Program-made: the position numbers and the translations under genes | The notes under the pieces: generated by a model | Database searches by the model: none | The model's input: only the letters and a program-made list of their open reading frames with translations | Told to the model about the DNA's origin: nothing | Source: an uncultured Planctomycetia bacterium | Lineage (GTDB): Bacteria > Planctomycetota > UBA8108 > UBA1146 | Reading direction: 5' to 3' | Assembly: GCA_964412635.1 (NCBI GenBank) | Contig: CAYPPQ010000001.1 | Location: forward strand, 46,382-110,381 | DNA length: 64,000 nucleotides | In this document: positions 1 through 64,000 of the stretch, piece by piece | Layout: the number at the start of each line of letters is the position of its first letter | Position numbering within the stretch: the first letter of the stretch is position 1

Positions 1-1066
1 CATCACCCTCTTCATCTCCTTTCTCTGCTCCCTTCTCGAGGCAACCCTCCTGTCGGTGTCGATCCCCAGCCTCGAGGAACGTCGCGATCAGGGGGCGGGA
101 ATTCGCTGGTTGCTGGAGTTGAAGCGAGATCGGCTCGACGATGCCATCGGTGCCGTCCTGATCCTCAACACCATCTCCCACACGATGGGGGCCTCCTTTG
201 CCGGGTACCTGGTGGCCCAGGAGTACCCCACCTGGGTGGCCTTCTTCTCGGCGGTCTTCACCTTCTTGATCCTCACCCTTTCCGAGATCATCCCGAAAAC
301 CCTGGGAGCCGTGCACGCCAGGAAGTTGTCGGGGTTCGTCGGCATCTGCCTGAAGATACTGACCCGGGTGTTGCAGCCGGCGGTGGCGGTGACGGGGACG
401 TTGACCCGCCTGGTCGGTCGCTCCAGCGCAGAAAATGTCTCCAGGGGTGAAATCGATGCGATGATCCACATGGCAGGAAGTGATGGCGCACTCGAACATC
501 ATGAAGAAGCGCTATACCGCAACATCCTGCGACTCGATGAGATTCAAGTCGGCGATGTGATGACCCCCAGAACCGTGGTTCGGGATATCTGGCGAGAAGC
601 CACGGTGGGAGATCTACTCGCCGAAAATGATCGAAGTCAGCTGCCCAGTCGGATTCCAATTCACGGCAAGACCCGTGACCAGGTGACCGGCTACATCCTG
701 CTGCGGGAGGTGCTTTCGGCGAGCATCGGGGGAATCGCCAGTACCACCCCTCTCTCACACTTCCAGCGCGAGATTCGCTTCGTTCCCGAGGTTGCCACCC
801 TTCGTCAGGCGCTCACTGACCTGACCAGCGGCCAGGATCCCATCGCCATGGTGGCTGACGAACATGGTGGAACCTGTGGATTACTCTCCACCGAGGACCT
901 CTTCGAGACGATCCTGGGTATCGAGGTGGTCGATGAGCACGATCGCGTCGAGGATCTCCGTGATCTTGCCCAGGGCCTGAGGGAAAAGCGGCTGAAACGG
1001 CTGAAGGAAGCCCGATCATTTCACTCTTCCGCCGATGATGGTGGCAACGATGGCAAGTCGGAGTAA
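1..1066 (+). CDS. CNNM/CorC/HlyC-family transporter with DUF21 membrane domain and CBS pair; 5' end lies upstream of the window
   Basis: The reading frame is open from nt 2 (ITLFISFLCSLLEATLLSVS... is a TM helix) into the ORF listed from 56. It contains the DUF21-like segment IIPKTL, the CBS-pair region (VGDVMTPRTVV..., ...VADEHGGTCGLLSTEDLFETILG) and a C-terminal CorC-like tail. Confidence 0.8.
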   Translation, partial: ITLFISFLCSLLEATLLSVSIPSLEERRDQGAGIRWLLELKRDRLDDAIGAVLILNTISHTMGASFAGYLVAQEYPTWVAFFSAVFTFLILTLSEIIPKTLGAVHARKLSGFVGICLKILTRVLQPAVAVTGTLTRLVGRSSAENVSRGEIDAMIHMAGSDGALEHHEEALYRNILRLDEIQVGDVMTPRTVVRDIWREATVGDLLAENDRSQLPSRIPIHGKTRDQVTGYILLREVLSASIGGIASTTPLSHFQREIRFVPEVATLRQALTDLTSGQDPIAMVADEHGGTCGLLSTEDLFETILGIEVVDEHDRVEDLRDLAQGLREKRLKRLKEARSFHSSADDGGNDGKSE

Positions 1067-1099
1067 CCTGAAGCGATCGCAGAGAAACTCGCAAGTCAG

Positions 1100-1189
1100 G
1101 GTGGGGTGGCAGAGTGGTCTATTGCACCGGTTTTGAAAACCGGCAGGGTGTCACAGCCCTCGTGGGTTCGAATCCCACCCCCACCGCCA
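1100..1189 (+). tRNA. tRNA-Ser (anticodon UGA), class II with long variable arm
   Basis: Cloverleaf drawn by hand. The acceptor stem ggtgggg (1100-1106) pairs with ccccacc (1179-1185), followed by discriminator G and CCA. The anticodon stem is ccggt/accgg with loop tttgaaa, giving anticodon TGA. The T-arm is gtggg-ttcgaat-cccac, and there is a long variable arm. Total length is 90 nt. Confidence 0.85.
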
Positions 1190-1223
1190 AACTTCTCTTC
1201 TACAGCAGGAAGGGGATCCTCCG

Positions 1224-1880
1224 ATGAAACTGCTAAATCTCCTGGCGATTTCGCTGGCAGCCATCGTCATCATCTTCCTGTGGGCGAGTTCATCGCAACA
1301 ACGACAGATCGATGACCTGGAGAAACAGCAGGATGATCTCGTCGAGGAGGATGCTCGTCTGGCGAGAGAAGTGATACGAATTGACGGAGTCGTCGGCGGA
1401 CTCGAGTCGGAGGTGGAGGGAGTCAAGGGAGAGATGACTGAACTCGGTGGCAAGGTTGAGTCCGCCGTCGAAGCGATCGACCAGACCGCAACAGATCTCT
1501 ACAACGAACTCACTGAAAGCAAAGAAGCACTCGGCGAAGAACTGACCAGAATCAGTGAATCGCTCGGCGAGGAGCTGGAGAGCAACCGCTCAGCACTGGA
1601 CCAGGAACTCGAATCGATCATCTCGCGGATCGCCACCGAGTTGGAGCAATTCGAGAAGGAACTGACCCTCTCCGCCTCTCAGCAGCAGGCACTCCTCGAT
1701 CAGATCAAGCAACTGGAGTCTCAGTTACAGACCGCTCATGACAACCATGTACAGCTGGTTCAACGCCAGCAGCAAACCGATCGCGCCGTCGATCAGCTGG
1801 CCGCCCAGCAGCAGCAGATACTCGATGCCTTGATCCGTCTCGAACAGCGAGGAAGTGACACTCCCGACCCCAGAAGATGA
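1224..1880 (+). CDS. membrane-anchored coiled-coil protein, hypothetical
   Basis: There is an N-terminal signal/TM segment (LLNLLAISLAAIVIIFLWA) followed by about 190 aa of E/Q/L-rich heptad-like sequence (ELxxxLxxELE repeats). No enzymatic motif is present. Confidence 0.55.
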   Translation: MKLLNLLAISLAAIVIIFLWASSSQQRQIDDLEKQQDDLVEEDARLAREVIRIDGVVGGLESEVEGVKGEMTELGGKVESAVEAIDQTATDLYNELTESKEALGEELTRISESLGEELESNRSALDQELESIISRIATELEQFEKELTLSASQQQALLDQIKQLESQLQTAHDNHVQLVQRQQQTDRAVDQLAAQQQQILDALIRLEQRGSDTPDPRR

Positions 1881-1921
1881 CCTGAACCGTACTCGTTCAG
1901 GTTTCCCACAGGCACCTGTGG
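1881..1921 (+). terminator. tandem hairpins downstream of the coiled-coil gene (possible intrinsic terminator)
   Basis: The first hairpin is cctgaac-cgtactc-gttcagg, followed by tttccc. The second is ccacag-gcac-ctgtgg. They start directly after the stop codon at 1880. Confidence 0.4.
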
Positions 1922-1969
1922 ACCTATACTTTCCAGATACGCATCGAAGATCACCCCGGAGGCTGGTGA

Positions 1970-4900
1970 ATGTCCGACAATCCGCTGAAACTCGACAAGA
2001 AGCAGATCCGGGAGCGATTCCTCGCCCTGATGCAGAAGCGCATCCTGGTTCTGGATGGAGCGACCGGCACCGCCCTGCAGGATTGTGATCTGACCGCCGA
2101 TGATTTCGGAGGAGAAGATCTCGCAGGGTGCAATGAGAATCTTGTACTCACCCGCCCCGATGTCATCCGGACCGTCCATCGTCAATACCTGGACGCTGGA
2201 GCCGATTGCATCGAGACCAATACCTTCGGTGCCACCCCGCTGGTTCTCGATGAATACGATCTGGGGGATCGCGCCGAAGAGATCAACATCGTTGCCAGCC
2301 AGCTCGCCAGGGAAGAAGCGGACCAACATTCCACCGCAGATCGTCCAAGGTGGGTACTGGGTTCGATGGGCCCCACCACCAAGACCCTTTCGGTGACTGG
2401 AGGGATCGACTTCGACGAGCTGAGAGAACACTTCAGGGTCCAGGCTCGGGGATTGATGCGGGGGGGCTGTGACATCCTGCTGCTGGAAACGGTGCAGGAT
2501 ACCCTCAACCTGAAGGCCGCTCAGTTCGGGATCGAAGCGGCCTCCGATGACCTCGGATACTCGAGACCGGTCGCCATCTCCTGCACCATCGAGCCGATGG
2601 GAACGATGCTCGCAGGACAGGCCATCGATGCCTTCTACACCTCCGTCGAACACTTCGAGCCGATCTTCATCGGAATGAACTGCGCCACTGGACCACGATT
2701 CATGACCGACCATCTCCGAACCCTTTCCGAGATGTCGGCATTTCCCGTGTCCGTCTACCCCAACGCAGGTCTTCCCAACTCGGAGGGTCAATACGAGGAA
2801 ACCGCCGAGATTCTCGCCGACCACATCCAACCGTTCCTCGACAACAAGTGGATCAATGTCATCGGTGGCTGTTGCGGGACCACACCTGAGCACATTCGCA
2901 CCCTGGTGGAGAGGGTCGAAGGGGTCGCCCCTCGGCAGTGGCAATCCACCGATCAGGCTCTCATCTCCGGGATCGAGCTGGTCCAGATCGATGAAGACAC
3001 GAGACCTCTGGTGGTCGGGGAAAGAACCAACGTCATCGGGAGTCGACGCTTCAAGAAACTGATCGCTCGCGATGAGTTCGAGAAGGCAGCGGAGATCGGT
3101 CGCAAACAGGATCGTGGTGGAGCACACATCATCGATGTCTGCATGGCAGACCCCGATCGCGAGGAACAGGATGACATACTGCGATTCCTGCCGATGCTGA
3201 ATCGAATGACCAAGGCTCCGCTGATGATCGACTCCACTGATTCACGAGTCATCGAGGAGGCCCTCAAACTGTGTCAGGGAAAGTCGATCATCAACTCCAT
3301 CAACCTTGAAGATGGAGAAGAGCGATTCGAGTCGGTAGTCCCCCTCGCCCGCAGTTTCGGTACCTCTCTGGTGGTGGGCTGTATCGATGAAGATCCCGAT
3401 GATGGCATGGCCGTCACGGTGGAGCGCAAACTGGAGGTGGCTGAACGCTCACACCAGTTACTGACGGAGAAGTACGGTGTTCCCGAGTGCGATATCATCT
3501 TCGATCCTCTCGTATTTCCCGTAGGAACGGGAGATGAGAAGTACAAGAGTTCCGCCGCAGCCACCATCGATGGCGTTCGTGCCATCGCTGAACGATTCCC
3601 CCACTGCCATACGATCCTTGGAATCAGCAATGTCTCCTTCGGACTGCCACCGGCGGGCAGGGAGGTATTGAACTCGGTATTCCTCTATCACTGCGTTCAG
3701 GCGGGTCTGACGATGGCCATCGTCAACTCGGAGAGAATGGATCGCTATGCGAGCATTCCCGAGGTGGAGAGGGAACTGTGTGAGGATCTGATCTGGCAAC
3801 GTACGGATGATCCCGTGGCGCGGTTCACCGAGCATTTCCGCGGCAGGAAAGTAGCAGCGGAGGGTCAATCGCCACTGCTCGACCTTCCGATCCCCGAGCG
3901 ACTCGCCCGCAACATCATCGAGGGAACCAAGGAAGGCATCGAGGAAGCACTCGAAATCGCCCTGACGATTTACGACGCGCCACTCGAGGTGATCAATGGA
4001 CCACTGATGAATGGCATGGCGGAGGTAGGGCGACTCTTCAACAACAATGAACTGATCGTGGCAGAAGTCCTGCAGAGTGCAGAGGCGATGAAAGCAGCGG
4101 TCGCTTTCCTCGAGCCTCACATGGAGAAGAGTGACATCGCTTCGCGCGGCAAGATCCTGCTGGCGACCGTCAAGGGTGATGTCCACGACATCGGAAAGAA
4201 TCTGGTTCAGATCATTCTTTCCAACAATGGATTCGAAGTGGTCGATCTGGGAATCAAGGTCGCGCCAGCTCAACTGATCGATGCGGTCAAGGAGCATCAG
4301 CCCGACGCCATCGGACTCTCGGGGCTACTGGTAAAATCTGCCCAGCAGATGGTGGTGACTGCCGAGGACTTGCAATCGGCAAGCATCGAACTTCCGATCC
4401 TGGTCGGAGGTGCTGCTCTCTCCGAGAAATTCACCGCTCTCAAGATCCAGAAGGCGATCAATTCCACGGTGATCTATGCTCGCGATGCCATGGATGGATT
4501 GAGGATCGTCAATGAGATCCTCGACGAGACCCGACGTGATGACTTCATGACCGAGGTGAGGCGCAGTCAGGAGCGGATCATCAGCGGGGGATCCACCGCA
4601 ACGAGCAGTTCCGTTGCCCAGATCACACTTCCTGACCGGTCTCCTGCCATCACCATCATCGAGTCGGTGCCGACGCTGCCCGATACAGAACTGCACATCG
4701 CAACCCAGGTCGATCCGAGGGAGATTTTCCCTCTCATCAATCCTCAGATGTTGTACGGGAGACACATGGGTCTGCGCGGTAACTTCGAGAAGAAGCTCAA
4801 GGCTGGCGACAGCAAGGCTCTCGAATTGCAGACCCTGATCACTGAACTGCTCGAGGAAGTCATCCAGCGCGAGTTGCTGATGCCAAAGGCGATGTGGAGA

Positions 4901-5485
4901 CACTACCCGGCCAGCTCCACCTCGAATGAGATCGTCATTCACGATCCAGTCTCGCTGGAACCGCTCGAGAGAATCTCCTTTCCCCGTCAGAGGAAATCGC
5001 CCCATCGTTCCATCTGTGACTACATCCTCCCTGCAGACGATGACGGTCGACCCCGTGATCACCTGGCGATGATGGTGACCACTGCGGGCTCGGGAGTCCG
5101 CAACCAATCTCGTGCATGGATGCACGCCGGGGAGTACCTCAAGTCACATTCGTTGCAGGCACTCGCAGTGGAGATGGCTGAAGGACTGGCAGAACGAACC
5201 CACCGACAGATTCGCGCCAGCTGGGGCCGCCCGGATCCCGAGACGATGACCCGCATGGAGATGTTCCAGGCCAAGTACCCCGGCAAGCGTTATTCCTTCG
5301 GGTATCCCGCCTGCCCCGATCTCTCCTCGCAGGAGGTGATCTGGAGACTGCTTCAGCCGCTGGAGCATCTTGGAGTGGAGTTGACCGAAGGATTCATGAT
5401 GGATCCAGAGGCTAGCGTCTCCGCACTTGCTTTCCATCATCCGGATGCGAGTTACTTCGGAGTCGGTGGCCGGGAAGAAGTCTAG
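1970..5485 (+). CDS. metH: cobalamin-dependent methionine synthase (5-methyltetrahydrofolate-homocysteine methyltransferase)
   Basis: An 1171 aa four-module protein. It has the Hcy-binding barrel (LDGATGT...NCATGP...GGCCGTTPEHI), the pterin-binding module, the B12-binding GDVHDIGKNLV motif, and the C-terminal AdoMet reactivation domain. Confidence 0.95.
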   Translation: MSDNPLKLDKKQIRERFLALMQKRILVLDGATGTALQDCDLTADDFGGEDLAGCNENLVLTRPDVIRTVHRQYLDAGADCIETNTFGATPLVLDEYDLGDRAEEINIVASQLAREEADQHSTADRPRWVLGSMGPTTKTLSVTGGIDFDELREHFRVQARGLMRGGCDILLLETVQDTLNLKAAQFGIEAASDDLGYSRPVAISCTIEPMGTMLAGQAIDAFYTSVEHFEPIFIGMNCATGPRFMTDHLRTLSEMSAFPVSVYPNAGLPNSEGQYEETAEILADHIQPFLDNKWINVIGGCCGTTPEHIRTLVERVEGVAPRQWQSTDQALISGIELVQIDEDTRPLVVGERTNVIGSRRFKKLIARDEFEKAAEIGRKQDRGGAHIIDVCMADPDREEQDDILRFLPMLNRMTKAPLMIDSTDSRVIEEALKLCQGKSIINSINLEDGEERFESVVPLARSFGTSLVVGCIDEDPDDGMAVTVERKLEVAERSHQLLTEKYGVPECDIIFDPLVFPVGTGDEKYKSSAAATIDGVRAIAERFPHCHTILGISNVSFGLPPAGREVLNSVFLYHCVQAGLTMAIVNSERMDRYASIPEVERELCEDLIWQRTDDPVARFTEHFRGRKVAAEGQSPLLDLPIPERLARNIIEGTKEGIEEALEIALTIYDAPLEVINGPLMNGMAEVGRLFNNNELIVAEVLQSAEAMKAAVAFLEPHMEKSDIASRGKILLATVKGDVHDIGKNLVQIILSNNGFEVVDLGIKVAPAQLIDAVKEHQPDAIGLSGLLVKSAQQMVVTAEDLQSASIELPILVGGAALSEKFTALKIQKAINSTVIYARDAMDGLRIVNEILDETRRDDFMTEVRRSQERIISGGSTATSSSVAQITLPDRSPAITIIESVPTLPDTELHIATQVDPREIFPLINPQMLYGRHMGLRGNFEKKLKAGDSKALELQTLITELLEEVIQRELLMPKAMWRHYPASSTSNEIVIHDPVSLEPLERISFPRQRKSPHRSICDYILPADDDGRPRDHLAMMVTTAGSGVRNQSRAWMHAGEYLKSHSLQALAVEMAEGLAERTHRQIRASWGRPDPETMTRMEMFQAKYPGKRYSFGYPACPDLSSQEVIWRLLQPLEHLGVELTEGFMMDPEASVSALAFHHPDASYFGVGGREEV

Positions 5486-5505
5486 GTGCGACCACCTGGA
5501 ATTGA

Positions 5506-8500
5506 TCAACGCTCCCTCAGTGTGACCTGAATCTCCACTGTCGCCTCTTCTCGTTCGATCACCAGCACGACAGTGTCACCAGCTTCCAGTTCCTTCAGCA
5601 GGTTCGAGTATCCCCTCAGGTCCTCGACGACGGAGCCAGCGAGAGAAATCAGCCTGTCGCCAGCCATCAGTCCGGCCAGTTGTGCCGGAGAGTCGTCCAC
5701 CACTCCCTCGATCCTGACTCCGGGACCCGTGTCTGCGAAATCAGGAATGGTTCCGAGGAACACCCTGCGCCCTGTAACGGGAGGGGTAGATCTGCCGCCG
5801 TTTCCATCTGCTGCGGTCAACGTCGAGGTCAGAGGATCGACTCGATCCGACAGGTACAGCAGAGCCTCTCGCAACCATGTTGCGACCTGCACCATCCCCT
5901 CTGCATCGACCTTGTCTGCCGTATCACCCGGACGGTGATAGTCATCGTGTGGACCCGTGGTCAGCTGGATTCCCGGTACCCCGAGCTCGTGAAAAGGAAC
6001 CTGATCGGACCCACCTGGATCATCCTTGACCGCCGTCGATGCGACACCGGTGGTGAAACCGATCCCACGGGCGATGTGAATCCACTCGGTGGCGGTTCCG
6101 GTTCCCAGTGCCAGCAGCCTCCCCTGCGAGAGGCGCCCGACCGCATCGATACTGATCACCGAGATGGCATCCCTGGCAGGCCACTGTTTCATCGATTCGA
6201 CGTAGCGGCGAGCCCCACGTAACCCCCACTCCTCGGCACTGGTGGCAACGAAGATGACGGTCCGTGCTGGACCATGGGTTGCCACCATCAGCCTGGCGGT
6301 CTCCAGCATCACTGCCACACCGGAGGCGTTGTCGTCTGCTCCCGGGTGAATCTTGCCTTCATTTCCCGCCCTGACATCGGGCCAACCGCGACCGAGGTGA
6401 TCGACGTGAGCAAGGACCACGACAGATTGACCCGACAGAGCAGGATCGTTGCCAGGAATGACTCCGATGACATTTCGAAGCCCCACACCCTTCTTGGTCC
6501 GATCGTCGAGTTCATCCTCGCTCCAGGAATCGAAGAAACTTCCTTCCGGCGCACCCGGCTGCAGACCGATCTCGGAAAACCGATCCGCCACCCACCGGGT
6601 CGATTGATGGAGACCTTCTGAACCATTCCCCCGTCCCTCCCGTTGAGGATCGGCGAGCCAACGGACATCGGAAATCATCCGATTGGCATCGAGTACGGGA
6701 CCCGGTCGCGCCAGAGGCTCTCGCGCATCTTCCGGCGCAGTAATCGTGATCCCCGCTGCCGTCCAGGAGAGGGGGGAGGTTTCAGTTCCCCATTCACCCT
6801 TGGCCACGTTGGTCGGTTCATCCCCTTCAAATAACAGATAGGAGTACTTTCCATAGTGCGGCAGTTTTCGCGCCAGACCGGGAATCGCTTCCTCCTTGTA
6901 ACAACGGATCAAACCCACCGTGAGATCTTCGTCAGCGGGATGCCGTGCCACCTGGATCCCCGAATGATTCCACTGGCCAAGGCCCGGCTTTTCATGCGGC
7001 GGTTTCATCGTCGGAAGTATCCATCGGGAATCAGTCAGAGTGAATCTCCCCTGACTCCCCTTGTTGAGGACCGCCTTCCGCAACCTCTCACTCGCCACAC
7101 CCATCGTCGTCTCGCCGAGGATCCACACCGCCCGATCGGGCGGGATCTGTTCCAGTTCGGTGTCGAGGACGATGCGAACATCTCCATCGGCGGCCCACGT
7201 TTCGGCCAGCGCTCGCCACGCCTCGAGCCTCGGACTCATCGAGGGCAGGATGATCAGCTGTGATGAAGCACCGAAGATGTCGCCAATCGTCGGCGGAGTC
7301 TCAGAACGATCGAGTCGTCGAAACACATCGAAGAAGGGGTCGACTCTCACCGCAGCCACGGAAGCGGGAACCTCGAGAGACCTGTGACGGGGAACCGTGT
7401 CCTCGGCGATCGCAAAGGTGAGTGTCTCTTGCTGCCACTTCGATTCACCAGCGATCTGGTAGTAAACCGGTAAGTGAATCGGGAATGGATCGTGCTCCTG
7501 CACCTGTGAAACCTGGATCGTCGACAGTTCATCCGAGGCTTCCACCTCGAGCAAGATCTCCGGAGCTCCAGTTCTGCCAACCCAGGCGTTCATCCACCCT
7601 CTCAGATCGGTCTTTGCACTCTTCCCCAGCGTCACCGCAAGATCATCGAAAGATGCGTTCCTGTACCGGAAGGACGAGTAGAACTCGCGGAGACCGTTCC
7701 GGAACACCTCGTCGCCAAATTGACGACGAATCATGTGCCAGATCATCAAGCACTTGCCATATCCCACCGCCTCGGTGGCTCCTGAATGACGGCTGCGAAA
7801 CTCACTGAGTGGAAAGTCGAGGCCATCCTGTACATAGGAGCCAAACTTCTTCAGAACATCACGTCGATACTCCGCCCCCCGACCGTCTCCTTCTTTCATC
7901 AGATGATCGGCGAGATAAGCGGTCAATCCTTCGCACCAGTTGCCCGAAGCGTAATCGACGTACACCGAATTCCCCCACCAGTTATGCAGTACCTCGTGGG
8001 GATACGACGACCTGAGGATGAAAGGAAGACGGATCACCTGCGGTCCGAGCAGGGTGAAGGATGGCATCCCATAGCCGCTCTCCCAGAAGTTCTCCACCAG
8101 TGCAAACTTCTTGTAGGGATAGGGACCGATCAGCCGATCGTACATCTCCACGTACTGAATCGTCGCTTCCAGATACTTCTGGGCCAGGTTCGAATCAGGT
8201 TCTCGCAAGAAGACCTGAACCTCCACCAGCGGAGTACTGTTCTTGTACTCATGAAATCTCGCGGCGATCAGAAACACTTCCTCTTGTAGATGCTCGCCGA
8301 CACACTCCCAGCGGACCCGGGATCGCTCGCTGTCGACATCGGTCTCGACCCGACTTCCCTGACTGACCGCAACCCAGCCCTCCGGAAGGTCGACTTCAAG
8401 GGTAAAGGTGAACTTCACACCATCGGGGATGGGGAGCCATGATGTCGCCCCCCCCAGGAACACTCCTGCCTCCTCGATGGTTCCCGGTGTCGATGAGAAG

Positions 8501-8892
8501 GAACGCCCAGCTCCGGAACCGACCTGCCCCAGTGCTTCCCGGATGATCCCCGTTGCCGAGATCACCACCCGTTGATTGACCGCCCCATCCTCGGGAAGGG
8601 TTACCCGCCAACGCCTCCTGTCGACGGGCCGCTGGGGGTCAAGGCTGGCGCCACTTCCCTGCTCCAGATCCTCGATGAGGGTGAGCGATCCCGGCGATTC
8701 CAGTTGCGGGGTGAGGGCAGAATGCAGCGGGAATTCGTACTGGCGACCGAACATCTCGCTTGAGACCTGCCAGTGGATCACCCCTGTCGAGGGCTGTAGA
8801 GACACCTGGGCGTCAACATGGGGGTTCCAGCCAGGCACCTCCGGGGAAGGAAGGCAGCACAGCAGGGTGTTCAGTAACAAGGACAAGTACAT
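5506..8892 (-). CDS. secreted multidomain metallopeptidase: M1-like (HEXXH...E gluzincin) domain + M28 aminopeptidase domain + C-terminal PDZ
   Basis: The M1-like motif is HEVLHNWWG...WCEGLTAYL. The M28 set is HVDHLGRG, HPGADDNASGVAVMLE, SAEEWGLRG, ISIDAVG and DDYHRPGD. The PDZ is GVRIEGVVDDSPAQLAGLMAGDRLISL. The ORF track starts at 8925, but the ATG at 8892 (MYLSLLLNTLLCCLPSP signal peptide) has a GGAAAGG RBS 6 nt upstream, so I prefer it. Confidence 0.8.
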   Translation of the reverse strand: MYLSLLLNTLLCCLPSPEVPGWNPHVDAQVSLQPSTGVIHWQVSSEMFGRQYEFPLHSALTPQLESPGSLTLIEDLEQGSGASLDPQRPVDRRRWRVTLPEDGAVNQRVVISATGIIREALGQVGSGAGRSFSSTPGTIEEAGVFLGGATSWLPIPDGVKFTFTLEVDLPEGWVAVSQGSRVETDVDSERSRVRWECVGEHLQEEVFLIAARFHEYKNSTPLVEVQVFLREPDSNLAQKYLEATIQYVEMYDRLIGPYPYKKFALVENFWESGYGMPSFTLLGPQVIRLPFILRSSYPHEVLHNWWGNSVYVDYASGNWCEGLTAYLADHLMKEGDGRGAEYRRDVLKKFGSYVQDGLDFPLSEFRSRHSGATEAVGYGKCLMIWHMIRRQFGDEVFRNGLREFYSSFRYRNASFDDLAVTLGKSAKTDLRGWMNAWVGRTGAPEILLEVEASDELSTIQVSQVQEHDPFPIHLPVYYQIAGESKWQQETLTFAIAEDTVPRHRSLEVPASVAAVRVDPFFDVFRRLDRSETPPTIGDIFGASSQLIILPSMSPRLEAWRALAETWAADGDVRIVLDTELEQIPPDRAVWILGETTMGVASERLRKAVLNKGSQGRFTLTDSRWILPTMKPPHEKPGLGQWNHSGIQVARHPADEDLTVGLIRCYKEEAIPGLARKLPHYGKYSYLLFEGDEPTNVAKGEWGTETSPLSWTAAGITITAPEDAREPLARPGPVLDANRMISDVRWLADPQREGRGNGSEGLHQSTRWVADRFSEIGLQPGAPEGSFFDSWSEDELDDRTKKGVGLRNVIGVIPGNDPALSGQSVVVLAHVDHLGRGWPDVRAGNEGKIHPGADDNASGVAVMLETARLMVATHGPARTVIFVATSAEEWGLRGARRYVESMKQWPARDAISVISIDAVGRLSQGRLLALGTGTATEWIHIARGIGFTTGVASTAVKDDPGGSDQVPFHELGVPGIQLTTGPHDDYHRPGDTADKVDAEGMVQVATWLREALLYLSDRVDPLTSTLTAADGNGGRSTPPVTGRRVFLGTIPDFADTGPGVRIEGVVDDSPAQLAGLMAGDRLISLAGSVVEDLRGYSNLLKELEAGDTVVLVIEREEATVEIQVTLRER

Positions 8893-9027
8893 CCACAGCC
8901 TTTCCCGATTCCTGGCGTGGATCATACCTGCTGAACCACATCCGGTCCATGTTGACTCGGCCCTCAGAAAGCCTTCTCATCCTGTTCGTGGCAGCGGGGA
9001 TACTCTGCCACAGACGGAGAGTTCCAG

Positions 9028-11433
9028 ATGACCAAGATCGACCAGCTGTTTCTGACTACTGCACGCAAATTGGGCCTCATCGATGACGATGGCCTCAAGC
9101 AGATTGCCACCATCGTCGAAGATGGCACGGGAGATGCTGCAGATACCGCTGTTGAACTGGGTCTGATTTCAGCGGAGCAATCCAGCAAGTTGATCTACAA
9201 CATCGAGACCAAGGTACCCCCGCAAAACATTCCTGGCTTCGAGGTGATTTCTCACATCGGTAGGGGTGCCACCAGCACCGTGTGGAAAGCGCGACAGGAA
9301 TCCCTCGGGAAGACGGTCGCTCTGAAAGTGTTTTCCACCTCGGTCACCAAGAAAACAAAACCTGATCAGTTGATCTCCGAAGCACGAAACGCTGCTCGTC
9401 TCAATCATCCCCACATCGTGCATGCCATCGATGCGGGGATCTCTGACGGTTGCTGCTGGTTTGCGATGGAGCTGGTTGAAGGTGAAACACTCCATCAGAA
9501 ACTGAAGCGCAGAGGAGTCCTATCGGAGAGAGAGCTGGGAGAATTCGCCCTGTGCGTCACCCAGGGATTGGCCCACGCTCACTCCGCAGGCCTTCTGCAC
9601 CGGGATCTCAAACCTGGCAACATCCTCATCTCCGAAGATGGCGTTCCCAAGATCACCGATCTGGGCCTGGCTCTCGCTGAAGAAGAGGCGGGTGATCTCG
9701 ATTCCGGAGAACGCCGCAAGGGAACTCCTCACTACATCTCGCCCGAGCAGATCCGTGGAGACAACATCGATGCGAGGAGTGATCTGTACTCCCTCGGCGC
9801 CACTCTTTATCACTGTGCGACCGGACGCCCACCCTTCCAGGGCAAGAGCACCAAGGAGATCCTGAAAAAACACCTCCATGAAGAACTGATTCCCGTCGAT
9901 ACCCTGGCCAACAGGTCGTCACCGATTCATGAGATCATCGAGAAGTTACTGTCAAAAACTCCTTCCGATCGATTCTCCAGTGCAGAAGAGGTCATCGAGG
10001 CACTCAACAACGCCAGTGTCGATAAAGCGCATGAATCCGTCAGTGCTCCCCGAAGCAAGAGACGGGTGTCTTCCACCGTTGCTGGCAAGACTCCCGTTCG
10101 AAGGGTTGTCTCCGGAGTTTCTCGTGGTTCGTTGCAGAGCAAGAACACCCTGATCTCGAAGATCGGAGTCGGTGTAGGGATTGCGATCTCGATGATGATG
10201 GTCGTCTCGGCCGCTTCCAAGGCGAATCAGGAAGCTCCCGGTTTCAGTGAACAGATCGCCAGTCACCGCGATGAGATCTATCAAAAGAAGATCAAGTTGC
10301 GTATGGACGCCACAGTCGTCGACCATGAGCGAGAAGAAGCCAATGCTGAGACAATGCTCAAATCGATCCTGTCACAGGATCAAGATATCCAGGTCAGAGC
10401 ATTGCAGCAGGCACTGAAATCCCACTGTGCAACCAGGGCCTCCGCTGACATGAGCGATGCTCTGGACCGGATCCGGGGTGACATCGTTCGCTCCAGACAG
10501 GAGGACGGTCGTACGGTGCTGGCGGAGGCGACCGCTCTCGCCAACGAGGGGAAATTGTGGCCAGCGGTCAAACTTCTTGACGACAGACCCAGTTCTGCCC
10601 GCAAGGATCAAGATCTCAACAATGACATCGAAAAACTACTCGCCAACTGGGAAGCGGAAATCGACTCGAGATTTGCAGTGGATTTCCAGAAGATCGGTTT
10701 CCACCGCGACCGTCGGGAGTTTTCAGAGGCTCTCGCCTTGATCGATGAAATCGAAGGCTATGCCGACCCCGATAACGCAGAGGACGCCACCAAGATGCGG
10801 GACGTCATCATCCAGACCCGGGAAAGGTTGGCAATCGAGGAGTCGAAGCGTCGATTGACCGAAGAAAGCAGCAAGTATCGTGAGCTGTGGGCGAACTACC
10901 AGGAGAAAGCGCTCGCACGCGACATCAAGGGAATGATCAGTCTCGCTGTATCTCTCGATGCAGAACTGGTAGTGAAGGAAGTGAAGGACCGACTTGAATC
11001 GGACCTTCTCGCCTTCAGTCTCCTCGATGGCTTCATCAAGGAGGCAATTCAGGAGCTGGTCGAGAAGGGTGAGAGCGGCAAGGAGGTCGCACTCGAACGA
11101 ATCCCGCTCGGCTCCAGCACCAAGAACAGGATCGATCGCGGCGTCGTCGATCGTGTCGATAGCCAGAATGTCTGGATCAAGCTTTCATCGGAAAACGCCA
11201 TCCTGCCGATGAAAATCATTGATATCACCGACGCTTTCCTCTTTCAGCAGGTTGCAGATCGACATGGCAAGAGCAGTGTCGAGTACCGGATCCCACTCGG
11301 ACTCCTGAGCATGTACCGGGGGCTTTTCGATGTTGCAGCGGAGAACTACCGGATCGCCGAGGAGAAAGGGCCCCGTCCCGACACCTGGATCGAGAAGCTC
11401 GAGTGGGTCAAGAAGAACGCCCGGATGCGCTGA
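9028..11433 (+). CDS. Ser/Thr protein kinase with N-terminal GSPII_E_N/MshEN-like domain, one TM helix and a large C-terminal extracytoplasmic domain
   Basis: Kinase subdomains are present: GRGATSTVWKA, ALKVF, HRDLKPGNIL, DLGLA and SPEQ. The N-terminal 60 aa (ARKLGLIDDDGL...VELGLISAEQ) resemble the T2SS-E N-domain. The TM helix is GVGVGIAISMMMVVSAA. Confidence 0.9.
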   Translation: MTKIDQLFLTTARKLGLIDDDGLKQIATIVEDGTGDAADTAVELGLISAEQSSKLIYNIETKVPPQNIPGFEVISHIGRGATSTVWKARQESLGKTVALKVFSTSVTKKTKPDQLISEARNAARLNHPHIVHAIDAGISDGCCWFAMELVEGETLHQKLKRRGVLSERELGEFALCVTQGLAHAHSAGLLHRDLKPGNILISEDGVPKITDLGLALAEEEAGDLDSGERRKGTPHYISPEQIRGDNIDARSDLYSLGATLYHCATGRPPFQGKSTKEILKKHLHEELIPVDTLANRSSPIHEIIEKLLSKTPSDRFSSAEEVIEALNNASVDKAHESVSAPRSKRRVSSTVAGKTPVRRVVSGVSRGSLQSKNTLISKIGVGVGIAISMMMVVSAASKANQEAPGFSEQIASHRDEIYQKKIKLRMDATVVDHEREEANAETMLKSILSQDQDIQVRALQQALKSHCATRASADMSDALDRIRGDIVRSRQEDGRTVLAEATALANEGKLWPAVKLLDDRPSSARKDQDLNNDIEKLLANWEAEIDSRFAVDFQKIGFHRDRREFSEALALIDEIEGYADPDNAEDATKMRDVIIQTRERLAIEESKRRLTEESSKYRELWANYQEKALARDIKGMISLAVSLDAELVVKEVKDRLESDLLAFSLLDGFIKEAIQELVEKGESGKEVALERIPLGSSTKNRIDRGVVDRVDSQNVWIKLSSENAILPMKIIDITDAFLFQQVADRHGKSSVEYRIPLGLLSMYRGLFDVAAENYRIAEEKGPRPDTWIEKLEWVKKNARMR

Positions 11434-11444
11434 TCTTCAACGCC

Positions 11445-12047
11445 TCATCGCTCCATTGCTGCTGATATTCTTTTCCAGTCATGCGGATCATCGACATCCT
11501 CCAGAACCAGCGGATTCTCCGTCACGATGTACTCGACCTTGATCTCGGGTGCGGTCAGCAGCGCTCTCAGATGTGGCGGCCCCTCCGCTTCTTTCAGACG
11601 GACGATGCTCTGCCGCCGCACCACAACAGGATGCCCTCTCCGTTGACCATGGGAAATGATCCACGCATCCACCCGGCTATCCGCATCACTGCTGGCTGCA
11701 TCGATGATGGAAGTCACATCTTTCACACCGATGCCAACGACATCGACTGGATGAATCAACACCGCATCCCAGTCGCCAGGTTCACTGATTCCCGTTCGAA
11801 TGCTGGTCACTGGACCTTCAAGAGGGTTTTCATTGATGACGACGTTGGCACCGGACTTCTTCGCCTCATCGTTCACCACCTCCCGGTGCGACCCTCCACA
11901 AACGACGAGTACTTCCTCGCAACCGCCTTCTCGAAGGCAATCGACCAGTCTCTGTAATATTGATTTTCCGTGCAACTGGAGAAGAGCCTTCGGAGAACCG
12001 AAGCGACTCGATTCACCCGCAGCGATGATGATTCCGCGAATCTTCAT
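11445..12047 (-). CDS. MobA/MocA-like nucleotidyltransferase (NTP_transf_3, molybdenum-cofactor nucleotidyltransferase family)
   Basis: The N-terminal IIAAGESSRFGSPKAL motif matches the MobA/MocA LAGGxSxRMG...K signature. At 200 aa it is the right size. Its ATG at 12047 overlaps the TGA of the upstream helicase gene (ATGA). Confidence 0.65.
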   Translation of the reverse strand: MKIRGIIIAAGESSRFGSPKALLQLHGKSILQRLVDCLREGGCEEVLVVCGGSHREVVNDEAKKSGANVVINENPLEGPVTSIRTGISEPGDWDAVLIHPVDVVGIGVKDVTSIIDAASSDADSRVDAWIISHGQRRGHPVVVRRQSIVRLKEAEGPPHLRALLTAPEIKVEYIVTENPLVLEDVDDPHDWKRISAAMER

Positions 12048-14608
12048 CGGATCTTTTCATCGAGCTGAGAGGCGACGAAAAACGCATCCATGGCGGTTCT
12101 GATTTCTTCCCAGGACCCCTGCACTCGACGGCAGTCTGGCAAGCTGCTGAGGAATCTTTTGCCATACGGTTTGTTGACGATCCGAGCATCACCGATCACG
12201 ACGACACCCCGGTCTTCGAGGGTCCTGATCAATCGACCGAAGCCTTGACGCAAACCCAGTATCGCTCTCGGTAGTGCCAGGTGTGCAAAAGGGCTCTTGC
12301 CCCTCGCTTCCAGATCCTCCGCCCTCCCCTGCTCGAGGGGATGGTGTGGAATCCTGAATGGCAGCCTGGCGATGACCACGCAGGAGAGAGCCGCCCCAGG
12401 AACATCGATGCCCTCCCAGTACGATTGATTGCCAAAGAGCACTGCTCGACCTGAATCGACAAATCTTCTCAGCAATTCAGTTCTGGGAAGGTCGCCCTGA
12501 GCCAGCAGCGGCATCCCCATCGCCTGCAGCGCTGGTCTCACCTTTTCTGCTGTACGCTTCAGTGCTTGATGTGAGGTGAAGAGGACGAAAGTTCTCCCGC
12601 TGGCAGATCTCGCAGCATCTTGAATCACCTCGGCGATTCGCTGGTCGTAGCCAGAACGACCCGGCTCCGGGATATCTTCCGGTAGCCCCAGCAGCACCTG
12701 TTTCTGCCAGTCGAAGGGTGAACTGAAGTCCTCCCTTCGCAACCGCTCTCTTTCGACATGGTCCCAACCAAGACGATCGCTGAGGAAATTCCAGGACTCC
12801 CCCACCCGCAGCGTTGCACTGGTCTGGATCACCGTGCCCACAGGACCGTACAGATGTTCAGAAAGAAGTTCATCGACTCGTAGTGGAGCTGCACGGACAA
12901 GCACCTGTTTCTGCGGTTTCGAGGCCATCTCGATCCACGGCTGAATACCTCCGCCAGCACCGAGCACGAAATCGATGGCCGAAATCTGCTCTGAAACTGA
13001 TCGAAGTGCAGATCGAAGTTCGACAGCTGCAACCTGGTATTCCATCTCCGGCTCGAACGGATCATCCTCGAGTGCTTCCATGCATCTCTTCAGAACTCCC
13101 AGCAAATCATCGAGCCCCTCCCTGGCATCGGAGAGGGGCGGGGCCACCACCGTCAACGGCAACATCCCCTCGCGATCGCCAATTCTCGCCATGAATGATC
13201 CTTCTTGACCATTCGATTCACCGACCAGGTGAGCAGAATCGAGAACCCGCACCTCCAGTCGCTGGAGAGCAGCCTCGACCACCTTCCTGACCGTCACGAC
13301 ACGCCCCAGGACATCCATCGAGAGAAGTTCGTGGGCGCGGCCCTGGTGATGCCTGGACAGATGCTGACGTAGCCACGGAAGTCGGCCACTCTCTCTCGAT
13401 CCCCGCTTCCCCTTCGGCGATACCAGTCGGCCAAGGACCTGGAGCAAACCGCGGCGAGATACCTCTGACCCGAGATGGTGGCAGGCGACCTCTTCCAGAT
13501 GATGCCCTTCATCGAAGATGACCTTCTGGTAGCCGGGAATCACCAGATCGCTATCGAAGTCTCCTGTCGACCTCCTCAATTTCAGATCAGCGAAGAGAAG
13601 ATGATGATTGACCACCACGATATGTGCGCCGAAGGATCGTCGCCTCGCTTCGTAGTAGTAGCACTCCCGGTAATGGGGACATCGAGCCTTCAGTGACTGA
13701 TCGGAGGTGGATTGAAAGTCAGACCAGATTTCGTCGGGAACTTCTCCGGGCATCTCCTGACGGGTTCCATGTTTCGCCTCTCCCAGTCGATCGATGACAT
13801 CTGCGTACCAGCTCGCCTTTTCATCATCCTCGGAGAAGATCTCTGGCTCCATCGACACCTGCTTCAGCTTTCTTCGACAGGCGTAATTTCCCCGCCCTTG
13901 AATCAAGGCGAAGCGGAAGTCGACCCCCAGAACTCTTTGCAGTGCCGGAAGATCGCGGTGAACCAGTTGCTCCCCCAGTGGAATCGTGGCAGTGGAGATC
14001 ACCACTCGCCCTCGATTCCTCACCGCCCACAAGATCGAAGGAACCAGATAGGCGTATGACTTACCGACTCCGGTACCCGCTTCCAGCGCGGCGATGTCTC
14101 CCTGGTTCAGTGCTGCTGCCACTGATCGCGCCATCGCCATCTGCCCGGGCCGTTCCTGGTAGTCTGGAAATGCACCGGAAAACACTCCCCCATCGCGGAA
14201 GATCTCGTCGATCTCCTGGGGATCGACGGCAACCTCCTGGCGCTCGGGAAACGGCTCGACAACCCTGTTTATCCGGGTCGCATCGTTATTGATGATGAAG
14301 AATCCGAGGCGACGGGCTCCCGCTTCCGAGGCGATGGACATGTCCGCCGGACTGGGCGTCAGATCTCCTCCAGGATGATTGTGGATGAGAACTTCGTAGT
14401 TTTCATCGACGGCACGGGAGAGAAAAACAGGGACCTCGGAGGAGCGCCCCCGAGCAATCGCCTCGACCTCGTGGAGCTGTGACTCCCGGTCAAGGCGGCC
14501 CAGAAAGAAGACCTCGTTGCTTCCTGCTTCAGCGATGGTACTGGCCAGGAAATCCTGAACTCCTGGGGCCAGTAACTGATCGCTTTCAATTCCCTCGGTA
14601 CGACCCAA
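12044..14608 (-). CDS. RadC-like JAB/MPN domain fused to DinG-family Fe-S ATP-dependent DNA helicase
   Basis: The N-terminus has the JAMM motif HNHPGGDLTPSPAD (HxHx7Sx2D, resembling RadC HNHPSG). The helicase motif I is EAGTGVGKSYA. The 4-Cys Fe-S insert is NYACRR...ARCPHYRECYYY. The DEGH box is FDEGHHLEE, and the C-terminal helicase motif is QSYWEGIDVPG. The start is a TTG at 14608 with a GGAGAGG RBS 9-10 nt upstream. Confidence 0.8.
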   Translation of the reverse strand: MGRTEGIESDQLLAPGVQDFLASTIAEAGSNEVFFLGRLDRESQLHEVEAIARGRSSEVPVFLSRAVDENYEVLIHNHPGGDLTPSPADMSIASEAGARRLGFFIINNDATRINRVVEPFPERQEVAVDPQEIDEIFRDGGVFSGAFPDYQERPGQMAMARSVAAALNQGDIAALEAGTGVGKSYAYLVPSILWAVRNRGRVVISTATIPLGEQLVHRDLPALQRVLGVDFRFALIQGRGNYACRRKLKQVSMEPEIFSEDDEKASWYADVIDRLGEAKHGTRQEMPGEVPDEIWSDFQSTSDQSLKARCPHYRECYYYEARRRSFGAHIVVVNHHLLFADLKLRRSTGDFDSDLVIPGYQKVIFDEGHHLEEVACHHLGSEVSRRGLLQVLGRLVSPKGKRGSRESGRLPWLRQHLSRHHQGRAHELLSMDVLGRVVTVRKVVEAALQRLEVRVLDSAHLVGESNGQEGSFMARIGDREGMLPLTVVAPPLSDAREGLDDLLGVLKRCMEALEDDPFEPEMEYQVAAVELRSALRSVSEQISAIDFVLGAGGGIQPWIEMASKPQKQVLVRAAPLRVDELLSEHLYGPVGTVIQTSATLRVGESWNFLSDRLGWDHVERERLRREDFSSPFDWQKQVLLGLPEDIPEPGRSGYDQRIAEVIQDAARSASGRTFVLFTSHQALKRTAEKVRPALQAMGMPLLAQGDLPRTELLRRFVDSGRAVLFGNQSYWEGIDVPGAALSCVVIARLPFRIPHHPLEQGRAEDLEARGKSPFAHLALPRAILGLRQGFGRLIRTLEDRGVVVIGDARIVNKPYGKRFLSSLPDCRRVQGSWEEIRTAMDAFFVASQLDEKIR

Positions 14609-14692
14609 TATCTCGATCCTCTCCGGAACAGATACCGATCATCGCCGACAGCGGTGGCCGAGCAAGCGAGCACTCGTTTCTCCCCAAGAAAA

Positions 14693-14730
14693 AACTCCCT
14701 GCCAGGAACCGATGTTCCTGGCAGGGAGTT
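14693..14730 (-). terminator. rho-independent terminator for the dockerin-protein gene
   Basis: A perfect 17-bp stem, aactccctgccaggaac / gttcctggcagggagtt, with loop cgat. On the minus-strand transcript it is followed by UUUUUUCUUGG. It separates the 14763..16523 gene from the helicase operon. Confidence 0.7.
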
Positions 14731-14762
14731 GCACAGTCCAGTCCGGTGTCACCGGTGCTGGA

Positions 14763-16523
14763 TCAGCAGCCCGAGGTCGGGCTCAAGCAGTCGAGTGGAT
14801 CGGTATCGGTCGGATCAAGTCCACAAGCATCACCTGGTGCTGGAGGTGCCGCTCCGCCGGAGAAGAGGAAACCAAGCAGGTAAACCGCATCTCCGATGTT
14901 CATCGATCCATCGTCATTGGTGTCCGCAGAGTCATCACAAGAAGGTGCCACTCCTCCGGAGAAGAGGAAACCGAGCAGACTCACGGCGTCACCGATATTG
15001 ATGGATCCGTCAGAGTTGACGTCACCACGACGGAACTGGATTCCACCGACATTGCAGGAAGGATCCGCGAAGCAATCGGGATCATCGCAATCTGCCAGGG
15101 AATCTCCATCGTCGTCGATTCCGTTGGTGCAGTCCTCAACAGGTCCAGTGGTCGGTGGCATTCCGCTGTGGTAGAGCCTGCAGCTGATTCCCCCGAACTC
15201 GAACTGAGCACTGTAACTCTCGTTGATTCCATCGTTGTCAGCATCGACGTCCGGATTGATTCCGAAGGTGCCGAGCAGATCGACGAGATTCCCTGCGAAG
15301 GGTGGTGGTGCCGGCTGAGTGAGCAAGAACGCCTGGGTCAGGAATGCATCTGTCGGTGTACTCTGGAACTCGTACACACCGGACAAGGTTCCCGGATAAA
15401 AATCGGCTTCCACGGTCAGATTGTTGAGTGGGATACCCGAAACGTAAATCGTTCCCGGACCCGCAATCAGGTGTCCCGCCTCGAGGGTTCCACCCGGGAA
15501 GCTTGAAATCGGATCTCCCGTGACCTGGTCGTAGTCGAGAGAATCGATGACGAACTCGTTAAAGCCATCCCCGTTGTTGGTCGTATCTCCATCCAGATCG
15601 AAACCACCGAATGCGTTCAGGGTGATGTTGTCATCATCCGAGTAGGTGGGATCATCCAGATCTGCAACTTCGAGCAGGAACGGGAAGTTCTCGAGATTAC
15701 TGGCGAGCAATGCATTGAGTCCATCGGTGATCGTCGGATTGGATCCCAGAATTCCACCGGTCACCACCTGCGAGGTCGCAACAAATCCATCGACATCAGG
15801 ATGGTACGAGTAGAACAGGTCGCAGGAAATTCCACCGAACTCGAATACTGCCGTGTAGCTTTCGTTCACTCCATCCCCATCCGCATCGTGATCGGGAAAG
15901 ATGCCGAAAGAATCGAGGGTATCGACCAGGGTGCCGGCAAAGGGCGGAGGCGCTGGCTGTGTGGCCAGGAATGCCTGGGTCAGGAATGCGTCGGTCGGCG
16001 TGCTCTGGAACTCGTAGACTCCAGTCAAGGTACCCGGGGTGAAGTCCGCCTCCACGGTCAGGCCGTTGAGGGGAATCCCCCCGACGATGATCGTTCCTGG
16101 CCCTGCGGTCAGGTGACCGTCGACGATATCCCCGTCAGGAAAGCTGGAGATCGGCTCCCCGGTGGTGGAATCGAGGCTGTAGGGGTCGATGACGAACTGG
16201 TTGGCTCCCGAGCCATTATTGGTCGGATCGCCGTCGATATCGTATCCCCCGAAGGTGTTCAGGGTGATGTTGTCGTCGTTGGTGTAGGTCGGGTCGTCGA
16301 GACCTTCTACTTCCAGCAGAAATGGAGAAGTCAGAAGGCGCTCGGCAAGCAGTGCATTCAGTCCCTCTGTGATCGTTGGATTTGATCCAAGGATGCCACC
16401 TACCACTACCTCTGAGGTGGCCACGAATCCTTGCTTGGAAAACTGGGCATTGGCGTCACTGCTCGGAAGGAGCAGCAGAAAAAGAAACACAGGTGTAAAA
16501 GTGCGAACAAAAAGGCGATTCAT
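14763..16523 (-). CDS. secreted protein with two 214-aa tandem repeat modules and a C-terminal Cys-rich linker plus double dockerin-like repeat
   Basis: There is a signal peptide, MNRLFVRTFTPVFLFLLLLPSSDANA. Two repeats begin GFVATS(E/Q)VV..GGILGSNPTIT and end EFGGISC. The C-terminus has two copies of GDVNSDGSINIGDAVSLLGFLFSGG, which is dockerin type I-like calcium-binding sequence. Confidence 0.7.
   Translation of the reverse strand: MNRLFVRTFTPVFLFLLLLPSSDANAQFSKQGFVATSEVVVGGILGSNPTITEGLNALLAERLLTSPFLLEVEGLDDPTYTNDDNITLNTFGGYDIDGDPTNNGSGANQFVIDPYSLDSTTGEPISSFPDGDIVDGHLTAGPGTIIVGGIPLNGLTVEADFTPGTLTGVYEFQSTPTDAFLTQAFLATQPAPPPFAGTLVDTLDSFGIFPDHDADGDGVNESYTAVFEFGGISCDLFYSYHPDVDGFVATSQVVTGGILGSNPTITDGLNALLASNLENFPFLLEVADLDDPTYSDDDNITLNAFGGFDLDGDTTNNGDGFNEFVIDSLDYDQVTGDPISSFPGGTLEAGHLIAGPGTIYVSGIPLNNLTVEADFYPGTLSGVYEFQSTPTDAFLTQAFLLTQPAPPPFAGNLVDLLGTFGINPDVDADNDGINESYSAQFEFGGISCRLYHSGMPPTTGPVEDCTNGIDDDGDSLADCDDPDCFADPSCNVGGIQFRRGDVNSDGSINIGDAVSLLGFLFSGGVAPSCDDSADTNDDGSMNIGDAVYLLGFLFSGGAAPPAPGDACGLDPTDTDPLDCLSPTSGC
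15159..16430 (-). repeat. direct tandem duplication, 2 x 642 bp, inside the dockerin-protein gene
   Basis: Protein repeat 1 (aa 32-245) and repeat 2 (aa 246-455) are about 75% identical. Long DNA stretches are conserved, for example ctgggtcaggaatgc(a/g)tc(t/g)gtcgg(t/c)gt(a/g)ctctggaactcgta at about 15341 and about 15971. Confidence 0.8.
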
Positions 16524-16623
16524 CCATCCTCCTCAGGTGATCCTGATAACTAAAAATAGCAATTCCTCATGATCTTCAATCTTCCCGCATAGAGGGGGTC
16601 TTCGATACCGACAATCCTGTCGG

Positions 16624-16655
16624 GACCGCCATTTCTTTTCACAAAAATGGCGGTC
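16624..16655 (-). terminator. 11-bp perfect hairpin downstream of atpC (candidate atp-operon terminator or protein-binding site)
   Basis: The stem is gaccgccattt / aaatggcggtc with loop cttttcacaa. There is no U-tract. A third CCGCCAT copy follows at about 16671. Confidence 0.4.
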
Positions 16656-16703
16656 TCCGATCGACCGGAAACCGCCATAAACTCTTATATATTCATGACT
16701 TGA

Positions 16704-16970
16704 CTAACTGTCTTGGCGCAATCCCTCCGCCAGGACGGACACGTGATTCTCGAGCACCTCGAGGAAGCCTCCGGAAACCGTCCAGTTTTCCTCGGTTCCG
16801 CCAGCGGTGCGGATCCTGAGAGGACCCTCCCCCAGTGCGGTGATGAGAGGTGCATGGCCCGGAAGGATGCCCAGTCGCCCGTCGAGGGCATGGGCCTCCA
16901 CGAAGGAAGCTTCACCATCGAAGATCGATCCATCTGGAGAGAGGACGCAGCAGTGCAAGGTGCCGGCCAT
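16704..16970 (-). CDS. atpC: ATP synthase epsilon subunit, short form (beta-sandwich only)
   Basis: The 88 aa protein (LHCCVLSPDGSIFDGEASFVEAHALDGRLGILPGHAPLITALGEGPLRIRTAGG) is the epsilon N-domain. The C-terminal helical hairpin is absent. Confidence 0.85.
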   Translation of the reverse strand: MAGTLHCCVLSPDGSIFDGEASFVEAHALDGRLGILPGHAPLITALGEGPLRIRTAGGTEENWTVSGGFLEVLENHVSVLAEGLRQDS

Positions 16971-16974
16971 GTGC

Positions 16975-18432
<1,458 letters not shown>

Positions 18433-18472
18433 TTATCCGACGGCATCTGCTCGCCGGAATATCCAGTTTGAA

Positions 18473-19354
18473 TCAGTTCAAGACCTCGGCGCCACCGATC
18501 ACTTCCAGGATCTCCTGGGTGATCGCTCCCTGACGCGTACGGTTGTAGAGCTGAGTGTATTTCGTCGCCATCTCCTCGGCATTGTCGGTCGCATTCTTCA
18601 TCGCAATCCGGCGAGCAATCTGCTCGCTGGCTGCGGCTTCCACCAATGCCTGGAAAAATTGCATTTTCAATGAGAGCGGCAAGAGCCGCCCAAGAATCAG
18701 TTCGGGGCTCGGCTCGAGGATGAACTCGCCACCGCCACTCTTCGTGTCGCTATCAGCGGTTTCGTCGACGGAGATGGGTAACAATTTGCGCAATACAGGC
18801 TCCTGACGAGCTGCATTGATGTAGTGCGTGAACACCACCGATACCCCATCGATCTCGCCCTGTTCAAAACTCGCCATCACCGGCTCGATAACCGCTTCCG
18901 CCTCCTCGAAGGTGGGACGGTCCTCGAATTGAGTCATCGTCTCGGCGGTCTCCCGTCCAAGGTAATTGAAACGGGTGATCCCCTTCTTGCCGAGCATGTA
19001 GACATCGACGGCAGTTCCATTTTTCGCCTGCTCGTCTATGTACACCTCAGCCATCTTCAGGGCATTGGTGTTGTAACCACCGCAAAGACCGCGATTGGCC
19101 GTGACGATGAACAACGCAACCTTGGCCGGTTTCTCGACCTCCCTGAGAAGGGGAAAACTACCGGAAAGCCCATCCCCACAACCACCGAGATCGCGCAGGA
19201 TTTCTGCGAGCTTGTCCCCGTATGGTTGCGTAGCTTCGATCCTCTTCTGACAGACCACGGCCTTGGCGGTGGAGATCATCTCCATCGTCCGCGTGATCTT
19301 CTTGGTGTTATTCACCGATCGGATCTTATTTTTTAGCTCTCTCGAGGTAGCCAC
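18473..19354 (-). CDS. atpG: ATP synthase gamma subunit
   Basis: It starts MATSRELKNKIRSVNNTKKITRTMEMISTAKA and ends ITQEILEVIGGAEVLN, and is 293 aa. Confidence 0.9.
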   Translation of the reverse strand: MATSRELKNKIRSVNNTKKITRTMEMISTAKAVVCQKRIEATQPYGDKLAEILRDLGGCGDGLSGSFPLLREVEKPAKVALFIVTANRGLCGGYNTNALKMAEVYIDEQAKNGTAVDVYMLGKKGITRFNYLGRETAETMTQFEDRPTFEEAEAVIEPVMASFEQGEIDGVSVVFTHYINAARQEPVLRKLLPISVDETADSDTKSGGGEFILEPSPELILGRLLPLSLKMQFFQALVEAAASEQIARRIAMKNATDNAEEMATKYTQLYNRTRQGAITQEILEVIGGAEVLN

Positions 19355-19371
19355 TGTATCTCCTCGCCTCG

Positions 19372-20895
19372 CTAGCCTTGCGGCAGTTTGGCACTGAAGT
19401 CCTTGTTGAAGTCAGAAACGACCCTGGTGAGATTCGCCTCTTCCTCTTCGTTCATCTCTCCAGACTTGGTGATTCCATCGATAATCTCGGGGAACTCGGT
19501 CCGGAGGTGATTGAGCAACTTCTCTTCAAAATCAGCCAGGGAATTGACCGGAAGGTTGTCGAGATGTCCGTTGGCACCACACCAGATCACCACCACCTGT
19601 TCGGCGATGGGCATCGGCTTGTACTGCGGCTGCTTGAGGATCTCTACCATGCGGAATCCACGGTCAAGCTGGGCCTGCGTCGCCTTGTCGAGATCGGTTC
19701 CCAACTGTGCGAAGGCTTCCAGTTCCCTGAATGCGGAGAGGTCGAGACGCAGCGATCCTGCGATCTTCTTCATCGCCTTGATCTGTGCGTTTCCTCCCAC
19801 CCTCGAGACTGAAATTCCGACGTTCACCGCAGGTCTCTGACCGGCGAAGAAGAGGTTGGGTTCGAGGTAGATCTGACCATCGGTGATCGAGATCACGTTG
19901 GTCGGGATGTACGCCGACACCTCACCCTCCTGCGTCTCGATCACTGGCAGGGCGGTCATCGAACCTCCTCCGAGATCATCGGAGAGCTTCGCTGAACGTT
20001 CCAGCAGGCGAGAGTGCAGGTAGAAGACGTCTCCCGGGTATGCCTCACGCCCTGGAGGACGGCGCAGCAGCAGCGACAGCTGCCGGTATGCGGCGGCCTG
20101 CTTCGACAGGTCATCGTAAACACACAGCGTATGCCCGCCGTTGTACATGAAGTACTCGGCCATGGCAGCACCGGTGTAAGGGGCGATGTACTGCAACGGA
20201 GCAGGACTGGAAGCGGGAGCACTGACCACGATGGTGTAATCCATCGCACCCTCGCGCTCGAGCCGGTCCACCACTCCTGCGATCGTCGACCCCTTCTGCC
20301 CCACCGCCACGTAGACGCAGATCACGCCACTGTCACGCTGGTTGATGATGGTGTCGATGGCGATTGCAGTCTTTCCGATTCCCCGGTCGCCGATGATCAG
20401 CTCTCGCTGACCTCGACCGATGGGAATCGTCGAGTCGATCGCCTTGATCCCGGTCTGGAGTGGCTCGTGAACCGATTTACGATCCGCGATTCCAGGTGCC
20501 GGAGATTCCATCGCACGGTAGTGCTCCGTCTTGATGGGGCCCTTGCCGTCGAGGGGATTGCCAAGCGGGTCGACGACCCGTCCGAGCAGCGCCTCACCGC
20601 AGGGAACCTGCATGACGGTTCCGGTTCTCTTGACTTCATCACCCTCCTTGAGGGTGGCAAACTCACCGAGAATTACGGCTCCGATGGAGTTCTCTTCGAG
20701 GTTGAACGCGAGACCGTTTGCGCCATTCGAGAACTCCAACATCTCCCCTGCCATGCAGTTAGAGATGCCATAGATCCTGGCGATTCCGTCTCCCACCTCG
20801 AGAATGGTACCGACCTCATCTACTGCGAGGTCTGACTGGTAATTTTCGATCTCCTTCTTGAGGACAGAGGAGATCTCATCTGCATTAATTTTCAT
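19372..20895 (-). CDS. atpA: ATP synthase alpha subunit
   Basis: It has the P-loop [18 protein letters not shown] and is 507 aa. Confidence 0.95.
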
Positions 20896-21469
20896 CGATC
20901 AGGTCTTTCCCGAATCGAGTAAGTGACACTTCTTGACGGACCTTCCGCAATTGGGTGCGAAGGCTACCGTCGACAACCAAATCACCGATCTGGATCGTGA
21001 TTCCAGACAGGAGGCCTTCGTCGACCAGTTCGGTCGAGACCACCTCCTTGTTCAACTTCTTCGTTATCGCTGCAGTCAGAGCATCGCGCACGTCTTTCGG
21101 CAATTGTGCCGCAGACGTGATTGTTGCGTTGATCCGACCAGCAGCCTCATCGCTCTGATCCCGATACGCATTCGTGATGTCATCGATCAGGTCCTGGCGA
21201 CTGCGATCGATGAGGATGCGAACCAGGTTGAGGACCGGCTCTGCGACCTTGCCCTCCAGTGCCTTTTCAAGCACTGCCTTCTTGTCTTCGCGACGAATCT
21301 TGGGACTCTCGAGGAACACCTTGAAGTCAGCATCTGCCTCGACGGCGTTCAGGAGCGCTGTCAGCTGCTCGCCGTAAAGGTCCACCGAATCGTTGGCGGT
21401 ACCAACCTCCATCAGGGCACGGGCGTAAGCCTGGGCCACCGGATGTCGTTGTTTGATGCCTGCTGCCAT
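20885..21469 (-). CDS. atpH: ATP synthase delta (OSCP) subunit
   Basis: The 194 aa OSCP-like helical protein sits between atpF and atpA and overlaps atpA by 11 nt. Confidence 0.85.
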
Positions 21470-21478
21470 GCCTGACTC

Positions 21479-22087
21479 CTAGCTGATCTTCTCGTACTCG
21501 GAGATTGTCTCCCGGGCGATTCGATCGTGATCCTCACTGGTTACCGAATGGCCGATCAACTTCTCGGAGATGGACAGGGAGAGATCGATTGCACGGGTAT
21601 GGATCTCGTCGACTGCTTTCTCCTTGGCCTGATCGATGTCGGAAAGGGCTCTCGCCTTGATCTCCTCCGCCTGCGTTCGAGCTTCGGAAACGACCTGGTC
21701 GCGAACGACCTCGGCATCCCTCTTGCCCTCGGCGACGATGGAACTGGCTTCCTTGCGCGCATTTGCGAGCACCTTTTCCTGTTCCGCCTGAAAAGCCTGC
21801 TGCTCTGCTCTCATTCGATCCGCAGCCTCAAGAGACTCACGGATCTTGTCATCACGCTCGTCGAGAGCAGTGGAGATCGGTCCCCACGCCTTCTTCTTCA
21901 GGACCAGGAACGCCAACACGAACACCGTCACCGTGTAGATGAAGGTCTCCGTATCCGGATCGAGCAGCCCCTTCTTTGCACCACCTGCAGCATCCTCAGC
22001 GAGCAGCTGCGTGGTCGTGACGAAGAAGAAACCAACCAGAACCGAAAGGAACCGGATCAGTCTCGAGATGCCTCTTCGGTTACCCAC
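21479..22087 (-). CDS. atpF: ATP synthase Fo subunit b
   Basis: It has one N-terminal TM helix followed by a long charged coiled-coil (AEQQAFQAEQEKVLANARKEA...). Confidence 0.85.
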   Translation of the reverse strand: MGNRRGISRLIRFLSVLVGFFFVTTTQLLAEDAAGGAKKGLLDPDTETFIYTVTVFVLAFLVLKKKAWGPISTALDERDDKIRESLEAADRMRAEQQAFQAEQEKVLANARKEASSIVAEGKRDAEVVRDQVVSEARTQAEEIKARALSDIDQAKEKAVDEIHTRAIDLSLSISEKLIGHSVTSEDHDRIARETISEYEKIS

Positions 22088-22373
22088 CTGCAGCCATCCC
22101 GATGATGTCGTTGTAGATCATGAAGCAGATCACCACGGCGAAGAGAGCAACTCCCTCGACCAGTGCTGCTGTCAGGAGCATCGCACCACGGACGTCACCG
22201 GATGCTTCTGGCTGACGAGCGATGGCCTCACAGGCACTACCTGCAAGTCTTCCGATTCCCAGTCCAGCACCCACGGCTGCAAGACCAGCGCCGATTCCAG
22301 CACCCAGAATACCGTTGGCAAGCATGCTGCCGTCCGCTGCCGCAAGGCTCAGGATTCCCATGAGCATTTCCAT
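22080..22373 (-). CDS. atpE: ATP synthase Fo subunit c
   Basis: The 97 aa hairpin proteolipid is MEMLMGILSLAA...GLAAVGAGLGIGRLAGSACEAIARQPE...LVEGVALFAVVICF. The ORF track extends to a TTG at 22430, but the ATG (MEM...) preceded by AAAGGGAAAA is the likely start. Confidence 0.85.
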   Translation of the reverse strand: MEMLMGILSLAAADGSMLANGILGAGIGAGLAAVGAGLGIGRLAGSACEAIARQPEASGDVRGAMLLTAALVEGVALFAVVICFMIYNDIIGMAAGG

Positions 22374-22448
22374 TATTTTCCCTTTCTCATGCTCGCCCTG
22401 ACTCGGGCAAGCCCTCCAATGTGACCCCAAGGGCCCAGTGTCAGAATT

Positions 22449-23228
22449 CTAATGTTCAGGATGAATTGCCAACGACAGAAACACCGTCGTCAGGAATGCA
22501 AAAATATACGCCTGGATGAACGCCACCAGGAGTTCCAAAAATGTCAGAGCTACGCAACTGACAACAGAAATCAAAGTAATCGTAGTACCCATCAGGAGAC
22601 TCTCTGCCGAGATGATGCCGGCAAATCCGAGGATCACCGCAAGCATGATGTGTCCACCGACCATGTTGGCGAATAGACGGATGGCAAGAGCAGATGGCTT
22701 GATGATGTGTCCCAGCAGTTCGATGGGAATCATCAGCGGCCACAGATAAGCAGGACCTACCAGCAGGTTTGCTTTCATGTACTTGATGAAACCGTTTCTC
22801 TGGATGCCCACTGCGTGATAGACGCAGAATGAAATCAGCGCCAGGCCCGCCGTGACATTGATGTTTCCGGTCGCCGTGGCGGATCCGGGAATCAACCCGA
22901 GCACGTTGCAGAAGAGAACCAGGAAGAAGAAGGTCCAGATGAGTGGTAAGAACTTGCGAGTGTCTTCTCCGAGGAAGGGCTTGGCCATCTCGTCGCGGAT
23001 GTAGATCAAGATCACCTCGAACAGGCCGATGAATCGACTTCCGGAGGCGGCTCCACCGGTGATCTTGCCGGCGACCATCGGGAAGATGAGCATGCAGAGT
23101 ACAGCGGACAGCATCAGGAACAGCACATGCTTGGTGATCTGCATGTTGCTGGTGAGCCACATCAGGTCGTGATCGAGCACGTGCCCCAGGGGATCACTAC
23201 TGGCCAGGGTCAGAATCAACCCGTTCAT
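22449..23228 (-). CDS. atpB: ATP synthase Fo subunit a
   Basis: It has the LAIRLFANMVGGH essential-Arg region and 5-6 TM helices, and is 259 aa. Confidence 0.9.
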   Translation of the reverse strand: MNGLILTLASSDPLGHVLDHDLMWLTSNMQITKHVLFLMLSAVLCMLIFPMVAGKITGGAASGSRFIGLFEVILIYIRDEMAKPFLGEDTRKFLPLIWTFFFLVLFCNVLGLIPGSATATGNINVTAGLALISFCVYHAVGIQRNGFIKYMKANLLVGPAYLWPLMIPIELLGHIIKPSALAIRLFANMVGGHIMLAVILGFAGIISAESLLMGTTITLISVVSCVALTFLELLVAFIQAYIFAFLTTVFLSLAIHPEH

Positions 23229-23275
23229 CTACCTGCCTCTTCCGCTTTCAAAAGCTCCGGATCTCCCGGAGGGAC

Positions 23276-23731
23276 TCACCTGTCCTGGGGATCGGCATCG
23301 TCATGTGCCAATCCCGCGGACATCTCCAACTCTCCCCGATTCAACGCCTTGGCCAGGGTCACGATCTCGATCCCCAGCACCAGCAGATACAGCAATGTTG
23401 TCGCCAGTAGGCTTCTCGAACTCCAAAGATTCCCCGACATGTCGAGGGACTGTGCAATCAGATACGCAAGACCCATGCTCGCGAACAGCACCGCCACCCT
23501 CTGTGCAACACCCATCAACATCTCGCCCGCCATCTTTTGCGGCGAACACGTCAATGTGATTCGAAGACTTCGGAATCCAAGAACTCCCAGTCCAATCGCC
23601 CAGATTGCGCTCCAGGACAAACAGACCAGCGATCCAGCACCCCATGCATCTTGAACAAACTTGGCTGCGATCCCGCTGGCGATCAGCACGACCCCGGCAC
23701 TCCTGGCGAGAAAAACCTGGAAAAGGCTCAA
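23276..23731 (-). CDS. atpI: AtpI-like hydrophobic protein (ATP synthase protein I candidate)
   Basis: A 151 aa, 4-TM protein immediately upstream of atpB. It has a 4-nt overlap with the atpZ-like gene. Confidence 0.45.
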   Translation of the reverse strand: MSLFQVFLARSAGVVLIASGIAAKFVQDAWGAGSLVCLSWSAIWAIGLGVLGFRSLRITLTCSPQKMAGEMLMGVAQRVAVLFASMGLAYLIAQSLDMSGNLWSSRSLLATTLLYLLVLGIEIVTLAKALNRGELEMSAGLAHDDADPQDR

Positions 23732-24024
23732 TCGTTCGCCTCTCCGGACTTCTCTCCCCCGTCAACGTCATGCGAACTCTTCGAGCCCGGCACCCGTTGA
23801 CCTTCATGTAGCAAGATCTTCACCATCGCTACGAGTCCAAGACCGATTCCACCGAGCGTTCCCCACGGTGAAACATCGAACTGGTCATCGATCCAGATTC
23901 CAGCAAGAGCCAGAACCACGAATGTGATGACCACCTGAAAACCTAGCGTCGAAAGACGGATGTATGCCGCCGCCTTTGCCGGATCATTGTCAGGCTCGGA
24001 ACTCGAGGTACTGGTCATCGCCAC
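23728..24024 (-). CDS. AtpZ/ATPase_gene1-like small membrane protein
   Basis: A 98 aa protein with two TM helices (AAAYIRLSTLGFQVVITFVVLALAGIWIDDQF). It is the first gene of the atp operon. Confidence 0.5.
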   Translation of the reverse strand: MAMTSTSSSEPDNDPAKAAAYIRLSTLGFQVVITFVVLALAGIWIDDQFDVSPWGTLGGIGLGLVAMVKILLHEGQRVPGSKSSHDVDGGEKSGEAND

Positions 24025-24191
24025 ACTCCCGATCGATTCCCTGAAGAAGATCTGGATTCCAGCGAAACGACCTCTACATCGACTGGGAAGGTAGCAACGG
24101 CCCAGAATGAGGTCAAGGAAATCGGAGTGGAGAAATCGGCTCTATTGAGCCTCTTACCGCCGGTAAAAGACAAATTCTCCAGGTCGCTTCA

Positions 24192-27014
24192 TTACTCCTC
24201 CCCGAGCGCATCCAGGACCTGCCTTGGGCGCACTGCAGAGGGTACGAGGCGCAGCGCTCGACGGGCGACCTTGATCGCTTCCTGCTCCTCTCCCAGTTTC
24301 CACAGAACCCAGGATAGATCCGGGTAGATCTCGTCGAGAGGTGGCTTTTCCGCCGCCAGTCTCGCCTCGAATTCACGCTTCGCCTTGCTCCACGCCTGGA
24401 TATTGAAGTAGGCAGTGGCGAGGATCGCGTGACTCTCATCTCCATAGGGTGAGATGAAGGGAAGGTCCCAGGCAGCGTCGACCACCCCCTCCCAGTCCTC
24501 GAGCTTGGCGAGTCGCTGGGCCAGCGCCAATCTCGACGGAGCATCATCTCTATCGTTTCTCACCTGGGCACGCATCGATTCGATGGCTGCCTCTGAATCG
24601 CCGAGATCCTCCTGGATCGTTGCCAGCTCCAGCCATGGCGATCGTCCACCCACGGGAGATTTCGCCGATCGCGGAGCTCTGCTTGTCGCCGCCTCGTAGA
24701 ATTTTCTCGCCTCTTCGCTATCTCCACGCTGGCGAAGTTGCTGAGCCAGCAGGATTTGACATCGATAGGTCCAGGTCGAGTTCCCATCGATCGCCTTTCG
24801 CATCGATGCGATTCCGCTGTCCACCTTGCCATCCCGAAAGTGCAACCAACCCTCTACTGCGGCGAGATCTGCATCCGATTCATCGATCTTCTTCGCCTTT
24901 CCGATGGCCAGCTCGGCATCGGCTTTCCGCGAAGCTCCCAGGTACGCCGCGGCAACCCACGCCCACGCTCTCGCATCCCCGGAAGAATCCTCTGCCTTTC
25001 GGCGCAACGGATCGATATGACGTTCCTGAAAGGTCGGCCCGACGCCGCTGGTCTCGACCCATTCGGAGATCCATTCCCACATCCAGCGGTTGAACTGCTC
25101 GATGGAAAGATCCAGCACCTGAGCGATCACCTGCTCGGTATCGGCACCGTTGGAGTAGGCCTCGAGCATCTTGCGGATCGACCCGAGACCGTGCTTCTCC
25201 GCGATCATCTGGCAGATCAATCCTCCTTGCACGTAGCCGACGAGGATCTCGTTGCGCCATCGAGGGCTCATGAACGCCCCCTGCAGGTCTTCGATGCCTC
25301 TCATCGTCTTGCCATGAAACTCGGAGGCGATCAGCAGCGGCTCATATCGCCTCCACCGCGGTCGAGTACGTCCCTCCTCGTAGACGGAGAGTCCTTCACC
25401 GAACCAGCGTGGAATCCGATGCTGCGCCTTGATCAACGTCGCGACATGGGCGAACTCGTGAACCGCCACTGCACCCCAGTTCCCTGGAATTGCATTGGGT
25501 GTGGTCAGCGTCACGAGGTGTCCGAAACACACGCCACTGGCGGCAAGACCCGGCAATCCGATGGAGCGCGCAGAGAAGTAGGCATGCTCGGAGAAATCCT
25601 CGACCATCAGTGGACGATGAATTTTGGTCTCGTAATCTCTGTCGAGCTCGGTTCTCGACTCGAGCAGCAGAGGAAGAAGATACGGCATCAGCCACGGCTC
25701 CTCGTCTCTGCGCATGCGGATCACCAGCCCATCCTTTTCCTCGGATGTGAAGTTCTCATCGATGTGCGACATCAGGGTCCTGGTGTTCTTGACCCACACG
25801 TTGTAGCGATCCTTCTGCCACGCTTCTTCCAGAGCAGACCGACCCTCTTTCTCCAGTCCGCTTCGAAGAGCATTGATGGAGAAGACGGCATGAGAGGCAG
25901 GGATTCCGGGATCGAGTTCCATCGCTTTGCGGGCATGCTCGGCAGATTCCCTGTAGAAGAAGCGGTCGACCAGCCGCTCTGCCAGCGTCACATGAAAGAG
26001 CGCAGGAGCGGGGTGAGAAGCGGACACCTCTTCCTGAAACTTCTCGAATTCCTCGATCCGTGCTGTCGACCACAGTACCGCCGCAAGCAACCCCTGCGCC
26101 CGGGGATGGCCGCCATCGATCTCCAGCGCCTGTCTGTAGAACGATTCCGCCTGATCCCACCGCTCTGAACTGAAGCTGAGGTCTCCTTGAAGGATCAGCA
26201 ATGCAGGATTCTGGGGATCGATGACGGTGGCCCTGGCGATCAGTTCCTGCACCGTCTTGCCGCGATCTCCCGGGAATCGGAAGTCGGACCAGGTCGAACG
26301 AGCAAGGCCGATCAGGGCCATCACGCTCCGCGGATTGGTCTCCAGAGCATCCTTGAAGTGACTTCTCGAATCGGGGTAGTTGTACTTGCTATGCAGTGCC
26401 TCACCGCTGGCAACATGAGCAGCGACCGATTTCTTGTCGAGATACAGTGCGCTGTCATACATCACTTCATACGCATCTCGGAACCGGTTCAATCCCTCAC
26501 ACGCCTTACCCATCCATACGAACTGCTCCGGTCTCAACTTCTGCGCTTCTTCTCTCGACATCTCCTTGTAGATATCGAGTACAGAACGAAGACGCTTTTC
26601 ACCGGCATTGCGCTTTCCCTGATCAATTTGTAACAAACCGAGTCGACTCAACGCCTCGACGTGCTTTGAATTCGCCGCGAGCGCTCGGAGTAACAGTGCC
26701 TCCGCCGTGGAATCTTTTCCACGATCCGCTGCCAGTCCCCCCGCAGCTGCCAGAAGGTCGGGATCGTCAGCGCTGAATCGAGGGTGCGAGGAGAGCGATT
26801 TTTCTGCCAGATCGCGCTTGCCGGTCTCCTTGTACAACCGCGATTCCAGCAACGGAAACTGTCCCGGCTCCTCCTCGACCCAGTCGGTCGCCTCCTGGTA
26901 CTGCCCGGTTTCGATGAGGTAGCGAAGTTCCTCTCTCTCATCGAGATCGGTGATCGATCCTGAGGCCAGCAGCGGTATCAAGATGAGGATGAAAGAGGTG
27001 ATTCTTCGAAACAT
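24192..27014 (-). CDS. secreted TPR-repeat protein with central HEXXH (peptidase-MA-like) domain
   Basis: TPR-like helical repeats flank a central AVAVHEFAHVATL...WFGEGLSVYEEG region (HExxH plus downstream E). The signal peptide is MFRRITSFILILIPLLASG. I chose the ATG at 27014 with AGGAG upstream; the ORF track extends to 27050. Confidence 0.7.
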   Translation of the reverse strand: MFRRITSFILILIPLLASGSITDLDEREELRYLIETGQYQEATDWVEEEPGQFPLLESRLYKETGKRDLAEKSLSSHPRFSADDPDLLAAAGGLAADRGKDSTAEALLLRALAANSKHVEALSRLGLLQIDQGKRNAGEKRLRSVLDIYKEMSREEAQKLRPEQFVWMGKACEGLNRFRDAYEVMYDSALYLDKKSVAAHVASGEALHSKYNYPDSRSHFKDALETNPRSVMALIGLARSTWSDFRFPGDRGKTVQELIARATVIDPQNPALLILQGDLSFSSERWDQAESFYRQALEIDGGHPRAQGLLAAVLWSTARIEEFEKFQEEVSASHPAPALFHVTLAERLVDRFFYRESAEHARKAMELDPGIPASHAVFSINALRSGLEKEGRSALEEAWQKDRYNVWVKNTRTLMSHIDENFTSEEKDGLVIRMRRDEEPWLMPYLLPLLLESRTELDRDYETKIHRPLMVEDFSEHAYFSARSIGLPGLAASGVCFGHLVTLTTPNAIPGNWGAVAVHEFAHVATLIKAQHRIPRWFGEGLSVYEEGRTRPRWRRYEPLLIASEFHGKTMRGIEDLQGAFMSPRWRNEILVGYVQGGLICQMIAEKHGLGSIRKMLEAYSNGADTEQVIAQVLDLSIEQFNRWMWEWISEWVETSGVGPTFQERHIDPLRRKAEDSSGDARAWAWVAAAYLGASRKADAELAIGKAKKIDESDADLAAVEGWLHFRDGKVDSGIASMRKAIDGNSTWTYRCQILLAQQLRQRGDSEEARKFYEAATSRAPRSAKSPVGGRSPWLELATIQEDLGDSEAAIESMRAQVRNDRDDAPSRLALAQRLAKLEDWEGVVDAAWDLPFISPYGDESHAILATAYFNIQAWSKAKREFEARLAAEKPPLDEIYPDLSWVLWKLGEEQEAIKVARRALRLVPSAVRPRQVLDALGEE

Positions 27015-27228
27015 GGATCTATCGACTCCTGGCTGCGGGAATGACAACACCGGTGGGGAGTGATTCTACACGAATGGCACTGCATCGGGAGTATTCAGCG
27101 GTTGGCACCCTTTCCCGCCTCATCCCCCCGATCCACGGATGCCCCGATTTGTCGGGATCTGCACTAGCATCCTAGACTCCTTTGACGGCTCGACCGTCAC
27201 GGGAGTGAATAGCAGGAGGGAGCCCAGC

Positions 27229-29676
27229 GTGGCTGTAAAGTTCACTGAAAAAGCCGAGAAGGTGCTTCAGATCGCCAAGAATGAGGCAAAACGCCTCGGT
27301 CATGGCTACATCGGCACCGAGCACATCCTGTGGGCGTTGCTTCACCAGCCGGACTCGGTTGCGGTGCAGGCGATTCTCCGCTGCGACAAGACGGTGGAGG
27401 AACTCCTCGCCGCCTTACGGGAAAGCCTTGGCAGGATCCCTGCCAACAGTGGCGGCCCGTCCTCGGATAGCACCTATACCCCCCATGCCAAACGCTCTCT
27501 CGAACTCGCTCGGGAGCAAGCAGTACTGCTCGACCAGTACTACATCGGTACCGAGCACCTGTTGATTGGTCTCGGAAGGGAAGAGGAGGGGGAAGCCCCT
27601 CGCATCCTGTCCGAACGAGACCTTGGTAAAGACCGACTTCAAAATGTCATCCAGAGAATGCTTGGAGGAGATGTGGATCAGGCACAAGGAAGCACCGTCA
27701 AACGCAGCGGTGTCGCAACCCCGACTCTCGATTCGAACGGTGTGGATCTGACGGCAGTCGCTGCTCAGAACCGACTCGACCCTGTCATCGGTAGGCACAA
27801 GGAGATCGAGCGAGTCATTCAGATCCTGTCGCGGAAAACCAAGAACAATCCCGTCGTGATGGGTGAACCCGGAGTGGGAAAAACCGCCATCGTCGAGGGA
27901 CTTGCACAACGGATCGCCGACAGTGCAGTGCCGGAAGTACTGGCACGAAAGAGAGTGGTTTCTCTCGACCTGGCTTCGCTCCTTGCAGGAACCAAGTACA
28001 GGGGAGAGTTCGAGAAGCGTATCAAGGCCATCATCAAGGAGATCTCCGAATCAGGAAACGTCATCCTGTTCGTCGACGAACTCCACACGATCATGGGTGC
28101 TGGAGCTTCCGAATCGAGCCTCGACGCATCGAACATCCTGAAGCCGGCTCTCTCGCGAGGTGAGATCCAGTGCATCGGAGCCACCACCCTCGATGAGTAC
28201 CGCAAGCACATCGAGAAGGATGGCGCCATGGAGCGTCGCTTCCAGCCGATCATCGTCGATCCCCCCAGCAGGGATGACGCCCTGGAGATCCTGATGGGGC
28301 TTCGTGACACCTTTGAAGCACATCACCGTGTCCAGATTACCGACTGCGCCATCGAAGCAGCGGTGGACATGTCGATACGCTACATCTCCAACAGGTTCCT
28401 TCCCGACAAGGCCATCGATGTACTCGACGAGGCTTGCTCGTGTGAGCGCTTGCAGCGGACCACCCGTCCGCCCGACCTCACCGATGTCGAGGGTGAGATC
28501 GACCAGTTACAGCGCGAGAAGAATGAAGCGGTCTTCTCCCAGGATTTCGAGCTCGCCGCTGAAATCCGTGACCACCTCGAGAACAAGAAAAACTACAAGG
28601 AGAAGGTGATCCAGGACTGGAAAGCCAGCTCCAAGGAAGTGGACGGCAAGGTCGATGCACCACGCATCTGTTTCACCGTGTCGGAGATGACTGGTGTGCC
28701 CATCCAGAACCTGCAGGAAGAAGAGGCCAGCCGTCTCAGAAAGATGGAAGCCACCCTGCACGAAGATGTGGTGAGCCAAGATCATGCCATCAACTCCATC
28801 AGTAGAGCCACTCGCCGTGCCCGCGCCGGACTGCGTGATCCGCAGCGCCCGATGGGTTCGTTCGTCTTCGTCGGACCAACCGGTGTCGGAAAGACCCTGG
28901 TGGCAAAGGCCCTCGCCAAGTTCCTGTTTGGAACCGAGGATGCATTGCTCTCCATCGACATGTCGGAGTACTCGGAGAAGCACTCCGTTTCTCGCCTGAT
29001 CGGATCGCCTCCAGGATATGTCGGATACGACGAGGGTGGATTGCTCACCGAGAAGGTGCGCCGCAAGCCATACATGGTGGTGCTCTTCGATGAGATCGAA
29101 AAAGCTCACGTCGACATCTCCAACACCTTGTTGCAGGTACTGGAAGAGGGTCGCTTGACCGACGCTTTCGGTCGCAAGGTCGATTTCCGCAACACCATCG
29201 TCGTCTTCACCTCCAACCTGGGAGTCAGGGAGGCTGAAAACCGCTCCTCTCTCGGTTTCGGTGAATCAGAGGAGGACGATGCCGCCTCGAGAAATGCCGT
29301 CCTGGATGCGGTGAAGACCTTCTTCCGACCCGAGTTCCTGAACCGCGTCGACGAGGTCGTCGTCTTCGATGAATTCAGCCAGGAGGACCTGGTGAAGATT
29401 CTCGATCTGGAAGTTGCCAAGCTGGAAGCGCGGATCGCAGCATTGAACCTGACGATTCACATCGAGGATGAGGCAAAGCAATTCCTGGTCTCCGAGGGAT
29501 CGCTGCCGGGAACCGGAGCAAGAGGACTGCGTCGTGTACTGGAAGATCATCTCCAGGACCGCATCGCCGATCTCGTTCTCGACGGAAAGTTGAATGGTGG
29601 TGGAATGGTCAAGGTCTCCCTCGCAACCGATGGGAAGATCGAAGTGGTCGTCGAGCAGCAAGACACCGTCAGCTAG
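27229..29676 (+). CDS. clpC: ATP-dependent Clp protease ATPase subunit ClpC (ClpA/B family, two AAA+ modules)
   Basis: It has the Clp_N repeats, Walker [16 protein letters not shown], the second AAA module GPTGVGKT, and a short UVR-like linker. The probable start is the GTG at 27229, 10 nt after an AGGAGG. Confidence 0.9.
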
Positions 29677-29714
29677 ATCCGCATCAAGTAACAGCAGAGA
29701 CAGAGCCCGCCAAG

Positions 29715-29755
29715 CCCGTGAATTCTCCACCTGGAGGATTCCGGGCCTTTTCTTT
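29715..29755 (+). terminator. rho-independent terminator after clpC
   Basis: The stem is cccg-t-gaattctcc / ggaggattc-cggg (13 bp with one G-U pair and one bulge) with loop acct. The tail is ccttttctttgggg. Confidence 0.65.
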
Positions 29756-29797
29756 GGGGTCTGTTACCATGACGTCGGTCACTGGAGAGGAGCCCGT

Positions 29798-30121
29798 TTG
29801 GATTTTCAGAGGTGCCCTCACTGCGACGCTCCCTTGAATGCTCAGCAGGTTTGCTGCCGCCACTGTGGAAGTGACCTGGAAACCGGTTGGCGCGATGCGG
29901 GCGACATCGAATATGCATCGGTGATGCTCCCTGAAGATGACGACGAGATGGAGAGCGAGCAGCGATCGAGGTCTGTGCCCCGGCAGAAACGGATCGGTCT
30001 GTTGATCCTGGGTCTGCTCCTGGCAGGTGCTGCGCCCGTATTCTTCCAGTTCAACCCGTGGCTGACACTGGCGCTGTGGCTCGCCCTCGGCCTGCTTCTG
30101 GGCCGGGTGCAATCTTCCTGA
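29798..30121 (+). CDS. small zinc-ribbon membrane protein, hypothetical
   Basis: It has CPHC-x12-CRHC (RCPHCDAPLNAQQVCCRHCGSDL) followed by two TM helices (IGLLILGLLLAGAAPVFF, LTLALWLALGLLLG). The start is a TTG after GGAGAGGAG. The ORF track begins at 29594, which overlaps clpC, so the start is uncertain. Confidence 0.35.
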   Translation: MDFQRCPHCDAPLNAQQVCCRHCGSDLETGWRDAGDIEYASVMLPEDDDEMESEQRSRSVPRQKRIGLLILGLLLAGAAPVFFQFNPWLTLALWLALGLLLGRVQSS

Positions 30122-30137
30122 CACGATTTTCGTCCCA

Positions 30138-31091
30138 TCAACCTGGCGCTTCCGAAACCCCTCCCCCACGCCAAGACACCGCCAGGATGCCGACCACCAC
30201 CAGCGGGCCACCCCACCAGAACGCAACGGGCGGCACTTCTGCCAGCACTGCCCACACCAGGAGAGGCGCGACCGCAACTTCACCGAGGAATGCCGTCGAA
30301 ACCACCGAAGGGGGAAGATATGCCAGGGCTGCATTGAGGGGAGTGTGTCCCAGCAGTGTCGGGAACAGCGCCAGCATCAGTGCCAGCAACCACTCGGTGC
30401 CATCGACTGGCAATCGAAGTCCCCAGCTCCCATCGGGAGAGTCGATCACCACCAGGTACAGCGCCAGACACAGAGCTGCCACCGAGTAGGCACGAGAGGT
30501 GTAGACCGCCGTCGGGAGACGATCCCCGCCCCGCTGACCGAGAGTCGCCGCACGACCGGCGAAGATGTAACCGACGAAGGAAAACGATCCTACCAGGGCC
30601 AGGATGACCCCCACCGTCGCATCTCCTTGCTCCGCTCCCAGTCGATCTTCGCCGGCAGCCGCCGACAGGATCCCAGTTCCGATCAGAGTCACCACCACCC
30701 CACCGAAGCGCACTGCATCTGCCCGCGCCTGTTTCTTCATCACCTCGATGGCGTAGACGAGCACCGGGTGGACATAGACGAGAACCACGGAGGTCGCTAC
30801 CGACAGGTGTGCCAGCGATGCCATCCATGCACCGAAATGGATCGCCAGGCATACTCCCGAGCAGAGTACTGGCGTGGCGGCGATCTTCAGCGAGAAGTTG
30901 TGCCCCTTGCGCCATGCAAGCCACCACAGAACAGGCGCTGCCAGCACTAGCCTTCGAAAGGCGAGGTCGATCTCATCGCTCTGGGAGAGACGGATCCACA
31001 GGGTCGAGGTGGAGACACCCAGGATGCCGATGATCAGCAGCCACCACACCGGCAATCGCTGACGCGCCGACTCACTTCCATCCTGGTTCAT
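30138..31091 (-). CDS. EamA/DMT-superfamily transporter (10 TM)
   Basis: A 317 aa, all-hydrophobic protein with duplicated 5-TM EamA-like halves. Confidence 0.7.
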   Translation of the reverse strand: MNQDGSESARQRLPVWWLLIIGILGVSTSTLWIRLSQSDEIDLAFRRLVLAAPVLWWLAWRKGHNFSLKIAATPVLCSGVCLAIHFGAWMASLAHLSVATSVVLVYVHPVLVYAIEVMKKQARADAVRFGGVVVTLIGTGILSAAAGEDRLGAEQGDATVGVILALVGSFSFVGYIFAGRAATLGQRGGDRLPTAVYTSRAYSVAALCLALYLVVIDSPDGSWGLRLPVDGTEWLLALMLALFPTLLGHTPLNAALAYLPPSVVSTAFLGEVAVAPLLVWAVLAEVPPVAFWWGGPLVVVGILAVSWRGGGVSEAPG

Positions 31092-31105
31092 CGGGATCCG
31101 GAATC

Positions 31106-32668
31106 TTACCAGACTCCATCATCCCTGCGGGGACCGGTCGCCGCGGAACGTAAATCCTCCGGCAACAACTCGTCAGGGAATCCCTGCCAGCACACCGGGC
31201 GTAGAAATCTCTGCATCGCTGAGGCACCCACCGAGGTCCACCGCGAGTCGGTGGTGGCAGGCCATGGTCCGCCATGATGCATCGCTTCTCCGACCTCGAC
31301 ACCGGTGGGCATTCCGTTGAAAAGAACCCTACCAGCACGATCCTCGAGGATGTCGAGCAGGCGATGATGTTGTTGCAACTCGCCGGTAGTCGCATGAACC
31401 GTGGCGGTCAGTTGGCCTTCCAGCACGCTGGCGGTCTCCAGCATCTGATCGATACTCTCGCACTCCACCAGCAGCGTGCACGGTCCGAACACTTCCGCCT
31501 GCAGCTGCGAATCGTCGATGAACCTGCGGGCATCCGCAGCCAGCAGGGATGCCTCGGCATCGCAGTTCCCCTGGCTCGCGGGTCCACTGGCAACAACCTC
31601 CACCCCGCTTCGAGCCGCCAGTTGCTTCAGCGTTCCGGCATAGCCGTTAGAGATTCCCTCGTGAAGCATCGTTCCCGCCGGCTCGCTACAGAGTCCCTTC
31701 GACAGCGCATCCCGGAACTGTTCGCGACCCTCACCCTTGTCGATGAAGAGGACCCCGGGACAGGTGCAGAACTGACCGACACCCAGCCTGACGCTGGCTG
31801 CGATGTCGGAAGCGATCTCCTGTCCCCGATTGGCCTGGGCCTCCGGCAAGATGAAGACGGGATTGGTGCTCCCCATCTCGGAGAACACCGGAACCGGGAT
31901 CGGCCGCTGTGCGGCCATCCGCCACAGTGCCACCCCACCCGATCGTGATCCGGTGAAGGCGACCGCAGCGATGGAAGGGTGCTGTACCAGATTCGCTCCC
32001 ACGTCGAAGGATTCGCCCTGAACCAGGCTGAACATTCCCGGGGGCATCCCCACATCACGCACCGCTTCCTGAAGGGCACGACCGACCAGTTCACAAACTC
32101 CGGGGTGAGCCGGATGCCCCTTGGCCACCACCGGACAACCGGCAGCCCATGCACTGGCGGTATCGCCCCCGGCGATACCGAAGGCGAGTGGAAAATTACT
32201 GGCTCCGAAAACGGCGACCGGTCCAACCGGCCGCATCCGCCGACGCAGATCCGGTCGGGGAATCGGCTGTCGATCGGGAAGTGCCGTTTCGATGATGGTC
32301 TCGGTGAAGAGGCCTTCCCTCAGCACCCTTGCGAACATTCGAAGTTGTTGACAGGTTCGCCCACGCTCCGCCTCGAAGCGGCCCGCGGGAAGACCGGTCT
32401 CCTCGACTCCCCGGGCGGTGATGGCGTCACCATTCTCTTCGATGCGATCGGCTGCAGCTTCCAGCAACCGGGCTCGTTCGGTGACGGCGTCTGCCGCCCG
32501 TGATCGATGGGCATCCTCGGCAGCCCTCACCGCCATCTCGATCACCTCGGCGGTCGCCTCCGCAAAGATGGGCTCGAGGGACTCGCCGGTGGAAGGATTG
32601 CAGCCTCGCAGGGATCCCGATCCGCTCAACGACTCCCCGGCAACGAGGTGAACTCCTTCTATCGTCAT
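31106..32668 (-). CDS. NAD(P)-dependent aldehyde dehydrogenase, alpha-ketoglutarate-semialdehyde / 2,5-dioxovalerate dehydrogenase-like
   Basis: The ALDH catalytic region is VAFTGSRSGG...FSEMGSTNP...GQFCTCPG. It is 520 aa with KGSADH-type architecture. Confidence 0.75.
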   Translation of the reverse strand: MTIEGVHLVAGESLSGSGSLRGCNPSTGESLEPIFAEATAEVIEMAVRAAEDAHRSRAADAVTERARLLEAAADRIEENGDAITARGVEETGLPAGRFEAERGRTCQQLRMFARVLREGLFTETIIETALPDRQPIPRPDLRRRMRPVGPVAVFGASNFPLAFGIAGGDTASAWAAGCPVVAKGHPAHPGVCELVGRALQEAVRDVGMPPGMFSLVQGESFDVGANLVQHPSIAAVAFTGSRSGGVALWRMAAQRPIPVPVFSEMGSTNPVFILPEAQANRGQEIASDIAASVRLGVGQFCTCPGVLFIDKGEGREQFRDALSKGLCSEPAGTMLHEGISNGYAGTLKQLAARSGVEVVASGPASQGNCDAEASLLAADARRFIDDSQLQAEVFGPCTLLVECESIDQMLETASVLEGQLTATVHATTGELQQHHRLLDILEDRAGRVLFNGMPTGVEVGEAMHHGGPWPATTDSRWTSVGASAMQRFLRPVCWQGFPDELLPEDLRSAATGPRRDDGVW

Positions 32669-32669
32669 C

Positions 32670-33617
32670 TCAATTCTCCTTCACATCCTGCATTGGATTG
32701 TTGGCAAGGCAGTCGCGGATCACATGAAGTGCTCCTTCTCGAAGTGCCCCGGTCGCTGGAAAACGAGGTGGTCGAACCGTTTCCGTTCCCATCTCGACCT
32801 CCTTCTGGACCAGCTTGATCAACTGGACGAACTCTGGCACGCAGTCGAGACGAAGCAGCGGAAGAAACCACCGGTAGAGTTCATCTGCCTGACGGGCAAC
32901 TGCCGGGTCATCGAGACCTCGAACCGCCCTGTCAAAGAGAACCACTGATTCCATCGGTAACGCATTCACCAGGCCTGCAACCCAGCCAACCGCGCCTTGA
33001 CGGACCGCTTCTACCACCATGTCGTCGAGACCGGCGAAGAGCGCCAGTCGATCCCCCACCAGCGAATGCACCGCCGTGATCCGACGAGAATCTCCACTGG
33101 AGTCCTTCACCGCCTTCAACTGGGGAAACTTGTCCGCCAGATCTGCGATCCATCCCGGAGGAAAGTCGACTCCGTAGGCGATGGGATTGTTGTAAAGCAT
33201 GCAGGGAAGATCGGTGGCGGCCATCACCGCTTCGACGTGTACTTCCACCTCGAAGAAGGGACCCTTGTGGATGTAGGGTGGCAGTACCATCAAGCCGGAC
33301 GCCCCCATCACCTTGGCGGTGGCCGCCAGGCGACCCGCTTCTCTCGTCGAGGCCGCGGCGATTCCCGGAATCACCGGCACTCTTCCCTCCACCGCCTGAA
33401 CCACGGTATCGAAGATTCGCTGCTTCTCATCGAAGGAGAGTGTCGCTCCCTCGCCAAGAGAGCCACATGGAATGATGCCGGTCGCTCCATGATCCACCAG
33501 CCAGCGACAGTGCTGGGACAGAAAAGCATGATCGACCTCGTCTGATTCGGTGATGGGAGTGGTCACTGCGGGCATCACTCCAGCCCAGGTCAACGAGCGG
33601 GTCGGTGCTGAACTCAT
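32670..33617 (-). CDS. DapA/dihydrodipicolinate-synthase-family lyase (candidate 1-pyrroline-4-hydroxy-2-carboxylate deaminase or KDG-type aldolase)
   Basis: It has the class I aldolase TIM barrel with AVTTPITESDEVDHAFLSQHCRWLVDHGATGII and the Schiff-base Lys region KAVKDSSGD. Confidence 0.75.
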   Translation of the reverse strand: MSSAPTRSLTWAGVMPAVTTPITESDEVDHAFLSQHCRWLVDHGATGIIPCGSLGEGATLSFDEKQRIFDTVVQAVEGRVPVIPGIAAASTREAGRLAATAKVMGASGLMVLPPYIHKGPFFEVEVHVEAVMAATDLPCMLYNNPIAYGVDFPPGWIADLADKFPQLKAVKDSSGDSRRITAVHSLVGDRLALFAGLDDMVVEAVRQGAVGWVAGLVNALPMESVVLFDRAVRGLDDPAVARQADELYRWFLPLLRLDCVPEFVQLIKLVQKEVEMGTETVRPPRFPATGALREGALHVIRDCLANNPMQDVKEN

Positions 33618-33709
33618 CAGTCTCCTCCTGGTTCGATGTGTGGAACAGATACAGATCGTGCCTCATGGGGAGTGATCGGGAAAGAAGTCATCTGGGATCG
33701 ACCAGCGAA

Positions 33710-34663
33710 TCAGGAGTGGCGGGAGCGACGGGTGACCAGCAGAAACAGCACCGGTGCGCCCAGTGCCGCAGTCACCACCCCGACCGGTATCTCCCGGGCA
33801 CTCCAGATCACCCTTCCCACCGCATCGCACAGTGGCAGGAACACCATTCCGAGCAGGATCGAGGCGGGCAGCAACGTCCTCGGCGCCGATCCCAGCAATC
33901 TCCGGATGATGTGAGGACAGATCAGGCCGACAAAGGCGATGGGACCCGAAACTGCCACACACGCCGCCACGCCGATGGAAGCGAGGCCGAGACCGAGCGT
34001 GCGGGTACGTGACACATCGACTCCTCTGGTTCGTGCCCTCTCGATTCCGGAAACCAGCACCTCGAGGGGACGGATCAGCAGCAGCATTCCCACCAGCGCG
34101 ATGCTCACCAGCGGTAGCAACATGAGGATTCGGTTCCAGCCGACCGTCGATAGCGAACCGAGTGACCATCGTTGAGCACCGAGTATTGCAGCAGGATCGA
34201 TGCCGATCTGCAATCCCGAGGCGAGTGCTCCACTCGCCAGTGTCAGTGCAATTCCCGCCAGTAGAACATCCTCGGTACGCGCGCTGTTTCGAGCCGCCAC
34301 CGTCGCGATCACCATCGTCACCGCCAGCGCACCGAGGAAGGCAGCGGCAGGAAGTACAGGGATCCCCAGCAGGGAGGTGGTCCCACCCCCCATCACCAGG
34401 GCAATAAGTACGCCGAGGGTCGCCCCCGCAGTGGTTCCGATGGTGCTCGGAGTCGCCAGCGGGTTCTTCAGCAGGATCTGCATCACCACTCCCGATGCCG
34501 ACAGGACCGCCCCGACCAGCGCCCCCATCAGTGCACGGGGTAGGCGTAAGCGGTTGAGAATCAGATCGCCGCCCTCACCCTCCAGCGAGGGTCCAACCCA
34601 CGCGGTGGAGAACACCACTCCGATCGACAACAGGAGCCAGGGGAACCATCGCAGAGAATTCAT
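33710..34663 (-). CDS. ABC transporter permease, FecCD/BtuC family
   Basis: It is 10-TM FecCD-like. The probable start MNSLRWFPWLLL overlaps the ATPase stop (ATGA); the ORF track extends to 34789. Confidence 0.8.
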   Translation of the reverse strand: MNSLRWFPWLLLSIGVVFSTAWVGPSLEGEGGDLILNRLRLPRALMGALVGAVLSASGVVMQILLKNPLATPSTIGTTAGATLGVLIALVMGGGTTSLLGIPVLPAAAFLGALAVTMVIATVAARNSARTEDVLLAGIALTLASGALASGLQIGIDPAAILGAQRWSLGSLSTVGWNRILMLLPLVSIALVGMLLLIRPLEVLVSGIERARTRGVDVSRTRTLGLGLASIGVAACVAVSGPIAFVGLICPHIIRRLLGSAPRTLLPASILLGMVFLPLCDAVGRVIWSAREIPVGVVTAALGAPVLFLLVTRRSRHS

Positions 34664-35442
34664 CAGAGCAGCGCTTCCTGGCTGGGAATCCAGAACTCGC
34701 GATTGCCGGTAGTGGCTCTCTGAAACGGAATGCCGTGCACCCTCTCGAGCCCCTCCCCGAATCCATCGTCCCCCATTTTCCCCTGCCACTCGATGCGACC
34801 CTGCCTCAGCCCGACCACGTCGACATCGCAGCCATCGACATGACCGAGCAGATGAACGTCATGAATCACGACCAGCACCGTGTTCCCCTCGGCAACCCGA
34901 TTCGAGAGAAAGCGCAAGGTCCTCGCCCGCCATACCGGATCGAGGTGATTGGCAGGTTCATCGAGGAGCCATGTCCCCGATTCCTGGGAGAGCATCGATG
35001 CCAGTTCGACTCTCTGCCTCTCTCCTCCGGAGAGTTCGTTGATCCAGCGCTCGGCAAGTTCCGTTGCACCCGCCTCTTCGAGAGCACGCCGGGCCGCATC
35101 GTGGGCAGATTTCCGCGACTCCTCGAAACGATAGCGGGCGGCGATCACCACATCCTCCACCCTCAATCGTTCCGGCGACAATCCCTGTTGCGGCAACCAC
35201 GCCAGTCGTGCCGCTCGATCGCACAACTTGATCGATGAAAGATCCTCACCATCGAGGCGCACGGTACCGGAATCGAGGGGAGTCAAACCCAGCAACACTC
35301 TCAACAAGGTGCTCTTGCCGGAACCGTTGGGACCGATGATGGCGACCAGTTGCCCCCGCTCCACCTCCAGTGACAACTCCTTCAGGATCGGAACTTCACC
35401 GCCGTTGACGGTCGCTTTCTCGAGGGAGATGACGGTTACCAT
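34663..35442 (-). CDS. ABC transporter ATP-binding protein (FepC/BtuD type)
   Basis: It has Walker A GPNGSGKSTLL, the signature LSGGERQRV, and Walker B LLDEP. Confidence 0.85.
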   Translation of the reverse strand: MVTVISLEKATVNGGEVPILKELSLEVERGQLVAIIGPNGSGKSTLLRVLLGLTPLDSGTVRLDGEDLSSIKLCDRAARLAWLPQQGLSPERLRVEDVVIAARYRFEESRKSAHDAARRALEEAGATELAERWINELSGGERQRVELASMLSQESGTWLLDEPANHLDPVWRARTLRFLSNRVAEGNTVLVVIHDVHLLGHVDGCDVDVVGLRQGRIEWQGKMGDDGFGEGLERVHGIPFQRATTGNREFWIPSQEALL

Positions 35443-36380
35443 CGGCGATCTCCTGGAGAGAGACGGTTCAACTCCGCGGCGATCGAATCGACAAGATCGA
35501 GCAACTCCGGTCCCTCATCGAGGATGCGCTCGTGATGTATCGAACCGATGGTGCCCCGCTGAACAGCCTTCAATGCGGTGAGCTTCTCGTAGCCACCGAC
35601 GATCTGCTGGCGCGCTTCTTGCGACGGTTCTTTTGCCGGAACCAGGTGCAGGATGAAATCGGGATCGATCCGCAATAACTGCTCCAGCGAAATTTGCGGC
35701 GCACCGGAGAGAGGATCTTCGATGGCATTGCTGTATCCAGCAGCGTGGAGGGCAGCCCCGTGCAATGAGTTGGTCTTGATGATCCATGGCCCACCGCTGC
35801 CACCGCTATCGATACCGATCACCAGCAAGACCGTTGGGGCGTCGGCGGGAGCAGCACCCGAGAGCACCGTCTCGAATCGACTCGCCAGAAGGTCTGCCTC
35901 TTGCCGCTTCTTCACCACCTCGCCGATGCTACGAATACTTGCGGCAACCTGTGAAACCGATGACCAGGGCAGGATCAGTGGATCTCCCACCTGTGACAGT
36001 TCCTGCACGGGGACACCGACCGCTGCACGAATCAACAGGGTCGGACTGCCGCTGCGGACAATCCTCTCAAGGTCCGGCACCAGTGCCGTTCCACCTCGCT
36101 GGAGATTCTCGACGGGGGGGCAATAGTCACTGATCATCGCCAGTGAATCATCGGCACCGATCGCCAGCAGCGTGGCAGTGATGCAAGGTGCCAGCGAAAC
36201 CACGGAACCGACCGCATCTACCGATTCAACCGGGACAGAACCCACCGGATCGCCGCTCTGTAACAGACCGGCAAACAGTGAACCCGCCACGGCGAGCAGG
36301 AAGATGATGATGATGGATCCACGGTCCAAGGGTCTCTCCGATCTTGACGTCCTCGTGAAGATACCCGATCCAGCGGCCAC
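35436..36380 (-). CDS. periplasmic substrate-binding protein, class III (FhuD/BtuF/TroA-like)
   Basis: It has a signal/TM segment (IIIIFLLAVAGSLFAG) then about 270 aa with the two-lobe layout of siderophore/cobalamin-type binding proteins. It sits directly upstream of the ATPase and permease. Confidence 0.6.
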   Translation of the reverse strand: MAAGSGIFTRTSRSERPLDRGSIIIIFLLAVAGSLFAGLLQSGDPVGSVPVESVDAVGSVVSLAPCITATLLAIGADDSLAMISDYCPPVENLQRGGTALVPDLERIVRSGSPTLLIRAAVGVPVQELSQVGDPLILPWSSVSQVAASIRSIGEVVKKRQEADLLASRFETVLSGAAPADAPTVLLVIGIDSGGSGGPWIIKTNSLHGAALHAAGYSNAIEDPLSGAPQISLEQLLRIDPDFILHLVPAKEPSQEARQQIVGGYEKLTALKAVQRGTIGSIHHERILDEGPELLDLVDSIAAELNRLSPGDRRW

Positions 36381-36392
36381 GGCATCCCTCGG

Positions 36393-37931
36393 TCACAAAG
36401 AGTCGCCAGATCGCCCCGGAGAGGTCACCCACGGCGGCCGCACCGAGTCGGTTCCATCGTTACGGCGGGGAGACACCGCAGGGATGCAGATCCGTCCCTG
36501 GCACGGGCCCATTCCGACCCGACACAGCATCCTTGCCTCACGGATGGAAGCGGTGCCGGCCAGCTGTTTCGAGGTCACATCTTCACAGCGACAGACCACC
36601 ACATCGTCAGTCACCAGTTGCTGGAGCTGTGGGCGAAGCTGGTGAGCGGCCTCGAGCGCTTCTCCCCAATCTCGATGACGCCTGACCCTGGCGAGAAGAT
36701 GGGCACGAGGGGTTCGTCCCGTCGCGACGATTCCTGCCACCAGCCCGCTATCCAGCGCCGCATCACTGCCGGCGATTCCCGTCGGCTCCCCTGCGCACAG
36801 GATGCCGTCGATCCCACTTCGCTGGAGGCGATCGACGATCACGGCACCGTTTTCTCCGATCCGACATCCGAGTCCCTGGGCTACCCTCGTCTCGGGGATC
36901 AGACCGAATCCCACCGCCAGACCATCCACCTCCTCGACTCGCACACCCTTGTCGGTCCTGAGGTGGACCCGCTCGACTCGTCCATCTCCCTCCACCTTGA
37001 TGGGCCAGCAAGAGGAGAGTTTCTCGACGCCACGAAGCGATTTCCACAGTTGCATCGCCTGCTTCATCCGCGACCTCGAGCTGATCAGCGGCAACAGCAA
37101 TTGCAGACGATCGATGTGGGAGGCCTGTTCGACCAGGAGCGGTTTCGCTCCCTCCTCGACGGCGAGTTGCGCCACCGCCAGGAGCAGCGGCCCGGTCCCC
37201 GCCACCACCAGTCGCTTGCCCCGAACCTGCAATCCTCCCTTGATCAGCGATTGCAACGCTCCGGCACCGACGACCCCGGGCAAGGTCCAGCCGGGGAAGG
37301 GAAGGAAGCGTTCTCTTGCGCCGGTGGCGACGATGATCTGCTGGCACTTCACCGACACCGTGTCGCCGGTCAACACCGAGGTCGCCAGCAGTTCACCTGC
37401 CTTGCCATCGACGACGCTGTAGCCGGACAGCCAGCGAACTCCACCCTTCTCCGCCCGCGCCAACCAGCTGCGGGCAGCGTCGGGAATGTGCCGTCGATGG
37501 GCCCAGATCCGACCGCCTGGCTGCGGCGACTCATCGATCACGAGGACATCTGCACCCAGTTCCGAGGCGGCGCAGGCGGCGGCGATCCCTGCCGGGCCAC
37601 CGCCGATGATGGCGACGGAAACCTCTTCTTGACGCTGTTGAACCGCGCCCACCGCCGGCAGCGGAGATGGGGTGAGATCCTGTTCCGTCTCGATGCTCAT
37701 GCCGTCGCGCACCGGAACCAGACAACTTCTCACCCCTCGATGTCCGTCGACGGTGATTCGACACTCGTGACAGACTCCCATGGCACATAACGCACCTCGG
37801 GGTTCACCCCCCACCGACTTGCGGAGACTCACGACCCCGACACCCATCAGGGCTGCGGCCAGTTGCATCCCCTCCTCGACCTCGATGATGGCGCCGTCGA
37901 CACTGATCCGTACAGACTTCGGATCACTCAT
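36393..37931 (-). CDS. fused [2Fe-2S]-ferredoxin / FAD-pyridine-nucleotide-disulfide oxidoreductase / BFD-like [2Fe-2S] protein (HcnA+HcnB / opine-oxidase-subunit-A-like)
   Basis: The N-terminus has CAMGVCHEC 2Fe-2S cysteines. The Rossmann fold is VAIIGGGPAGIAAA. The C-terminal BFD-like segment is VVCRCEDVT...GMGPCQGRIC. I chose the internal start MSDPKSVRI, whose ATG overlaps the TGA of the upstream gene; the ORF track extends to 38171. Confidence 0.7.
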   Translation of the reverse strand: MSDPKSVRISVDGAIIEVEEGMQLAAALMGVGVVSLRKSVGGEPRGALCAMGVCHECRITVDGHRGVRSCLVPVRDGMSIETEQDLTPSPLPAVGAVQQRQEEVSVAIIGGGPAGIAAACAASELGADVLVIDESPQPGGRIWAHRRHIPDAARSWLARAEKGGVRWLSGYSVVDGKAGELLATSVLTGDTVSVKCQQIIVATGARERFLPFPGWTLPGVVGAGALQSLIKGGLQVRGKRLVVAGTGPLLLAVAQLAVEEGAKPLLVEQASHIDRLQLLLPLISSRSRMKQAMQLWKSLRGVEKLSSCWPIKVEGDGRVERVHLRTDKGVRVEEVDGLAVGFGLIPETRVAQGLGCRIGENGAVIVDRLQRSGIDGILCAGEPTGIAGSDAALDSGLVAGIVATGRTPRAHLLARVRRHRDWGEALEAAHQLRPQLQQLVTDDVVVCRCEDVTSKQLAGTASIREARMLCRVGMGPCQGRICIPAVSPRRNDGTDSVRPPWVTSPGRSGDSL

Positions 37932-39106
37932 CGGTGCACGCCAGCGAGGCACAGTTCGATTCGCTCGGCAGCCTGTCCCGCATCGGAGATGGCACCCGCC
38001 AGAGATGCTCTTCTGGCCACCTCGAGGAGGTGATCCAGATCCCGTTGCAGATCGATGCGGTGCAGCAGCATCGGATGTGGTTGGTGTCCGTTGAGCCACG
38101 CCGTGAAGGCGAGTCCCGCCTTGTACAGATGAGTCGGTGCTTCGAAGACCTTCTGACCGTACTTTTCGCACGGCTCCATCCAGCGTCGATAGCCCTCGAC
38201 ATCCCCCGCCGCCAGGTGTCTCAGCGCACGACCGGCCGGTACCGCAACACCATCGAGCACTCCCAGCAGCGCGTGACTGAAATCTCCGGCAGGAACCTGT
38301 CGATCCCCCAGGGACACCGACCTGGTCGGGTGGGTTCCCGTCCCTTCCATCAGCGAACTGAAGTGGAAGTCGTCCCCGGTGAGGACGATCTGATCCCGCT
38401 CGCTGCAGCGGCGGCGCACATCCACCTCTAGATCGTGGTCCAGCATCGACATCTTGACCCCTCGAACCTTTTCGGGGTCGATGTCGAGTATTCGCTGCAG
38501 AGAATCTCCGGGAAAGTAACCCTCCAGTTCCGCCAGGAACATCGGGCCGAGCCAGTGGATGAAGAGCGGGCCTTCACACTGTTCGAAGATGGAGCGATAG
38601 GTGCTGACGAACTGATCCTCATCACACTTCCAGTGACACAAGAGCGGCATCGGCAAGATGATGGGAATGCCCCCTGCACCCTGGATGATTCCCACCTGTT
38701 CGACCACTCCATCGATGAGCGTTTGCACCTGTTCGATTCGATCCAGGTGATCTGCTCCGGCACCGGCGATGAAACCGGTCTCCAGTTGCAGGGCACCGCA
38801 TTCCTCGATGAGCCGACGCGCTGCCGGCCATCCCAGTTCGAAACGCTGCGCCGTGTCCATCGCCTCGGCGATGCCAAAACCCTGGGTCGCCAGGTGCTGA
38901 CGAAATTCCATCGTCCGTTGCCAGTCGACCTGTTCGCACACCTCGGATCCTTCAGATTCTTGATGATAGGAGTCCTTCAAGATGATGTGGGCCGCAGCGT
39001 ATGCGATGCGCACCGCCGCGGCAGGTTGCGGTTCTGGCTGCCGCTCCAGCACCCCGTCCTCGATGATGACCGGATCCCCGAACGGATTGGCAAGTTCGAT
39101 CTTCAT
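37928..39106 (-). CDS. conserved hypothetical protein (about 392 aa, soluble, function unknown)
   Basis: A long ORF embedded in the coupled operon. The start MKIELANPFGD overlaps the Nramp-like stop (ATGA). I recognise no motif in it. Confidence 0.55.
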   Translation of the reverse strand: MKIELANPFGDPVIIEDGVLERQPEPQPAAAVRIAYAAAHIILKDSYHQESEGSEVCEQVDWQRTMEFRQHLATQGFGIAEAMDTAQRFELGWPAARRLIEECGALQLETGFIAGAGADHLDRIEQVQTLIDGVVEQVGIIQGAGGIPIILPMPLLCHWKCDEDQFVSTYRSIFEQCEGPLFIHWLGPMFLAELEGYFPGDSLQRILDIDPEKVRGVKMSMLDHDLEVDVRRRCSERDQIVLTGDDFHFSSLMEGTGTHPTRSVSLGDRQVPAGDFSHALLGVLDGVAVPAGRALRHLAAGDVEGYRRWMEPCEKYGQKVFEAPTHLYKAGLAFTAWLNGHQPHPMLLHRIDLQRDLDHLLEVARRASLAGAISDAGQAAERIELCLAGVHR

Positions 39107-40536
39107 CCGCTGAGTTTCTCCCACCAACCTGGCACTGCCGTGACCGTCTTCCACACCAGGAAAACGCTGAGCACCACGGTCGCCAGCAGGATCGACCCCT
39201 GCCACAGCAGCGCCCGGATGCCGGTGGGCCTGTCCTCACCGAGATATCTCGCAGATCGCTGCATCTTGAGGATTCCGATGTACACCGCGGGAAGCAAGAA
39301 CCCGGTCAGGATGGTGGTCGGTAGTGCGATCCAGAAGGCGATGTCCCCCCAGTAGACCGCTCCCAGAAAACCGGGGGCGGGGAGCAAGCATGCCAGACGG
39401 AAGCGGGTCGATCCGACCTTCCAGCCGAAGGTCTCACAGGCAGCAAAGCCGCAACAGACCATGTGCATCGTGATGCTACTGGTGACCATGCCGAGCAATC
39501 CCAGGTCGAAGAGGATTCTCGAACTGTCGGCTCCGAAGGTGGTCCCGAGGATCTGCGCCGCATGCTCGGGCTTGAATCCCTTTCCCGGGAACGGGATTCC
39601 ATCCGGCCCGAAAGTATTCGCCGCTGCGATGACGATCAGTGAGGTGGTCAGTAGATAGGGGAGAAACATCCCCGCAAACAGATCGAACCTCGCCAGCGAA
39701 CGGTGTTCTTTTCCCCAGCCTTTCGCCAGCAGCGAATACGGATAGAGAAAAACCATGTTGGCACCGATCGCCGCCGCCAGACCTGCCACGACGATGCTGA
39801 GTGCATCCATCGACTTCGATTCATCTCCCGCAGGGGTGTAAACCTCTCCCACTCCTCCCGGAATGAAACCGGAGAAGAAACCGCCCGGATCGGCGATCCC
39901 TGTCTTGACCACCACGGCGCCGAAGCACAGCACGATCAACCACACCATCACCTGCATACTTCGCTCGAACAGTTTCAGTAATGCAGGGGAACGGCCATAG
40001 GAGAAGGACCAGGTCACCGCCCAGGCCAGCACCAGCAGTCCGCCACCCCAGCGCGGAATCGGATTGCCGGTGACGGCACCGATGTCCTCGATGGCAGCGG
40101 AAGCGAGGGCGTACTGGGCAAAGTGCCAGATGACACTGGAAAGAACTGCACCGGCGATGAAGGCATGAGCGTAGAAGGGACCGGCGTACTCACGGATCGC
40201 CGGCAACGGGCGTTTTCCGGTGGACAGCGTCTGATGCGCCACCGCCGACAGAACTGCCACCCCCAGCAGCATCGAGATGGGGAACACCCACAACAGCTGG
40301 TACCCGAAGGCTCCCCCTGCCAGCAACGTGGCCGCCGCCGTGCCACCGCCGAGGGTCAACGAACTCTGCAGGTATCCCGGTCCGCCACGCCTGAGAAAGG
40401 CACCCCATCGACGGGTGATCGGTGCCTCATCGAGGGTGGTCAGCCACCGTTTCTCCTCGGCCAGTGCCGCGGGATCGGGGGGGGCCACCATCGGTAGTTC
40501 GATCTTCCGGGGAGTCTCTCCTTCGATATCACTCAA
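39103..40536 (-). CDS. Nramp/MntH-family-related membrane transporter with divergent metal-binding motifs
   Basis: It has the GPGYLQSSLTLGGGTAAATLLAGGAFGYQLLWV segment. Canonical Nramp has GPG-L-S-AY-DPGN-ATD-QAGA-FGY-LLWV here, so the DPGN Asp/Asn are replaced by GGGT. It has about 11 TM helices. An MHM replaces MPH in the TM6-like segment. Confidence 0.6.
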   Translation of the reverse strand: MSDIEGETPRKIELPMVAPPDPAALAEEKRWLTTLDEAPITRRWGAFLRRGGPGYLQSSLTLGGGTAAATLLAGGAFGYQLLWVFPISMLLGVAVLSAVAHQTLSTGKRPLPAIREYAGPFYAHAFIAGAVLSSVIWHFAQYALASAAIEDIGAVTGNPIPRWGGGLLVLAWAVTWSFSYGRSPALLKLFERSMQVMVWLIVLCFGAVVVKTGIADPGGFFSGFIPGGVGEVYTPAGDESKSMDALSIVVAGLAAAIGANMVFLYPYSLLAKGWGKEHRSLARFDLFAGMFLPYLLTTSLIVIAAANTFGPDGIPFPGKGFKPEHAAQILGTTFGADSSRILFDLGLLGMVTSSITMHMVCCGFAACETFGWKVGSTRFRLACLLPAPGFLGAVYWGDIAFWIALPTTILTGFLLPAVYIGILKMQRSARYLGEDRPTGIRALLWQGSILLATVVLSVFLVWKTVTAVPGWWEKLSG

Positions 40537-41981
40537 CGGGATTCCCTCTCCCTCGCCCTCGCCTTGGCCGATTTCAACTCGGCAGCAGCGGGGTGAGACT
40601 TGTAGTGGTCATCGAGCGGGAAACAGCCGCTCAACAATCCGTTTCTCGGCGCAGTGGTACAGTCGCTGAAGGTTCTGCATACCAGCTTCTTCGGCATCGC
40701 GCGGCCATGGATGACATCTCTCGGCAGTTGCGGGTAGGAGAGCATCGATCGGCCAAGGCCGATCACGTCCTGGTGACCCGCAGCGATCTCGTGCTGAGCC
40801 ACGGCGGCAAGCCATTCCTGCAGGTAAGTCCAGCCGGTTCCCACCAGACCAGCAGTAGAGAAGTGCTGACGTACACTCCTGGCCGCCTGGATGTGACTGG
40901 CAACTCCCACCAGGGGATCTTCGGGAGGTGCATAACCATCACTGGGTGGATACTGGGCGGGTCGCTGACGATGGGGACACCAGTACGGAGATCCGATCGT
41001 CAGGTTGAACCACTCGACTCCTTCATCGAGTAGCAGCTGGATCAACTGGAACGGTTCATCCCACTGCGGTGTTCGTGGATCCCCGGGATCGAGGCCAAAC
41101 CCGTGCTCGTATCTCTCCCCCGACGGCCAGTCCGGTTCCCCATCGCCGCCGGTGGACTTGCGGAAGGGAATCATATCGGTGATCGAGATGCGAACGGCGA
41201 CGTCGATTCCGGGAACCTCGCTAGCGACTGTAGCGATGATGTCTCGCAACAGACGGCTTCTTCCCTGCAGATCACCTCCGTAGCGACCGGGGCGACTCCG
41301 TGCCGACAGCAGTTCGTGCATCAGGTAGCCGTGACACGCCTTGATATCGACGAAATCAAATCCGACCTTGTGCGCACACCTCGCCACCGAGATGTATCGC
41401 TCGGCAATCGCTTCCAGCTCTCCATCGGTGAGGATCTGATCGCTAGTGGCGGATACCCTGCTATCGAGGATCGGATGTTCGAAGGCGATGCGCGGCGCTG
41501 GACCGTCGGATGTGGGACGAGACCAGCGACCGGAGTGGGTCAGTTGCAATCCCACCACCGAATCCTTCGGCGCCTCTTCGCCGGCGAGGGTGTGCCCCTC
41601 CTTCAACGCCGACAGAAGCGATTCCAGCGACCGGCAGGTCGAATCATCGTCGTGATGGAACAGCTGGTTGGGATTCGCCTTCCCATCTTCCCTGACGGCA
41701 AATGCCTCACCTCCCCAGATCAGTGCCGCACCACTCTCCCCGAAGTTTTGCCAGCGCCTGAGGGTGTGTTGCGAAGGAGATCCATCTTGCAGGGCATCCC
41801 AGCCCTCCATCGGATGAACTGCGAAGCGATTCGACAGCTTCCAGCCGCCCTTCTCGAGGGGGGATGCGAGGGGGCCGAAAGCCTCCACCTCATCATCGAG
41901 ATCGAGCTGCGGATCGATCGACTTCCAGTGATCGCGAAAGGACTCCACATCCCGATACCGATTGGGAGACTTGATCTTCAA
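40533..41981 (-). CDS. Old Yellow Enzyme family NADH:flavin oxidoreductase (FMN-dependent ene-reductase-like)
   Basis: It has the OYE signature FDFVDIKACHGYLMHELLS (compare HAAHGYL). The probable start is the TTG at 41981, after a GGAGGA RBS and overlapping the enolase TGA. The ORF track extends to 42080. Confidence 0.75.
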   Translation of the reverse strand: MKIKSPNRYRDVESFRDHWKSIDPQLDLDDEVEAFGPLASPLEKGGWKLSNRFAVHPMEGWDALQDGSPSQHTLRRWQNFGESGAALIWGGEAFAVREDGKANPNQLFHHDDDSTCRSLESLLSALKEGHTLAGEEAPKDSVVGLQLTHSGRWSRPTSDGPAPRIAFEHPILDSRVSATSDQILTDGELEAIAERYISVARCAHKVGFDFVDIKACHGYLMHELLSARSRPGRYGGDLQGRSRLLRDIIATVASEVPGIDVAVRISITDMIPFRKSTGGDGEPDWPSGERYEHGFGLDPGDPRTPQWDEPFQLIQLLLDEGVEWFNLTIGSPYWCPHRQRPAQYPPSDGYAPPEDPLVGVASHIQAARSVRQHFSTAGLVGTGWTYLQEWLAAVAQHEIAAGHQDVIGLGRSMLSYPQLPRDVIHGRAMPKKLVCRTFSDCTTAPRNGLLSGCFPLDDHYKSHPAAAELKSAKARARERESR

Positions 41982-43384
41982 CCCTTCTCCTCCATGCGGC
42001 TTGCAATCACCGTTCTTCTGCTTCCCTCGGATGGACGCACGGTACAACCGTAGCCTTCGCAATCGAGTGAAGAGATGCACAGCACCCCGTTCTCGATGAG
42101 AAGTTCATCACCTCTGTGGATCGAACGGTACAGGTCGGGATGATCCTTCAGTAGTTGTGAGGATTCATCGCTGGTGAGGTGATCGAGTCCCCTGAAGTAG
42201 TGGTGACCATTTCTCTCGACGTGAGTCAAACCGAGCGCCGCAACGGTCAAGAGATCCTGATGCAATCCCCACGGTGGAAGACAGGTCAAATCCTCGCCGC
42301 TGACAAACGCTCCTGCACCATGGGCCTGGCACAATCCTTGATGGGCGATCGACCGGGACACTCCCTTGCAGTTCTTCGATGAGACTCCCAGGTACCCGAG
42401 CCCTAACGCCTCCGGAAATGCCTCGGGACCATGGTCCGCCTCGTCGATGATCACCGGCCCATGGCGAGACAACTCGGTCGGAGCAGAAGCCGCCTCGAAG
42501 GTCTTTGATCTGGGAACCGGCTGTTCGATGCTGACGATCGCCTCGAGGAAAGCGACCCCATCTGCTGACATGTTCAGTTCGTCGAGAACTGCAGCGAGGG
42601 ATGCTGGATCTTCGTACTGCTCGTTCCCATCGAGTGTCACACGATAGCCGTCTCCCGATTCTCGTCGCAGGATCGCTGCGATCTGCTGGAGCCTCTCCAG
42701 GTCATGATCGGGGTCTCCACCGACCTTGACCTTGAACCAGCGGAGGCCGTGACGACGGATATCCTCCACCAGCGTCACCGGCAGACCATCTTCCACCGAA
42801 TCATCCGATCTCTCCTCGAGATCATCCAGCAATCCGACGGTGTGGCGCACCGAGATCGTTGGCGGTAGCGGAGACGGTGTGAACTTCCAGTCCTGAAGTT
42901 GCGGATGAAATCGATGAGGTTCGATTCCGAACAGTCCCACCTCCAGCGATTGAAGGAAGGGAAGTCCGACTCCACGGCACGCGGCATCCATCAGGGCTCT
43001 TTCCCAGATGGCACAGCCGAGTCCCCGGGTCAGGCGATCTTCCGCAGTGACAGGAGTTGCCAGAACCCGATCTTCCAGCATCCGCCAGTAGTGATCGAAG
43101 ACGGTGGAACAGGATCCATCGAGCAATACATCTCCCGCCATCGAGATGCTATCGACGAGAGACTGGATATCCTCCTCCACCGATCGCAGGAGGTTTTTCT
43201 CGAACCAGCGGGGAACCAGTAACTCGGAGGTGTATCCCCTCAGTAACGTTCCCGTCGATGTTTCTGCGGTGACGGTGGCAATCGCCATCGGTGCATCGGT
43301 GAGGGTATGTACCCCGAAACGAAAGGGGATGCGCGTTGTGCATTCCTGGATCTCAACTTCGAGTTCCTTCACCGAGATACGCAC
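41978..43384 (-). CDS. enolase-superfamily enzyme (mandelate racemase / muconate lactonizing enzyme family)
   Basis: It has the MR/MLE N-terminal capping domain plus barrel with WFKVKVGGDPDHD...TLDGNEQY...IIDEAD metal-ligand spacing, and is 468 aa. Confidence 0.7.
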   Translation of the reverse strand: MRISVKELEVEIQECTTRIPFRFGVHTLTDAPMAIATVTAETSTGTLLRGYTSELLVPRWFEKNLLRSVEEDIQSLVDSISMAGDVLLDGSCSTVFDHYWRMLEDRVLATPVTAEDRLTRGLGCAIWERALMDAACRGVGLPFLQSLEVGLFGIEPHRFHPQLQDWKFTPSPLPPTISVRHTVGLLDDLEERSDDSVEDGLPVTLVEDIRRHGLRWFKVKVGGDPDHDLERLQQIAAILRRESGDGYRVTLDGNEQYEDPASLAAVLDELNMSADGVAFLEAIVSIEQPVPRSKTFEAASAPTELSRHGPVIIDEADHGPEAFPEALGLGYLGVSSKNCKGVSRSIAHQGLCQAHGAGAFVSGEDLTCLPPWGLHQDLLTVAALGLTHVERNGHHYFRGLDHLTSDESSQLLKDHPDLYRSIHRGDELLIENGVLCISSLDCEGYGCTVRPSEGSRRTVIASRMEEKG

Positions 43385-43501
43385 GGGACTCCCTTTCGAT
43401 GGATTGCAGGTCGTGATCTCCAGTGAAGATCATCTCGACAGGTCGTGGCGACCTCGACGGCAGTCACCCCCCTCACCATCGTGCCGACACATCGGCAGGG
43501 A

Positions 43502-44635
43502 TCAAGAAGTGGCCACCACCCTGGCTGGATCATACGGCTGCGGATCGATGGGAGCAGCCTGACCGAGGATCGAGGAGCAGATCAGTTGCGCCGCAGCGGG
43601 GGCCTGGGTGATCCCCAGTCCCTCGAATCCCGCCGCGATCCACACCGCCGGAACTGCCGGTAACGGGCCGATGAGTGGCCTCGAATCACCGGTTGCCGCC
43701 CGTACACCGCACCAGGTGCGGACGATGGGCAGGCCCGACAGACCGGGAACGAATCTTTCTCCCCGCTCGATGATCTGATCGATCAGCTGTCGATCGACGC
43801 TTCCGGTACTCCTCGAGGATCGACTGGAACCGATGCACAGCTGGCCGGTCGAGCGGGGAAGGATCGCGCACGCCACCGCCTCCTCCACCTTGCCGTGAGC
43901 ACCCTTCTGGTAGCCCGCCTCCACCACGTGATGGGAGAGGATTCCGGTTCCCCGGGCGGTGATGGCGAGCTGTCCTTCTCTTGGGAAAATCGAAACCTCG
44001 ACCCCCGTCTCTTGACACAGATCGAGCGCATCGATTCCGGTGGCGATGACGATGGCATCCGCCTCCTTGACGAGTCCGTCCTCGAGGTGAACCCGATTCG
44101 ATTCAACTCGCATCACTCGAACTCCGCAGGTCAGCTTCGCTCCCCCTTTGACCGCCTCCTCCATCACCGCTGCGGTGGCGATCGGAGCATAGAGGACACC
44201 GTCATCGGGAACTCTCATGCCGCCGACCAGATCAGCAGCGAGAGCAGGTTCCAGCTCCAGAATCTGTGCGCTGTCGACCATCTCGGTGTTGATTCCTGCA
44301 CCCTGTAATCTGGTCGATGCTTCGCCCAGCTGACGGAAGGATTCCTCATCCTCCGCCATCCACAACGTGCCCGACTCGATGAACCCATCGGGGCAAGTCG
44401 TGATGGGAGAATCTTCACGCCAGATCTGTCTTCCGAGGATGCACAGTCGCATCCCCGCTTCGTCCCCATCGTTGACGACGATGTGACCCATCCCTGCTGC
44501 GGTGGCTCCCCGAACTCCCGCTGCCTCACCCGCCTCGAGTACTTCCACTTCAGCACCGGCTCTGACCAGTTCCCTCGCACAGCACGCGCCAACGATCCCG
44601 GCACCCAGAACCAGCACCTTGATGTTGCCCTTCAT
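43502..44635 (-). CDS. FAD-dependent oxidoreductase (DadA/HcnC/opine-oxidase-subunit-B-like amino-acid dehydrogenase)
   Basis: It starts MKGNIKVLVLGAGIVGACCARELVRAGAEVEVLE (GxGxxG plus acidic residue) and has the DAO-family fold. The ORF track extends to 44695, but the ATG at 44635 fits the dinucleotide-fold start. Confidence 0.8.
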   Translation of the reverse strand: MKGNIKVLVLGAGIVGACCARELVRAGAEVEVLEAGEAAGVRGATAAGMGHIVVNDGDEAGMRLCILGRQIWREDSPITTCPDGFIESGTLWMAEDEESFRQLGEASTRLQGAGINTEMVDSAQILELEPALAADLVGGMRVPDDGVLYAPIATAAVMEEAVKGGAKLTCGVRVMRVESNRVHLEDGLVKEADAIVIATGIDALDLCQETGVEVSIFPREGQLAITARGTGILSHHVVEAGYQKGAHGKVEEAVACAILPRSTGQLCIGSSRSSRSTGSVDRQLIDQIIERGERFVPGLSGLPIVRTWCGVRAATGDSRPLIGPLPAVPAVWIAAGFEGLGITQAPAAAQLICSSILGQAAPIDPQPYDPARVVATS

Positions 44636-45720
44636 CGTCCTACCTCGCTGGCGATGACCGCCTGTCGGTAGACCTCTACAGTTTCCGTGGCACATCGCTG
44701 CCAGGTGAAGGTACCGGCGTACTCCATCGCTCTCTTTCTTCGATCGGTGTCATGTCCCACTGCTCTGTGCAGTGCCTGTGCAATCGACTGCGGATCTTGC
44801 TGCTGACACGTTTCCGCAGCTCCAGCAGCGATCTCCGGGGTTGCGCCGCTGGCAGAGATCACCACCGGAGTGCCACAAGCCATCGCTTCCAGCACGGGAA
44901 GCCCGAATCCCTCGTAATGAGTGCAATAGAGGAGCGCACGAGCACTGGAGTAGAGGGCAGGAAGAACATCGTCGCCGAGCCAACCCACCAGCTGCACCCT
45001 GCCCATTCCCACCTCATCGATCCAGTCGATCAGTTCATCGCCACCGAATGTTGGATCGCCGGCGATGACGAGGGGCACATCTCCCAGCTCTGCCGCCAGG
45101 AACCCCCGCACCATTCCCCGGATGTTCTTTCGCTTCGACAGATCTCCGACGTAGATGACAGCATCGGATGGAATCTGTCGTTCCTGCAGCAAGCGATCGG
45201 CTCGATCACGCTCGACCGGTCTGAACAACGGATCGATCCCGTGGCGAACCACCACCACCTTGTCCGGATCGCAATCGACTCCATCGAGGAAATCTCGGCG
45301 GGTCGTATCACTGACTGCGATGATCCTGTGACAATCGGTGGCTACCGACTGATACGCCTCCAGTTTCTTGGCTCGGAACTGCGCAGTGGAAATCGACCCC
45401 CCCACTCGCTCTTCTGGAAGCAAGTGAACGACATCGTGAAGGGTCGCGACCCTGGGAGAATTCCATCGAGGCACCCTCGAGTCGGTGACATGGATCACAT
45501 CCGATCGACCACCCGGTGGCCACCACGGTTCCTGGATCCAGAACCTCTTCACGGAAGGAATGCGTAGTCGGTGGCGATGGCGATGGAGATGAGAGCAGCG
45601 GGTTCCCAGGGTCAGTGAAGTCCCCAGGTCCGCAAGTGCCCTCGCCAGCTGGGTGGTGTAACGACCGATCCCGGTTGGACGAGGAGTACAAGCTGCAGTG
45701 GCATCGATGGCGATCCGCAC
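44632..45720 (-). CDS. glycosyltransferase family 4 (GT-B)
   Basis: The C-terminal signature is EGFGLPVLEAMACGTPVV. It has a 4-nt overlap with the downstream DadA-like gene. Confidence 0.75.
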   Translation of the reverse strand: MRIAIDATAACTPRPTGIGRYTTQLARALADLGTSLTLGTRCSHLHRHRHRLRIPSVKRFWIQEPWWPPGGRSDVIHVTDSRVPRWNSPRVATLHDVVHLLPEERVGGSISTAQFRAKKLEAYQSVATDCHRIIAVSDTTRRDFLDGVDCDPDKVVVVRHGIDPLFRPVERDRADRLLQERQIPSDAVIYVGDLSKRKNIRGMVRGFLAAELGDVPLVIAGDPTFGGDELIDWIDEVGMGRVQLVGWLGDDVLPALYSSARALLYCTHYEGFGLPVLEAMACGTPVVISASGATPEIAAGAAETCQQQDPQSIAQALHRAVGHDTDRRKRAMEYAGTFTWQRCATETVEVYRQAVIASEVGR

Positions 45721-45753
45721 GTTACCTCCCGTCAGAGAATAGGACAGGATCGA

Positions 45754-46692
45754 TTACAGGTCGATGCCATGTCGGAATGGATCTTCCTCCTGGAAGAGAA
45801 GGGTCCCCTCACCGCACAGATGGGCACGTCCACGAATCGTCGGGGCGATCCCCCCCTCCACCTGCCGGAAGGTGCCGGTGAAACGGGTTCCGAGGATACC
45901 GACCTGTGTCCACTGATCCCCCTCTGCCAGCGAGTTGCGTGCGTGCTGACAGGCGATGGTGGCACTGGTCCCGGTCCCGCACGGCGATCGATCCCACTGC
46001 TTCCCCGGACACAACACGAAGGAGCGCACCCCCGCTCCCTCATCTGCGGGTAGCGGTTCGTGGAGATCGATGTGATCGATCTCCTCTCCTGCCGCTCCGG
46101 TGATGCCCCGATCCACCAGTTGCTCCCGGATGTCGCTGGCAACCGACGTCAGCTCTGCGAGATTTTCGAGGGTGACGGCGATCGCTGGAGAGCGGGCGAT
46201 GAAGAACCAGTTCCCCCCCCAGGCGATATCCCCCACCACCTCCTCGCCGTCGGAGAGGGTGACGGTGCAATCGGCTTCGGTGCGATAACTGACGACATTC
46301 TGTACCGAGATCTCTCCATCATCTTCGAGATGCAGATCAACCACCCCCGCTGGAGTCTCCAGCTTGCAGTGTCCCGAGTCGATTCGACCGAGGTGGCGCA
46401 ATGCTTCGACCACCCCCATGGCACCATGTCCGCACATTCCAAGGGTTCCCACGTTGTTGAAGAAGATCACCCCGGCGTGGCAATCGGGGAGGCTACTCTC
46501 CAGCAGCAAGGCACCGACCATCGCCTCATGACCCCTTGGCTCCCTGACGATGCCGCGGCGCAGTGGATCATGGCTCTTCTTCCACTCCTCACAGCGCTGG
46601 GCCAGCGATCCCGAGCCCAGATCGGGGATCCCGGAGATGACGACCCGGGTCGGCTCGCCGGCGGTATGGGTATCGATGTATCCGATCTGCAT
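45754..46692 (-). CDS. proline racemase / 4-hydroxyproline 2-epimerase family enzyme (two-Cys type)
   Basis: It has DTHTAGEPTRVV, the first catalytic Cys in GMCGHG, and the second in SPCGTGTSA. I chose the ATG at 46692 with an AAGGTGG RBS; the ORF track extends to a GTG at 46701. Confidence 0.8.
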   Translation of the reverse strand: MQIGYIDTHTAGEPTRVVISGIPDLGSGSLAQRCEEWKKSHDPLRRGIVREPRGHEAMVGALLLESSLPDCHAGVIFFNNVGTLGMCGHGAMGVVEALRHLGRIDSGHCKLETPAGVVDLHLEDDGEISVQNVVSYRTEADCTVTLSDGEEVVGDIAWGGNWFFIARSPAIAVTLENLAELTSVASDIREQLVDRGITGAAGEEIDHIDLHEPLPADEGAGVRSFVLCPGKQWDRSPCGTGTSATIACQHARNSLAEGDQWTQVGILGTRFTGTFRQVEGGIAPTIRGRAHLCGEGTLLFQEEDPFRHGIDL

Positions 46693-46703
46693 GGCAGCCA
46701 CCT

Positions 46704-47384
46704 TCAGAGAACCCTTGCGATCAGAACTCCCTGTCGCATCGGTAGAATCGTCCCCTGCAGGGAAGGGTTCGCCGCGATGCTTCGATTGAATTGATCGATG
46801 GCGACCCGGCTCGGTTCATCCTCGACTCCATCGGGAACCCAGCCGCCGCCGCATCCGAGTACATTGTCGGCAACGATCAGGCCGCCAGATCGGAGCAGCG
46901 GCAATCCCGCCTCGAGGTACCCGGGATACTCGGTCTTGATCGCATCGAGAAAGAGCAGGTCACAACTGCCTGGACCCAGTTCCTTCACCAGTTGTGGGAG
47001 AAGATCGAGCCCGGTCCCCAGACGCACATCGACACGAGTTTCGTTGGCCCTGTGCAGCGCTTGCCTGGCAAAATCGACATGCTCGGAGCTCGCCTCGATG
47101 GTGATCAATCGTCCGTCCGGCGCCATCCCAGCAGCGAGGGCGAGGGCGCTGGCCCCGCCGAGGGTTCCCACCTCGACCACCAGACGCGCTCCGCCGTCAC
47201 GACTGATTCCGGCGAGAAGTGTCAACCAGCGACCCACCGTAGATCCCACGGAGATGGCAGGAAGTCCAGCTTCCTCAGCGGCGGCATCCTCTTCCTGCCA
47301 GCGCTGCGAGTCATCACTGAAGAGACGATCGATGTACTCGTGTGTGTTATCCCAGCGCTGCTGGGACATCCCATCTTGATTCAC
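46704..47384 (-). CDS. class I SAM-dependent O-methyltransferase (family 3, caffeoyl-CoA-OMT-like)
   Basis: It has the VVEVGTLGGASALALA SAM-binding motif I and is 226 aa. Confidence 0.7.
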   Translation of the reverse strand: MNQDGMSQQRWDNTHEYIDRLFSDDSQRWQEEDAAAEEAGLPAISVGSTVGRWLTLLAGISRDGGARLVVEVGTLGGASALALAAGMAPDGRLITIEASSEHVDFARQALHRANETRVDVRLGTGLDLLPQLVKELGPGSCDLLFLDAIKTEYPGYLEAGLPLLRSGGLIVADNVLGCGGGWVPDGVEDEPSRVAIDQFNRSIAANPSLQGTILPMRQGVLIARVL

Positions 47385-47407
47385 GTGGCGATCTCATTTC
47401 TCTGTGG

Positions 47408-48625
47408 TCACTGACTCCGTTTCGCTCGCAAATTTTCATCCAGTTTCTCGAGGAACTGCTCGGTGGTGAGATAAGGAGTATCTCCTCCGACGAGAATCGC
47501 AAGATCCTTCGTCATGTGTCCCGACTCGACCGTTTCGATGCAGACAGCCTCGAGATCATCGGCAAACTCGCGCAGATCGTCATTTCCATCGAGGCGTGCT
47601 CGGTGTGCAAACCCACGGGTCCAGGCAAAGATGCTGGCGATGGGATTGGTGGAGGTCGCATTGCCCTTCTGATGCTCTCGGAAGTGCCGGGTCACGGTGC
47701 CGTGGGCAGCTTCTGCCTCTACCGTCTGGCCATCCGGGGTCATCAGCACGCTGGTCATCAGGCCGAGGGAACCGAATCCCTGCGCCACCGTGTCGGACTG
47801 CACATCTCCATCGTAGTTCTTGCAAGCCCAGACAAATCCGCCATTCCACTTCATGGCACAGGCGACCATGTCATCGATCAGACGATGCTCGTAGATGATT
47901 CCTGCGTCCTCGAAGGCTGGCTGGAACTCCGCCTCGAAGACCTCCTGGAACAGATCCTTGAAGCGACCATCGTAGGCCTTGAGGATGGTGTTCTTGGTGG
48001 ACAGGTAGACGGGCCACTTTCGCTGCAAACCGTAGTTCATGCAGGCTCTGGCAAATCCTCTGATCGACTCGTCGAGGTTGTACATCCCCATGGCGATACC
48101 GGGGGCTTCAAACTGCATCACCTCGTAGTTCTGGACATCTCCCCCCTCTGCGGGAGTGAAGGTCATCGACAAGGTGCCAGCACCGGGAACGAGGAAGTCG
48201 GTTGCCCTGTACTGATCTCCATGTGCATGTCTTCCGATGACGATGGAGTTGGTCCAGCCTGGGACCAGTTTCGGCACGTTTTCACAGATGATGGGTTCCC
48301 GGAATACGGTTCCGCCCAGGATGTTGCGGATCGTCCCGTTGGGAGATCTCCACATCTTCTTGAGGTTGAACTCCTCTACCCGATCCTCGTCGGGAGTGAT
48401 GGTCGCGCATTTGACCCCGACACCGTACTCACGGATGGCATTTGCCGCATCGATGGTGATCTGGTCATCGGTGGCGTCCCTGCTCTCGATACCGAGATCG
48501 TAGTACTTCAGATCCACATCCACGTACGGAAGAATCAACCGATCCTTGATGAACTCCCAGATGATCCGGGTCATCTCATCGCCATCGAGTTCCACGACCG
48601 GATTCTCCACCTTGATCTTGTCCAC
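47408..48625 (-). CDS. icd: NADP-dependent isocitrate dehydrogenase, about 405 aa eukaryote-like (IDH1/2-type) subfamily
   Basis: It starts [61 protein letters not shown], which is a typical NADP-IDH N-terminus. Confidence 0.9.
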
Positions 48626-48732
48626 TGAGTCGCTCCTGCCGACCGGGACTTCGCCCGGGCCTGGGTTTCTTGATACTGAACGATGATTCTAGGATCTCAC
48701 CGGCCCGCTGTGAAGCGGACCCGTCAAGGAAC

Positions 48733-49548
48733 CTAGCGCTGGCAACCACCACAGAAGAAGAGGGAGCGGTTTCCCTTCACCACCCTGCGGATCCCGCCCT
48801 CGCAGCGGCTACAGGACTCTCCCTCCCTGCCATACACCTCGAAGGTGTGCTGGAAGTAGCCAGGTTCCCCATCTGGCTGCACGAAGTCCTTGAGGGTGGT
48901 ACCCCCCTGATCGACCGCTCGGGAGAGAACCGTCTGTAGCGCTTCACCGAGTCGTTGGTATCGAACCCGGGCGATTCGCCCACACGACCGATCCGGTCTG
49001 ATTCCTGCCATCCAGGCCGCTTCGTTTGCGTAGATGTTTCCGACTCCCGCCACCACTCTTGAATCGAGCAAAAAATCACGCAGCCCTATACTTCGCTTCC
49101 TCGATGATTCGAACAGCAACTCTCCCAGCTGCTCCTGCTCCAGTGGTTCGGGACCGAGATCCTTCAGCAGTGCGTGCTGTTCGGGGAACTCACCGGCGAG
49201 GGTCACGATTCCGAAGCGCCGGGGATCGTGATACCTCATCTGTCTTCCCCCCTCGAGATACCAGATCACGTGATCGTGACGTCGATATTCATCGCCCTCT
49301 TCGACGATTCGCAAACTGCCCGACATCCCCAGGTGAATCAGCAGTGTCTCACCACTGGTTTCTTGCAGGAGGTACTTCGCTCGACGATGAGTCTCGCCGA
49401 AAACAGCCCCCCTCAATCTCTCGTCGAGATCACCGGGTACCGGCAATCGCAACCGTGAATTACGGGTCACGATTTCCTCGATCCGGCAGCCGCGGATCAA
49501 TTTCGAGATTCCCCGCCGGGTCGTCTCCACCTCGGGCAGTTCGGGCAC
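48733..49548 (-). CDS. mutM: formamidopyrimidine-DNA glycosylase (Fpg/MutM)
   Basis: It starts MPELPEVETTRRGI (catalytic Pro2/Glu3) and has a C-terminal zinc finger CxxC...CxxC (CSRCEGGIRRVVKGNRSLFFCGGCQ). Confidence 0.9.
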   Translation of the reverse strand: MPELPEVETTRRGISKLIRGCRIEEIVTRNSRLRLPVPGDLDERLRGAVFGETHRRAKYLLQETSGETLLIHLGMSGSLRIVEEGDEYRRHDHVIWYLEGGRQMRYHDPRRFGIVTLAGEFPEQHALLKDLGPEPLEQEQLGELLFESSRKRSIGLRDFLLDSRVVAGVGNIYANEAAWMAGIRPDRSCGRIARVRYQRLGEALQTVLSRAVDQGGTTLKDFVQPDGEPGYFQHTFEVYGREGESCSRCEGGIRRVVKGNRSLFFCGGCQR

Positions 49549-49773
49549 GGGGTCGCACTTTCTAGCGCCACCGGGGCCCTCAAGAGAGAAATTCTCTTTT
49601 TTGCCCTCTGAGCGGTTTCTTTCACAGCATGACCCGGTTTCAACGATATTCCAGCCCCCCGGATCGGCCCCCGGATTGAAAAGATGGGTTGAAACCGGGA
49701 CACCATGCCGGGTAACGGTACCTCAGCACTACTCCTGACCATGCGCCGGAGACGGGGGAAAGGGCCGAAAATA

Positions 49774-52467
49774 ATGACGAAGCGGCTCGTGATCGTGGAA
49801 TCACCGACCAAAGCGAAGACCATCGAAAAATACCTCGGCGAGGGTTTCGTGGTGGCCGCCAGTGTCGGCCACATCCGTGATCTACCCAGAAAAGCCAGTC
49901 AGGTTCCATCCGACCTGAAAGAGAACCAGGTCGTCACCGGAATCACCAATGAGTTCGAGGCGATCTACGTCCTCGACGACGACAAGAAATCTACCGTCAG
50001 TGATATCCGCAAGGTGCTGAAGTCAGCGGAAGAACTTTATCTCGCCACTGACGCGGACCGTGAAGGGGAAGCGATCTCCTGGCACCTCTTGCAGGTGTTG
50101 AAGCCAAAGAAATCGATGCCGGTCAAGCGACTCCGATTGGGGCAGATCACCAAGAGTGCCCTGGAGAAGGCGATCGCCGAACCTGAAGAACTGGACACGC
50201 TGCTGGTCGAGGCTCAGGAAGCCAGACGCATGGTCGACAGGCTGTACGGTTTCCCCGTCTCGAATCTGCTCTGGAGAAAGGTCGCCAACGGCCTCTCCGC
50301 AGGGCGAGTACAGACCGTTGCGATTCGCCTACTGGTCGATCGTGAGAAGGAAAGACTCGTCTTCATCCCGGCGGTGTTCTGGGATCTGGATGCACAGTTC
50401 AAGACCAACTCCGACGACACCTTCGAGAGCAAATTACTCGACCTCGGCGGTCAGCCCGTTGCCCAGAGCAAGGACTTCGGAGATGACGGTAAACTGAAGG
50501 AAGAGTCCTCCGATCGTCGGATCTTGACGGAGAAGGATGCCGAGTCCCTCAAGGAGCGTTTTTCATCCTCGAAATTCCGCGTCTCGTCCCTGGAAGAAAA
50601 GCCGTACAAGAGGAAGCCGCCGGTCCCCTTCATCACCAGTGGACTGCAGCAGGAAGCCAGTAACCGCCTCGGATTTTCGCCGGCCAGGACGATGCGGGCA
50701 GCGAACGCACTGTTCCAGAAGGGTTACATCACCTACGTGAGGACCGACAACTACGTCCTCTCCTCCGAAGCGATGAAATCGATCGAGGATCTGATCGGAA
50801 AACGCTTCGGAGCCGCGGAACATGCTCCCAGGAACTTCGGTTCTCTGTCGGAGAATGCCGGCGGAGAACACGAACCGATCCGCCCCGCCGATTTTGTCGA
50901 TCCCTCTGAGCTTGGATCGAAGGTGGGTGAGGATGAGAACCGTCTCTACGACCTCATCTGGAAGAGAACCATCGCAACGCAGATGAAGCCGGCAACGGGA
51001 CGCACCGTCATCCTCGAGGTCAAGGAAGATCACGACGATGCGGCACGTTACCAGTCGAGGGGAACCGTCATCGATGACCCCGGGTTCCTGCGAGTCGATC
51101 CGACAGGTTCCAAGGAAACCATCCTGCCTCCGGTCACCGTCGGCGATGAGGTTTCCATCTCCGATCTGAATCCGGAAGAGCACCGGACTCAACCGATCGG
51201 CAGATACACCGAGGCAGGTCTCATCAAGGAGATGGAAAAGCGAGGGATCGGCCGACCGAGTACCTACGCGAGTATCATCGAACGGATTCAATCCGCTGAT
51301 TACTCCTTCCGCAAGAACAAGGCGCTGGTACCGACCTGGACAGCCTTTGCAGTGGTCCGACTGATGGAGGATCACTTCACCCACTTCGTCGAGTACAGCT
51401 TCACGAAGCAGATGGAAGACGATCTCGATCAGATCGCCAAGGGCCAGCAGGACCGTCGCAAGTACCTGGAGAAATTCTGGTCAGGAAATGGCGAAGCGGG
51501 TCTCTCGGGACTGATCGAGATGGGACTGGAAAAAATCGATCCGGCACAGATCTGCCGCTTCCCGATGCCATTCGGAGGCGGTGATCCGTGGAAATTCCGC
51601 GATCAGGAAGTGATTCTCCGCGTCGGCAGGTACGGACCGTATCTGGAATCGGGAGAGATTCGCGGCAACATTCCAGAGGAACTGTGTCCCGATGAACTCG
51701 ATGCCGGCAAGGTGTCGGAAGTCCTCGAAGCAGGAGCGCGTAAGGATGAACCGATCGGGCACTGCAGTGCCACTGGCAAGCCGATCTACATCAAGAGCGG
51801 CCGCTTCGGTCCCTATGTCCAGAGAGGATCGACCGAGTCGGAAGAGAAACCCGAGTTCGCATCCTTACTCAAGGACATGGAGCCACAGAATGTCACTGCA
51901 GAGGTTGCCATCCAGTTACTGCTCCTGAAGGAGGGGCGCCCTTGCGGTACCTTTGTCGATGCAGAGGGAAGCGAGCACGAGATCCGCGTCTACAACGGTC
52001 GCTATGGCCTCTACATCAAGGCGGGCAAAGAAACTCGTAGCCTCGAGGAAGGGGACGACCCCTTCGCCATCCAGGAAGAACGCTGCAGGGTACTGCTGGC
52101 CCAACCGAAGCGAAGAGGACGCGCCGCCGCCAAACCACCGATCCAGACCTTCGAAAATGTCGTGGAACTGGATGGTGCGACGATCCAGATCAAGGACGGC
52201 CGCTTCGGTCCTTATGCCACCGATGGCGAGACCAACGCCACCCTTGCGAAGGATATGGATCCTGCCACCGTCTCCTCCTCGGAGGCTGCCCAGAGAATCC
52301 TTGCGAAGCGCGAACGAGACGCCAAGAAGGGCAAGAAGAAGAAGAAGACTGCCAAGAAGAAGACCAAGAAGAAGGCGAAGAAGAAGGCCGCCAAGAAGAA
52401 GGCCGCCAAGAAAAAGACCGCCAAGAAGAAGACCACCAAGAAGAAGACCACCAAGAAAGACGATTGA
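49774..52467 (+). CDS. topA: DNA topoisomerase I with C-terminal Zn-ribbon-like repeats and a lysine-rich (histone-H1-like) tail
   Basis: The Toprim start is MTKRLVIVESPTKAKTIEKYLG. The active-site Tyr region is GYITYVRTD. The tail is KKGKKKKKTAKKKTKKKAKKKAAKKK... I chose the ATG at 49774; the ORF track extends to 49705. Confidence 0.95.
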   Translation: MTKRLVIVESPTKAKTIEKYLGEGFVVAASVGHIRDLPRKASQVPSDLKENQVVTGITNEFEAIYVLDDDKKSTVSDIRKVLKSAEELYLATDADREGEAISWHLLQVLKPKKSMPVKRLRLGQITKSALEKAIAEPEELDTLLVEAQEARRMVDRLYGFPVSNLLWRKVANGLSAGRVQTVAIRLLVDREKERLVFIPAVFWDLDAQFKTNSDDTFESKLLDLGGQPVAQSKDFGDDGKLKEESSDRRILTEKDAESLKERFSSSKFRVSSLEEKPYKRKPPVPFITSGLQQEASNRLGFSPARTMRAANALFQKGYITYVRTDNYVLSSEAMKSIEDLIGKRFGAAEHAPRNFGSLSENAGGEHEPIRPADFVDPSELGSKVGEDENRLYDLIWKRTIATQMKPATGRTVILEVKEDHDDAARYQSRGTVIDDPGFLRVDPTGSKETILPPVTVGDEVSISDLNPEEHRTQPIGRYTEAGLIKEMEKRGIGRPSTYASIIERIQSADYSFRKNKALVPTWTAFAVVRLMEDHFTHFVEYSFTKQMEDDLDQIAKGQQDRRKYLEKFWSGNGEAGLSGLIEMGLEKIDPAQICRFPMPFGGGDPWKFRDQEVILRVGRYGPYLESGEIRGNIPEELCPDELDAGKVSEVLEAGARKDEPIGHCSATGKPIYIKSGRFGPYVQRGSTESEEKPEFASLLKDMEPQNVTAEVAIQLLLLKEGRPCGTFVDAEGSEHEIRVYNGRYGLYIKAGKETRSLEEGDDPFAIQEERCRVLLAQPKRRGRAAAKPPIQTFENVVELDGATIQIKDGRFGPYATDGETNATLAKDMDPATVSSSEAAQRILAKRERDAKKGKKKKKTAKKKTKKKAKKKAAKKKAAKKKTAKKKTTKKKTTKKDD
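52321..52460 (+). repeat. low-complexity AAG/GCC codon repeat encoding the TopA poly-Lys/Ala tail
   Basis: The sequence is aagaagaagaagact gccaagaagaagacc aagaagaag gcgaagaagaag... with 4-5 codon periodicity. Confidence 0.7.
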
Positions 52468-52476
52468 GAGTTCTTC

Positions 52477-53520
52477 GTGAAGTGGACCGCCTCTTTCTCC
52501 TCGAAATCGTTACACCGCACCATCCATCTCGTCCTGCTCGGAACCATCGTGATGATCTCGATCGGTTGCTCCGGTACCCCCAACAGTAATCCCGTGAACA
52601 CCGAACCTGTCGGGGAGGAATCGGTACCACCTCTTTTTTCGGCTCGCTGGAATGAAGCACGGGATCGGGTCCAGGTGATGACGGAGGACTCGACCCAATG
52701 CAACATGGTGGCAACCTTGCGTCTCGACCACGATCGCCCCTGTCTCTTTCCCCTTTACTCTCCCGGTGGCGAGATGGTGTTGCGTCGCTTTCCGCTGGAA
52801 AACCCCGGGACGGGAGAATCGACGGACCACCCACACCACGCCGGAGTCTGGATCGCCCACGGATCGGTCGATGATCACGATTTCTGGCATGGCAAGTCCA
52901 CGCGACAGATCCCCAGTAACTGGGAATCGTTTTCACTGGACGACGATAATATTCTCGTCCTCAGTGGACAGCTCACCTGGACCGCCGGGGATGATGCAAT
53001 CATCGAGGAGACTCGCACCTACGATTTTCGGCGTGGGGAAGGATTTCACAGCATCGAGATCTGGAGCCTGTGGGAAGCGCTCGGATCGGAGACGATCACC
53101 ATCGGTGACACCAAGGAAGGCACCTTTGCCCTGCGGCTCGCTCCGTCCCTTCGACTCGACGGTCAAGTTGCTGCGGGAAACTCCATCAATGCCGAGGGAA
53201 TCTCAGGCGGATCGGTATGGGGTAAGCAGAGTCGCTGGGTCGCCTATTCCGGTCCTGTCGAGGGTCAAGAGGTGACCGTCGCACTGCTCGATCATCCGGA
53301 GAACCCCGGCCACCCCACCTGGTGGCATGCCAGAAAGTACGGCCTGTTTGCAGCAAACCCCTTCGGGCAGCACGATTTCGAGGGCTCCGCTGCGGGCAGT
53401 GGCGAGATGAAGATCCCTCCCGGTGAACAGCTCTTCTTTCGCCATATGCTCCTCATCTTCAGCGAAGATGTGAGCGCAGAACAGATCGATGAGGCGTGGG
53501 CCCGTTTCTCCGCCGGCTAA
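52477..53520 (+). CDS. lipoprotein of unknown function (possibly PmoA/DUF6807-like family)
   Basis: It has a signal plus lipobox (LLGTIVMISIGCSG). It is a 347 aa His/Trp-rich beta-type protein (HPHHAGVWIAHG, HPTWWHARKYGLFAANPFG). The family assignment is from memory only. Confidence 0.4.
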   Translation: MKWTASFSSKSLHRTIHLVLLGTIVMISIGCSGTPNSNPVNTEPVGEESVPPLFSARWNEARDRVQVMTEDSTQCNMVATLRLDHDRPCLFPLYSPGGEMVLRRFPLENPGTGESTDHPHHAGVWIAHGSVDDHDFWHGKSTRQIPSNWESFSLDDDNILVLSGQLTWTAGDDAIIEETRTYDFRRGEGFHSIEIWSLWEALGSETITIGDTKEGTFALRLAPSLRLDGQVAAGNSINAEGISGGSVWGKQSRWVAYSGPVEGQEVTVALLDHPENPGHPTWWHARKYGLFAANPFGQHDFEGSAAGSGEMKIPPGEQLFFRHMLLIFSEDVSAEQIDEAWARFSAG

Positions 53521-53564
53521 TTGACAATTGACAGGGAAATTCTCGTACCGTTATCATACCCTCC

Positions 53565-55337
53565 ATGATGATCTTCCTTGCTGAATCAAAATTCACTCTC
53601 ACCCTTCGATACATCCTGTTCAGCATCGTCTTTCTTGCACCCCAATCGATCTCCGAGGCTGCCGGTTCCGATCTCTCTGGAATCTGGCGTGGTCAGTTGC
53701 TGGATGGGGAATCTTCAATTGAATTGATCTTTCACATCGAAGCAACCGCCGACGGATCCTGGACCGGCACCGTTGATACTCCAGCTCAATCTTCATTCGG
53801 ATTACCCTTGAGTGGAGTCTCCATCTCGGAGGAGAACTCGGTACTCATCTCCGTTGCAGCAACTGGAGGACTCTACGAGGCCAACCTGAACGGTTCCGGA
53901 GATGAACTCGAGGGCGTGTGGAAACAACGAGGATCTGAGCTGAAACTGCTGTGCTCTCGCGAGCCCGCTCTCCCGCAGATACCAGAGAAACTTGCCGCTT
54001 CTCTCGTCGGGACCTGGCAAGGCACCCTGAAGGTCGGCGCCATCGAGTTGCGCATCCTCATCGACCTGTCGAGGCAGGAAAACGGCAAGATCGGTGGCTT
54101 CATGGTCAGCCCCGATCAATCTCCCGCCCAATTGCGGGTAACGCGCCTCGACTTCCTCGACGATGCTGGAATACGAATCTCCGTCGGCGAACTGTTCATC
54201 AGTTACCTGGTGGACTTCTCTGAAGACGGCAAGAAGTTGACCGGAAGCATGCTCCAGGGCAGGGGGAAATTTGACATCGAGTTGACGCGAGAAAACGAGG
54301 TCATCGAGTTGCTTCGCCCCCAGACCCCGGTTCCTCCCTTTCCCTACAAGATGGAAGAAGTCAGTTACAGCAATCCTGCTACCAGCATTGTTCACTCGGG
54401 CACCCTGACGATCCCTGCCGGGGAAGGTCCCTTCCCTGCGGTCCTGTTGATCTCCGGATCCGGGGCACAGAATCGCGATGAGGAGCTGTTCCAGCACCGG
54501 CCATTCCATGTCATCGCGGATCATCTCAGCCGCAACGGCGTCGCGGTTCTACGTGTCGATGACCGCGGTGTGGGAGGCACCACCACCGATGACAACCCGA
54601 AGGACGACACCACCCTCGATCATGTCGGCGACGCACTTCGTGGATTTCGCTTCCTGCAAGGCCGTGCGGAGATCGACGCCAAACGTGTCGGATTGATCGG
54701 ACACTCCGAGGGTGGAGTCATCGCTCCCCTTGCCGCTCAAGACGAAGATGAAGTGGCGTTCATCGTCATGCTCGCCGGTACCGGCGTACGAGGCGATCGC
54801 TTGCTATTGAGTCAGGCTGAACTGATCTCCAAGGTCGAAGAAATTTCTGAAGAGGAGTTACAGGCGGGCCTCGCCCTCAACAGGAAACTCTTCGATGTCG
54901 TGCTTCAGGAACAGTTGAGTTCAACTGAACAGAGGGACCTCTTTTCTGAGATTCTCGAAGAACAGGAAGAACTCTCCCCGGCGGAACGAGATTCCATCCT
55001 TCAGCAGATGTCGAACCAGTGGATTCAATGGTTCATCCGCTTCGACCCGACCACATCACTTGAAGCAGTGCAGGTACCGGTACTGGCAGTCAACGGATCC
55101 CTCGACCTACAGGTCCCCTGCAAGGAAAACCTCGATGCCATCGCAGCGGCACTGGAGAAGGGCGGGAACAGCGATTTCGAGACGGTGACCTTCCCCGATC
55201 TGAATCATCTCTTCCAGCACTGTGCTACAGGAGCTCCCTCCGAATACGGCAAGATCGAGGAAACATTTGCACCGGAAGTTCTCGAAAAGATCACTTCCTG
55301 GATCAACAGCCGCTTCGGTAACGATCGAGATCGATGA
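53565..55337 (+). CDS. secreted alpha/beta-hydrolase-fold protein with duplicated N-terminal beta-rich domains
   Basis: It has a signal peptide. Two domains of about 110 aa begin (S/A)GIWRGQL / GTWQGTL. The C-terminal hydrolase has the GHSEGG nucleophile elbow. Confidence 0.7.
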   Translation: MMIFLAESKFTLTLRYILFSIVFLAPQSISEAAGSDLSGIWRGQLLDGESSIELIFHIEATADGSWTGTVDTPAQSSFGLPLSGVSISEENSVLISVAATGGLYEANLNGSGDELEGVWKQRGSELKLLCSREPALPQIPEKLAASLVGTWQGTLKVGAIELRILIDLSRQENGKIGGFMVSPDQSPAQLRVTRLDFLDDAGIRISVGELFISYLVDFSEDGKKLTGSMLQGRGKFDIELTRENEVIELLRPQTPVPPFPYKMEEVSYSNPATSIVHSGTLTIPAGEGPFPAVLLISGSGAQNRDEELFQHRPFHVIADHLSRNGVAVLRVDDRGVGGTTTDDNPKDDTTLDHVGDALRGFRFLQGRAEIDAKRVGLIGHSEGGVIAPLAAQDEDEVAFIVMLAGTGVRGDRLLLSQAELISKVEEISEEELQAGLALNRKLFDVVLQEQLSSTEQRDLFSEILEEQEELSPAERDSILQQMSNQWIQWFIRFDPTTSLEAVQVPVLAVNGSLDLQVPCKENLDAIAAALEKGGNSDFETVTFPDLNHLFQHCATGAPSEYGKIEETFAPEVLEKITSWINSRFGNDRDR

Positions 55338-55385
55338 TCGATCCGCCCCCTCGCAGTCGAAATCGCCTCGTGATACTGTTCCGGA

Positions 55386-55913
55386 ATGAAAAATAAACAC
55401 CTCAAACCGCTGTCCTTGTTCCTGGTGCTGTTGATTGGTGGCTGCAACACGGTTCCATTGACCACCTCATCCGGAAAGACCACGGAAAATCTGTTTTCCA
55501 TGTTCAAGGAGCTGGAAGGGGAGTGGATCTCGACTTCCGCATCTGCCGACATGCCGCCCTCGACGGTGACCTATCGCACCATCGCAAACGGCAGTTCCGT
55601 CGTCGAAACGGTTTTCGCTGGCACACCCCATGAGATGGTCTCGGTCATCTTTCTGGATGGAACTCAGTTGCGGATGACGCATTACTGCGCTGCACGGAAT
55701 CAACCACATCTGTTCGCCAACGAGATCACCGACGACAGCGTCTCGTTCGTGACCGCCAATGTCTCGAATCTTCAAGATCCAGGCGATCTCTACATGGGAG
55801 AGGCGCAGTGGGTCTTCATCGATGAGAACAACATCCAGACCAACTGGATGAGTTTTCAAGGTGGCGAGGAGAGCGGCGCGATGGTCTTCAACATGAAGAG
55901 AGCCGCCGATTAG
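55386..55913 (+). CDS. lipoprotein, hypothetical
   Basis: It has the lipobox LLIGGC after a signal peptide, and is 175 aa. Confidence 0.55.
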   Translation: MKNKHLKPLSLFLVLLIGGCNTVPLTTSSGKTTENLFSMFKELEGEWISTSASADMPPSTVTYRTIANGSSVVETVFAGTPHEMVSVIFLDGTQLRMTHYCAARNQPHLFANEITDDSVSFVTANVSNLQDPGDLYMGEAQWVFIDENNIQTNWMSFQGGEESGAMVFNMKRAAD

Positions 55914-55960
55914 CGATTCTCGGAAAATGAGAATCAGCAACCATTCTGCTCGATGACCCT

Positions 55961-57376
55961 CTACTCGAAGAGTTGATGCACCGCCTCTGCCTTGACCAGT
56001 TCGCGAGGCTGCTTCAGGTGATTGAGCACCATCGTATCCGGAGCGATTCCAAAGGAATGATAGATCGACGCGAGCAGTTCTCTCGGGTGGACCGAATCAC
56101 TGAGCGGTGCAGATCCAGTCTCGCCCGACTCCCCGTGTACGTAACCACGACGGACCCCCGCTCCCGCAAGACAGGCGGTGTAGCAATAGGGCCAGTGATC
56201 TCGTCCGTCATCGGTATTGTTGTTCCCTGAAGTACTGACTCCACGCTGCGGCGAACGACCGAACTCACCCACAGCAACCACCAGCGTCTCATCGAGCAAA
56301 CCACGATCATCGAGATCCTCGATCAAGGTCGCCAGTCCAGAATCGAGCATCGGTGCCGCTTGCTTCTTCATCCGCCTGGAGAGATCGACATGAACATCCC
56401 ATGAGTGGTTATCGGAGTTGGCTACCTTGGGCCAGATCACCTCGACGACCCGGGTTCCCGCTTCCACCAGACGCCTTGCAAGAAGGCAACTCTGACCGAA
56501 GGTATTGCGACCGTAGCGCTCCCGCAATTTGAAGGACTCCTGATCGAGATCGAACGCTTCCCTCGCCTTGCCCGAGACGATCAGATTGATCGCCTTGGAG
56601 TAGTACTCGTTCAACTCGTAATCCTCGACCGCCTTATCGATCCCGGGCATCGCATCGTTGATGGCATCCCGAATCCTCGCGCGTCGTTGAAGTCGATGAG
56701 CGAAGACACCCGGAGCCATCGAGAGGTCGTCGACATTGAGCTTGTCCATCTTGGACATGTTCAGATCATCACCGGCGGGGAATAACTGGTATGGATCGTA
56801 CGCCTTGCCGAGGAATCCTGCGGTCCCCCCCTTGCCGACGACATTGCTCTCCTGCAACGGTCTCGGCAGCATCACGAAGGGAAGCATCGGAGCCTCGGGC
56901 GGACGCATCCGCACCAGCTGCGAACCGAAGTTGGGGAAGTCCTTGGGACTTGGCGGCTCCAGCTGTCCCGAGGGGCTGACCTTGTCGGTGGTGTATCCCG
57001 TCATCATCTGATAGATCGCCGCGGTGTGATTGAACAGCCCCTTTGGCGTGTAACTCATCGAGCGAATCATCGTCATCTTGTCGTTGACCTGAGCAAGTCT
57101 CGGCAACAACTCGGTGAAGTGAACTCCGGGGATCTTTGTTGGAATGTTATCGAACACACTCTTCACGTTGTCCGGGACATTTTCCTTTGGATCCCAGAGA
57201 TCGATGTGGCTCGGTCCACCTTGTAGATAGACCATGATGATGCTCTTCGCCTTGGCCCACCCCGGTGCTGATTTGACAGCTTCACGAGCGACCGCCTGCA
57301 TCTCGAAGATCGACCCGAGGGTCAATCCGAGAAAGCCCGCGCCACCGATCCTCATCAGATCGCGACGGGTCATGTT
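55961..57376 (-). CDS. DUF1501 family protein (sulfatase-like, TAT-secreted)
   Basis: The TAT motif is [17 protein letters not shown]. The body ([16 protein letters not shown]...) is DUF1501-like. The ORF track extends to 57424. Confidence 0.85.
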
Positions 57377-57450
57377 CTCCGAATCACAAAGATCGGAACA
57401 GTCATCACCAGGAACTCTCAGCATCTCTGCACCTCTCAGTTAGCCATTCA

Positions 57451-60400
57451 TCAGCGGTTGAACAGGAACGCGGGGTTATTGATCAGCGCCCAGGCGATAT
57501 CCTGAACGAGAGTAACCCTCCGGCTCTTCAATTGCTGCTCGCTCAGTTGCATCGCTCTCTCCAGTCGCACCAGTTCGGGATCCGGCGGCAACTTCATCTC
57601 AACCCTCGACAGCTTCTCTTGAAACTTCAGCAGTCCGGGATCGACGGGCCGCGGCATCTTGGCCGTTTCCAGCTTCTTCTTGTACTCGATCGCCTTCGGA
57701 TCGTTGGACTCGAAGTAGTCACGAAGTTGCACCTTCTGCTGGTCACTCCTGCTGCCTTCGGGCACCGCCACGATGGCGGCAATCTCATCTGGCAATCCCA
57801 TCGTCACGGGAACCTGGGATGTAGTGACCCAGACCTTGAATCGGCCGATGGTATGGCCAGCATCGAATTTGTAATGCATCGTGAAGGACAACACCGATCC
57901 AGCCCCGCCGATCACCTCCTTCAACTCGAAGGTGGCGATACGATCGACGCCAAGCTGAGGGCTGGATGCCCAGCCGTCATTGGTGACCTTTCCATCGATG
58001 GCCTTTGAAATCTCGTAGTTGGTCTGGCTGAAGTTCGCCCTGGCATTGTGCAGTGCAATCTTCTTCGATTCAGATTCCACCTCTCCGATCGGTGCCGGAG
58101 TCCACATCAACTCCAGCTCGGAGAGAACATAGTTGCCATTTTCATTTCTCCCGGGCCCTCGACCTGGAAGGCGATCATCGGCAAGGGCTCCGAGACGGAT
58201 CGCTGTCACACCTTCCAGGTCGACCGGTGCCGTGAAGGTGTAGGTCCCCATTCCGTTCTTCCCGGAAACAAAGACCGCGCCATCGTCTTCGATGGTCAGG
58301 GTGGCTCCACTCGATGCGATGAGGTTCTCGAGTTGCAGGGGAACCCAGCGGGTCTCCCCCTTCTTCTGCTCTTCCCAGGTCAGCAACTTCTCGGGGATCG
58401 TCTTGCCGTAGGCGATCTGTTCCGCGCTGGCGAGAGCGATCGCCTCGTCACGCTTCTTGTCGAGTTCTGCTTCGCGAGGAGCGATCTCCTCGGTGTAGGC
58501 AGCCACCTCGGCACGAGCATCGGCGATATCTGCCTGCTGCACCTCTTCCTTCTCCTGACGGAGAGTCGCGGCAACCTGCTGGTAGTGGGTGTACTCCTCC
58601 ACCAGTGAAGCATGATCAGTATCGATTTCCGTGAACATCGCTTTCAACGAAGCGACCTCTTTCTCGGTGGCTGGCCGGTTCAAGATCCGCAGGTACAGTT
58701 CCTCGATCAACTTGCCATCATCGGGTTGCTCGTCGACCAGAGCCCGGATGGCATTCTTGTCGTCGCTGATGGCCTGATCGACGGTCGGTCCCGTCACCAG
58801 AGCCATGACGCTATCGAGGCCGAGTGATTCCGTTCGATCACATTCACAGGAACTCTCCCTCGATGCTCGTCCAAGCGTCGTGAGAAATCCGTCCTTCAAC
58901 TGGATCCCGACATCGGGCAGTGCTGCTGCTCTCGTCCCCTCCGCAACCCCGGGAATCCTGGTCGTCGATCCGAGAACCTTGTGGATCGAATCGAAGAGGA
59001 CCTCGGCGGGCAACCTTCGAGGAATTGCGTGGGAGTAATTGAGTTGATCCCCTTGGTTCCACTGGTTGGTAGCGATGGAGAGTTGATAGGTTCTCGACTT
59101 GCAGATCTCGCTGATCAATCGCTGCACATCGAATTCGCTCTCGATGAAACCGCCGGTCAGATGATCGAGAAGTTGTGGATTGGTAGCAGGATTTCCGGCA
59201 CGGATGTCATCGAGGGGATCGATCAGACCGAGTCCTGTCAGATACCCCCACACTCGATTGACATAGCTCCTGGCAAAGTAATGGTTGTCCGGGGATGTGA
59301 TCCAGCGAGCCAGCTGCTCTCTCCTGGTTGCCCCCTCGGTGGCAGTAAATTGCGCCTCGTAGGGAAACTCCGGAACGGTCTCCGCACCGGTTCTTTCGTG
59401 AACCACCTCACCACTCTCGCCGTCGGAGACGATCTCGTAGAGTGGCTTGCTTCCCTCCACTGCCGTTCCGCCGATTCTCTTGTCACCGGAGGCCGGATCC
59501 TTCTTCAACTCGACCTGGCCATAGTAAGCTGCGAGTTGATAGTACTGATCCTGTGTCCACCGCTCGAAGGGATGGTCGTGACACTTGTTGCAGTTGAACC
59601 GGATGGCAAGGAACAACTGCGTGGTGTTCTCCATCAACTCCGTGGGAGTCCTCAGAATCTTGTGGTAGGAAGCGGGTGGATTCTCCTTGTTGGAACCACT
59701 GGCGGTGAGGATCTTCCAGACGAACTGATCGTAGGGTGTGTTCTCCTCGACTTCCTCGTGTATCCAGTTCCTGAACCCTTCCGCACCTTCCTTGCCGAGA
59801 TACTTGCTGTTGACCTGCAGTAAATCTGCCCAGCGATTGCCCCAGTGAACGACATAGGAATCCGATCCGATCAGATCATCGATCAAGGCATCTCGTTTGA
59901 TCATCGAAGGACGCGAATCCTCCATGAACTCCGAAATCCCTTCGATGTCCGGTGGCAATCCGGTCAGGTCGAGATGGATCCGTCTCACGAACTCCTCATC
60001 GGTGCACAGATCCGATCCCCGCAGCTGCATCCGTTTCCACTTGTCCACCACCAGCGAGTCGATGGGTGAACCTTGTGGAGGTGCCTCCCACTCGAATCCC
60101 GATCGATCACCCATGACGGTCATGGTTGTAGCGACGTAGGCTCCTTCAAATCGAGCGAGCAGTGGCGCTTCTCCCCTGCGCAGGGTCGTGACCCTTCCCG
60201 TTTCATCACAGCTGGCAACCTCGGTATCTCCACTGGAGATGAACGCCTCAGCAGTGACATCCCTGGTCGAGCCATCGTCGTAGTGAGCGGTCACTCTCAT
60301 CTGCTGCTGACCACCGATGTCGTGGACCACCGGTTGCGTCGGAGCCAGTTCGATCTTGCTGACCCTTGGAACCTCCACATCGAGCTGACAACCGCTGGCA

Positions 60401-62538
60401 ATCCAGTCACGAAGGATCTGGTAATAATCGGAATCGGCGTGGAACCGCTGTCCACCTTCATGAGGTACCGCTGCGGTGGCTTTGAGTAGCATCAGGCTGT
60501 CACCTGCCTGAGCCAGGTTGATGCGACGGCCGGCATGATCGTCAGAAAATGCCCGCACATCGAAGAGCGGATCGTAACCGCGCAGCGATAGCTTGAATCC
60601 GTTCTTCCCCTCCTTCGACCCGTGGCAGGTCCCGCCGTTACAGCCCGACTTCGAGATGACCGGATTCACATCCCGGAGAAAGCTGGGACGGAAGTCGTCG
60701 TTGCGGCCACTCACCCGCACCGAAACATCGATCGACTGTCCCTGGTGGGTGACCGATAGGGTGGTTGTACCATCCCTCTTCGGTCGTATCAGACCGCCTT
60801 CGATGGTGGCGATTTCATCCGAGAGGTTATAAGAGGCGGAATGTGTCAGGTCGACGGAGCGACCATTCGACTGCAATCCCGTCACCAGGATCTGCTGGTA
60901 TCCGTACTTCTCATCGATCTCGATGGCGGGAGGATCGGCTACCAGCGCGACCAGCTTCGTTTTCCCCTTTGCGGGCATCGGTACCGACAGGGCCACCCTC
61001 AACAGGTTGCCATTCTCTCCATCGACGAAGCGAATCAATCCATCCGCGCTTCCCACTGCGATCTGGCTTCGCTGCGGATGCCAGCTGAGTGAATAGACGG
61101 GAGAATCGAACTCTACCGTGGCCAGCGTCTCGATGTCCTTAGAGTGGAACTCCTCGATCTTCTTCTTCTCGGCAGCGTTTCTACTGGTCGATACCTTTTC
61201 GAGGATTCCCTTCATCCCTGCCGGGAGGGTGCCGTCAAACTCGCTGCTGTAGATGGAGAGGTGTCCCTTCCCATCCAGGCTACTGCCTGCGGCGATCCTC
61301 TTTCCGTCGGCGTTGTATTCGATGCCGAAGATGCGTCCGGGCATCGAATCGAAGGATCGCAGCAAGTTGGAGTTATCCCCGATCACTCGCTTGACCTCGC
61401 GGTGAATTCGATAGATCTGCGGCGTGCCCCGGGATCCTCCCACCAGTACCTCCTCCTTCGCTGGATGGCGATCGACCGCTGCCAGGCCACCCTTGAGGAT
61501 TGCGGGAGTGATGGAGGTGATGTTGTCGATGAACCTCTGGGTCTTCAGTTCGGTCAACTTTGCTGTCATGTCCCGACCCACCGAGATCACGTAATTCCCG
61601 TCCTTCGAGAAGACGGTATCGAGAATCCAATCGGAGGACACACCGTTGAAGAGAACTTGCTCACCGGTGGTGATATCGATGGCGCGAAGGGTGTTGTCTC
61701 CGCAGCCGAAGGAAACCAGACGATTGTCGGGGGACCAGCTGGCCCCGTAGATGGTGTCGAAGGTCACCGGAACCGAGAGGGCTAACTTCCAGCTGTCGGT
61801 GTCCCAGATCTGTAGTTCACCCATTCTTCCGGGCAAGCCACCTGTCACCGCCAGCTTCTTGCCGTCGGGGGAAAAGGCGATGGACTCGATGCGCTCCGAC
61901 ATCCCGATCAGTCTCTCGACGATCCCCTTCTTCTCCACATCGTGGATCAACACCTCGTGGTATCCGGAGACAGCCAACCACCGTCCATCGGGAGAGTAGT
62001 CGAGCGCCGTAACCATCGGAGGAGATTCGTAGAGAGGCGGATGATCCACATCGAACTTCTCGATGGCAGCAGCGGGAGTGTCGTCCACCGCTCCCTCGGC
62101 GATCCAGCGTGCGATCAATTCGATCTGCTCCGGCTGCAACGGATCACCTTTTTCAGGCATCTCCGCCTCGCCATCGACTGGAGTGATCAGATCGATCAAC
62201 AGACTCTCCGTCGGTTGATGTGGGATGATCGCCGCTTCGTCACCACCACCAGCGATCAACTGATCGAACTTCGTCATCACGTACTTGCCCTTGGACCTGG
62301 CGGGCTGGTGACAACCGTGACAGTTGGCCTGGAAGATGGGGCGGATCTGCTGGTAGAAGCTGACCTTCTCGGGAGCCTTTTCACCCTGGGGGCCGTCATC
62401 CCCACGCACCGGATGATCGAGGAGCAGCAACGGAGCGAGAAGCAGCAACGGAGCAAACAACCGCAGTACCTTGAAGGAAATCACCGGGTCCAACTCTCCT
62501 TCCGGTGGGGGGACAATCCGCACATCCGCCACCTCCAA
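57451..62538 (-). CDS. giant planctomycete-type PSCyt1/PSCyt2/PSD1 (DUF1549/DUF1553) protein with WD40 propeller, Ig-like and discoidin-like domains
   Basis: It has the N-terminal CHGCH heme-binding-like motif (ANCHGCHQP). WD40 repeats are present (LAVSGYHEVLIHDV..., WSPDNRLVSFGCGDNTLRAID). The DUF1549/DUF1553 core is FNCNKCHDHPFERWTQDQYY. The C-terminal F5/8-type-C-like domain contains SELELMWTPAP. Confidence 0.85.
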   Translation of the reverse strand: MEVADVRIVPPPEGELDPVISFKVLRLFAPLLLLAPLLLLDHPVRGDDGPQGEKAPEKVSFYQQIRPIFQANCHGCHQPARSKGKYVMTKFDQLIAGGGDEAAIIPHQPTESLLIDLITPVDGEAEMPEKGDPLQPEQIELIARWIAEGAVDDTPAAAIEKFDVDHPPLYESPPMVTALDYSPDGRWLAVSGYHEVLIHDVEKKGIVERLIGMSERIESIAFSPDGKKLAVTGGLPGRMGELQIWDTDSWKLALSVPVTFDTIYGASWSPDNRLVSFGCGDNTLRAIDITTGEQVLFNGVSSDWILDTVFSKDGNYVISVGRDMTAKLTELKTQRFIDNITSITPAILKGGLAAVDRHPAKEEVLVGGSRGTPQIYRIHREVKRVIGDNSNLLRSFDSMPGRIFGIEYNADGKRIAAGSSLDGKGHLSIYSSEFDGTLPAGMKGILEKVSTSRNAAEKKKIEEFHSKDIETLATVEFDSPVYSLSWHPQRSQIAVGSADGLIRFVDGENGNLLRVALSVPMPAKGKTKLVALVADPPAIEIDEKYGYQQILVTGLQSNGRSVDLTHSASYNLSDEIATIEGGLIRPKRDGTTTLSVTHQGQSIDVSVRVSGRNDDFRPSFLRDVNPVISKSGCNGGTCHGSKEGKNGFKLSLRGYDPLFDVRAFSDDHAGRRINLAQAGDSLMLLKATAAVPHEGGQRFHADSDYYQILRDWIASGCQLDVEVPRVSKIELAPTQPVVHDIGGQQQMRVTAHYDDGSTRDVTAEAFISSGDTEVASCDETGRVTTLRRGEAPLLARFEGAYVATTMTVMGDRSGFEWEAPPQGSPIDSLVVDKWKRMQLRGSDLCTDEEFVRRIHLDLTGLPPDIEGISEFMEDSRPSMIKRDALIDDLIGSDSYVVHWGNRWADLLQVNSKYLGKEGAEGFRNWIHEEVEENTPYDQFVWKILTASGSNKENPPASYHKILRTPTELMENTTQLFLAIRFNCNKCHDHPFERWTQDQYYQLAAYYGQVELKKDPASGDKRIGGTAVEGSKPLYEIVSDGESGEVVHERTGAETVPEFPYEAQFTATEGATRREQLARWITSPDNHYFARSYVNRVWGYLTGLGLIDPLDDIRAGNPATNPQLLDHLTGGFIESEFDVQRLISEICKSRTYQLSIATNQWNQGDQLNYSHAIPRRLPAEVLFDSIHKVLGSTTRIPGVAEGTRAAALPDVGIQLKDGFLTTLGRASRESSCECDRTESLGLDSVMALVTGPTVDQAISDDKNAIRALVDEQPDDGKLIEELYLRILNRPATEKEVASLKAMFTEIDTDHASLVEEYTHYQQVAATLRQEKEEVQQADIADARAEVAAYTEEIAPREAELDKKRDEAIALASAEQIAYGKTIPEKLLTWEEQKKGETRWVPLQLENLIASSGATLTIEDDGAVFVSGKNGMGTYTFTAPVDLEGVTAIRLGALADDRLPGRGPGRNENGNYVLSELELMWTPAPIGEVESESKKIALHNARANFSQTNYEISKAIDGKVTNDGWASSPQLGVDRIATFELKEVIGGAGSVLSFTMHYKFDAGHTIGRFKVWVTTSQVPVTMGLPDEIAAIVAVPEGSRSDQQKVQLRDYFESNDPKAIEYKKKLETAKMPRPVDPGLLKFQEKLSRVEMKLPPDPELVRLERAMQLSEQQLKSRRVTLVQDIAWALINNPAFLFNR

Positions 62539-62701
62539 ATGTTATCAGACAGGATGTGCAGGGGGCAGAGGGGGCTCGCCGATGCAACGGCTCACTTCTC
62601 CCCCTGTTTACAGTTCATCGACACCGTTTCTGGCTCCCAGGACATCACCTCGAGCTGTGCTGGCCGTGCTGATACCGGATGCGGTGCGGCAATCTTCGCC
62701 G

Positions 62702-63601
62702 TTACTTCGCAGCCAGGGCATCAAAATAGCTTCGTTGCGCTCGTAACGCTTCGACCCGTGCCTCCGGTGGTCGATCGTGAGCCTCCAGCAGCATCCAGCC
62801 GTCCCATTTCGCCGCCCTCAACAACTGGAACAGTTTTCCGTACGGATATCGCTTCTCATCCAGTCGCCGTACATGAAGGGTTCTTGCCAGCCTGTGACGA
62901 ACCCGGGCGAAGTTCGCCTCGATCCCTTCGCCGGCAAGATCGCCATCGTTACTGTTCCAGCACGCTCCCACCGCCGGATGATCGGCGATCTCCAGGATCC
63001 GTTCGATGTGGTGCAGGGGAGCGCACGAACCGTGGACCTCCAGTCGGATCTGTTGCCCCATCTCCGCAGCTTCCTTGCCCAGTTGAAGGAGTGACTTGCC
63101 GATCCGCTCGATGGTCGGCTCCAGTTGATCCCCCTCGGGGCAGTGATCGGGTTTGACCTTCACCCCACTGCCGCCGATATCGGCACTCAAGCGGAGAAAC
63201 TGCCGGGTGGTATCCATCGCCGCCTTCAGGCGGTCCGGATCGGCGTGATGCAACTTCTCGTTGCCGCCGATTCCGACGCAGCTAACGCTGGAATCCTCGA
63301 ATCGTTTCTTCACCTCGAGCCGCTGCTGCTTGTCGAGGCTCGGTTCAACGCCGTGTGCGTGGGTGGTGCGTAACTCCACACCCTCCAGACCGGATGATTC
63401 GCAGCTGTCGATGAGCCGCGGCAGGTTGAGATCCTGCCCCCACAGGTAGGTGACCAGTCCGAAACGAAACTTCACCGGCCGAAGTGACGGGGAATCATCG
63501 GCCCACAGCAGATGTGGAGCGACGGTGAGTGCCCCCCCTGCCGACACCAATCTCTTCAACAGTTCACGTCGATGAAGAGATGGAACCTCGTCGCCGGTCA
63601 C
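62702..63601 (-). CDS. xylose-isomerase-like TIM-barrel sugar-phosphate isomerase/epimerase, TAT-secreted
   Basis: The TAT signal is LHRRELLKRLVSAGGALTV. The AP-endonuclease-2 / xylose-isomerase-like barrel has metal ligands (LEVHG..., LLEAHD). Confidence 0.65.
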   Translation of the reverse strand: MTGDEVPSLHRRELLKRLVSAGGALTVAPHLLWADDSPSLRPVKFRFGLVTYLWGQDLNLPRLIDSCESSGLEGVELRTTHAHGVEPSLDKQQRLEVKKRFEDSSVSCVGIGGNEKLHHADPDRLKAAMDTTRQFLRLSADIGGSGVKVKPDHCPEGDQLEPTIERIGKSLLQLGKEAAEMGQQIRLEVHGSCAPLHHIERILEIADHPAVGACWNSNDGDLAGEGIEANFARVRHRLARTLHVRRLDEKRYPYGKLFQLLRAAKWDGWMLLEAHDRPPEARVEALRAQRSYFDALAAK

Positions 63602-63604
63602 CGA

Positions 63605-64000
63605 TCAGGCTTCTTCCGGAAAGACGTAGTCGGCTCGACCCGCCCTGAACAGCATCTTGTTCGCTTGTGGATCGTTGCTGAATCGCTCGCTACTGGCATC
63701 GAAATCGAGAACCTTGCCCGCCACGATTCCAGCGCTCTCGAAGTCGACCCCGTTGCTGCGTAGATGCCCGACCATTCGCTCGACATCTCCTGCTGCCGTG
63801 GTGGGCCAGGTGATGCGACCAGCCGCCTGTCCCGGGGACACCGCTTCACCTCTCATGAAGGAGATGTTTCCGAGGTGACAGAGCGCACTGGAGAGGTGCC
63901 CTCCCTCCACCGTTCCGGTCAAGGTCGAAGCATCCCTCGATCTCACCGCGTCGATGAAGTTCTGGAAGTGATTCTGTGCCCCTTGCCACTTGCGAATCTC
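63605..64000 (-). CDS. Gfo/Idh/MocA-family oxidoreductase, C-terminal part (gene continues past the window end)
   Basis: The frame is open to nt 64000 (...KWQGAQNHFQNFIDAVRSRDASTLTGTVEGGHLSSALCHLGNISFMRG...). This is the C-terminal alpha/beta domain typical of GFO_IDH_MocA. Confidence 0.6.
   Translation of the reverse strand, partial: EIRKWQGAQNHFQNFIDAVRSRDASTLTGTVEGGHLSSALCHLGNISFMRGEAVSPGQAAGRITWPTTAAGDVERMVGHLRSNGVDFESAGIVAGKVLDFDASSERFSNDPQANKMLFRAGRADYVFPEEA

Follow-up and report, generated by a model that had tools for sequence, protein, structure and literature searches.

A predicted exported bacterial protein family that joins a divergent M1-type zinc site, an M28 peptidase domain and a PDZ domain in one chain

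In a 64,000-nucleotide stretch of DNA from an uncultured Planctomycetia bacterium (the window), one continuous reading frame of 1139 codons occupies positions 5506..8925 of the reverse strand, as an earlier reading made from the sequence alone had recorded, with its stop codon at 5506-5508; all features below lie on this strand. The gene is convergent with metH, whose stop ends at 5485, and the coordinates confirm that exactly 20 nucleotides separate the two stops. A scan found no terminator-like site between the genes, in agreement with the sequence-only reading. A hairpin there (8 bp, at about 5481-5500) lacks a U tract and is not significant against shuffles (z = 0.43), and an intrinsic terminator was therefore rejected. 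The neighbours are housekeeping genes (CNNM, metH, a Ser/Thr kinase, a MobA-like transferase, a DinG-like helicase and ATP synthase); no functionally informative neighbour was found within the window and no conserved operon partner was found, and adjacency to metH is lost even in 76%-identical relatives. Translation probably starts at the ATG at 8892, yielding a protein of 1128 residues. This start, already preferred in the earlier reading, is supported by a 76%-identical relative in which an in-frame TGA lies immediately 5' of the MYL... ATG, after AAGAGGAG, and in which a Shine-Dalgarno sequence also precedes the MYL start. Public gene calls give 1128 amino acids, with one at 1139, and the identical 1128-residue protein occurs on at least 11 independent contigs.

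The N terminus carries a putative hydrophobic export signal at residues about 12-32 (MYLSLLLNTLLCCLPSPEVPG; 8830..8892), in which a Kyte-Doolittle 10-residue window peaks at 2.36. The segment is retained whichever start is used, and an equivalent segment is present in 109/120 homologues, compared with 0/120 for an internal control region. A start at M12, the probable one, leaves no positively charged n-region before the hydrophobic core; the N termini of homologues show typical Sec-type signals. Downstream of this segment, Pfam profiles for Peptidase_M1, Peptidase_M28 and PDZ all exceed their curated cut-offs. These matches and the homologues agree with the sequence-only reading that a single uninterrupted polypeptide combines an M1-type centre with the full co-catalytic M28 set and, at its C terminus, a PDZ domain. 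We assign the protein, from its sequence, as a single predicted exported chain composed of a divergent M1-type gluzincin, an M28 two-zinc aminopeptidase and a PDZ domain. We consider it likely that, once exported to the periplasm or secreted, it acts as a peptidase with three zinc ions, two independent active centres and a flexibly tethered HtrA-type PDZ domain.

The N-terminal module contains M1 domains I-III. In the AlphaFold model, domain I, the N-terminal beta-saddle (residues about 35-240; 8206..8823), is all-beta with high pLDDT and superposes on ERAP1/2, IRAP, PSA and F3. It is followed by an M1-like thermolysin-fold catalytic domain (residues about 245-452; 7570..8193) and by a beta-sandwich equivalent to M1 domain III (residues about 457-528; 7342..7557). 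The helical domain IV is absent, and in its stead there is a flavodoxin-like alpha/beta domain (residues about 547-722; 6760..7287) with the conserved motif GLARKLPHYGKYSYL (683-697). The two-domain M1dr of Deinococcus radiodurans (PDB 6A8Z) is a precedent for an M1 peptidase that lacks domain IV, but it also has no domain III, flavodoxin-like domain, M28 or PDZ. The Peptidase_M1 match (PF01433; 42.9 bits against a cut-off of 27.7, E = 5.7e-11, residues 310-448) covers profile positions 73-218 only, and no NCBIfam M1 equivalog was reached (TIGR02412, 53.6 bits against 591). Pfam gave no Peptidase_M61 match at E <= 1, which rules out an M61 identity for the HEXXH domain and leaves the M1-type assignment of the earlier reading in place.

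A mono-zinc site, read directly from the translation as before, is formed by H310-E311-x-x-H314-(17 residues)-E332 (7930..7998), in which HEVLH is residues 310-314 and 17 residues separate H314 from E332. HMMER paired H310, E311, H314 and E332 with the HELAH...E residues of PSA and ERAP2, opening a one-residue gap ahead of E332; the zinc site of the M1-like fold is intact. Y389 (7759..7761) aligned to the Tyr of 'ISYSKG' in PSA and 'VSYNKG' in ERAP2, making it the equivalent of the Tyr that stabilises the transition state in M1 enzymes; Y389-G-K391 lines up with Y-S-K-G of PSA, and Y389 and K391 are 100% conserved across 146 diverse N modules. H310, E311, H314, E332 and Y389 are invariant both in these 146 modules and in 63 full-length homologues. 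The M1 signature spacing is HEXXH-X18-E (PMC2241622). Our protein has X17 instead, as do 149/150 representatives of its clade, with X18 in 0/150.

The GXMEN motif, which lies 22-38 residues upstream of HEXXH and whose Glu and Asn bind the substrate N terminus in M1 enzymes (PMC2241622), was found in 0/150 clade representatives. Its place is taken by an invariant segment, E278-N279-x-W-E-x-G-Y-G-M-P-S-F-T-L-L-G294 (8044..8094), with G[YFW]GM[PA] in 134/150 representatives. HMMER alignments put GAMEN in a gap, the aligned stretch reading G-Y-(gap)-G-M-P-S, and residues 282-290 have pLDDT below 50 in the AlphaFold model. We also tried 'ALVEN' (275-279) as the GXMEN counterpart: E278 and N279 are conserved in 100% and 98% of the 146 N modules and stand 30 residues upstream of HEXXH, inside the canonical window. 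In alignments to ERAP2 and PepN (8T41), however, E278-N279 falls on the preceding 'aiPdF' strand rather than at GXMEN, and we did not adopt this assignment. M1 subgroups without GXMEN are known, including vertebrate aminopeptidase O and short actinobacterial M1 proteins (PMC2241622). Like the module described here, they combine partial loss of GXMEN with an intact downstream zinc site, and aminopeptidase O also retains the Met (here M287 in GYGMP); by contrast, they keep HEXXH-X18-E in other domain contexts, with no direct sequence relationship to the X17 clade shown. The four-domain M1 aminopeptidases (PepN/aminopeptidase N, ERAP1/2, IRAP, PSA and tricorn factor F3) likewise have X18, whereas the present protein has X17, lacks GXMEN, replaces domain IV with the flavodoxin-like domain, is predicted to be exported and continues into M28 and PDZ domains. 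These sequence features mark the M1-like head as a distinct M1 clade.

Because of the X17 spacing and the absence of GXMEN and domain IV, aminopeptidase activity of the M1-like head is unproven and its exo- or endo-specificity is uncertain; the original description as two aminopeptidase domains is overstated. An endo/exo division of labour, in which the M1-like head is an oligo- or endopeptidase, or acts on blocked or modified N termini, and M28 trims the fragments, is a credible competitor, though we would not bet on it. It is favoured by the absence of GXMEN from all 150 representatives, by the gap into which the 'ME' of GAMEN falls when the head is aligned to ERAP2 and PepN, by the lack of domain IV, the part of M1 enzymes that closes their substrate chamber, and by an invariant loop (282-290) that has no confident model. 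On the other hand, aminopeptidase O illustrates that M1 enzymes can dispense with GXMEN, and the invariant E278-N279 at canonical spacing could replace the GXMEN Glu and Asn.

The junction between the two catalytic modules (701-750) is modelled with pLDDT 85-91 and contains conserved motifs (EPTNVAKG..., REPLAR). The linker before the PDZ domain (residues about 1031-1058; 5752..5835), by contrast, is poorly conserved and of low confidence, with pLDDT of 39 for residues 1041-1050 and below 50 for 1042-1052. This difference agrees with a rigid body formed by the two heads and a mobile PDZ domain in the model. The PDZ domain itself (residues about 1059-1139; 5509..5751) matched PDZ_2 (36.8 bits against a cut-off of 27, residues 1063-1136) and PDZ_6 (30.1 bits against 27), in line with the earlier assignment of the last ~90 residues. 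Its predicted carboxylate-binding loop is G-P-G-V, with G1069 invariant and V1070 conserved; among solved structures it is closest to PDZ1 of DegQ/DegP and to the PDZ of RseP. The chain could instead be a polyprotein precursor, cut after export at 720-745 or before the PDZ domain to free an M1-like enzyme and an M28-PDZ enzyme. Consistent with this, many genomes encode the halves as autonomous genes, delimited near residues 720 and 745, and some M28 enzymes, such as PaAP, mature by proteolysis (PMC8208579). However, a junction that is confidently modelled and carries conserved motifs does not resemble a disordered cleavable linker, and the pTM of 0.81 for the whole AlphaFold model suggests a defined overall assembly. 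We consider a precursor unlikely and favour a chain that would work intact.

The M28 co-catalytic (two-zinc) peptidase domain (residues about 745-1030; 5836..6693) matched Peptidase_M28 (PF04389) with 129.2 bits against a cut-off of 21.3 (E = 2.1e-37, residues 818-1018), and both its profile score and its fold place it in M28. The full co-catalytic set of HxD, D, EE, D and H, noted in the initial reading, is present in the translation as HVDHLGRG (840-847), HPGADDNASG (860-869), SAEEWGLRG (896-904), ISIDAVG (924-930) and DDYHRPGD (994-1001). The predicted metal ligands are H840, D865, E899, D927 and H997, with E898 as the putative general base and D842 in the second shell; all seven residues are invariant in homologues. 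H840, D842, D865, E898, E899 and D927 correspond one-to-one to H97, D99, D117, E151, E152 and D179 of the Vibrio aminopeptidase (AAP), and H997 corresponds to the YH motif in an alignment with 2EK8. The nearest relatives in both sequence and fold are aminopeptidases, and the M28 head is a predicted aminopeptidase. That it might be a glutaminyl cyclase or another non-peptidase hydrolase of the M28/M20 fold seems improbable. M28-fold glutaminyl cyclases are mono-zinc enzymes that lack part of the five-ligand set, whereas here all five ligands, H840 and D927 included, are invariant; sequence profile scores also favour aminopeptidases (2EK8 9e-25, YwaD 3e-20, AAP 1e-16) over cyclases (about 4e-9).

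It is more improbable still that one catalytic domain is a pseudo-enzyme serving only as a scaffold or substrate-binding module. The threefold deviation of the M1-like head would be compatible with this; however, the catalytic residues of both sites are 100% conserved in sequences that are otherwise only 32-50% identical, a signature of selection on catalysis.

All three domains are present in more than 120 full-length homologues, and the fusion occupies 38/79 species-level genome loci from more than 10 phyla. A joining of two genes by a frameshift or misassembly, a concern raised with the original reading, can be dismissed as practically impossible given the continuous frame, its recurrence on independent contigs and the same in-frame architecture in the homologues, which number in the hundreds, and in the 38 loci. 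The recurrence also argues for selection that keeps the fusion. The architecture had been called unusual, but uncultured bacteria from many phyla commonly have it. Public databases already contain it, each record bearing only a generic name that covers one of the two catalytic domains. Literature searches found no description or characterisation of any member with the M1-M28-PDZ architecture.

Both halves also exist alone. N modules that stand alone outnumber the fusions, and the C-terminal half (M28 and PDZ) occurs alone in Gemmatimonadota and Flavobacteriaceae. The N module alone comprises 1,359 representatives at 50% identity (E <= 1e-30), from phyla that include Planctomycetota, Acidobacteriota, Bacteroidota, Gemmatimonadota and Nitrospirota. 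In a rough N-module tree of 146 tips, fused and unfused forms are interspersed, with 25 state changes, which suggests repeated fusion or fission of the N module and so argues for a functional link. When the 79 loci were searched by tblastn with the N (1-735) and C (740-1139) halves, separate halves were never neighbours within +-8 kb. We therefore rejected Rosetta-stone adjacency as an argument for coupling, and an obligatory partnership is not demonstrated. The M1-like module is also repeatedly fused or adjacent to a ChaN/Tiki-superfamily and PDZ protein. Giant ChaN-M1-like-M28-PDZ chains of about 1,600-1,830 residues contain all three enzyme modules.

Known systems share parts of this design. 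The M28 domain is only 20-25% identical to characterised M28 aminopeptidases (Aneurinibacillus AM-1 2EK8, B. subtilis YwaD, Vibrio/Aeromonas AAP, Streptomyces griseus SGAP, Legionella LapB and P. aeruginosa PaAP) and differs from them in having no PA domain or pro-domain, an M1-like module before it and PDZ after it. A survey of microbial PDZ proteins lists a functionally uncharacterised 'Zn-dependent exopeptidase (ZEP)' family with the same M28 and PDZ pairing as our C-terminal half (about residues 745-1139), and in the text searched we found no mention of an M1 domain in the same chain (PMC6411480). PDZ-containing envelope proteases (DegP/DegQ, RseP, Prc/Ctp and M61 glycyl aminopeptidase with PDZ) likewise pair a protease with PDZ in the envelope, where the present protein is predicted to act, but they use serine or M50/M61 catalysis rather than M1-like and M28 centres. 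Somatic angiotensin-converting enzyme, with two M2 domains, also carries two complete zinc-peptidase sites per chain. These arose from one duplicated family, whereas the present protein combines a mono-zinc gluzincin with a di-zinc M28 enzyme of unrelated fold and mechanism.

The most likely role of the protein, judged from its domains, is periplasmic or secreted peptide degradation, with the PDZ domain binding substrates. The PDZ domain may catch peptides or unfolded protein fragments. Their C termini or hydrophobic stretches would be the probable points of contact, and capture would raise the local substrate concentration at the compact M1-like/M28 body. The M28 site would then take off N-terminal residues, and the M1-like site might cut the same substrates with a different specificity. 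The outcome would be a fuller extracytoplasmic breakdown of peptides, for nutrient scavenging or the clearance of proteolytic fragments. The processive trimming machine envisaged in the sequence-only reading goes further than the data; many genomes encode the halves as separate proteins, and split halves do not lie next to each other. More speculatively, the GXMEN-less M1-like module may be the hub of an unrecognised, widespread extracytoplasmic peptide-processing system, joining M28-PDZ and ChaN/Tiki-PDZ hydrolases by fusion or adjacency, passing PDZ-tethered substrates between unlike active sites and having a specificity unlike that of classical M1 aminopeptidases.

As judged from these sequences, the fusion is a widespread bacterial family and not a one-off oddity. 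Should both heads prove active, one exported chain would carry two zinc peptidases of unrelated mechanism, an arrangement for which we know of no characterised bacterial enzyme. The family also defines an unannotated M1 subclade with X17 spacing, no GXMEN and a flavodoxin-like domain for domain IV, and the specificity of this clade would bear on what GXMEN and domain IV give M1 enzymes. Extracellular peptide hydrolysis is a key step of organic-nitrogen turnover in environmentally important phyla, and, because public records name one catalytic domain each, peptidase inventories undercount the active sites in these organisms.

The minus-strand ORF at positions 5506..8925 of the window (1139 aa) was present as the sequence-only reading had described it, with all of the M1-type and M28 motifs found in its translation. 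Three Pfam domains exceeded their curated thresholds in this protein: Peptidase_M1 (residues 310-448; 42.9 bits, cut-off 27.7), Peptidase_M28 (residues 818-1018; 129.2 bits, cut-off 21.3) and PDZ_2 (residues 1063-1136; 36.8 bits, cut-off 27). The alternative that the HEXXH region belongs to family M61 is rejected, as no Pfam M61 match was detected even at E ≤ 1. No NCBIfam model is specific to this protein, and its partial matches (PepN, M28 aminopeptidase and HtrA PDZ regions) fell far below threshold. An AlphaFold2 model built on 63 homologues (mean pLDDT 87.5, pTM 0.81) placed, behind a putative N-terminal export signal, a beta-saddle (residues ~35-240), a thermolysin-like catalytic domain (~245-452), a beta-sandwich (~457-528), an alpha/beta (flavodoxin-like) domain (~547-722), the M28 domain (~745-1030) and the PDZ domain (~1059-1139). 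The M1-like and M28 halves meet at a conserved junction (residues 701-750, pLDDT 85-91), and a low-confidence linker (residues 1042-1052, pLDDT < 50) precedes the PDZ domain. Foldseek matched the first ~550-570 residues to the known M1 aminopeptidases ERAP1/2, IRAP and PSA (E ~1e-25); none of the solved structures compared has a chain that spans more than one module.

Among 5.8 billion clustered proteins, at least 120 homologues span the full length (1058-1179 aa, 44-100% identity), and PF01433, PF04389 and PDZ hits were present in all of them. When each GTDB species was represented by a single genome, at least 576 relatives were found. Among the best 79 of these loci, the M1-like half (N module) and the M28-PDZ half (C module) were contiguous in one frame in 38, whereas 24 had the N module only (~residues 65-720) and 17 the C module only (~residues 745-1139); at none of the 79 were split halves neighbours. 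The fused form was seen in Planctomycetota, Ignavibacteriota/Chlorobiota, Bacteroidota, Acidobacteriota, Nitrospirota and Myxococcota, and also in Desulfobacterota-like lineages, Gamma- and Betaproteobacteria, Eisenbacteria, Riflebacteria and Elusimicrobia. The architecture therefore recurs in Planctomycetota and in many other groups, and the earlier description of the fusion as unusual does not hold at these frequencies. Nor is the ORF two genes separated by a frameshift, since the same-frame fusion recurs at those 38 loci. The fusion is real, neither an artefact nor a rarity. Its members carry generic database names ('M20/M25/M40 family metallo-hydrolase', 'aminopeptidase N', 'M28 family peptidase' or 'hypothetical protein'), and each public name that mentions catalysis covers one catalytic domain only. 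Our literature search found no publication describing the M1-like-M28-PDZ architecture; a microbial PDZ survey (PMC6411480) includes the combination of PDZ with M28 ('ZEP') among its uncharacterised families.

Both metal centres predicted by the sequence-only reading are intact. The M28 domain contains HVDHLGRG (840-847), HPGADDNASG (860-869), SAEEWGLRG (896-904), ISIDAVG (924-930) and DDYHRPGD (994-1001). The M1-type zinc site consists of HEVLH (310-314) and, after a spacer of 17 residues, E332. These ligands, H310, H314 and E332, together with E311 and the transition-state tyrosine Y389, match the equivalent residues of PSA and ERAP2 in the alignment and are 100% conserved across 146 diverse N modules. 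The M1-like domain is thus almost certainly, from its sequence, a functional zinc hydrolase belonging to the M1 superfamily. However, the M1 signature is GXMEN-X22-38-HEXXH-X18-E (PMC2241622), and among the best 150 N-module representatives the HEXXH-to-E spacing was X17 in 149 and X18 in none, and the GXMEN exopeptidase motif was absent from all 150. The spacing and the missing GXMEN mean that "aminopeptidase", the term of the earlier reading, exceeds the evidence as a label for this domain. GXMEN is likewise missing from known M1 subgroups, namely aminopeptidase O and short proteins from actinobacteria (PMC2241622), and M1dr is cited in PMC10343166 (references 83, 84) as an M1 enzyme that is active although it lacks the C-terminal domain. 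In contrast to classical M1 enzymes, the M1 half belongs to a distinct clade with X17 spacing and without GXMEN or domain IV.

The GXMEN position is taken by an invariant G-Y-G-M-P-S-F-T-L-L-G, and the 'ME' of GAMEN falls in a gap in two independent HMMER alignments (ERAP2; PepN 8T41). Thirty residues before HEXXH, within the canonical spacing window, E278 and N279 form an invariant pair; it could be a functional stand-in for the Glu and Asn of GXMEN, but the HMMER alignments assign it to the preceding strand rather than to the GXMEN position. The domain's most conserved loop, ESGYGMPSF (residues 282-290; 8059-8085, minus strand), has G284 and G286 at 100%, P288 at 99% and S289 at 97% in 146 sequences. 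It is also the sole intradomain stretch of the model with pLDDT < 50, and it may represent a mobile active-site gate. A further conserved motif, GLARKLPHYGKYSYL (residues 683-697; 6835-6879, minus strand), ends the flavodoxin-like domain and is common to fused and stand-alone N modules. The strict pattern K[LI]P[HR][YF]G occurs in 80 of the 150 best representatives, and Y691 is conserved at 97%.

An HMMER search with residues 30-735 returned 8,420 N-module representatives with E ≤ 1e-3, of which 1,359 reached E ≤ 1e-30. The best 150 included 103 stand-alone proteins that lack an M28 motif (~650-800 aa) and ~39 that carry M28, so by these counts the unfused N module is commoner than the fusion. 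A rough tree built by neighbour joining from 146 N modules showed fused and unfused states intermingled, with 25 state changes by parsimony (shuffled mean 34, shuffled minimum 29). This pattern suggests several fusion or fission events, on what is a crude tree.

We also observed that a ChaN-like region (ChaN/Tiki superfamily; Pfam Cofac_haem_bdg) is associated with the M1-like module at 18 of the best 79 of the at least 576 loci, and a PDZ usually accompanies the ChaN domain. It lies in the same ORF in L008, L009 and L035; in an abutting, co-directional gene in L013, L017, L034, L057 and L058; in a divergent neighbour in L031, L033, L037, L045, L052, L056, L061 and L062; and nearby on the opposite side of the gene in L019 and L036. 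Pfam confirmed Cofac_haem_bdg and PDZ in all three neighbouring proteins scanned (L056, L057 and L013), and the association involves fused and stand-alone M1-like genes alike. Cultured bacteria that have single modules are Denitromonas halophila SFB-3, with a stand-alone N module and ChaN-PDZ, and Flavobacteriaceae LYZ1037 and LMIT009, with M28-PDZ; none of the 38 fused loci came from a cultured organism. Among homologous proteins, P0236 reads ChaN-PDZ-M1-like, P0192 ChaN ... M1-like and P0128 (1827 aa) ChaN ... M1-like-M28-PDZ. Giant ORFs combining ChaN, M1-like, M28 and PDZ (L009:4917-10964 (+), L008:6444-11243 (+) and that encoding P0128) span ~1,600-2,000 aa from stop to stop, with three putative hydrolase modules per chain, and occur in Phycisphaeraceae, Vicinamibacteria and other MAGs. 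No ChaN-like sequence was detected anywhere in the 64-kb window. The Tiki superfamily includes proteases (Tiki, RRSP), haem-binding ChaN and erythromycin esterases (PMC6254334). As judged from these sequences, the M1-like module pairs repeatedly with PDZ-bearing hydrolases of two kinds, M28 and ChaN, and this recurrence is the strongest available hint that it may work on PDZ-recruited substrates.

The peptidase gene could start at ATG 8925 or ATG 8892. An identical protein is annotated at 1139 aa in one JGI record; most public gene calls give 1128 aa. Relative L080 (76% identical) has an in-frame TGA immediately 5' of its homologous MYL... ATG, with AAGAGGAG just upstream of that ATG. The relative and the gene calls together make ATG 8892, the start proposed earlier, the likely one. 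The protein has a strongly hydrophobic N terminus, with an equivalent segment in 109 of 120 homologues, whereas an internal control region gave 0 of 120, and many homologues have textbook Sec signals with A-x-A sites; export of the family is therefore well supported at the sequence level. The putative signal of the window protein itself lacks a charged n-region.

The convergent metH (1970-5485) ends 20 nt from the peptidase stop codon, as noted before, and a terminator scan of the gap likewise found none. The gap is filled by an 8-bp hairpin, UCUAGGUG-CGAC-CACCUGGA (5481-5500), which lacks a U tract and is not significant against shuffled sequences. Relatives with 76% identity retain the divergent Ser/Thr protein kinase gene (9028-11433, plus strand; 801 aa, Pkinase domain at residues 71-322) but not the adjacency to metH: in close relatives, three phospholipid-synthesis genes separate metH from the peptidase gene. 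The kinase-peptidase pairing is probably plain synteny, and we found no conserved functional neighbours in the window or the relatives examined. On an Acidobacteriota chromosome, a gene for an 899-aa double M16 (pitrilysin-type) peptidase (L083:9485-12184, minus strand) is convergent with the homologue; this neighbour did not turn up in the other loci examined. Two window ORFs, 14763-16523 (minus strand, 586 aa) and 1224-1880 (plus strand, 218 aa), had no Pfam match at E ≤ 1e-5.

The peptidase is a probably exported chain with two intact, selectively kept metal centres and a flexibly tethered HtrA-type PDZ domain. In the mechanism we propose, the PDZ domain would bind peptide C termini or hydrophobic segments, as DegP/DegQ do, and would keep substrates close to the rigid M1-like/M28 body. 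The M28 head would remove N-terminal residues and the M1-like head would cut with complementary specificity, perhaps without needing a free N terminus. Physiologically, the enzyme would break down peptides outside the cytoplasm, either to acquire nutrients or to clear proteolytic fragments. We consider it probable that the protein is exported and that each of its heads is an active peptidase; true cooperation or processivity between them seems rather doubtful. The peptidase is one member of a large, uncharacterised family of broad phylogenetic range that is already present in databases under uninformative names. As a case of two unrelated zinc-peptidase mechanisms in one chain it is amenable to experiment, and it is an entry point to the association of M1-like, M28-PDZ and ChaN-PDZ modules.

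Follow-up and report, generated by a model that had tools for sequence, protein, structure and literature searches.

The window analysed here, a stretch of 64,000 nucleotides from an uncultured Planctomycetia bacterium, carries a gene for an 854-aa protein in which an N-terminal RadC-type JAB/MPN domain is joined to a DinG/YoaA-type helicase, followed on the same strand by a gene for a MobA/MocA-like NTP transferase (Table 1). Upstream, the unit is insulated from a gene for a 586-aa dockerin-domain protein by an intrinsic terminator that lies 32 nt past the stop of this gene and whose hairpin is maintained through compensatory changes in the orthologous loci. The Shine-Dalgarno sequence GGAGAGGA is found 8 nt 5' of the helicase TTG; both elements are conserved in the orthologous loci L002, L003, L010, L011 and L013, and a TTG or GTG start is kept among the syntenic orthologs. 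In the otherwise divergent intergenic alignment, G..GAT forms the sole invariant columns, and CTTGC recurs upstream of it. Since a scan for the sigma-70 consensus gave no match, we can only infer that this footprint marks a promoter. The first-pass annotation had considered control through a LexA/SOS box, and the intergenic alignment of orthologous loci contains no conserved LexA box upstream of the helicase. Its picture of a self-contained two-gene unit opening on a TTG with a good ribosome-binding site is, on the contrary, sustained by the conserved start, the upstream terminator, the promoter-like footprint, the ATGA overlap between both genes and the convergent gene downstream.

Table 1. 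Features of the JAB-DinG/NTP transferase locus (positions within the window)
Feature	Position	Strand	Details
Ser/Thr kinase gene	9028..11433	+	convergent; ends 11 nt from the NTP transferase stop
MobA/MocA-like NTP transferase gene (NTP_transf_3)	11445..12047	-	200 aa; PF12804, 115.5 bits
ATGA stop/start overlap, helicase/NTP transferase	12044..12047	-	...ATC CGA TGA / ATG AAG..., read from sequence
RadC-like DinG gene	12044..14608	-	854 aa, TTG start; N-terminal JAB/MPN plus DinG/YoaA-type SF2 Fe-S helicase
Helicase_C_2 (motor domain 2)	12134..12619	-	aa 664-825; PF13307, 136.6 bits
DEGH box (Walker B/motif II)	13502..13513	-	aa 366-369; D366 and E367 invariant, H369 at least 90% conserved
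Fe-S cluster domain, C244...S305-x4-C310-x5-C316	13661..13879	-	Cys ligands C244, C310 and C316; Ser at ligand 2
Walker A GTGVGKS	14057..14077	-	aa 178-184 (EAGTGVGKS, aa 176-184); G178, T179, G180, G182 and K183 invariant
RadC-type JAB/MPN domain	14255..14593	-	aa ~6-118; PF04002, AF2, Foldseek
JAMM zinc motif H76-N-H78-x7-S86-x2-D89	14342..14383	-	HNHPGGDLTPSPAD, aa 76-89; conservation in homologs
Glu32, predicted JAMM general base	14513..14515	-	invariant in 62 homologs (36-79% identity)
Shine-Dalgarno and TTG start	14606..14624	-	GGAGAGGA (14617-14624); TTG (14606-14608)
Promoter-like conserved footprint	14638..14666	-	CTTGCT, ~16-19 nt, GATGAT; inferred from intergenic alignment
Intrinsic terminator of the upstream 586-aa dockerin-domain gene	14693..14730	-	17-bp stem (10 G-C pairs), 4-nt loop, T-tract TTTTTCTT

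Members of the DinG/YoaA family are Fe-S helicases that move in the 5'->3' direction. The core of the 854-aa protein is an SF2 helicase of the XPD/DinG/YoaA type, with motor domains, Arch domain and Fe-S domain. A Pfam profile search recovered RadC, DEAD, DEAD_2 and Helicase_C_2, upholding the RadC-plus-DinG assignment made on first reading, and the top-scoring NCBIfam models are those of YoaA/DinG, all of them below their equivalog cut-offs. The full-length AF2 model (pLDDT 90.9, pTM 0.86) has E. coli DinG as its best PDB fold match in Foldseek (6FWR; E 1.7e-41, TMt 0.73), with S. aureus exo-DinG as the second-best solved structural relative of the helicase core. Residue conservation was established over 62 homologs sharing 36-79% identity. 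Eight of the nine features listed in the first-pass annotation were present where it had placed them and one was wrong; the insertion that it described as a 4-Cys Fe-S domain contains only C244, C310 and C316, which are invariant, with Ser at position 305. At this position, the canonical second ligand, Ser is found in 34 of the 62 homologs, Cys in 27 and Thr in one, and all Planctomycetota-type homologs carry Ser or, rarely, Thr. Assuming that a cluster is bound, the putative Fe-S cluster of the Planctomycetota clade would thus be ligated by three Cys plus Ser305.

At the N-terminus, PF04002 matches residues 17-94 with 30.8 bits (gathering cut-off 22.1), a match that spans only positions 7-89 of the 121 in the profile. 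The domain is modelled by AF2 with a pLDDT of 90.8 and retrieves RadC (2QLC, E 3.7e-6) as its top Foldseek match, followed by the JAMM peptidases PfJAMM1, Rpn11, CSN5 and AMSH, with modest TM-scores (0.44-0.56) to all solved JABs. Within the zinc motif, H76, N77, P79, P85, S86 and D89 are invariant in the 62 homologs and H78 is at least 90% conserved. Of 120 homologs, with identities as low as 37%, 116 retain the motif, at a fixed distance of ~102 aa from Walker A; such conservation and spacing lie far beyond chance. The N-domain is conserved like the helicase (33-70% versus 36-79% identity). The fused domain is a compact JAB with a complete and strictly conserved predicted JAMM zinc-hydrolase site (E32, H76, H78, S86 and D89), and the catalytic residues proposed from the single sequence hold in the homologs. 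A single-sequence search with the N-domain returns essentially DinG fusions only, indicating that it constitutes a JAB subfamily of its own; at least 514 representative clusters (50% identity) match it, almost all at helicase N-termini. It is important to remark that the fusion itself is not new. RadC-JAB/DinG fusions were described in 2011 by Iyer et al. in planctomycetes, deltaproteobacteria, spirochaetes and others, together with the inference that the JAB replaces the exonuclease of exo-DinG (PMC3239186), an idea repeated in 2017 (PMC5512222), and a DinG review of 2025 named the subgroup 'RadC-like DinG' (PMC11981726). The novelty implied by the first-pass annotation consequently falls, as the fusion is widespread and also occurs outside this lineage (members are found in Planctomycetota, Desulfuromonadota, Spirochaetota and Dadabacteria), and the 854-aa protein is a chromosomal, housekeeping member of this already-described subgroup. 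The positional argument does stand: the exo-DinG model PRK08074 aligns through its positions 247-927 to residues 139-842, which puts the JAB domain where exo-DinG has its first ~246 positions, those of the exonuclease.

The surroundings of the gene bear on whether it could serve in defence against phages or mobile elements, as a CasDinG-like or other DinG-based immunity helicase with the NTP transferase as signalling or modifying partner, a function at which the first-pass annotation had hinted. PADLOC typeIV_DinG (CasDinG) models do match the protein, with a best score of 385 bits, and conjugative elements and prophages often carry RadC domains (PMC5512222). The PADLOC matches, however, are confined to the generic helicase core (aa 146-831), Csf4, a curated model, reaches 94.6 against a cut-off of 400, and PADLOC gives no match for the NTP transferase. 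Neither cas genes, a CRISPR array, an integrase nor other defence genes were found near the locus, which is a conserved housekeeping block adjoining the ATP synthase operon; the helicase has MetH, a peptidase, a kinase and ATP synthase as neighbours, and the order atpD-atpC-586aa-helicase-NTase-kinase is syntenic in 13 related genomes. Moreover, the composition of the locus does not deviate and the gene is present throughout the sampled lineage rather than patchily. Defence is, in consequence, a highly improbable role that the genomic context effectively refutes.

The second gene of the unit shows a different distribution from that of the helicase. The NTP transferase follows the helicase on the same strand in all 23 Planctomycetota-type loci, over helicase identities that go from 98% to 39% and while the flanking genes vary. 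Stop/start overlaps join both genes in most of these loci, with overlapping or abutting junctions also in L001, L004-6, L020, L022 and L026. Planctomycetota transcribe the helicase gene together with that of the MocA-like enzyme, as a rule with translational coupling. Both genes are co-conserved, but within Planctomycetota only: the NTP transferase is absent at ~30 other JAB-DinG loci (Desulfuromonadota, Spirochaetota and Dadabacteria) and at ~50 plain DinG loci, which makes the pair a lineage-specific operon. That the JAB-DinG gene of Planctomycetota always precedes a MocA-like nucleotidyltransferase gene represents a modest new lead; no mention of the downstream gene was found in PMC3239186, PMC5512222 or PMC11981726. 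Such linkage could reflect a functional module rather than a historical accident, in which both enzymes share a substrate or pathway. One of them might, for example, make a nucleotidylated DNA end, protein or small molecule that the other removes, or the MocA-like enzyme might make a dinucleotide cofactor needed by the helicase. Besides the linkage and the overlaps, this would fit with the conservation of the AGxSxRxGxxK, PxD and RGHP motifs in 11 divergent NTP transferase orthologs and with an independent archaeal JAB-nucleotidyltransferase operon noted by Iyer et al. (PMC3239186). Nevertheless, its absence from the other JAB-DinG and plain DinG loci implies that the helicase does not generally need the NTP transferase, the association had a single evolutionary origin, and L025 and L027 have 93 and ~380 nt, respectively, between the two genes. 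Compared over the same pairs of genomes, the NTP transferase diverges much faster (46-59% identity) than the helicase (71-80%). The retention nearby of an AhpC-type redoxin and of the ATP synthase operon, whose function is clearly unrelated, indicates general synteny inertia in the region. A functional module is thus rather improbable, and the persistence of the linkage may be historical. The flanks examined contain no genes of the Moco pathway.

As a whole, the locus is probably best explained as a housekeeping RadC-like DinG, whose helicase would bring a zinc hydrolase to blocks, set in a lineage-specific Planctomycetota operon. The putative role of the protein is most likely that of a repair or replication helicase delivering the JAMM zinc hydrolase to blocked ssDNA. 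Loading onto the ssDNA of gaps or stalled forks, the helicase would move in the 5'->3' direction, and the tethered hydrolase would be brought to whatever blocks the helicase and then process the block. For the chemistry we tentatively favour the hydrolysis of adducts of the amide or peptide type, for instance crosslinks of DNA to proteins or peptides, or else of proteins that are tightly bound, because the domain keeps all catalytic residues of the JAMM peptidases, the oxyanion Ser among them; the choice between peptidase and nuclease draws on active-site analogy only. To our knowledge, activity has not been demonstrated for any RadC-type JAB domain, and phosphodiester cleavage is not known from any JAB/MPN domain. 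This last point weighs against the possibility that the RadC-JAB is a metal-dependent nuclease or nucleic acid-processing enzyme that displaced the DnaQ 3'-5' exonuclease, so that the protein would unwind and degrade DNA like exo-DinG or AddAB-type enzymes. The positional equivalence in the PRK08074 alignment and the fold match of the core to S. aureus exo-DinG speak for it, and so do an argument from non-homologous displacement of domains and the RadC fusions with HhH, ArdC-N and primase domains (PMC3239186, PMC5512222) as well as the placement of JAB within the deaminase-like fold, whose members act mostly on nucleotides (PMC3239186). The site is, however, a mono-zinc E/HxH/S/D JAMM identical to that of isopeptidases, and the nuclease, an alternative already in the literature, seems unlikely. 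The peptidase scheme has its own difficulties, as Iyer et al. argued that RadC-type JABs lack the groove holding the ubiquitin tail (PMC5512222), which weakens a classical isopeptidase reading. In addition, radC mutants of E. coli and S. pneumoniae had no repair defect according to Attaiech 2008, as cited in PMC11981726. The delivery of a hydrolase by a helicase would be analogous to the eukaryotic FANCJ helicase with the SPRTN protease, where SPRTN comes after FANCJ has unfolded the DNA-protein crosslink (Yaneva 2023, as cited in PMC10175854).

Comparison with known systems places each part of the locus. E. coli DinG and YoaA (6FWR) share core fold and motifs with the protein (phmmer E 1.8e-52) but are devoid of an N-terminal JAB domain, and the models NF008729 and NF053712 stay below their equivalog cut-offs (402.8 versus 598 and 544.7 versus 680); the YoaA partner HolC is reported to be absent from organisms with RadC-like DinG (PMC11981726). 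Firmicutes exo-DinG (S. aureus DinG, 8ZEF/9II8) has a DinG core and a catalytic domain in the same N-terminal position, but this domain is a 3'-5' exonuclease of DnaQ/RNase H fold instead of JAB/MPN, and PRK08074 and TIGR01407 likewise score below cut-off (448.7 versus 789 and 326.9 versus 547.7). The JAB fold and the E...HxHx7SxxD zinc site are common to RadC (PF04002, 2QLC) and the JAMM/MPN+ isopeptidases (PfJAMM1 5LDA, Rpn11, CSN5 and AMSH), RadC being the best match of the N-domain in both sequence and fold. Canonical RadC, however, has only ~220 aa, carries an HhH domain at its N-terminus and lacks a helicase, and its full-length models (TIGR00608, PRK00024) remain far below cut-off (27.2 versus 180). 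The NTP transferase shares the NTP_transf_3 fold and the ~200-aa length of MocA/MobA (1E5K, 2WE9), and its N-terminal nucleotide-binding motif AAGxSxR(F/M)GxxK resembles that of MocA, although it falls below the equivalog cut-offs of MocA TIGR03310 (111.7 versus 186) and MobA TIGR02665 (37.4 versus 152). The closest counterpart is RadC-like DinG, modelled in Desulfuromonas soudanensis A0A0M4DKS9, with the same N-terminal RadC-type JAB and conserved E/H/H/D, the same YoaA/DinG-like core with Fe-S, Arch, MD1 and MD2, and the same ~850-aa length class; the named Desulfuromonas and Geobacteraceae members have helicases 37-40% identical to the 854-aa protein, and planctomycetes were explicitly listed in 2011 (PMC3239186). 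Two differences set the Planctomycetota clade apart: its second Fe-S ligand is Ser, rarely Thr, whereas the two examples tabulated in the review are '4C' (PMC11981726), and, unlike at the ~30 other JAB-DinG loci, its helicase gene is followed by that of a MocA-like NTP transferase.

The 854-aa protein encoded on the minus strand of the window is a DinG/YoaA-type Fe-S helicase, and where exo-DinG has its nuclease it carries a tethered JAMM zinc site that is strictly conserved. The first-pass annotation had described its gene as starting on a TTG codon and as translationally coupled, through an ATGA overlap, to a gene for a 200-aa nucleotidyltransferase (NTase), and both the ORF listing and the sequence demonstrate that this arrangement is real. 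The good ribosome-binding site assigned to the TTG corresponds to a Shine-Dalgarno sequence, GGAGAGGA, placed 8 nt before the start, and both this element and the non-ATG start recur in orthologous loci. As had also been stated, the pair lies between a strong upstream terminator, which belongs to a gene for a 586-aa dockerin-domain protein, and a convergent downstream gene, in this case a Ser/Thr kinase gene that ends 11 nt from the NTase stop. Altogether, the original observation is confirmed with one correction, which concerns the number of cysteines in the Fe-S motif, and the interpretation built on it is partly supported.

Coordinates in the window of the gene pair, its boundaries and other features mentioned in the text
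Feature	Position	Strand	Details	Source
Helicase gene	12044..14608	-	854 aa, TTG start	ORF listing
NTase gene	11445..12047	-	200 aa	ORF listing
Helicase/NTase overlap	12044-12047	-	four-base ATGA	sequence
Terminator of the upstream dockerin-domain gene	14730..14693	-	17-bp stem followed by a T-tract	
Ser305 codon of the helicase	13694-13696			
Dockerin-domain gene	14763-16523	-	586 aa	
F-type ATP synthase operon	16704-23300	-		
Peptidase_M1 + Peptidase_M28 + PDZ gene	5506-8925	-	1139 aa	

The identification of the N-terminus as a RadC-type JAB/MPN domain withstood the profile searches, since RadC (PF04002) matches aa 17-94 with 30.8 bits against a gathering score of 22.1, alongside the DEAD_2 and Helicase_C_2 matches found further along the protein. 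The JAMM motif HNHPGGDLTPSPAD (aa 76-89) and a Glu at aa 32 compose the E...HxHx7SxxD signature that, on an MPN fold, characterizes JAMM/MPN+ metallopeptidases, and the N-domain presents both the signature and the fold; the putative metal-site residues E32, H76, H78 and D89 are all present together with S86. The expectation that the catalytic His, Ser and Asp would be conserved in orthologs was borne out in an alignment of 62 homologs with 36-79% identity, where E32, H76, N77, P79, P85, S86 and D89 are invariant, H78 is conserved in at least 90% of the sequences, and conservation of the N-domain equals that of the helicase. The AlphaFold2 model of aa 1-140 (pLDDT 90.8) finds RadC 2QLC as its best fold match (E 3.7e-6), followed by PfJAMM1, Rpn11, CSN5 and AMSH (E 7e-5 to 1e-3), with bacterial Bub/Bil deubiquitinases also appearing below RadC. 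The TM-scores of these matches are moderate (0.44-0.56), and this is therefore a divergent JAB. Confirmation of the RadC assignment needed the fold search because the RadC match was marginal in a sequence-only search of the PDB (E 0.0036). Canonical RadC consists of an HhH motif plus a JAB domain, whereas the N-domain matches the JAB core only; consequently, the full-length RadC equivalog models, which include the N-terminal HhH, score far below their cut-offs (PRK00024, 27.2 against 180; TIGR00608, 20.5 against 133.85). In one Desulfuromonadota-type homolog, P0094, HNQ replaces HNH in the JAMM motif and the second zinc His is lost, which echoes the inactive RadC-DinG versions that Iyer et al. 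reported in fusobacteria.

The question of whether the JAB-DinG architecture is restricted to this lineage was answered in the negative, as it is found in several other phyla. A database search with the helicase recovered 7182 homologs at E<=1e-10, and the top 120 of them, almost all of 830-900 aa and often labelled merely 'DinG', belong to Planctomycetota, Geobacteraceae and Desulfuromonas; further members, from Spirochaetota, Treponema and Dadabacteria, emerged from scans of genomes and metagenomes. The HxHx7SxxD motif keeps a constant spacing of ~102 aa to the following Walker A in 116 of these 120 homologs, the distance in the window's helicase being 102 aa. When the N-domain was searched against 1.84 billion cluster representatives, 514 clusters matched at E<=1e-3 (283 at E<=1e-10). 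Among the best 150 of the 514, a Walker A motif stands at ~+102 in 96, most of the other long proteins are of ~850 aa with variant motifs, and the short matches look like contig-end fragments, mostly too short to be told from stand-alone proteins; no convincing independent architecture of this JAB subfamily was found in that set. Because the matches carry Walker A or reach ~850 aa and the short ones are fragment-like, the subfamily appears to be essentially confined to DinG fusions. As judged from the aligned sequences, there is clear evidence for strong purifying selection on the JAMM site across at least four phyla, and it is for this reason that the JAB domain of these proteins is almost certainly catalytic.

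The complete DinG/XPD-type core that had been recognized, with Walker A, DEGH box and Helicase_C_2 tail, is present. Pfam places DEAD on aa 163-245, DEAD_2 on aa 305-386 and Helicase_C_2 on aa 664-825 (136.6 bits), and the EAGTGVGKS Walker A and the DEGH box are both found. The full-length AlphaFold2 model (pLDDT 90.9, pTM 0.86) has E. coli DinG 6FWR as its best solved relative (Foldseek E 1.7e-41), with S. aureus exo-DinG, CasDinG and XPD as further ones. YoaA is the top NCBIfam match (544.7 bits against a cut-off of 680) and the DinG models score 402.8-448.7 (PRK11747, 402.8 against 598), every score being below the curated cut-off for a DinG or YoaA equivalog. The correction concerns the Fe-S insertion: instead of four cysteines it contains C244, C310 and C316 only, with Ser305 at the canonical position of the second ligand. 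The motif C244, S305, C310, C316 thus differs from the four-cysteine motif tabulated for RadC-like DinG examples, which is not strictly defining, three-cysteine variants being accepted as Fe-S domains (PMC11981726). Across the 62-sequence alignment, ligand 2 is Ser (once Thr) in all 34-35 Planctomycetota-type sequences and Cys in the remaining 27, Desulfuromonadota-type included, most of which have an extra Cys at position 300. A His near ligand 2 (His312) is common (47/62) and could serve as a substitute ligand.

To our knowledge, few bacterial domains that lack a demonstrated activity are as widespread as RadC-type JABs, and we know of no activity established for any of them; contextual clues to what they do are few, and the DinG fusion, published in 2011, is one of these. 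The proposal that the JAB domain takes the exact place of the exonuclease in exo-DinG holds, because positions 247-927 of the exo-DinG model PRK08074 align to helicase residues 139-842 and the model aligns only from position 247 onward; no RNase_T or DnaQ Pfam match was detected in the helicase, which is not a member of the exo-DinG family. It is established for the DinG family (see PMC11981726) that the helicases move 5'->3' along ssDNA and work at stalled forks, gaps and R-loops. The helicase would carry the Zn-hydrolase to the obstacle that it meets, where the hydrolase might, as a tentative reading, hydrolyse a protein or peptide adduct. Phosphodiester cleavage by a JAB domain seated where exo-DinG has its nuclease is rather unlikely. 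Adduct hydrolysis is favoured by analogy, because the whole peptidase catalytic set, oxyanion Ser included, is invariant and the fold neighbours are peptidases. No Ubl, E1 or E2 genes were found near the locus, and RadC-type JABs probably lack a groove for a Ubl tail (Iyer et al., PMC5512222). Cooperation between an XPD-family helicase and a metalloprotease on DNA-protein crosslinks is described for FANCJ and SPRTN (Yaneva 2023, as related in PMC10175854). If the peptidase reading is right, these proteins would be a bacterial counterpart, in a single chain, of this FANCJ-SPRTN pairing in DNA-protein crosslink repair. The literature search found no link between RadC and DNA-protein crosslinks and nothing beyond computational papers on the activity of RadC or RadC-like DinG; radC mutants show no repair phenotypes (PMC11981726).

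Regarding the second gene of the pair, its MobA/MocA-like family is supported by a match of 115.5 bits to NTP_transf_3 (PF12804, cut-off 27) over aa 5-165, which makes it a member of this family. It belongs to neither the MocA nor the MobA equivalog (TIGR03310, 111.7 against 186.45; TIGR02665, 37.4 against 151.85), and no Moco genes flank the pair in the window or in the loci L020-L027. Among solved structures, a Sulfolobus protein and MobA/MocA-related proteins of M. tuberculosis are its closest relatives, and the AGxSxRxGxxK, PxD and RGHP motifs are kept in 11 divergent orthologs. Two ~30%-identical NTP_transf_3 genes (P0295 and P0301) lie in unrelated contexts, with neither a helicase nor Moco genes, and thus say little about the function of the NTase; the word-indexed search reached few distant relatives.

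The co-conservation of the two genes stands for one clade and fails beyond it. The block atpD-atpC-586aa-helicase-NTase-kinase is syntenic in the 13 closest genomes, which alone says little about linkage. In every divergent Planctomycetota-type locus sampled (helicase identity 57% in P0015, 47% in P0036, 42% in P0054, 41% in P0051, 40% in P0082 and 39% in P0078), the NTase is downstream on the same strand and the other neighbours differ; in P0078 an AhpC-type redoxin gene separates the two. An HMM of NTase orthologs run over 110 loci detected the gene in 23/23 Planctomycetota-type JAB-DinG loci, in 0 of ~30 other JAB-DinG loci and in 0 of ~50 plain DinG loci. The linkage has a single origin and is a deep trait, specific to this clade; the clade with the downstream NTase is also the one in which Fe-S ligand 2 is Ser or, once, Thr. 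The linkage hints at co-function without proving it. Upstream of the pair, the window and the very divergent loci L023 and L026 also keep the ATP synthase operon, whose function is unrelated, and the NTase diverges much faster than the helicase. It is very improbable that the RadC-like DinG and the MocA-like NTase form a true two-enzyme pathway in Planctomycetota. On that reading, the product of the transferase would be a nucleotidylated DNA end, protein or small molecule, or else a dinucleotide cofactor; the JAMM hydrolase tethered to the helicase would remove this product or make use of it, and the Cys-to-Ser change would belong to the same clade-specific adaptation. Such a pathway, if true, would give the first biochemical handle on the role of a RadC-type JAB.

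Other genes recur around the pair. The F-type ATP synthase operon just upstream of the helicase gene reappears in L023 (1-4526) and L026 (1-4735), separated from the helicase by a single unrelated gene (for a dockerin-domain protein or MTHFR), and in the Desulfuromonadota-like L024 (26-1696) atpI/atpB/atpE are found ~4 kb upstream; synteny inertia is the probable explanation, odd as the recurrence across phyla is. An AhpC/TSA-type redoxin gene lies 0-3 kb from the pair in L023 (8610-9155), L025 (11409-11966), L026 (10303-10776) and L027 (7575-8114), often with a B3_4-domain gene in divergent Planctomycetota; the redoxin gene of L023 sits between helicase and NTase, with overlapping stops and starts. 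The 586-aa protein has a signal-peptide-like N-terminus, an internal tandem duplication of ~225 aa, in which the motif FVATS.VV.GGILGSNPTIT.GLNALLA... occurs twice, and, at the C-terminus, a dockerin type I domain (24.8 bits); it is conserved at 65-97% identity in 13/13 syntenic genomes. Beyond the kinase gene lies a Peptidase_M1, Peptidase_M28 and PDZ fusion, and locus L020 (57% identity) has a protein of this architecture in the corresponding place (12254-14607).

The hint of a defence-like function for the pair did not survive. PADLOC matches only the generic helicase core, the neighbours are housekeeping genes (MetH, peptidase, kinase, dockerin-domain protein and ATP synthase) and base composition does not deviate at the locus, so neither a defence nor a mobile origin is supported. 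The combination that defines CasDinG and type IV systems was likewise not found at the locus: with TIGR03117, the Csf4 model, the score is 94.6 (cut-off 400), and adjacent csf genes with a CRISPR array do not accompany the helicase. Elsewhere in the window (30000-48000), GC rises from ~0.57 to 0.60-0.64 over a long run of minus-strand ORFs, which may be a large conserved operon, not foreign DNA.

At the regulation level, no conserved LexA-type operator was found upstream of the helicase in 12 syntenic loci with the Gram-positive Cheo box, a motif that may not be the host's. The sole candidate for the suspected SOS box, GAAC-ATCG-GTTC at the apex of the terminator hairpin, fits the GAAC-N4-GTTC consensus, is shared by the window and the near-identical L001 alone, and is absent in L002-L013. 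The hairpin is retained through compensatory changes, and since orthologous hairpins carry different apex sequences, the match is taken here as chance. Between the terminator and the helicase start, conservation is limited to a weak footprint, CTTGC, ~17 nt, GATGAT, which might be a promoter; its status stays inferential because a sigma-70 scan of the region gave 0 sites.

The JAB-DinG fusion is already known, and nothing in the window amounts to a new kind of system. The novelty implied by the first-pass annotation was anticipated by Iyer et al. in 2011 (PMC3239186), where both its observation and its inference were published; the point was restated by Iyer et al. in 2017 (PMC5512222), and a 2025 review named a 'RadC-like DinG' subgroup and modelled its Desulfuromonas soudanensis member with AlphaFold3 (PMC11981726). 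Neither the Planctomycetota NTase operon nor the Cys-to-Ser ligand switch, in which the residual interest lies, was found in these three papers, and either feature could help in choosing proteins for biochemical work. With respect to known systems, exo-DinG has an N-terminal DnaQ-like 3'-5' exonuclease, whereas the window's helicase has a JAB domain at that position, and JAB-fused helicases are close to the versions fused to a 3'-5' exonuclease (PMC3239186). The protein fits the RadC-like DinG subgroup in its N-terminal RadC-type JAB directly before the helicase core, in its putative metal site made of a Glu (beta1), two His and an Asp (alpha2), and in its YoaA/DinG-like core with MD1, Fe-S, Arch and MD2.

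Follow-up and report, generated by a model that had tools for sequence, protein, structure and literature searches.

Gene Organization of the Locus

The locus lies within a 64,000-nucleotide stretch of DNA from an uncultured Planctomycetia bacterium, which is referred to here as the window. Checks of open reading frames, Pfam families, and junctions showed that the gene order, families, and junctions given in a preliminary description of this DNA are real. All of the open reading frames are where they had been placed, every one is on the minus strand, and Pfam agrees with each family named (Table 1). The interval 43384–31106 contains ten genes rather than the eleven counted previously, as the EamA gene ends at 30138, beyond that range. 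The protein of 392 residues that had been called unknown is encoded by a genuine reading frame, but it is a member of Pfam DUF993 with a solved homologue. The ATGA junction between the glycosyltransferase (GT4) and DAO genes had not been listed.

In the loci of relatives, the 4-nt overlaps are identical in independently made gene calls, which supports the chosen start codons. Nearly every gene between 12 kb and 49.5 kb of the window is on the minus strand, with icd, fpg, and the ATP synthase operon among them. A common direction and close spacing are thus typical of this region in general and say little about whether the genes work together.

Table 1. Genes of the locus in the direction of transcription. 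Junctions are with the next gene downstream.
Product	Position	Strand	Pfam	Junction	Remarks
Isocitrate dehydrogenase (icd)	47408-48625	-	Iso_dh		
Class I O-methyltransferase	46704-47384	-	Methyltransf_3 (E = 9e-33)		Between icd and epimerase
4-Hydroxyproline 2-epimerase, proline racemase superfamily	45754-46692	-	Pro_racemase		First Hyp-core gene; Cys87/Cys238; GTG at 46701 is another possible start
GT4 glycosyltransferase	44632-45720	-	Glycos_transf_1 + Glyco_transf_4	ATGA	Insertion 1, between epimerase and DAO; stop overlaps DAO start
DAO-family FAD enzyme	43502-44635	-	DAO		Presumed catalytic beta subunit of D-hydroxyproline dehydrogenase
Divergent enolase-superfamily enzyme, MLE subgroup type	41978-43384	-	MR_MLE_C	TTGA	Cassette gene 1
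OYE-like FMN oxidoreductase	40533-41981	-	Oxidored_FMN	TTGA	Cassette gene 2; K-x-x-H-G-Y replaces H-x-x-H-G-Y
Nramp/SLC11-fold membrane protein without metal-binding residues	39103-40536	-	Nramp (86 bits, above cut-off)	ATGA	Cassette gene 3
DUF993, DHDPS/NAL-fold TIM barrel	37928-39106	-	DUF993 (E = 2e-84)	ATGA	Cassette gene 4; invariant Lys218, sixth strand
Fused gamma-alpha subunit of D-hydroxyproline dehydrogenase	36393-37931	-	Fer2_4 + Pyr_redox_2	12-nt gap	N-terminal 2Fe-2S, FAD domain, C-terminal Cys cluster
Periplasmic binding protein	35436-36380	-	Peripla_BP_2	7-nt overlap	Insertion 3, type II ABC importer (33710-36380)
ABC ATPase	34663-35442	-	ABC_tran	1-nt overlap	Insertion 3
Permease	33710-34663	-	FecCD		Insertion 3
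DapA-family protein	32670-33617	-	DHDPS	1-nt gap	Presumed delta1-pyrroline-4-hydroxy-2-carboxylate deaminase; Lys171 in VKDSSGD
Aldehyde dehydrogenase (ALDH)	31106-32668	-	Aldedh	14-nt gap	Presumed alpha-ketoglutarate semialdehyde dehydrogenase; catalytic Cys301 in GQFCTCPG
EamA/DMT transporter	30138-31091	-	EamA (58 bits)		

The Hydroxyproline Core

The epimerase (Pfam Pro_racemase, E = 1.6e-83) retains both catalytic cysteines, in the motifs MCGH and SPCGTG. It matches the characterised 4-hydroxyproline (Hyp) epimerases of PDB entries 4q60, 4k7x, 4j9w, and 2azp (PA1268) at E-98 to E-87, and is matched more weakly by true proline racemases (ProR, E-40) and by t3Hyp dehydratase (E-30). The top NCBIfam model is 4-hydroxyproline epimerase, with a score of 368 bits that does not reach the cut-off of 450.

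The DAO-family protein (Pfam DAO, E = 7e-57) contains a GxGxxG motif at residues 11–16 and an RxW motif at residues 306–308. In the fused protein, the motifs are C-x4-C-x2-C-x12-C (residues 49–70), GxGxxG (residues 110–115), and C-x-C...C-x4-C (residues 447–482), and many of its homologues carry the JGI name "D-hydroxyproline dehydrogenase subunit alpha." Together the two proteins provide the complete set of cofactor motifs defined for heteromeric D-Hyp dehydrogenase (PMC4575208).

The DapA-family protein (Pfam DHDPS, E = 3e-53) reaches 162 bits with the equivalog model for true DapA, whose cut-off is 206, and matches solved DHDPS structures at E-33 or weaker. The aldehyde dehydrogenase matches PDB 3v4c (E = 4e-138) and 1eyy (E = 5e-121). 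The identities of these two enzymes are presumed from gene context rather than from subfamily-specific models. The EamA/DMT protein, a possible member of the unit, scores 57 bits against TIGR00950, far under the cut-off, and may be a carrier of Hyp or its product; the loci compared from relatives extend as far as the ALDH gene, inside which they stop. The O-methyltransferase gene adjoins icd in three related loci (L001, L006, and L010) and is missing from the five compact Hyp operons examined; it is context only, and nothing ties it to the pathway.

Compact Operons and Three Insertions

Distant homologues of the fusion, with 39–45% identity, are encoded in compact ProRac-DAO-fusion-DHDPS(-Aldedh) operons, which come from Acidobacteria and further uncultured bacteria (L085, L086, L087, L090, and L091). 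In all five distant genomes examined, the gene order is that of the window with nothing interposed, and the fusion gene overlaps the DAO gene. The five Hyp proteins of the window share 36–54% identity with their counterparts (36–41% for the DAO protein, 52–54% for the DapA-family protein, and 46–51% for the aldehyde dehydrogenase in L085 and L086). Neighbouring DAAO, DHDPS, and ALDH genes are the published mark of 4HypE pathways (PMC4113996). The trans-4-hydroxyproline enzyme set proposed in the preliminary description is therefore upheld by families, motifs, and compact operons for the racemase-family, DAO, fusion, DapA-family, and ALDH proteins.

The gene order of the window is the ancestral operon order plus three inserted blocks. 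Neither the GT4 gene, the four-gene cassette, nor the ABC importer occurs in the five compact Hyp operons examined. All three are found among Hyp genes only in the window's own clade, in four relatives with 65–69% identity. The split Hyp operon is confined to one small marine planctomycete group. The GT4 gene, for which no specific NCBIfam model reaches its cut-off, is present only in clade loci L001, L006, and L010, which also carry the importer genes. Of the NCBIfam models, those for BtuC, heme, and siderophores come out best for the importer, each with a score far under its cut-off.

The interleaved arrangement is kept in four MAGs with proteins just 51–83% identical, and the ATGA junctions at GT4/DAO and DUF993/fusion couple the insertions translationally to Hyp genes. 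Given this coupling and retention, co-expression may be under selection, and the insertions could be functionally linked to the Hyp genes.

The Four-gene Cassette

The enolase-like, OYE-like, Nramp-like, and DUF993 genes form a tight operon that is widespread, autonomous, and alone in most genomes. The full cassette, with its order and 4-nt overlaps kept, was found in L002, L004, L088, and L089, and in 25 of 84 loci overall. At least 21 other loci have it without any Hyp gene closer than 10 kb, among them those of relatives with 62% and 53% identity. Only L001, L005, L006, and L010 (65–69% identity) have Hyp-operon genes next to the cassette; the non-planctomycete loci L054 and L082, which lack the cassette, have one weak Hyp-family match each. 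The enolase-like and DUF993 genes are the sole constant pair, and the redox enzyme and transporter are exchanged in other phyla. In the Phycisphaerales loci L016 and L021, the OYE gene is replaced by Gfo and AP_endonuc_2 genes and the Nramp-like gene is retained. In Burkholderiales, Rhodospirillales, and Rokubacteria, genes for Gfo/Idh/MocA, DUF993, and AP_endonuc_2 come after the enolase-like gene, and the transporter is a TTT or NMT1-type ABC system.

The enolase-like family has no characterised member. A sequence search gave no match to solved MLE-subgroup structures, and the profile E-value is just 0.002. The comparators were dipeptide epimerases (3q45 and 3jva), (chloro)muconate cycloisomerases (2chr and 3dg3), N-succinyl-Arg/Lys racemase (2p88), and galactarolactone cycloisomerase (4hpn). 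Compared with these enzymes, the window protein is 13–22% identical and ~100 residues longer, and its family has invariant motifs of its own (PFRFG, LLVP(K/R)WF, and HVERNGHHYF). The OYE-like protein matches Pfam Oxidored_FMN with 80 bits over profile positions 4–231 of 342 only, and thermophilic-type OYEs at E-16 over residues 38–272. Its C-terminal three-Cys motif is kept among the 22 orthologues compared.

The best PDB match of the Nramp-like protein is the Mg2+ transporter EleNRMT (7qia, E = 2e-6), with all transmembrane helices aligned. In an ungapped alignment, TM1 has G-G-G-T at the position of DPGN, a replacement shared by the orthologues and by 98 of 104 anchored family representatives, so that the family as a whole has Gly instead of the DPGN Asp. 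That Asp is described as universal among SLC11 proteins, and transport is strongly compromised when it is mutated (PMC8806188). The TM1–TM6 signatures of SLC11 proteins are DxxN-AxxM (Nramp), DxxG-TxxA/T (NRMT), and DxxN-AxxT (NRAT), whereas the window protein has G-x-x-T in TM1 and A-x-x-G in TM6. Unlike SLC11 genes, its gene is part of a catabolic-type operon, in a slot held elsewhere by TTT/ABC organic-anion importers.

The solved homologue of DUF993 is Sinorhizobium meliloti SMc04132 (PDB 4dnh), which carries no functional assignment; a literature search returned no paper with DUF993, PF06187, or 4DNH. The link to DHDPS is structural only, with no similarity at the sequence level (hhalign probability 0.04), and where DHDPS has GxxGE and YNxP, DUF993 has AMDTAQR and HWLG.

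A Probable Composite Locus

Judged from sequence, the locus is probably a composite, in which a trans-4-hydroxy-L-proline pathway forms the backbone and three unrelated blocks, including an autonomous cassette, are inserted. The two-Cys epimerase would convert trans-4-L-Hyp to cis-4-D-Hyp, and the heteromeric flavin/Fe-S dehydrogenase, composed of the DAO-type beta subunit and the gamma-alpha fusion, would oxidize it to delta1-pyrroline-4-hydroxy-2-carboxylate. Deamination by the DapA-family enzyme would then give alpha-ketoglutarate semialdehyde, which the aldehyde dehydrogenase would convert to 2-oxoglutarate. An ancestor would have carried the five Hyp genes as a single compact operon. In the narrow clade of the window, the GT4 gene, the cassette, and the FecCD-type importer would have been inserted with the Hyp gene order unchanged, the cassette landing between the two dehydrogenase subunit genes.

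The cassette may import and convert some anionic organic substrate, with steps modelled here on superfamily chemistry. The Nramp-fold protein would be its carrier, and the OYE-like flavoprotein would perform a redox step. The enolase-superfamily enzyme would remove the proton alpha to the carboxylate of a Mg2+-bound substrate, leading to epimerisation, dehydration, or cycloisomerisation, and DUF993 might handle a 2-oxo acid via a Schiff base at Lys218, like DHDPS/NAL enzymes.

The OYE, Nramp, DUF993, ABC importer, GT4, and methyltransferase genes had previously been taken as a sign that the substrate may be a modified imino acid. The whole gene set, with the epimerase and the aldehyde dehydrogenase at its two ends, would then act on one compound, such as an N-methylated, betaine-type, or glycosylated hydroxyproline. 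The enolase-like protein would be an epimerase like HpbD or a cis-3-Hyp dehydratase, demethylation or reduction would fall to the OYE-like protein, and import to the Nramp-like protein and the ABC system. The tight coupling at all junctions and the conservation in four MAGs agree with such a pathway, as does the proteobacterial locus L054, where the neighbours of an enolase homologue are an amino-acid binding protein and a member of the Pro_racemase family. However, the cassette already stands alone at 62% identity, and the compact Hyp operons work without it and have neither the GT4 gene nor the importer, so the proposal is not supported. No Rieske demethylase or other Hyp-betaine gene was found by Pfam among the window ORFs, and the enolase-like protein is 15–16% identical to 2pmq and 4mgg, not above muconate cycloisomerases. 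Elsewhere, the enolase-like and DUF993 genes accompany Gfo/Idh/MocA and xylose-isomerase-like enzymes and carboxylate (TTT) transporters, company more suggestive of sugar or organic acid metabolism than of imino acid metabolism. We consider a single integrated pathway unlikely.

The pairing of an enolase-superfamily enzyme with a DHDPS/NAL-fold enzyme serves oxidative uronate and aldarate routes ending at alpha-ketoglutarate semialdehyde. The cassette might likewise turn a sugar-acid or lactone-type substrate into this or a similar aldehyde, mirroring the galactarolactone cycloisomerase/glucarate dehydratase plus KdgD route, and have been recruited beside the Hyp genes in this clade to share the ALDH, which is downstream of both modules. 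Yet no stand-alone cassette or proteobacterial version has an ALDH homologue closer than 10 kb, the fold matches do not separate subfamilies, and the OYE role is left unexplained, making this convergence improbable. It is very doubtful that the DAO protein and fusion are instead an opine, D-proline, or L-proline dehydrogenase or HCN synthase in a cluster for another amine. In favour of this reading, the subunits and motifs are common to opine dehydrogenase, L-ProDH, and HcnABC (PMC4575208). Among solved structures, the fusion best matches the alpha subunit of an archaeal L-proline dehydrogenase complex (PDB 1y56_A, E = 1.4e-17, residues 5–243 only), and the top NCBIfam match of the DAO protein is ThiO, under its cut-off. 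Against this, all five compact operons combine the pair with an ALDH, a DHDPS-family gene, and an epimerase of the 4HypE type, the neighbourhood published as the 4-Hyp signature.

Comparison with Known Systems

The locus is closest to the pathway of Pseudomonas aeruginosa and Azospirillum brasilense, which consists of the LhpA epimerase, the heterododecameric D-HypDH LhpB/E/F, the LhpC deaminase, and KGSADH. The four reactions and enzyme families are alike (the epimerase matches PA1268 with E = 2e-87), and the beta, gamma, and alpha modules carry the published FAD, FMN, and 2Fe-2S motifs. In the window, however, gamma and alpha are one polypeptide, and 5.6 kb of unrelated cassette separates its gene from the beta gene, whereas the published order is beta-gamma-alpha in tandem (PMC4575208). 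The locus also has the GT4 and FecCD importer genes interleaved, with no amino-acid-type transporter or regulator close by.

A natural gamma-alpha fusion is known from Pyrococcus horikoshii, where the N-terminal ~120 residues of PH1363 (1y56_A) correspond to the gamma subunit (PMC4575208). This L-proline dehydrogenase alpha subunit shares the fused architecture of the window protein but not its predicted substrate or its gene context. The compact operons have the same five genes, order, and gamma-alpha fusion; theirs are uninterrupted, whereas the window has three insertions of ~9.6 kb altogether.

Gene content of the array

The hydroxyproline (Hyp) genes lie within an unbroken run of genes on the minus strand, which spans positions 30138-48625 of the window and comes from an organism represented solely by metagenome assemblies. 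Each of the protein families named in the preliminary description was recovered with Pfam, and the junctions from the enolase-superfamily gene to the permease gene are as it had listed them: TTGA, TTGA, ATGA and ATGA overlaps, then a gap of 12 nt and overlaps of 7 nt and 1 nt. The junction of the GT4 glycosyltransferase gene (GT4) and the DAO-family flavoenzyme gene (DAO) has an ATGA overlap as well, and independent gene calls give identical 4-nt overlaps in relatives. Two details had to be amended. The gene for the EamA transporter, which had been counted within 31106-43384, falls outside that range, and the 392-residue protein described as unknown belongs to Pfam family DUF993; its homologue PDB 4dnh has a solved structure but is uncharacterised.

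Coordinates of the genes in the array and of selected cassette neighbours in related loci
Feature	Sequence	Position	Strand	Evidence
icd	Window	47408-48625	-	
O-methyltransferase	Window	46704-47384	-	
Proline-racemase-family protein (epimerase)	Window	45754-46692	-	Pfam
GT4 glycosyltransferase	Window	44632-45720	-	Pfam
DAO-family flavoenzyme	Window	43502-44635	-	Pfam
Enolase-superfamily protein	Window	41978-43384	-	Pfam
OYE-like protein	Window	40533-41981	-	Pfam
Nramp-like protein	Window	39103-40536	-	Pfam
392-aa protein, DUF993	Window	37928-39106	-	Pfam, E = 2e-84
Fer2_4 + Pyr_redox_2 fusion	Window	36393-37931	-	Pfam
Peripla_BP_2 binding protein	Window	35436-36380	-	Pfam
ABC ATPase	Window	34663-35442	-	Pfam
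FecCD permease	Window	33710-34663	-	Pfam
DapA-family protein	Window	32670-33617	-	Pfam
Aldehyde dehydrogenase (ALDH)	Window	31106-32668	-	Pfam
EamA transporter	Window	30138-31091	-	Pfam
TctC/NMT1-type binding protein	L059	5838-6839		
TctC/NMT1-type binding protein	L040	8720-9838		
PF06439 protein	L002	6039-9894		
PF06439 protein	L088	16470-20099		
PF06439 protein	L089	3619-7143		
PF06439 protein	L008	1556-4744		
PF06439 protein	L009	12867-15317		

The minus strand carries nearly all genes between 12 kb and 49.5 kb, among them the F1Fo ATP synthase operon (16975-23228), fpg and icd, so that the shared strand alone says little about shared function. About 27 consecutive minus-strand genes occupy 12044-49548, with a Clp ATPase gene (27139-29676) as the sole interruption, and the GC skew is negative across nearly the entire window; this pattern is consistent with a strong leading-strand gene bias. 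The GC content of 0.59-0.64 over 30-48 kb, compared with 0.55-0.59 elsewhere in the window, was considered as a signature of horizontal transfer and rejected. The excess sits in codon positions 1 and 2 and therefore reflects amino-acid composition. Because GC3 is uniform throughout the window (0.62-0.74) and the array is flanked by housekeeping genes with no mobile-element genes, the base composition gives no hint of a recent transfer. Scans for promoters and terminators stayed at chance level, not above shuffled expectation, and were uninformative for operon boundaries.

Enzymes of the hydroxyproline pathway

The proline-racemase-family protein retains the Cys/Cys acid-base pair, Cys87 (MCGH) and Cys238 (SPCGTG). 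It matches the 4-hydroxyproline epimerase (4HypE)-type entries 4q60, 4k7x, 4j9w and 2azp (PA1268) at E-98 to E-87, compared with E-40 for true proline racemases (ProR) and E-30 for trans-3-Hyp dehydratase (t3HypD), which places this two-Cys enzyme nearer to characterised 4HypE than to either of the other types. Its top NCBIfam model is 4-hydroxyproline epimerase, at 368 bits and under the cut-off of 450.

The heteromeric D-Hyp dehydrogenase consists of a catalytic DAO-type β subunit, which carries an RxW FMN motif, a γ subunit with the motif C-x4-C-x2-C-x11/12-C, and an α subunit with GxGxxG and C-x-C...C-x4-C motifs (PMC4575208). In the window, the DAO protein contains GxGxxG at residues 11-16 and RxW at 306. 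The Fer2_4 + Pyr_redox_2 fusion contains the γ motif (residues 49-70) as well as the GxGxxG (110-115) and the Cys cluster (447-482) of the α subunit, indicating that it is a γ subunit joined to an α subunit. The β, γ and α modules are thus all present in these two proteins. About 7,950 homologues of the fusion were found, many of which are labelled D-hydroxyproline dehydrogenase subunit alpha by JGI.

The DapA-family protein scores under the equivalog cut-off for true DapA and contains the Schiff-base lysine, Lys171. The ALDH matches PDB entries 3v4c (E-138) and 1eyy (E-121) and contains Cys301. A putative Pyr4H2C deaminase of the DHDPS/NAL family and an ALDH are linked with the epimerase and the dehydrogenase. 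Judged by homology and context, the epimerase would convert trans-4-L-Hyp to cis-4-D-Hyp, which the D-Hyp dehydrogenase would oxidise to Δ1-pyrroline-4-hydroxy-2-carboxylate; deamination would then yield α-ketoglutarate semialdehyde, and its oxidation 2-oxoglutarate.

A Hyp-betaine/Pro-betaine pathway, with an HpbD epimerase, a Rieske demethylase and an FMN demethylase, was also considered and found no support. No Rieske/demethylase family occurs among the 17 open reading frames scanned, and the model of the enolase-like protein shares just 16% identity with the HpbD-like entry 2pmq, no nearer than unrelated enzymes of the MLE subgroup.

Compact operons in distant relatives and the inserted blocks

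The neighbourhood of DAAO, DHDPS and ALDH genes is a signature of 4-Hyp epimerase pathways (PMC4113996). Five distantly related homologues of the fusion, 39-45% identical and encoded in Acidobacteria or unclassified metagenome bins, were looked up. All five were found in a compact operon of Pro_racemase, DAO, fusion and DHDPS genes, usually with an Aldedh gene after or before. Identities between the window and these operons are 47-50% for the epimerase, 36-41% for DAO, 39-44% for the fusion, 52-54% for the DapA-family protein and 46-51% for the ALDH. In the compact operons (L085-L087, L090 and L091) the DAO gene overlaps the fusion gene and there are no intervening genes, whereas in the window 5.6 kb and four unrelated genes separate the two genes of the dehydrogenase. 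The GT4 gene lies between the epimerase and DAO genes, the four-gene block between the DAO and fusion genes, and an ABC importer between the fusion and DapA-family genes.

The arrangement of GT4 and DAO, which are translationally coupled in the window, is kept in the related loci L001, L006 and L010, and no sugar-nucleotide or polysaccharide genes are adjacent to GT4. The importer (33710-36380) combines a Peripla_BP_2 protein, a FecCD permease and an ATPase, as is typical of the type II (BtuCDF/FecCD) class, and lies amid the genes of an amino-acid catabolic operon. It reached the cut-off of no substrate-specific NCBIfam model, and the window showed no TonB-dependent receptor and no siderophore or cobalamin gene.

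An autonomous four-gene cassette

More than 7,600 homologues are on record for the enolase-like protein and about 5,500 for DUF993. A scan with one genome per species gave 588 loci, of which 80 were fetched; together with four other loci, 84 were mapped with all window proteins, and 93 cassette neighbours were grouped by local clustering and phmmer. In 25 of the 84 loci, the four genes for the enolase-like, OYE-like, Nramp-like and DUF993 proteins are contiguous and their order is unchanged. Only L001, L005, L006 and L010, which form the window's clade (enolase identity 65-69%), have Hyp-operon genes, GT4, the ABC importer, icd and fpg beside them. The block also stands alone, with 4-nt overlaps and unrelated neighbours, in L088 (62%), L089 (53%), L002 (49%) and L004 (46%). 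The block is thus a cassette in its own right.

Variants of the cassette occur as well. In other phyla (Burkholderiales, Rhodospirillales and Rokubacteria) the enolase-like gene, at 37-40% identity, precedes genes for a Gfo/Idh/MocA oxidoreductase, DUF993 and a xylose-isomerase-like TIM-barrel protein, accompanied by TetR regulators and TctABC or NMT1-type ABC transporters. Two Phycisphaerales hybrids (L016, 10001-16126; L021, 3467-9422) encode enolase-like, Gfo/Idh/MocA, AP_endonuc_2, Nramp-like and DUF993 proteins, and their Gfo/Idh/MocA protein is 56% identical to the proteobacterial version. The slot of the OYE-like protein is taken here by two other enzymes while the Nramp-like protein is kept, which suggests a non-orthologous replacement of the redox step. 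From the variants across phyla and the hybrids, the invariant core consists of the enolase-like protein and DUF993, with an exchangeable redox partner and transporter.

One locus of an uncultured proteobacterium (L054, 4116-11419) encodes an enolase homologue (40% identity) without DUF993. The gene lies divergently next to those for a Pro_racemase-family protein, a two-subunit aconitase/LeuCD-like enzyme and a Peripla_BP_6 binding protein of the amino-acid type. Beyond the window's clade, a proline-family neighbour occurs at this locus alone.

Of about 30 planctomycete loci, 5 encode large PF06439 proteins (3-keto-disaccharide-hydrolase-like), some of them fused to cytochrome c, beside a stand-alone cassette or in its vicinity. 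These proteins were dropped as a substrate marker, since the family is abundant in Planctomycetota and its presence at so few loci may be chance.

Proteins of the cassette

The enolase-like protein gave no PDB match in a sequence search and just E = 0.002 in a profile search. It has a capping domain and a modified TIM barrel, and its invariant residues K218, K220, D252, E287, D314 and K337 sit where barrel strands 2-6 end. These residues, with Asp/Glu/Asp metal ligands, a KxK on strand 2 and a lysine on strand 6, are the catalytic set of the MLE subgroup, which does not tell epimerase, dehydratase and cycloisomerase chemistry apart.

The OYE-like protein exceeds the Pfam cut-off, with a match that spans just two thirds of the profile, and it matches thermophilic-type OYEs across two thirds of the barrel. 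OYEs are FMN TIM barrels that bind the substrate with a His/His(Asn) pair and use a tyrosine as proton donor. In the motif K-A-C-H-G-Y of the OYE-like protein (conserved as K-x-x-H-G-Y) a lysine replaces the first histidine, and the second histidine and the tyrosine are kept. There is no downstream FAD/NADPH domain. The C-terminal sequence CRTFSDCTTAPRNGxxSGC (C-x5-C-x11-C, approximately residues 434-452) is conserved in 22 orthologues, and we take its spacing to resemble part of the 4Fe-4S loop in OYE relatives of the 2,4-dienoyl-CoA reductase type.

DUF993 has an invariant lysine, Lys218, on the sixth strand, which by its position may be the equivalent of the Schiff-base lysine on strand 6 of the (β/α)8 barrel in DHDPS/NAL class I aldolases. 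Comparison with the DapA protein of the window by hhalign gave a probability of 0.04, with no sequence relation to DHDPS, so that the relation would be structural only. An exact-sequence look-up of the window's DUF993 protein found no record. Literature searches returned no paper on DUF993, PF06187 or 4DNH and nothing for the family names of the cluster combined, and SMc04132 occurs solely in one expression table.

The Nramp-like protein passes the Pfam threshold, and among solved structures it comes closest to the Mg2+ transporter EleNRMT (E = 2e-6). With GPG and FGxxLWV as anchors, a stretch aligned without gaps shows G-G-G-T in place of the metal motif DPGN of TM1, and TM6 reads A-A-I-G (A-x-x-G). 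It is a small family: at E <= 1e-3, 1.84 billion representatives yielded 671 clusters (50% identity). Among the family representatives (P0361-P0510), many are about 600 residues long and have an insertion, so that the match falls into two parts. G-[GAS]-G-[ST] occupies the DPGN position in 98 of the 104 anchored representatives and an aspartate in none of them; this motif resembles the G-S/A-G that APC amino-acid transporters have in their unwound TM1.

Discussion

The array combines a Hyp operon, which adds a member to a pathway already known, with insertions that make the locus as a whole a new arrangement. The preliminary description had read the array as a Hyp-type pathway that may act on a modified imino acid. 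The first part of this reading holds: the epimerase is closest to 4HypE, the DapA-like protein falls short of true DapA, and all five distant relatives have the compact operon in the same order. The second part does not, as the supposed accessory genes are insertions and not evidence for a modified substrate.

For the presence of the cassette in the Hyp operon, we favour a neutral insertion into a long co-directional array. The retained translational coupling and the conservation of the arrangement across four MAGs would also fit two less favoured explanations that we keep as options, namely that the cassette shares the downstream ALDH, or that it has a true link to proline derivatives. The enolase homologue next to a Pro_racemase-family gene in the proteobacterial locus L054 counts towards both. 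The locus also holds a warning for annotators: even a densely packed array with translational coupling may be a mosaic of unrelated modules, so adjacency in a single genome can mislead functional assignment.

In the cassette, the Nramp-fold protein may import an anionic organic compound; TTT or ABC importers of organic solutes stand in its place in other phyla. The enolase-superfamily enzyme would abstract a proton α to a carboxylate, the OYE-like protein, or Gfo/Idh/MocA with the TIM-barrel isomerase, would perform a redox step next, and DUF993 would carry out Schiff-base chemistry on a 2-oxo acid. We put forward, as a tentative and rather doubtful proposal, that the cassette and its Gfo/Idh/MocA and TTT/ABC variants constitute an undescribed pathway for catabolism or salvage of organic anions, and that the Nramp-fold protein is the first SLC11-type carrier of an organic substrate rather than a metal ion, binding it through a glycine-rich unwound TM1 (G-x-G-S/T) like APC amino-acid transporters.

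To a pathway already known, the Hyp genes add only an example from planctomycetes; marine Planctomycetota are probably able to use Hyp derived from collagen or glycoproteins. The cassette is an uncharacterised, widespread module that is worth function discovery: it has thousands of homologues, no characterised member and no literature, and it includes an enolase-superfamily branch without a close solved structure and an SLC11-fold family that has lost its metal site. The soluble binding proteins of the proteobacterial cassettes (TctC or NMT1-type) are open to ligand screening, which would make the substrate question directly testable.

The metal site of Nramp proteins is defined by the motifs DxxN in TM1 and AxxM in TM6; the TM1 aspartate is universally conserved across SLC11 proteins, and its mutation strongly compromises transport (PMC8806188). 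The Nramp-like protein matches SLC11 in fold and Pfam family and differs from it in both motifs, including the aspartate. The best solved match of the fusion, the α subunit of an archaeal L-proline dehydrogenase (1y56_A), has the same γ-α layout. The Hyp genes share their order with the compact operons, to which the window adds three inserted blocks.
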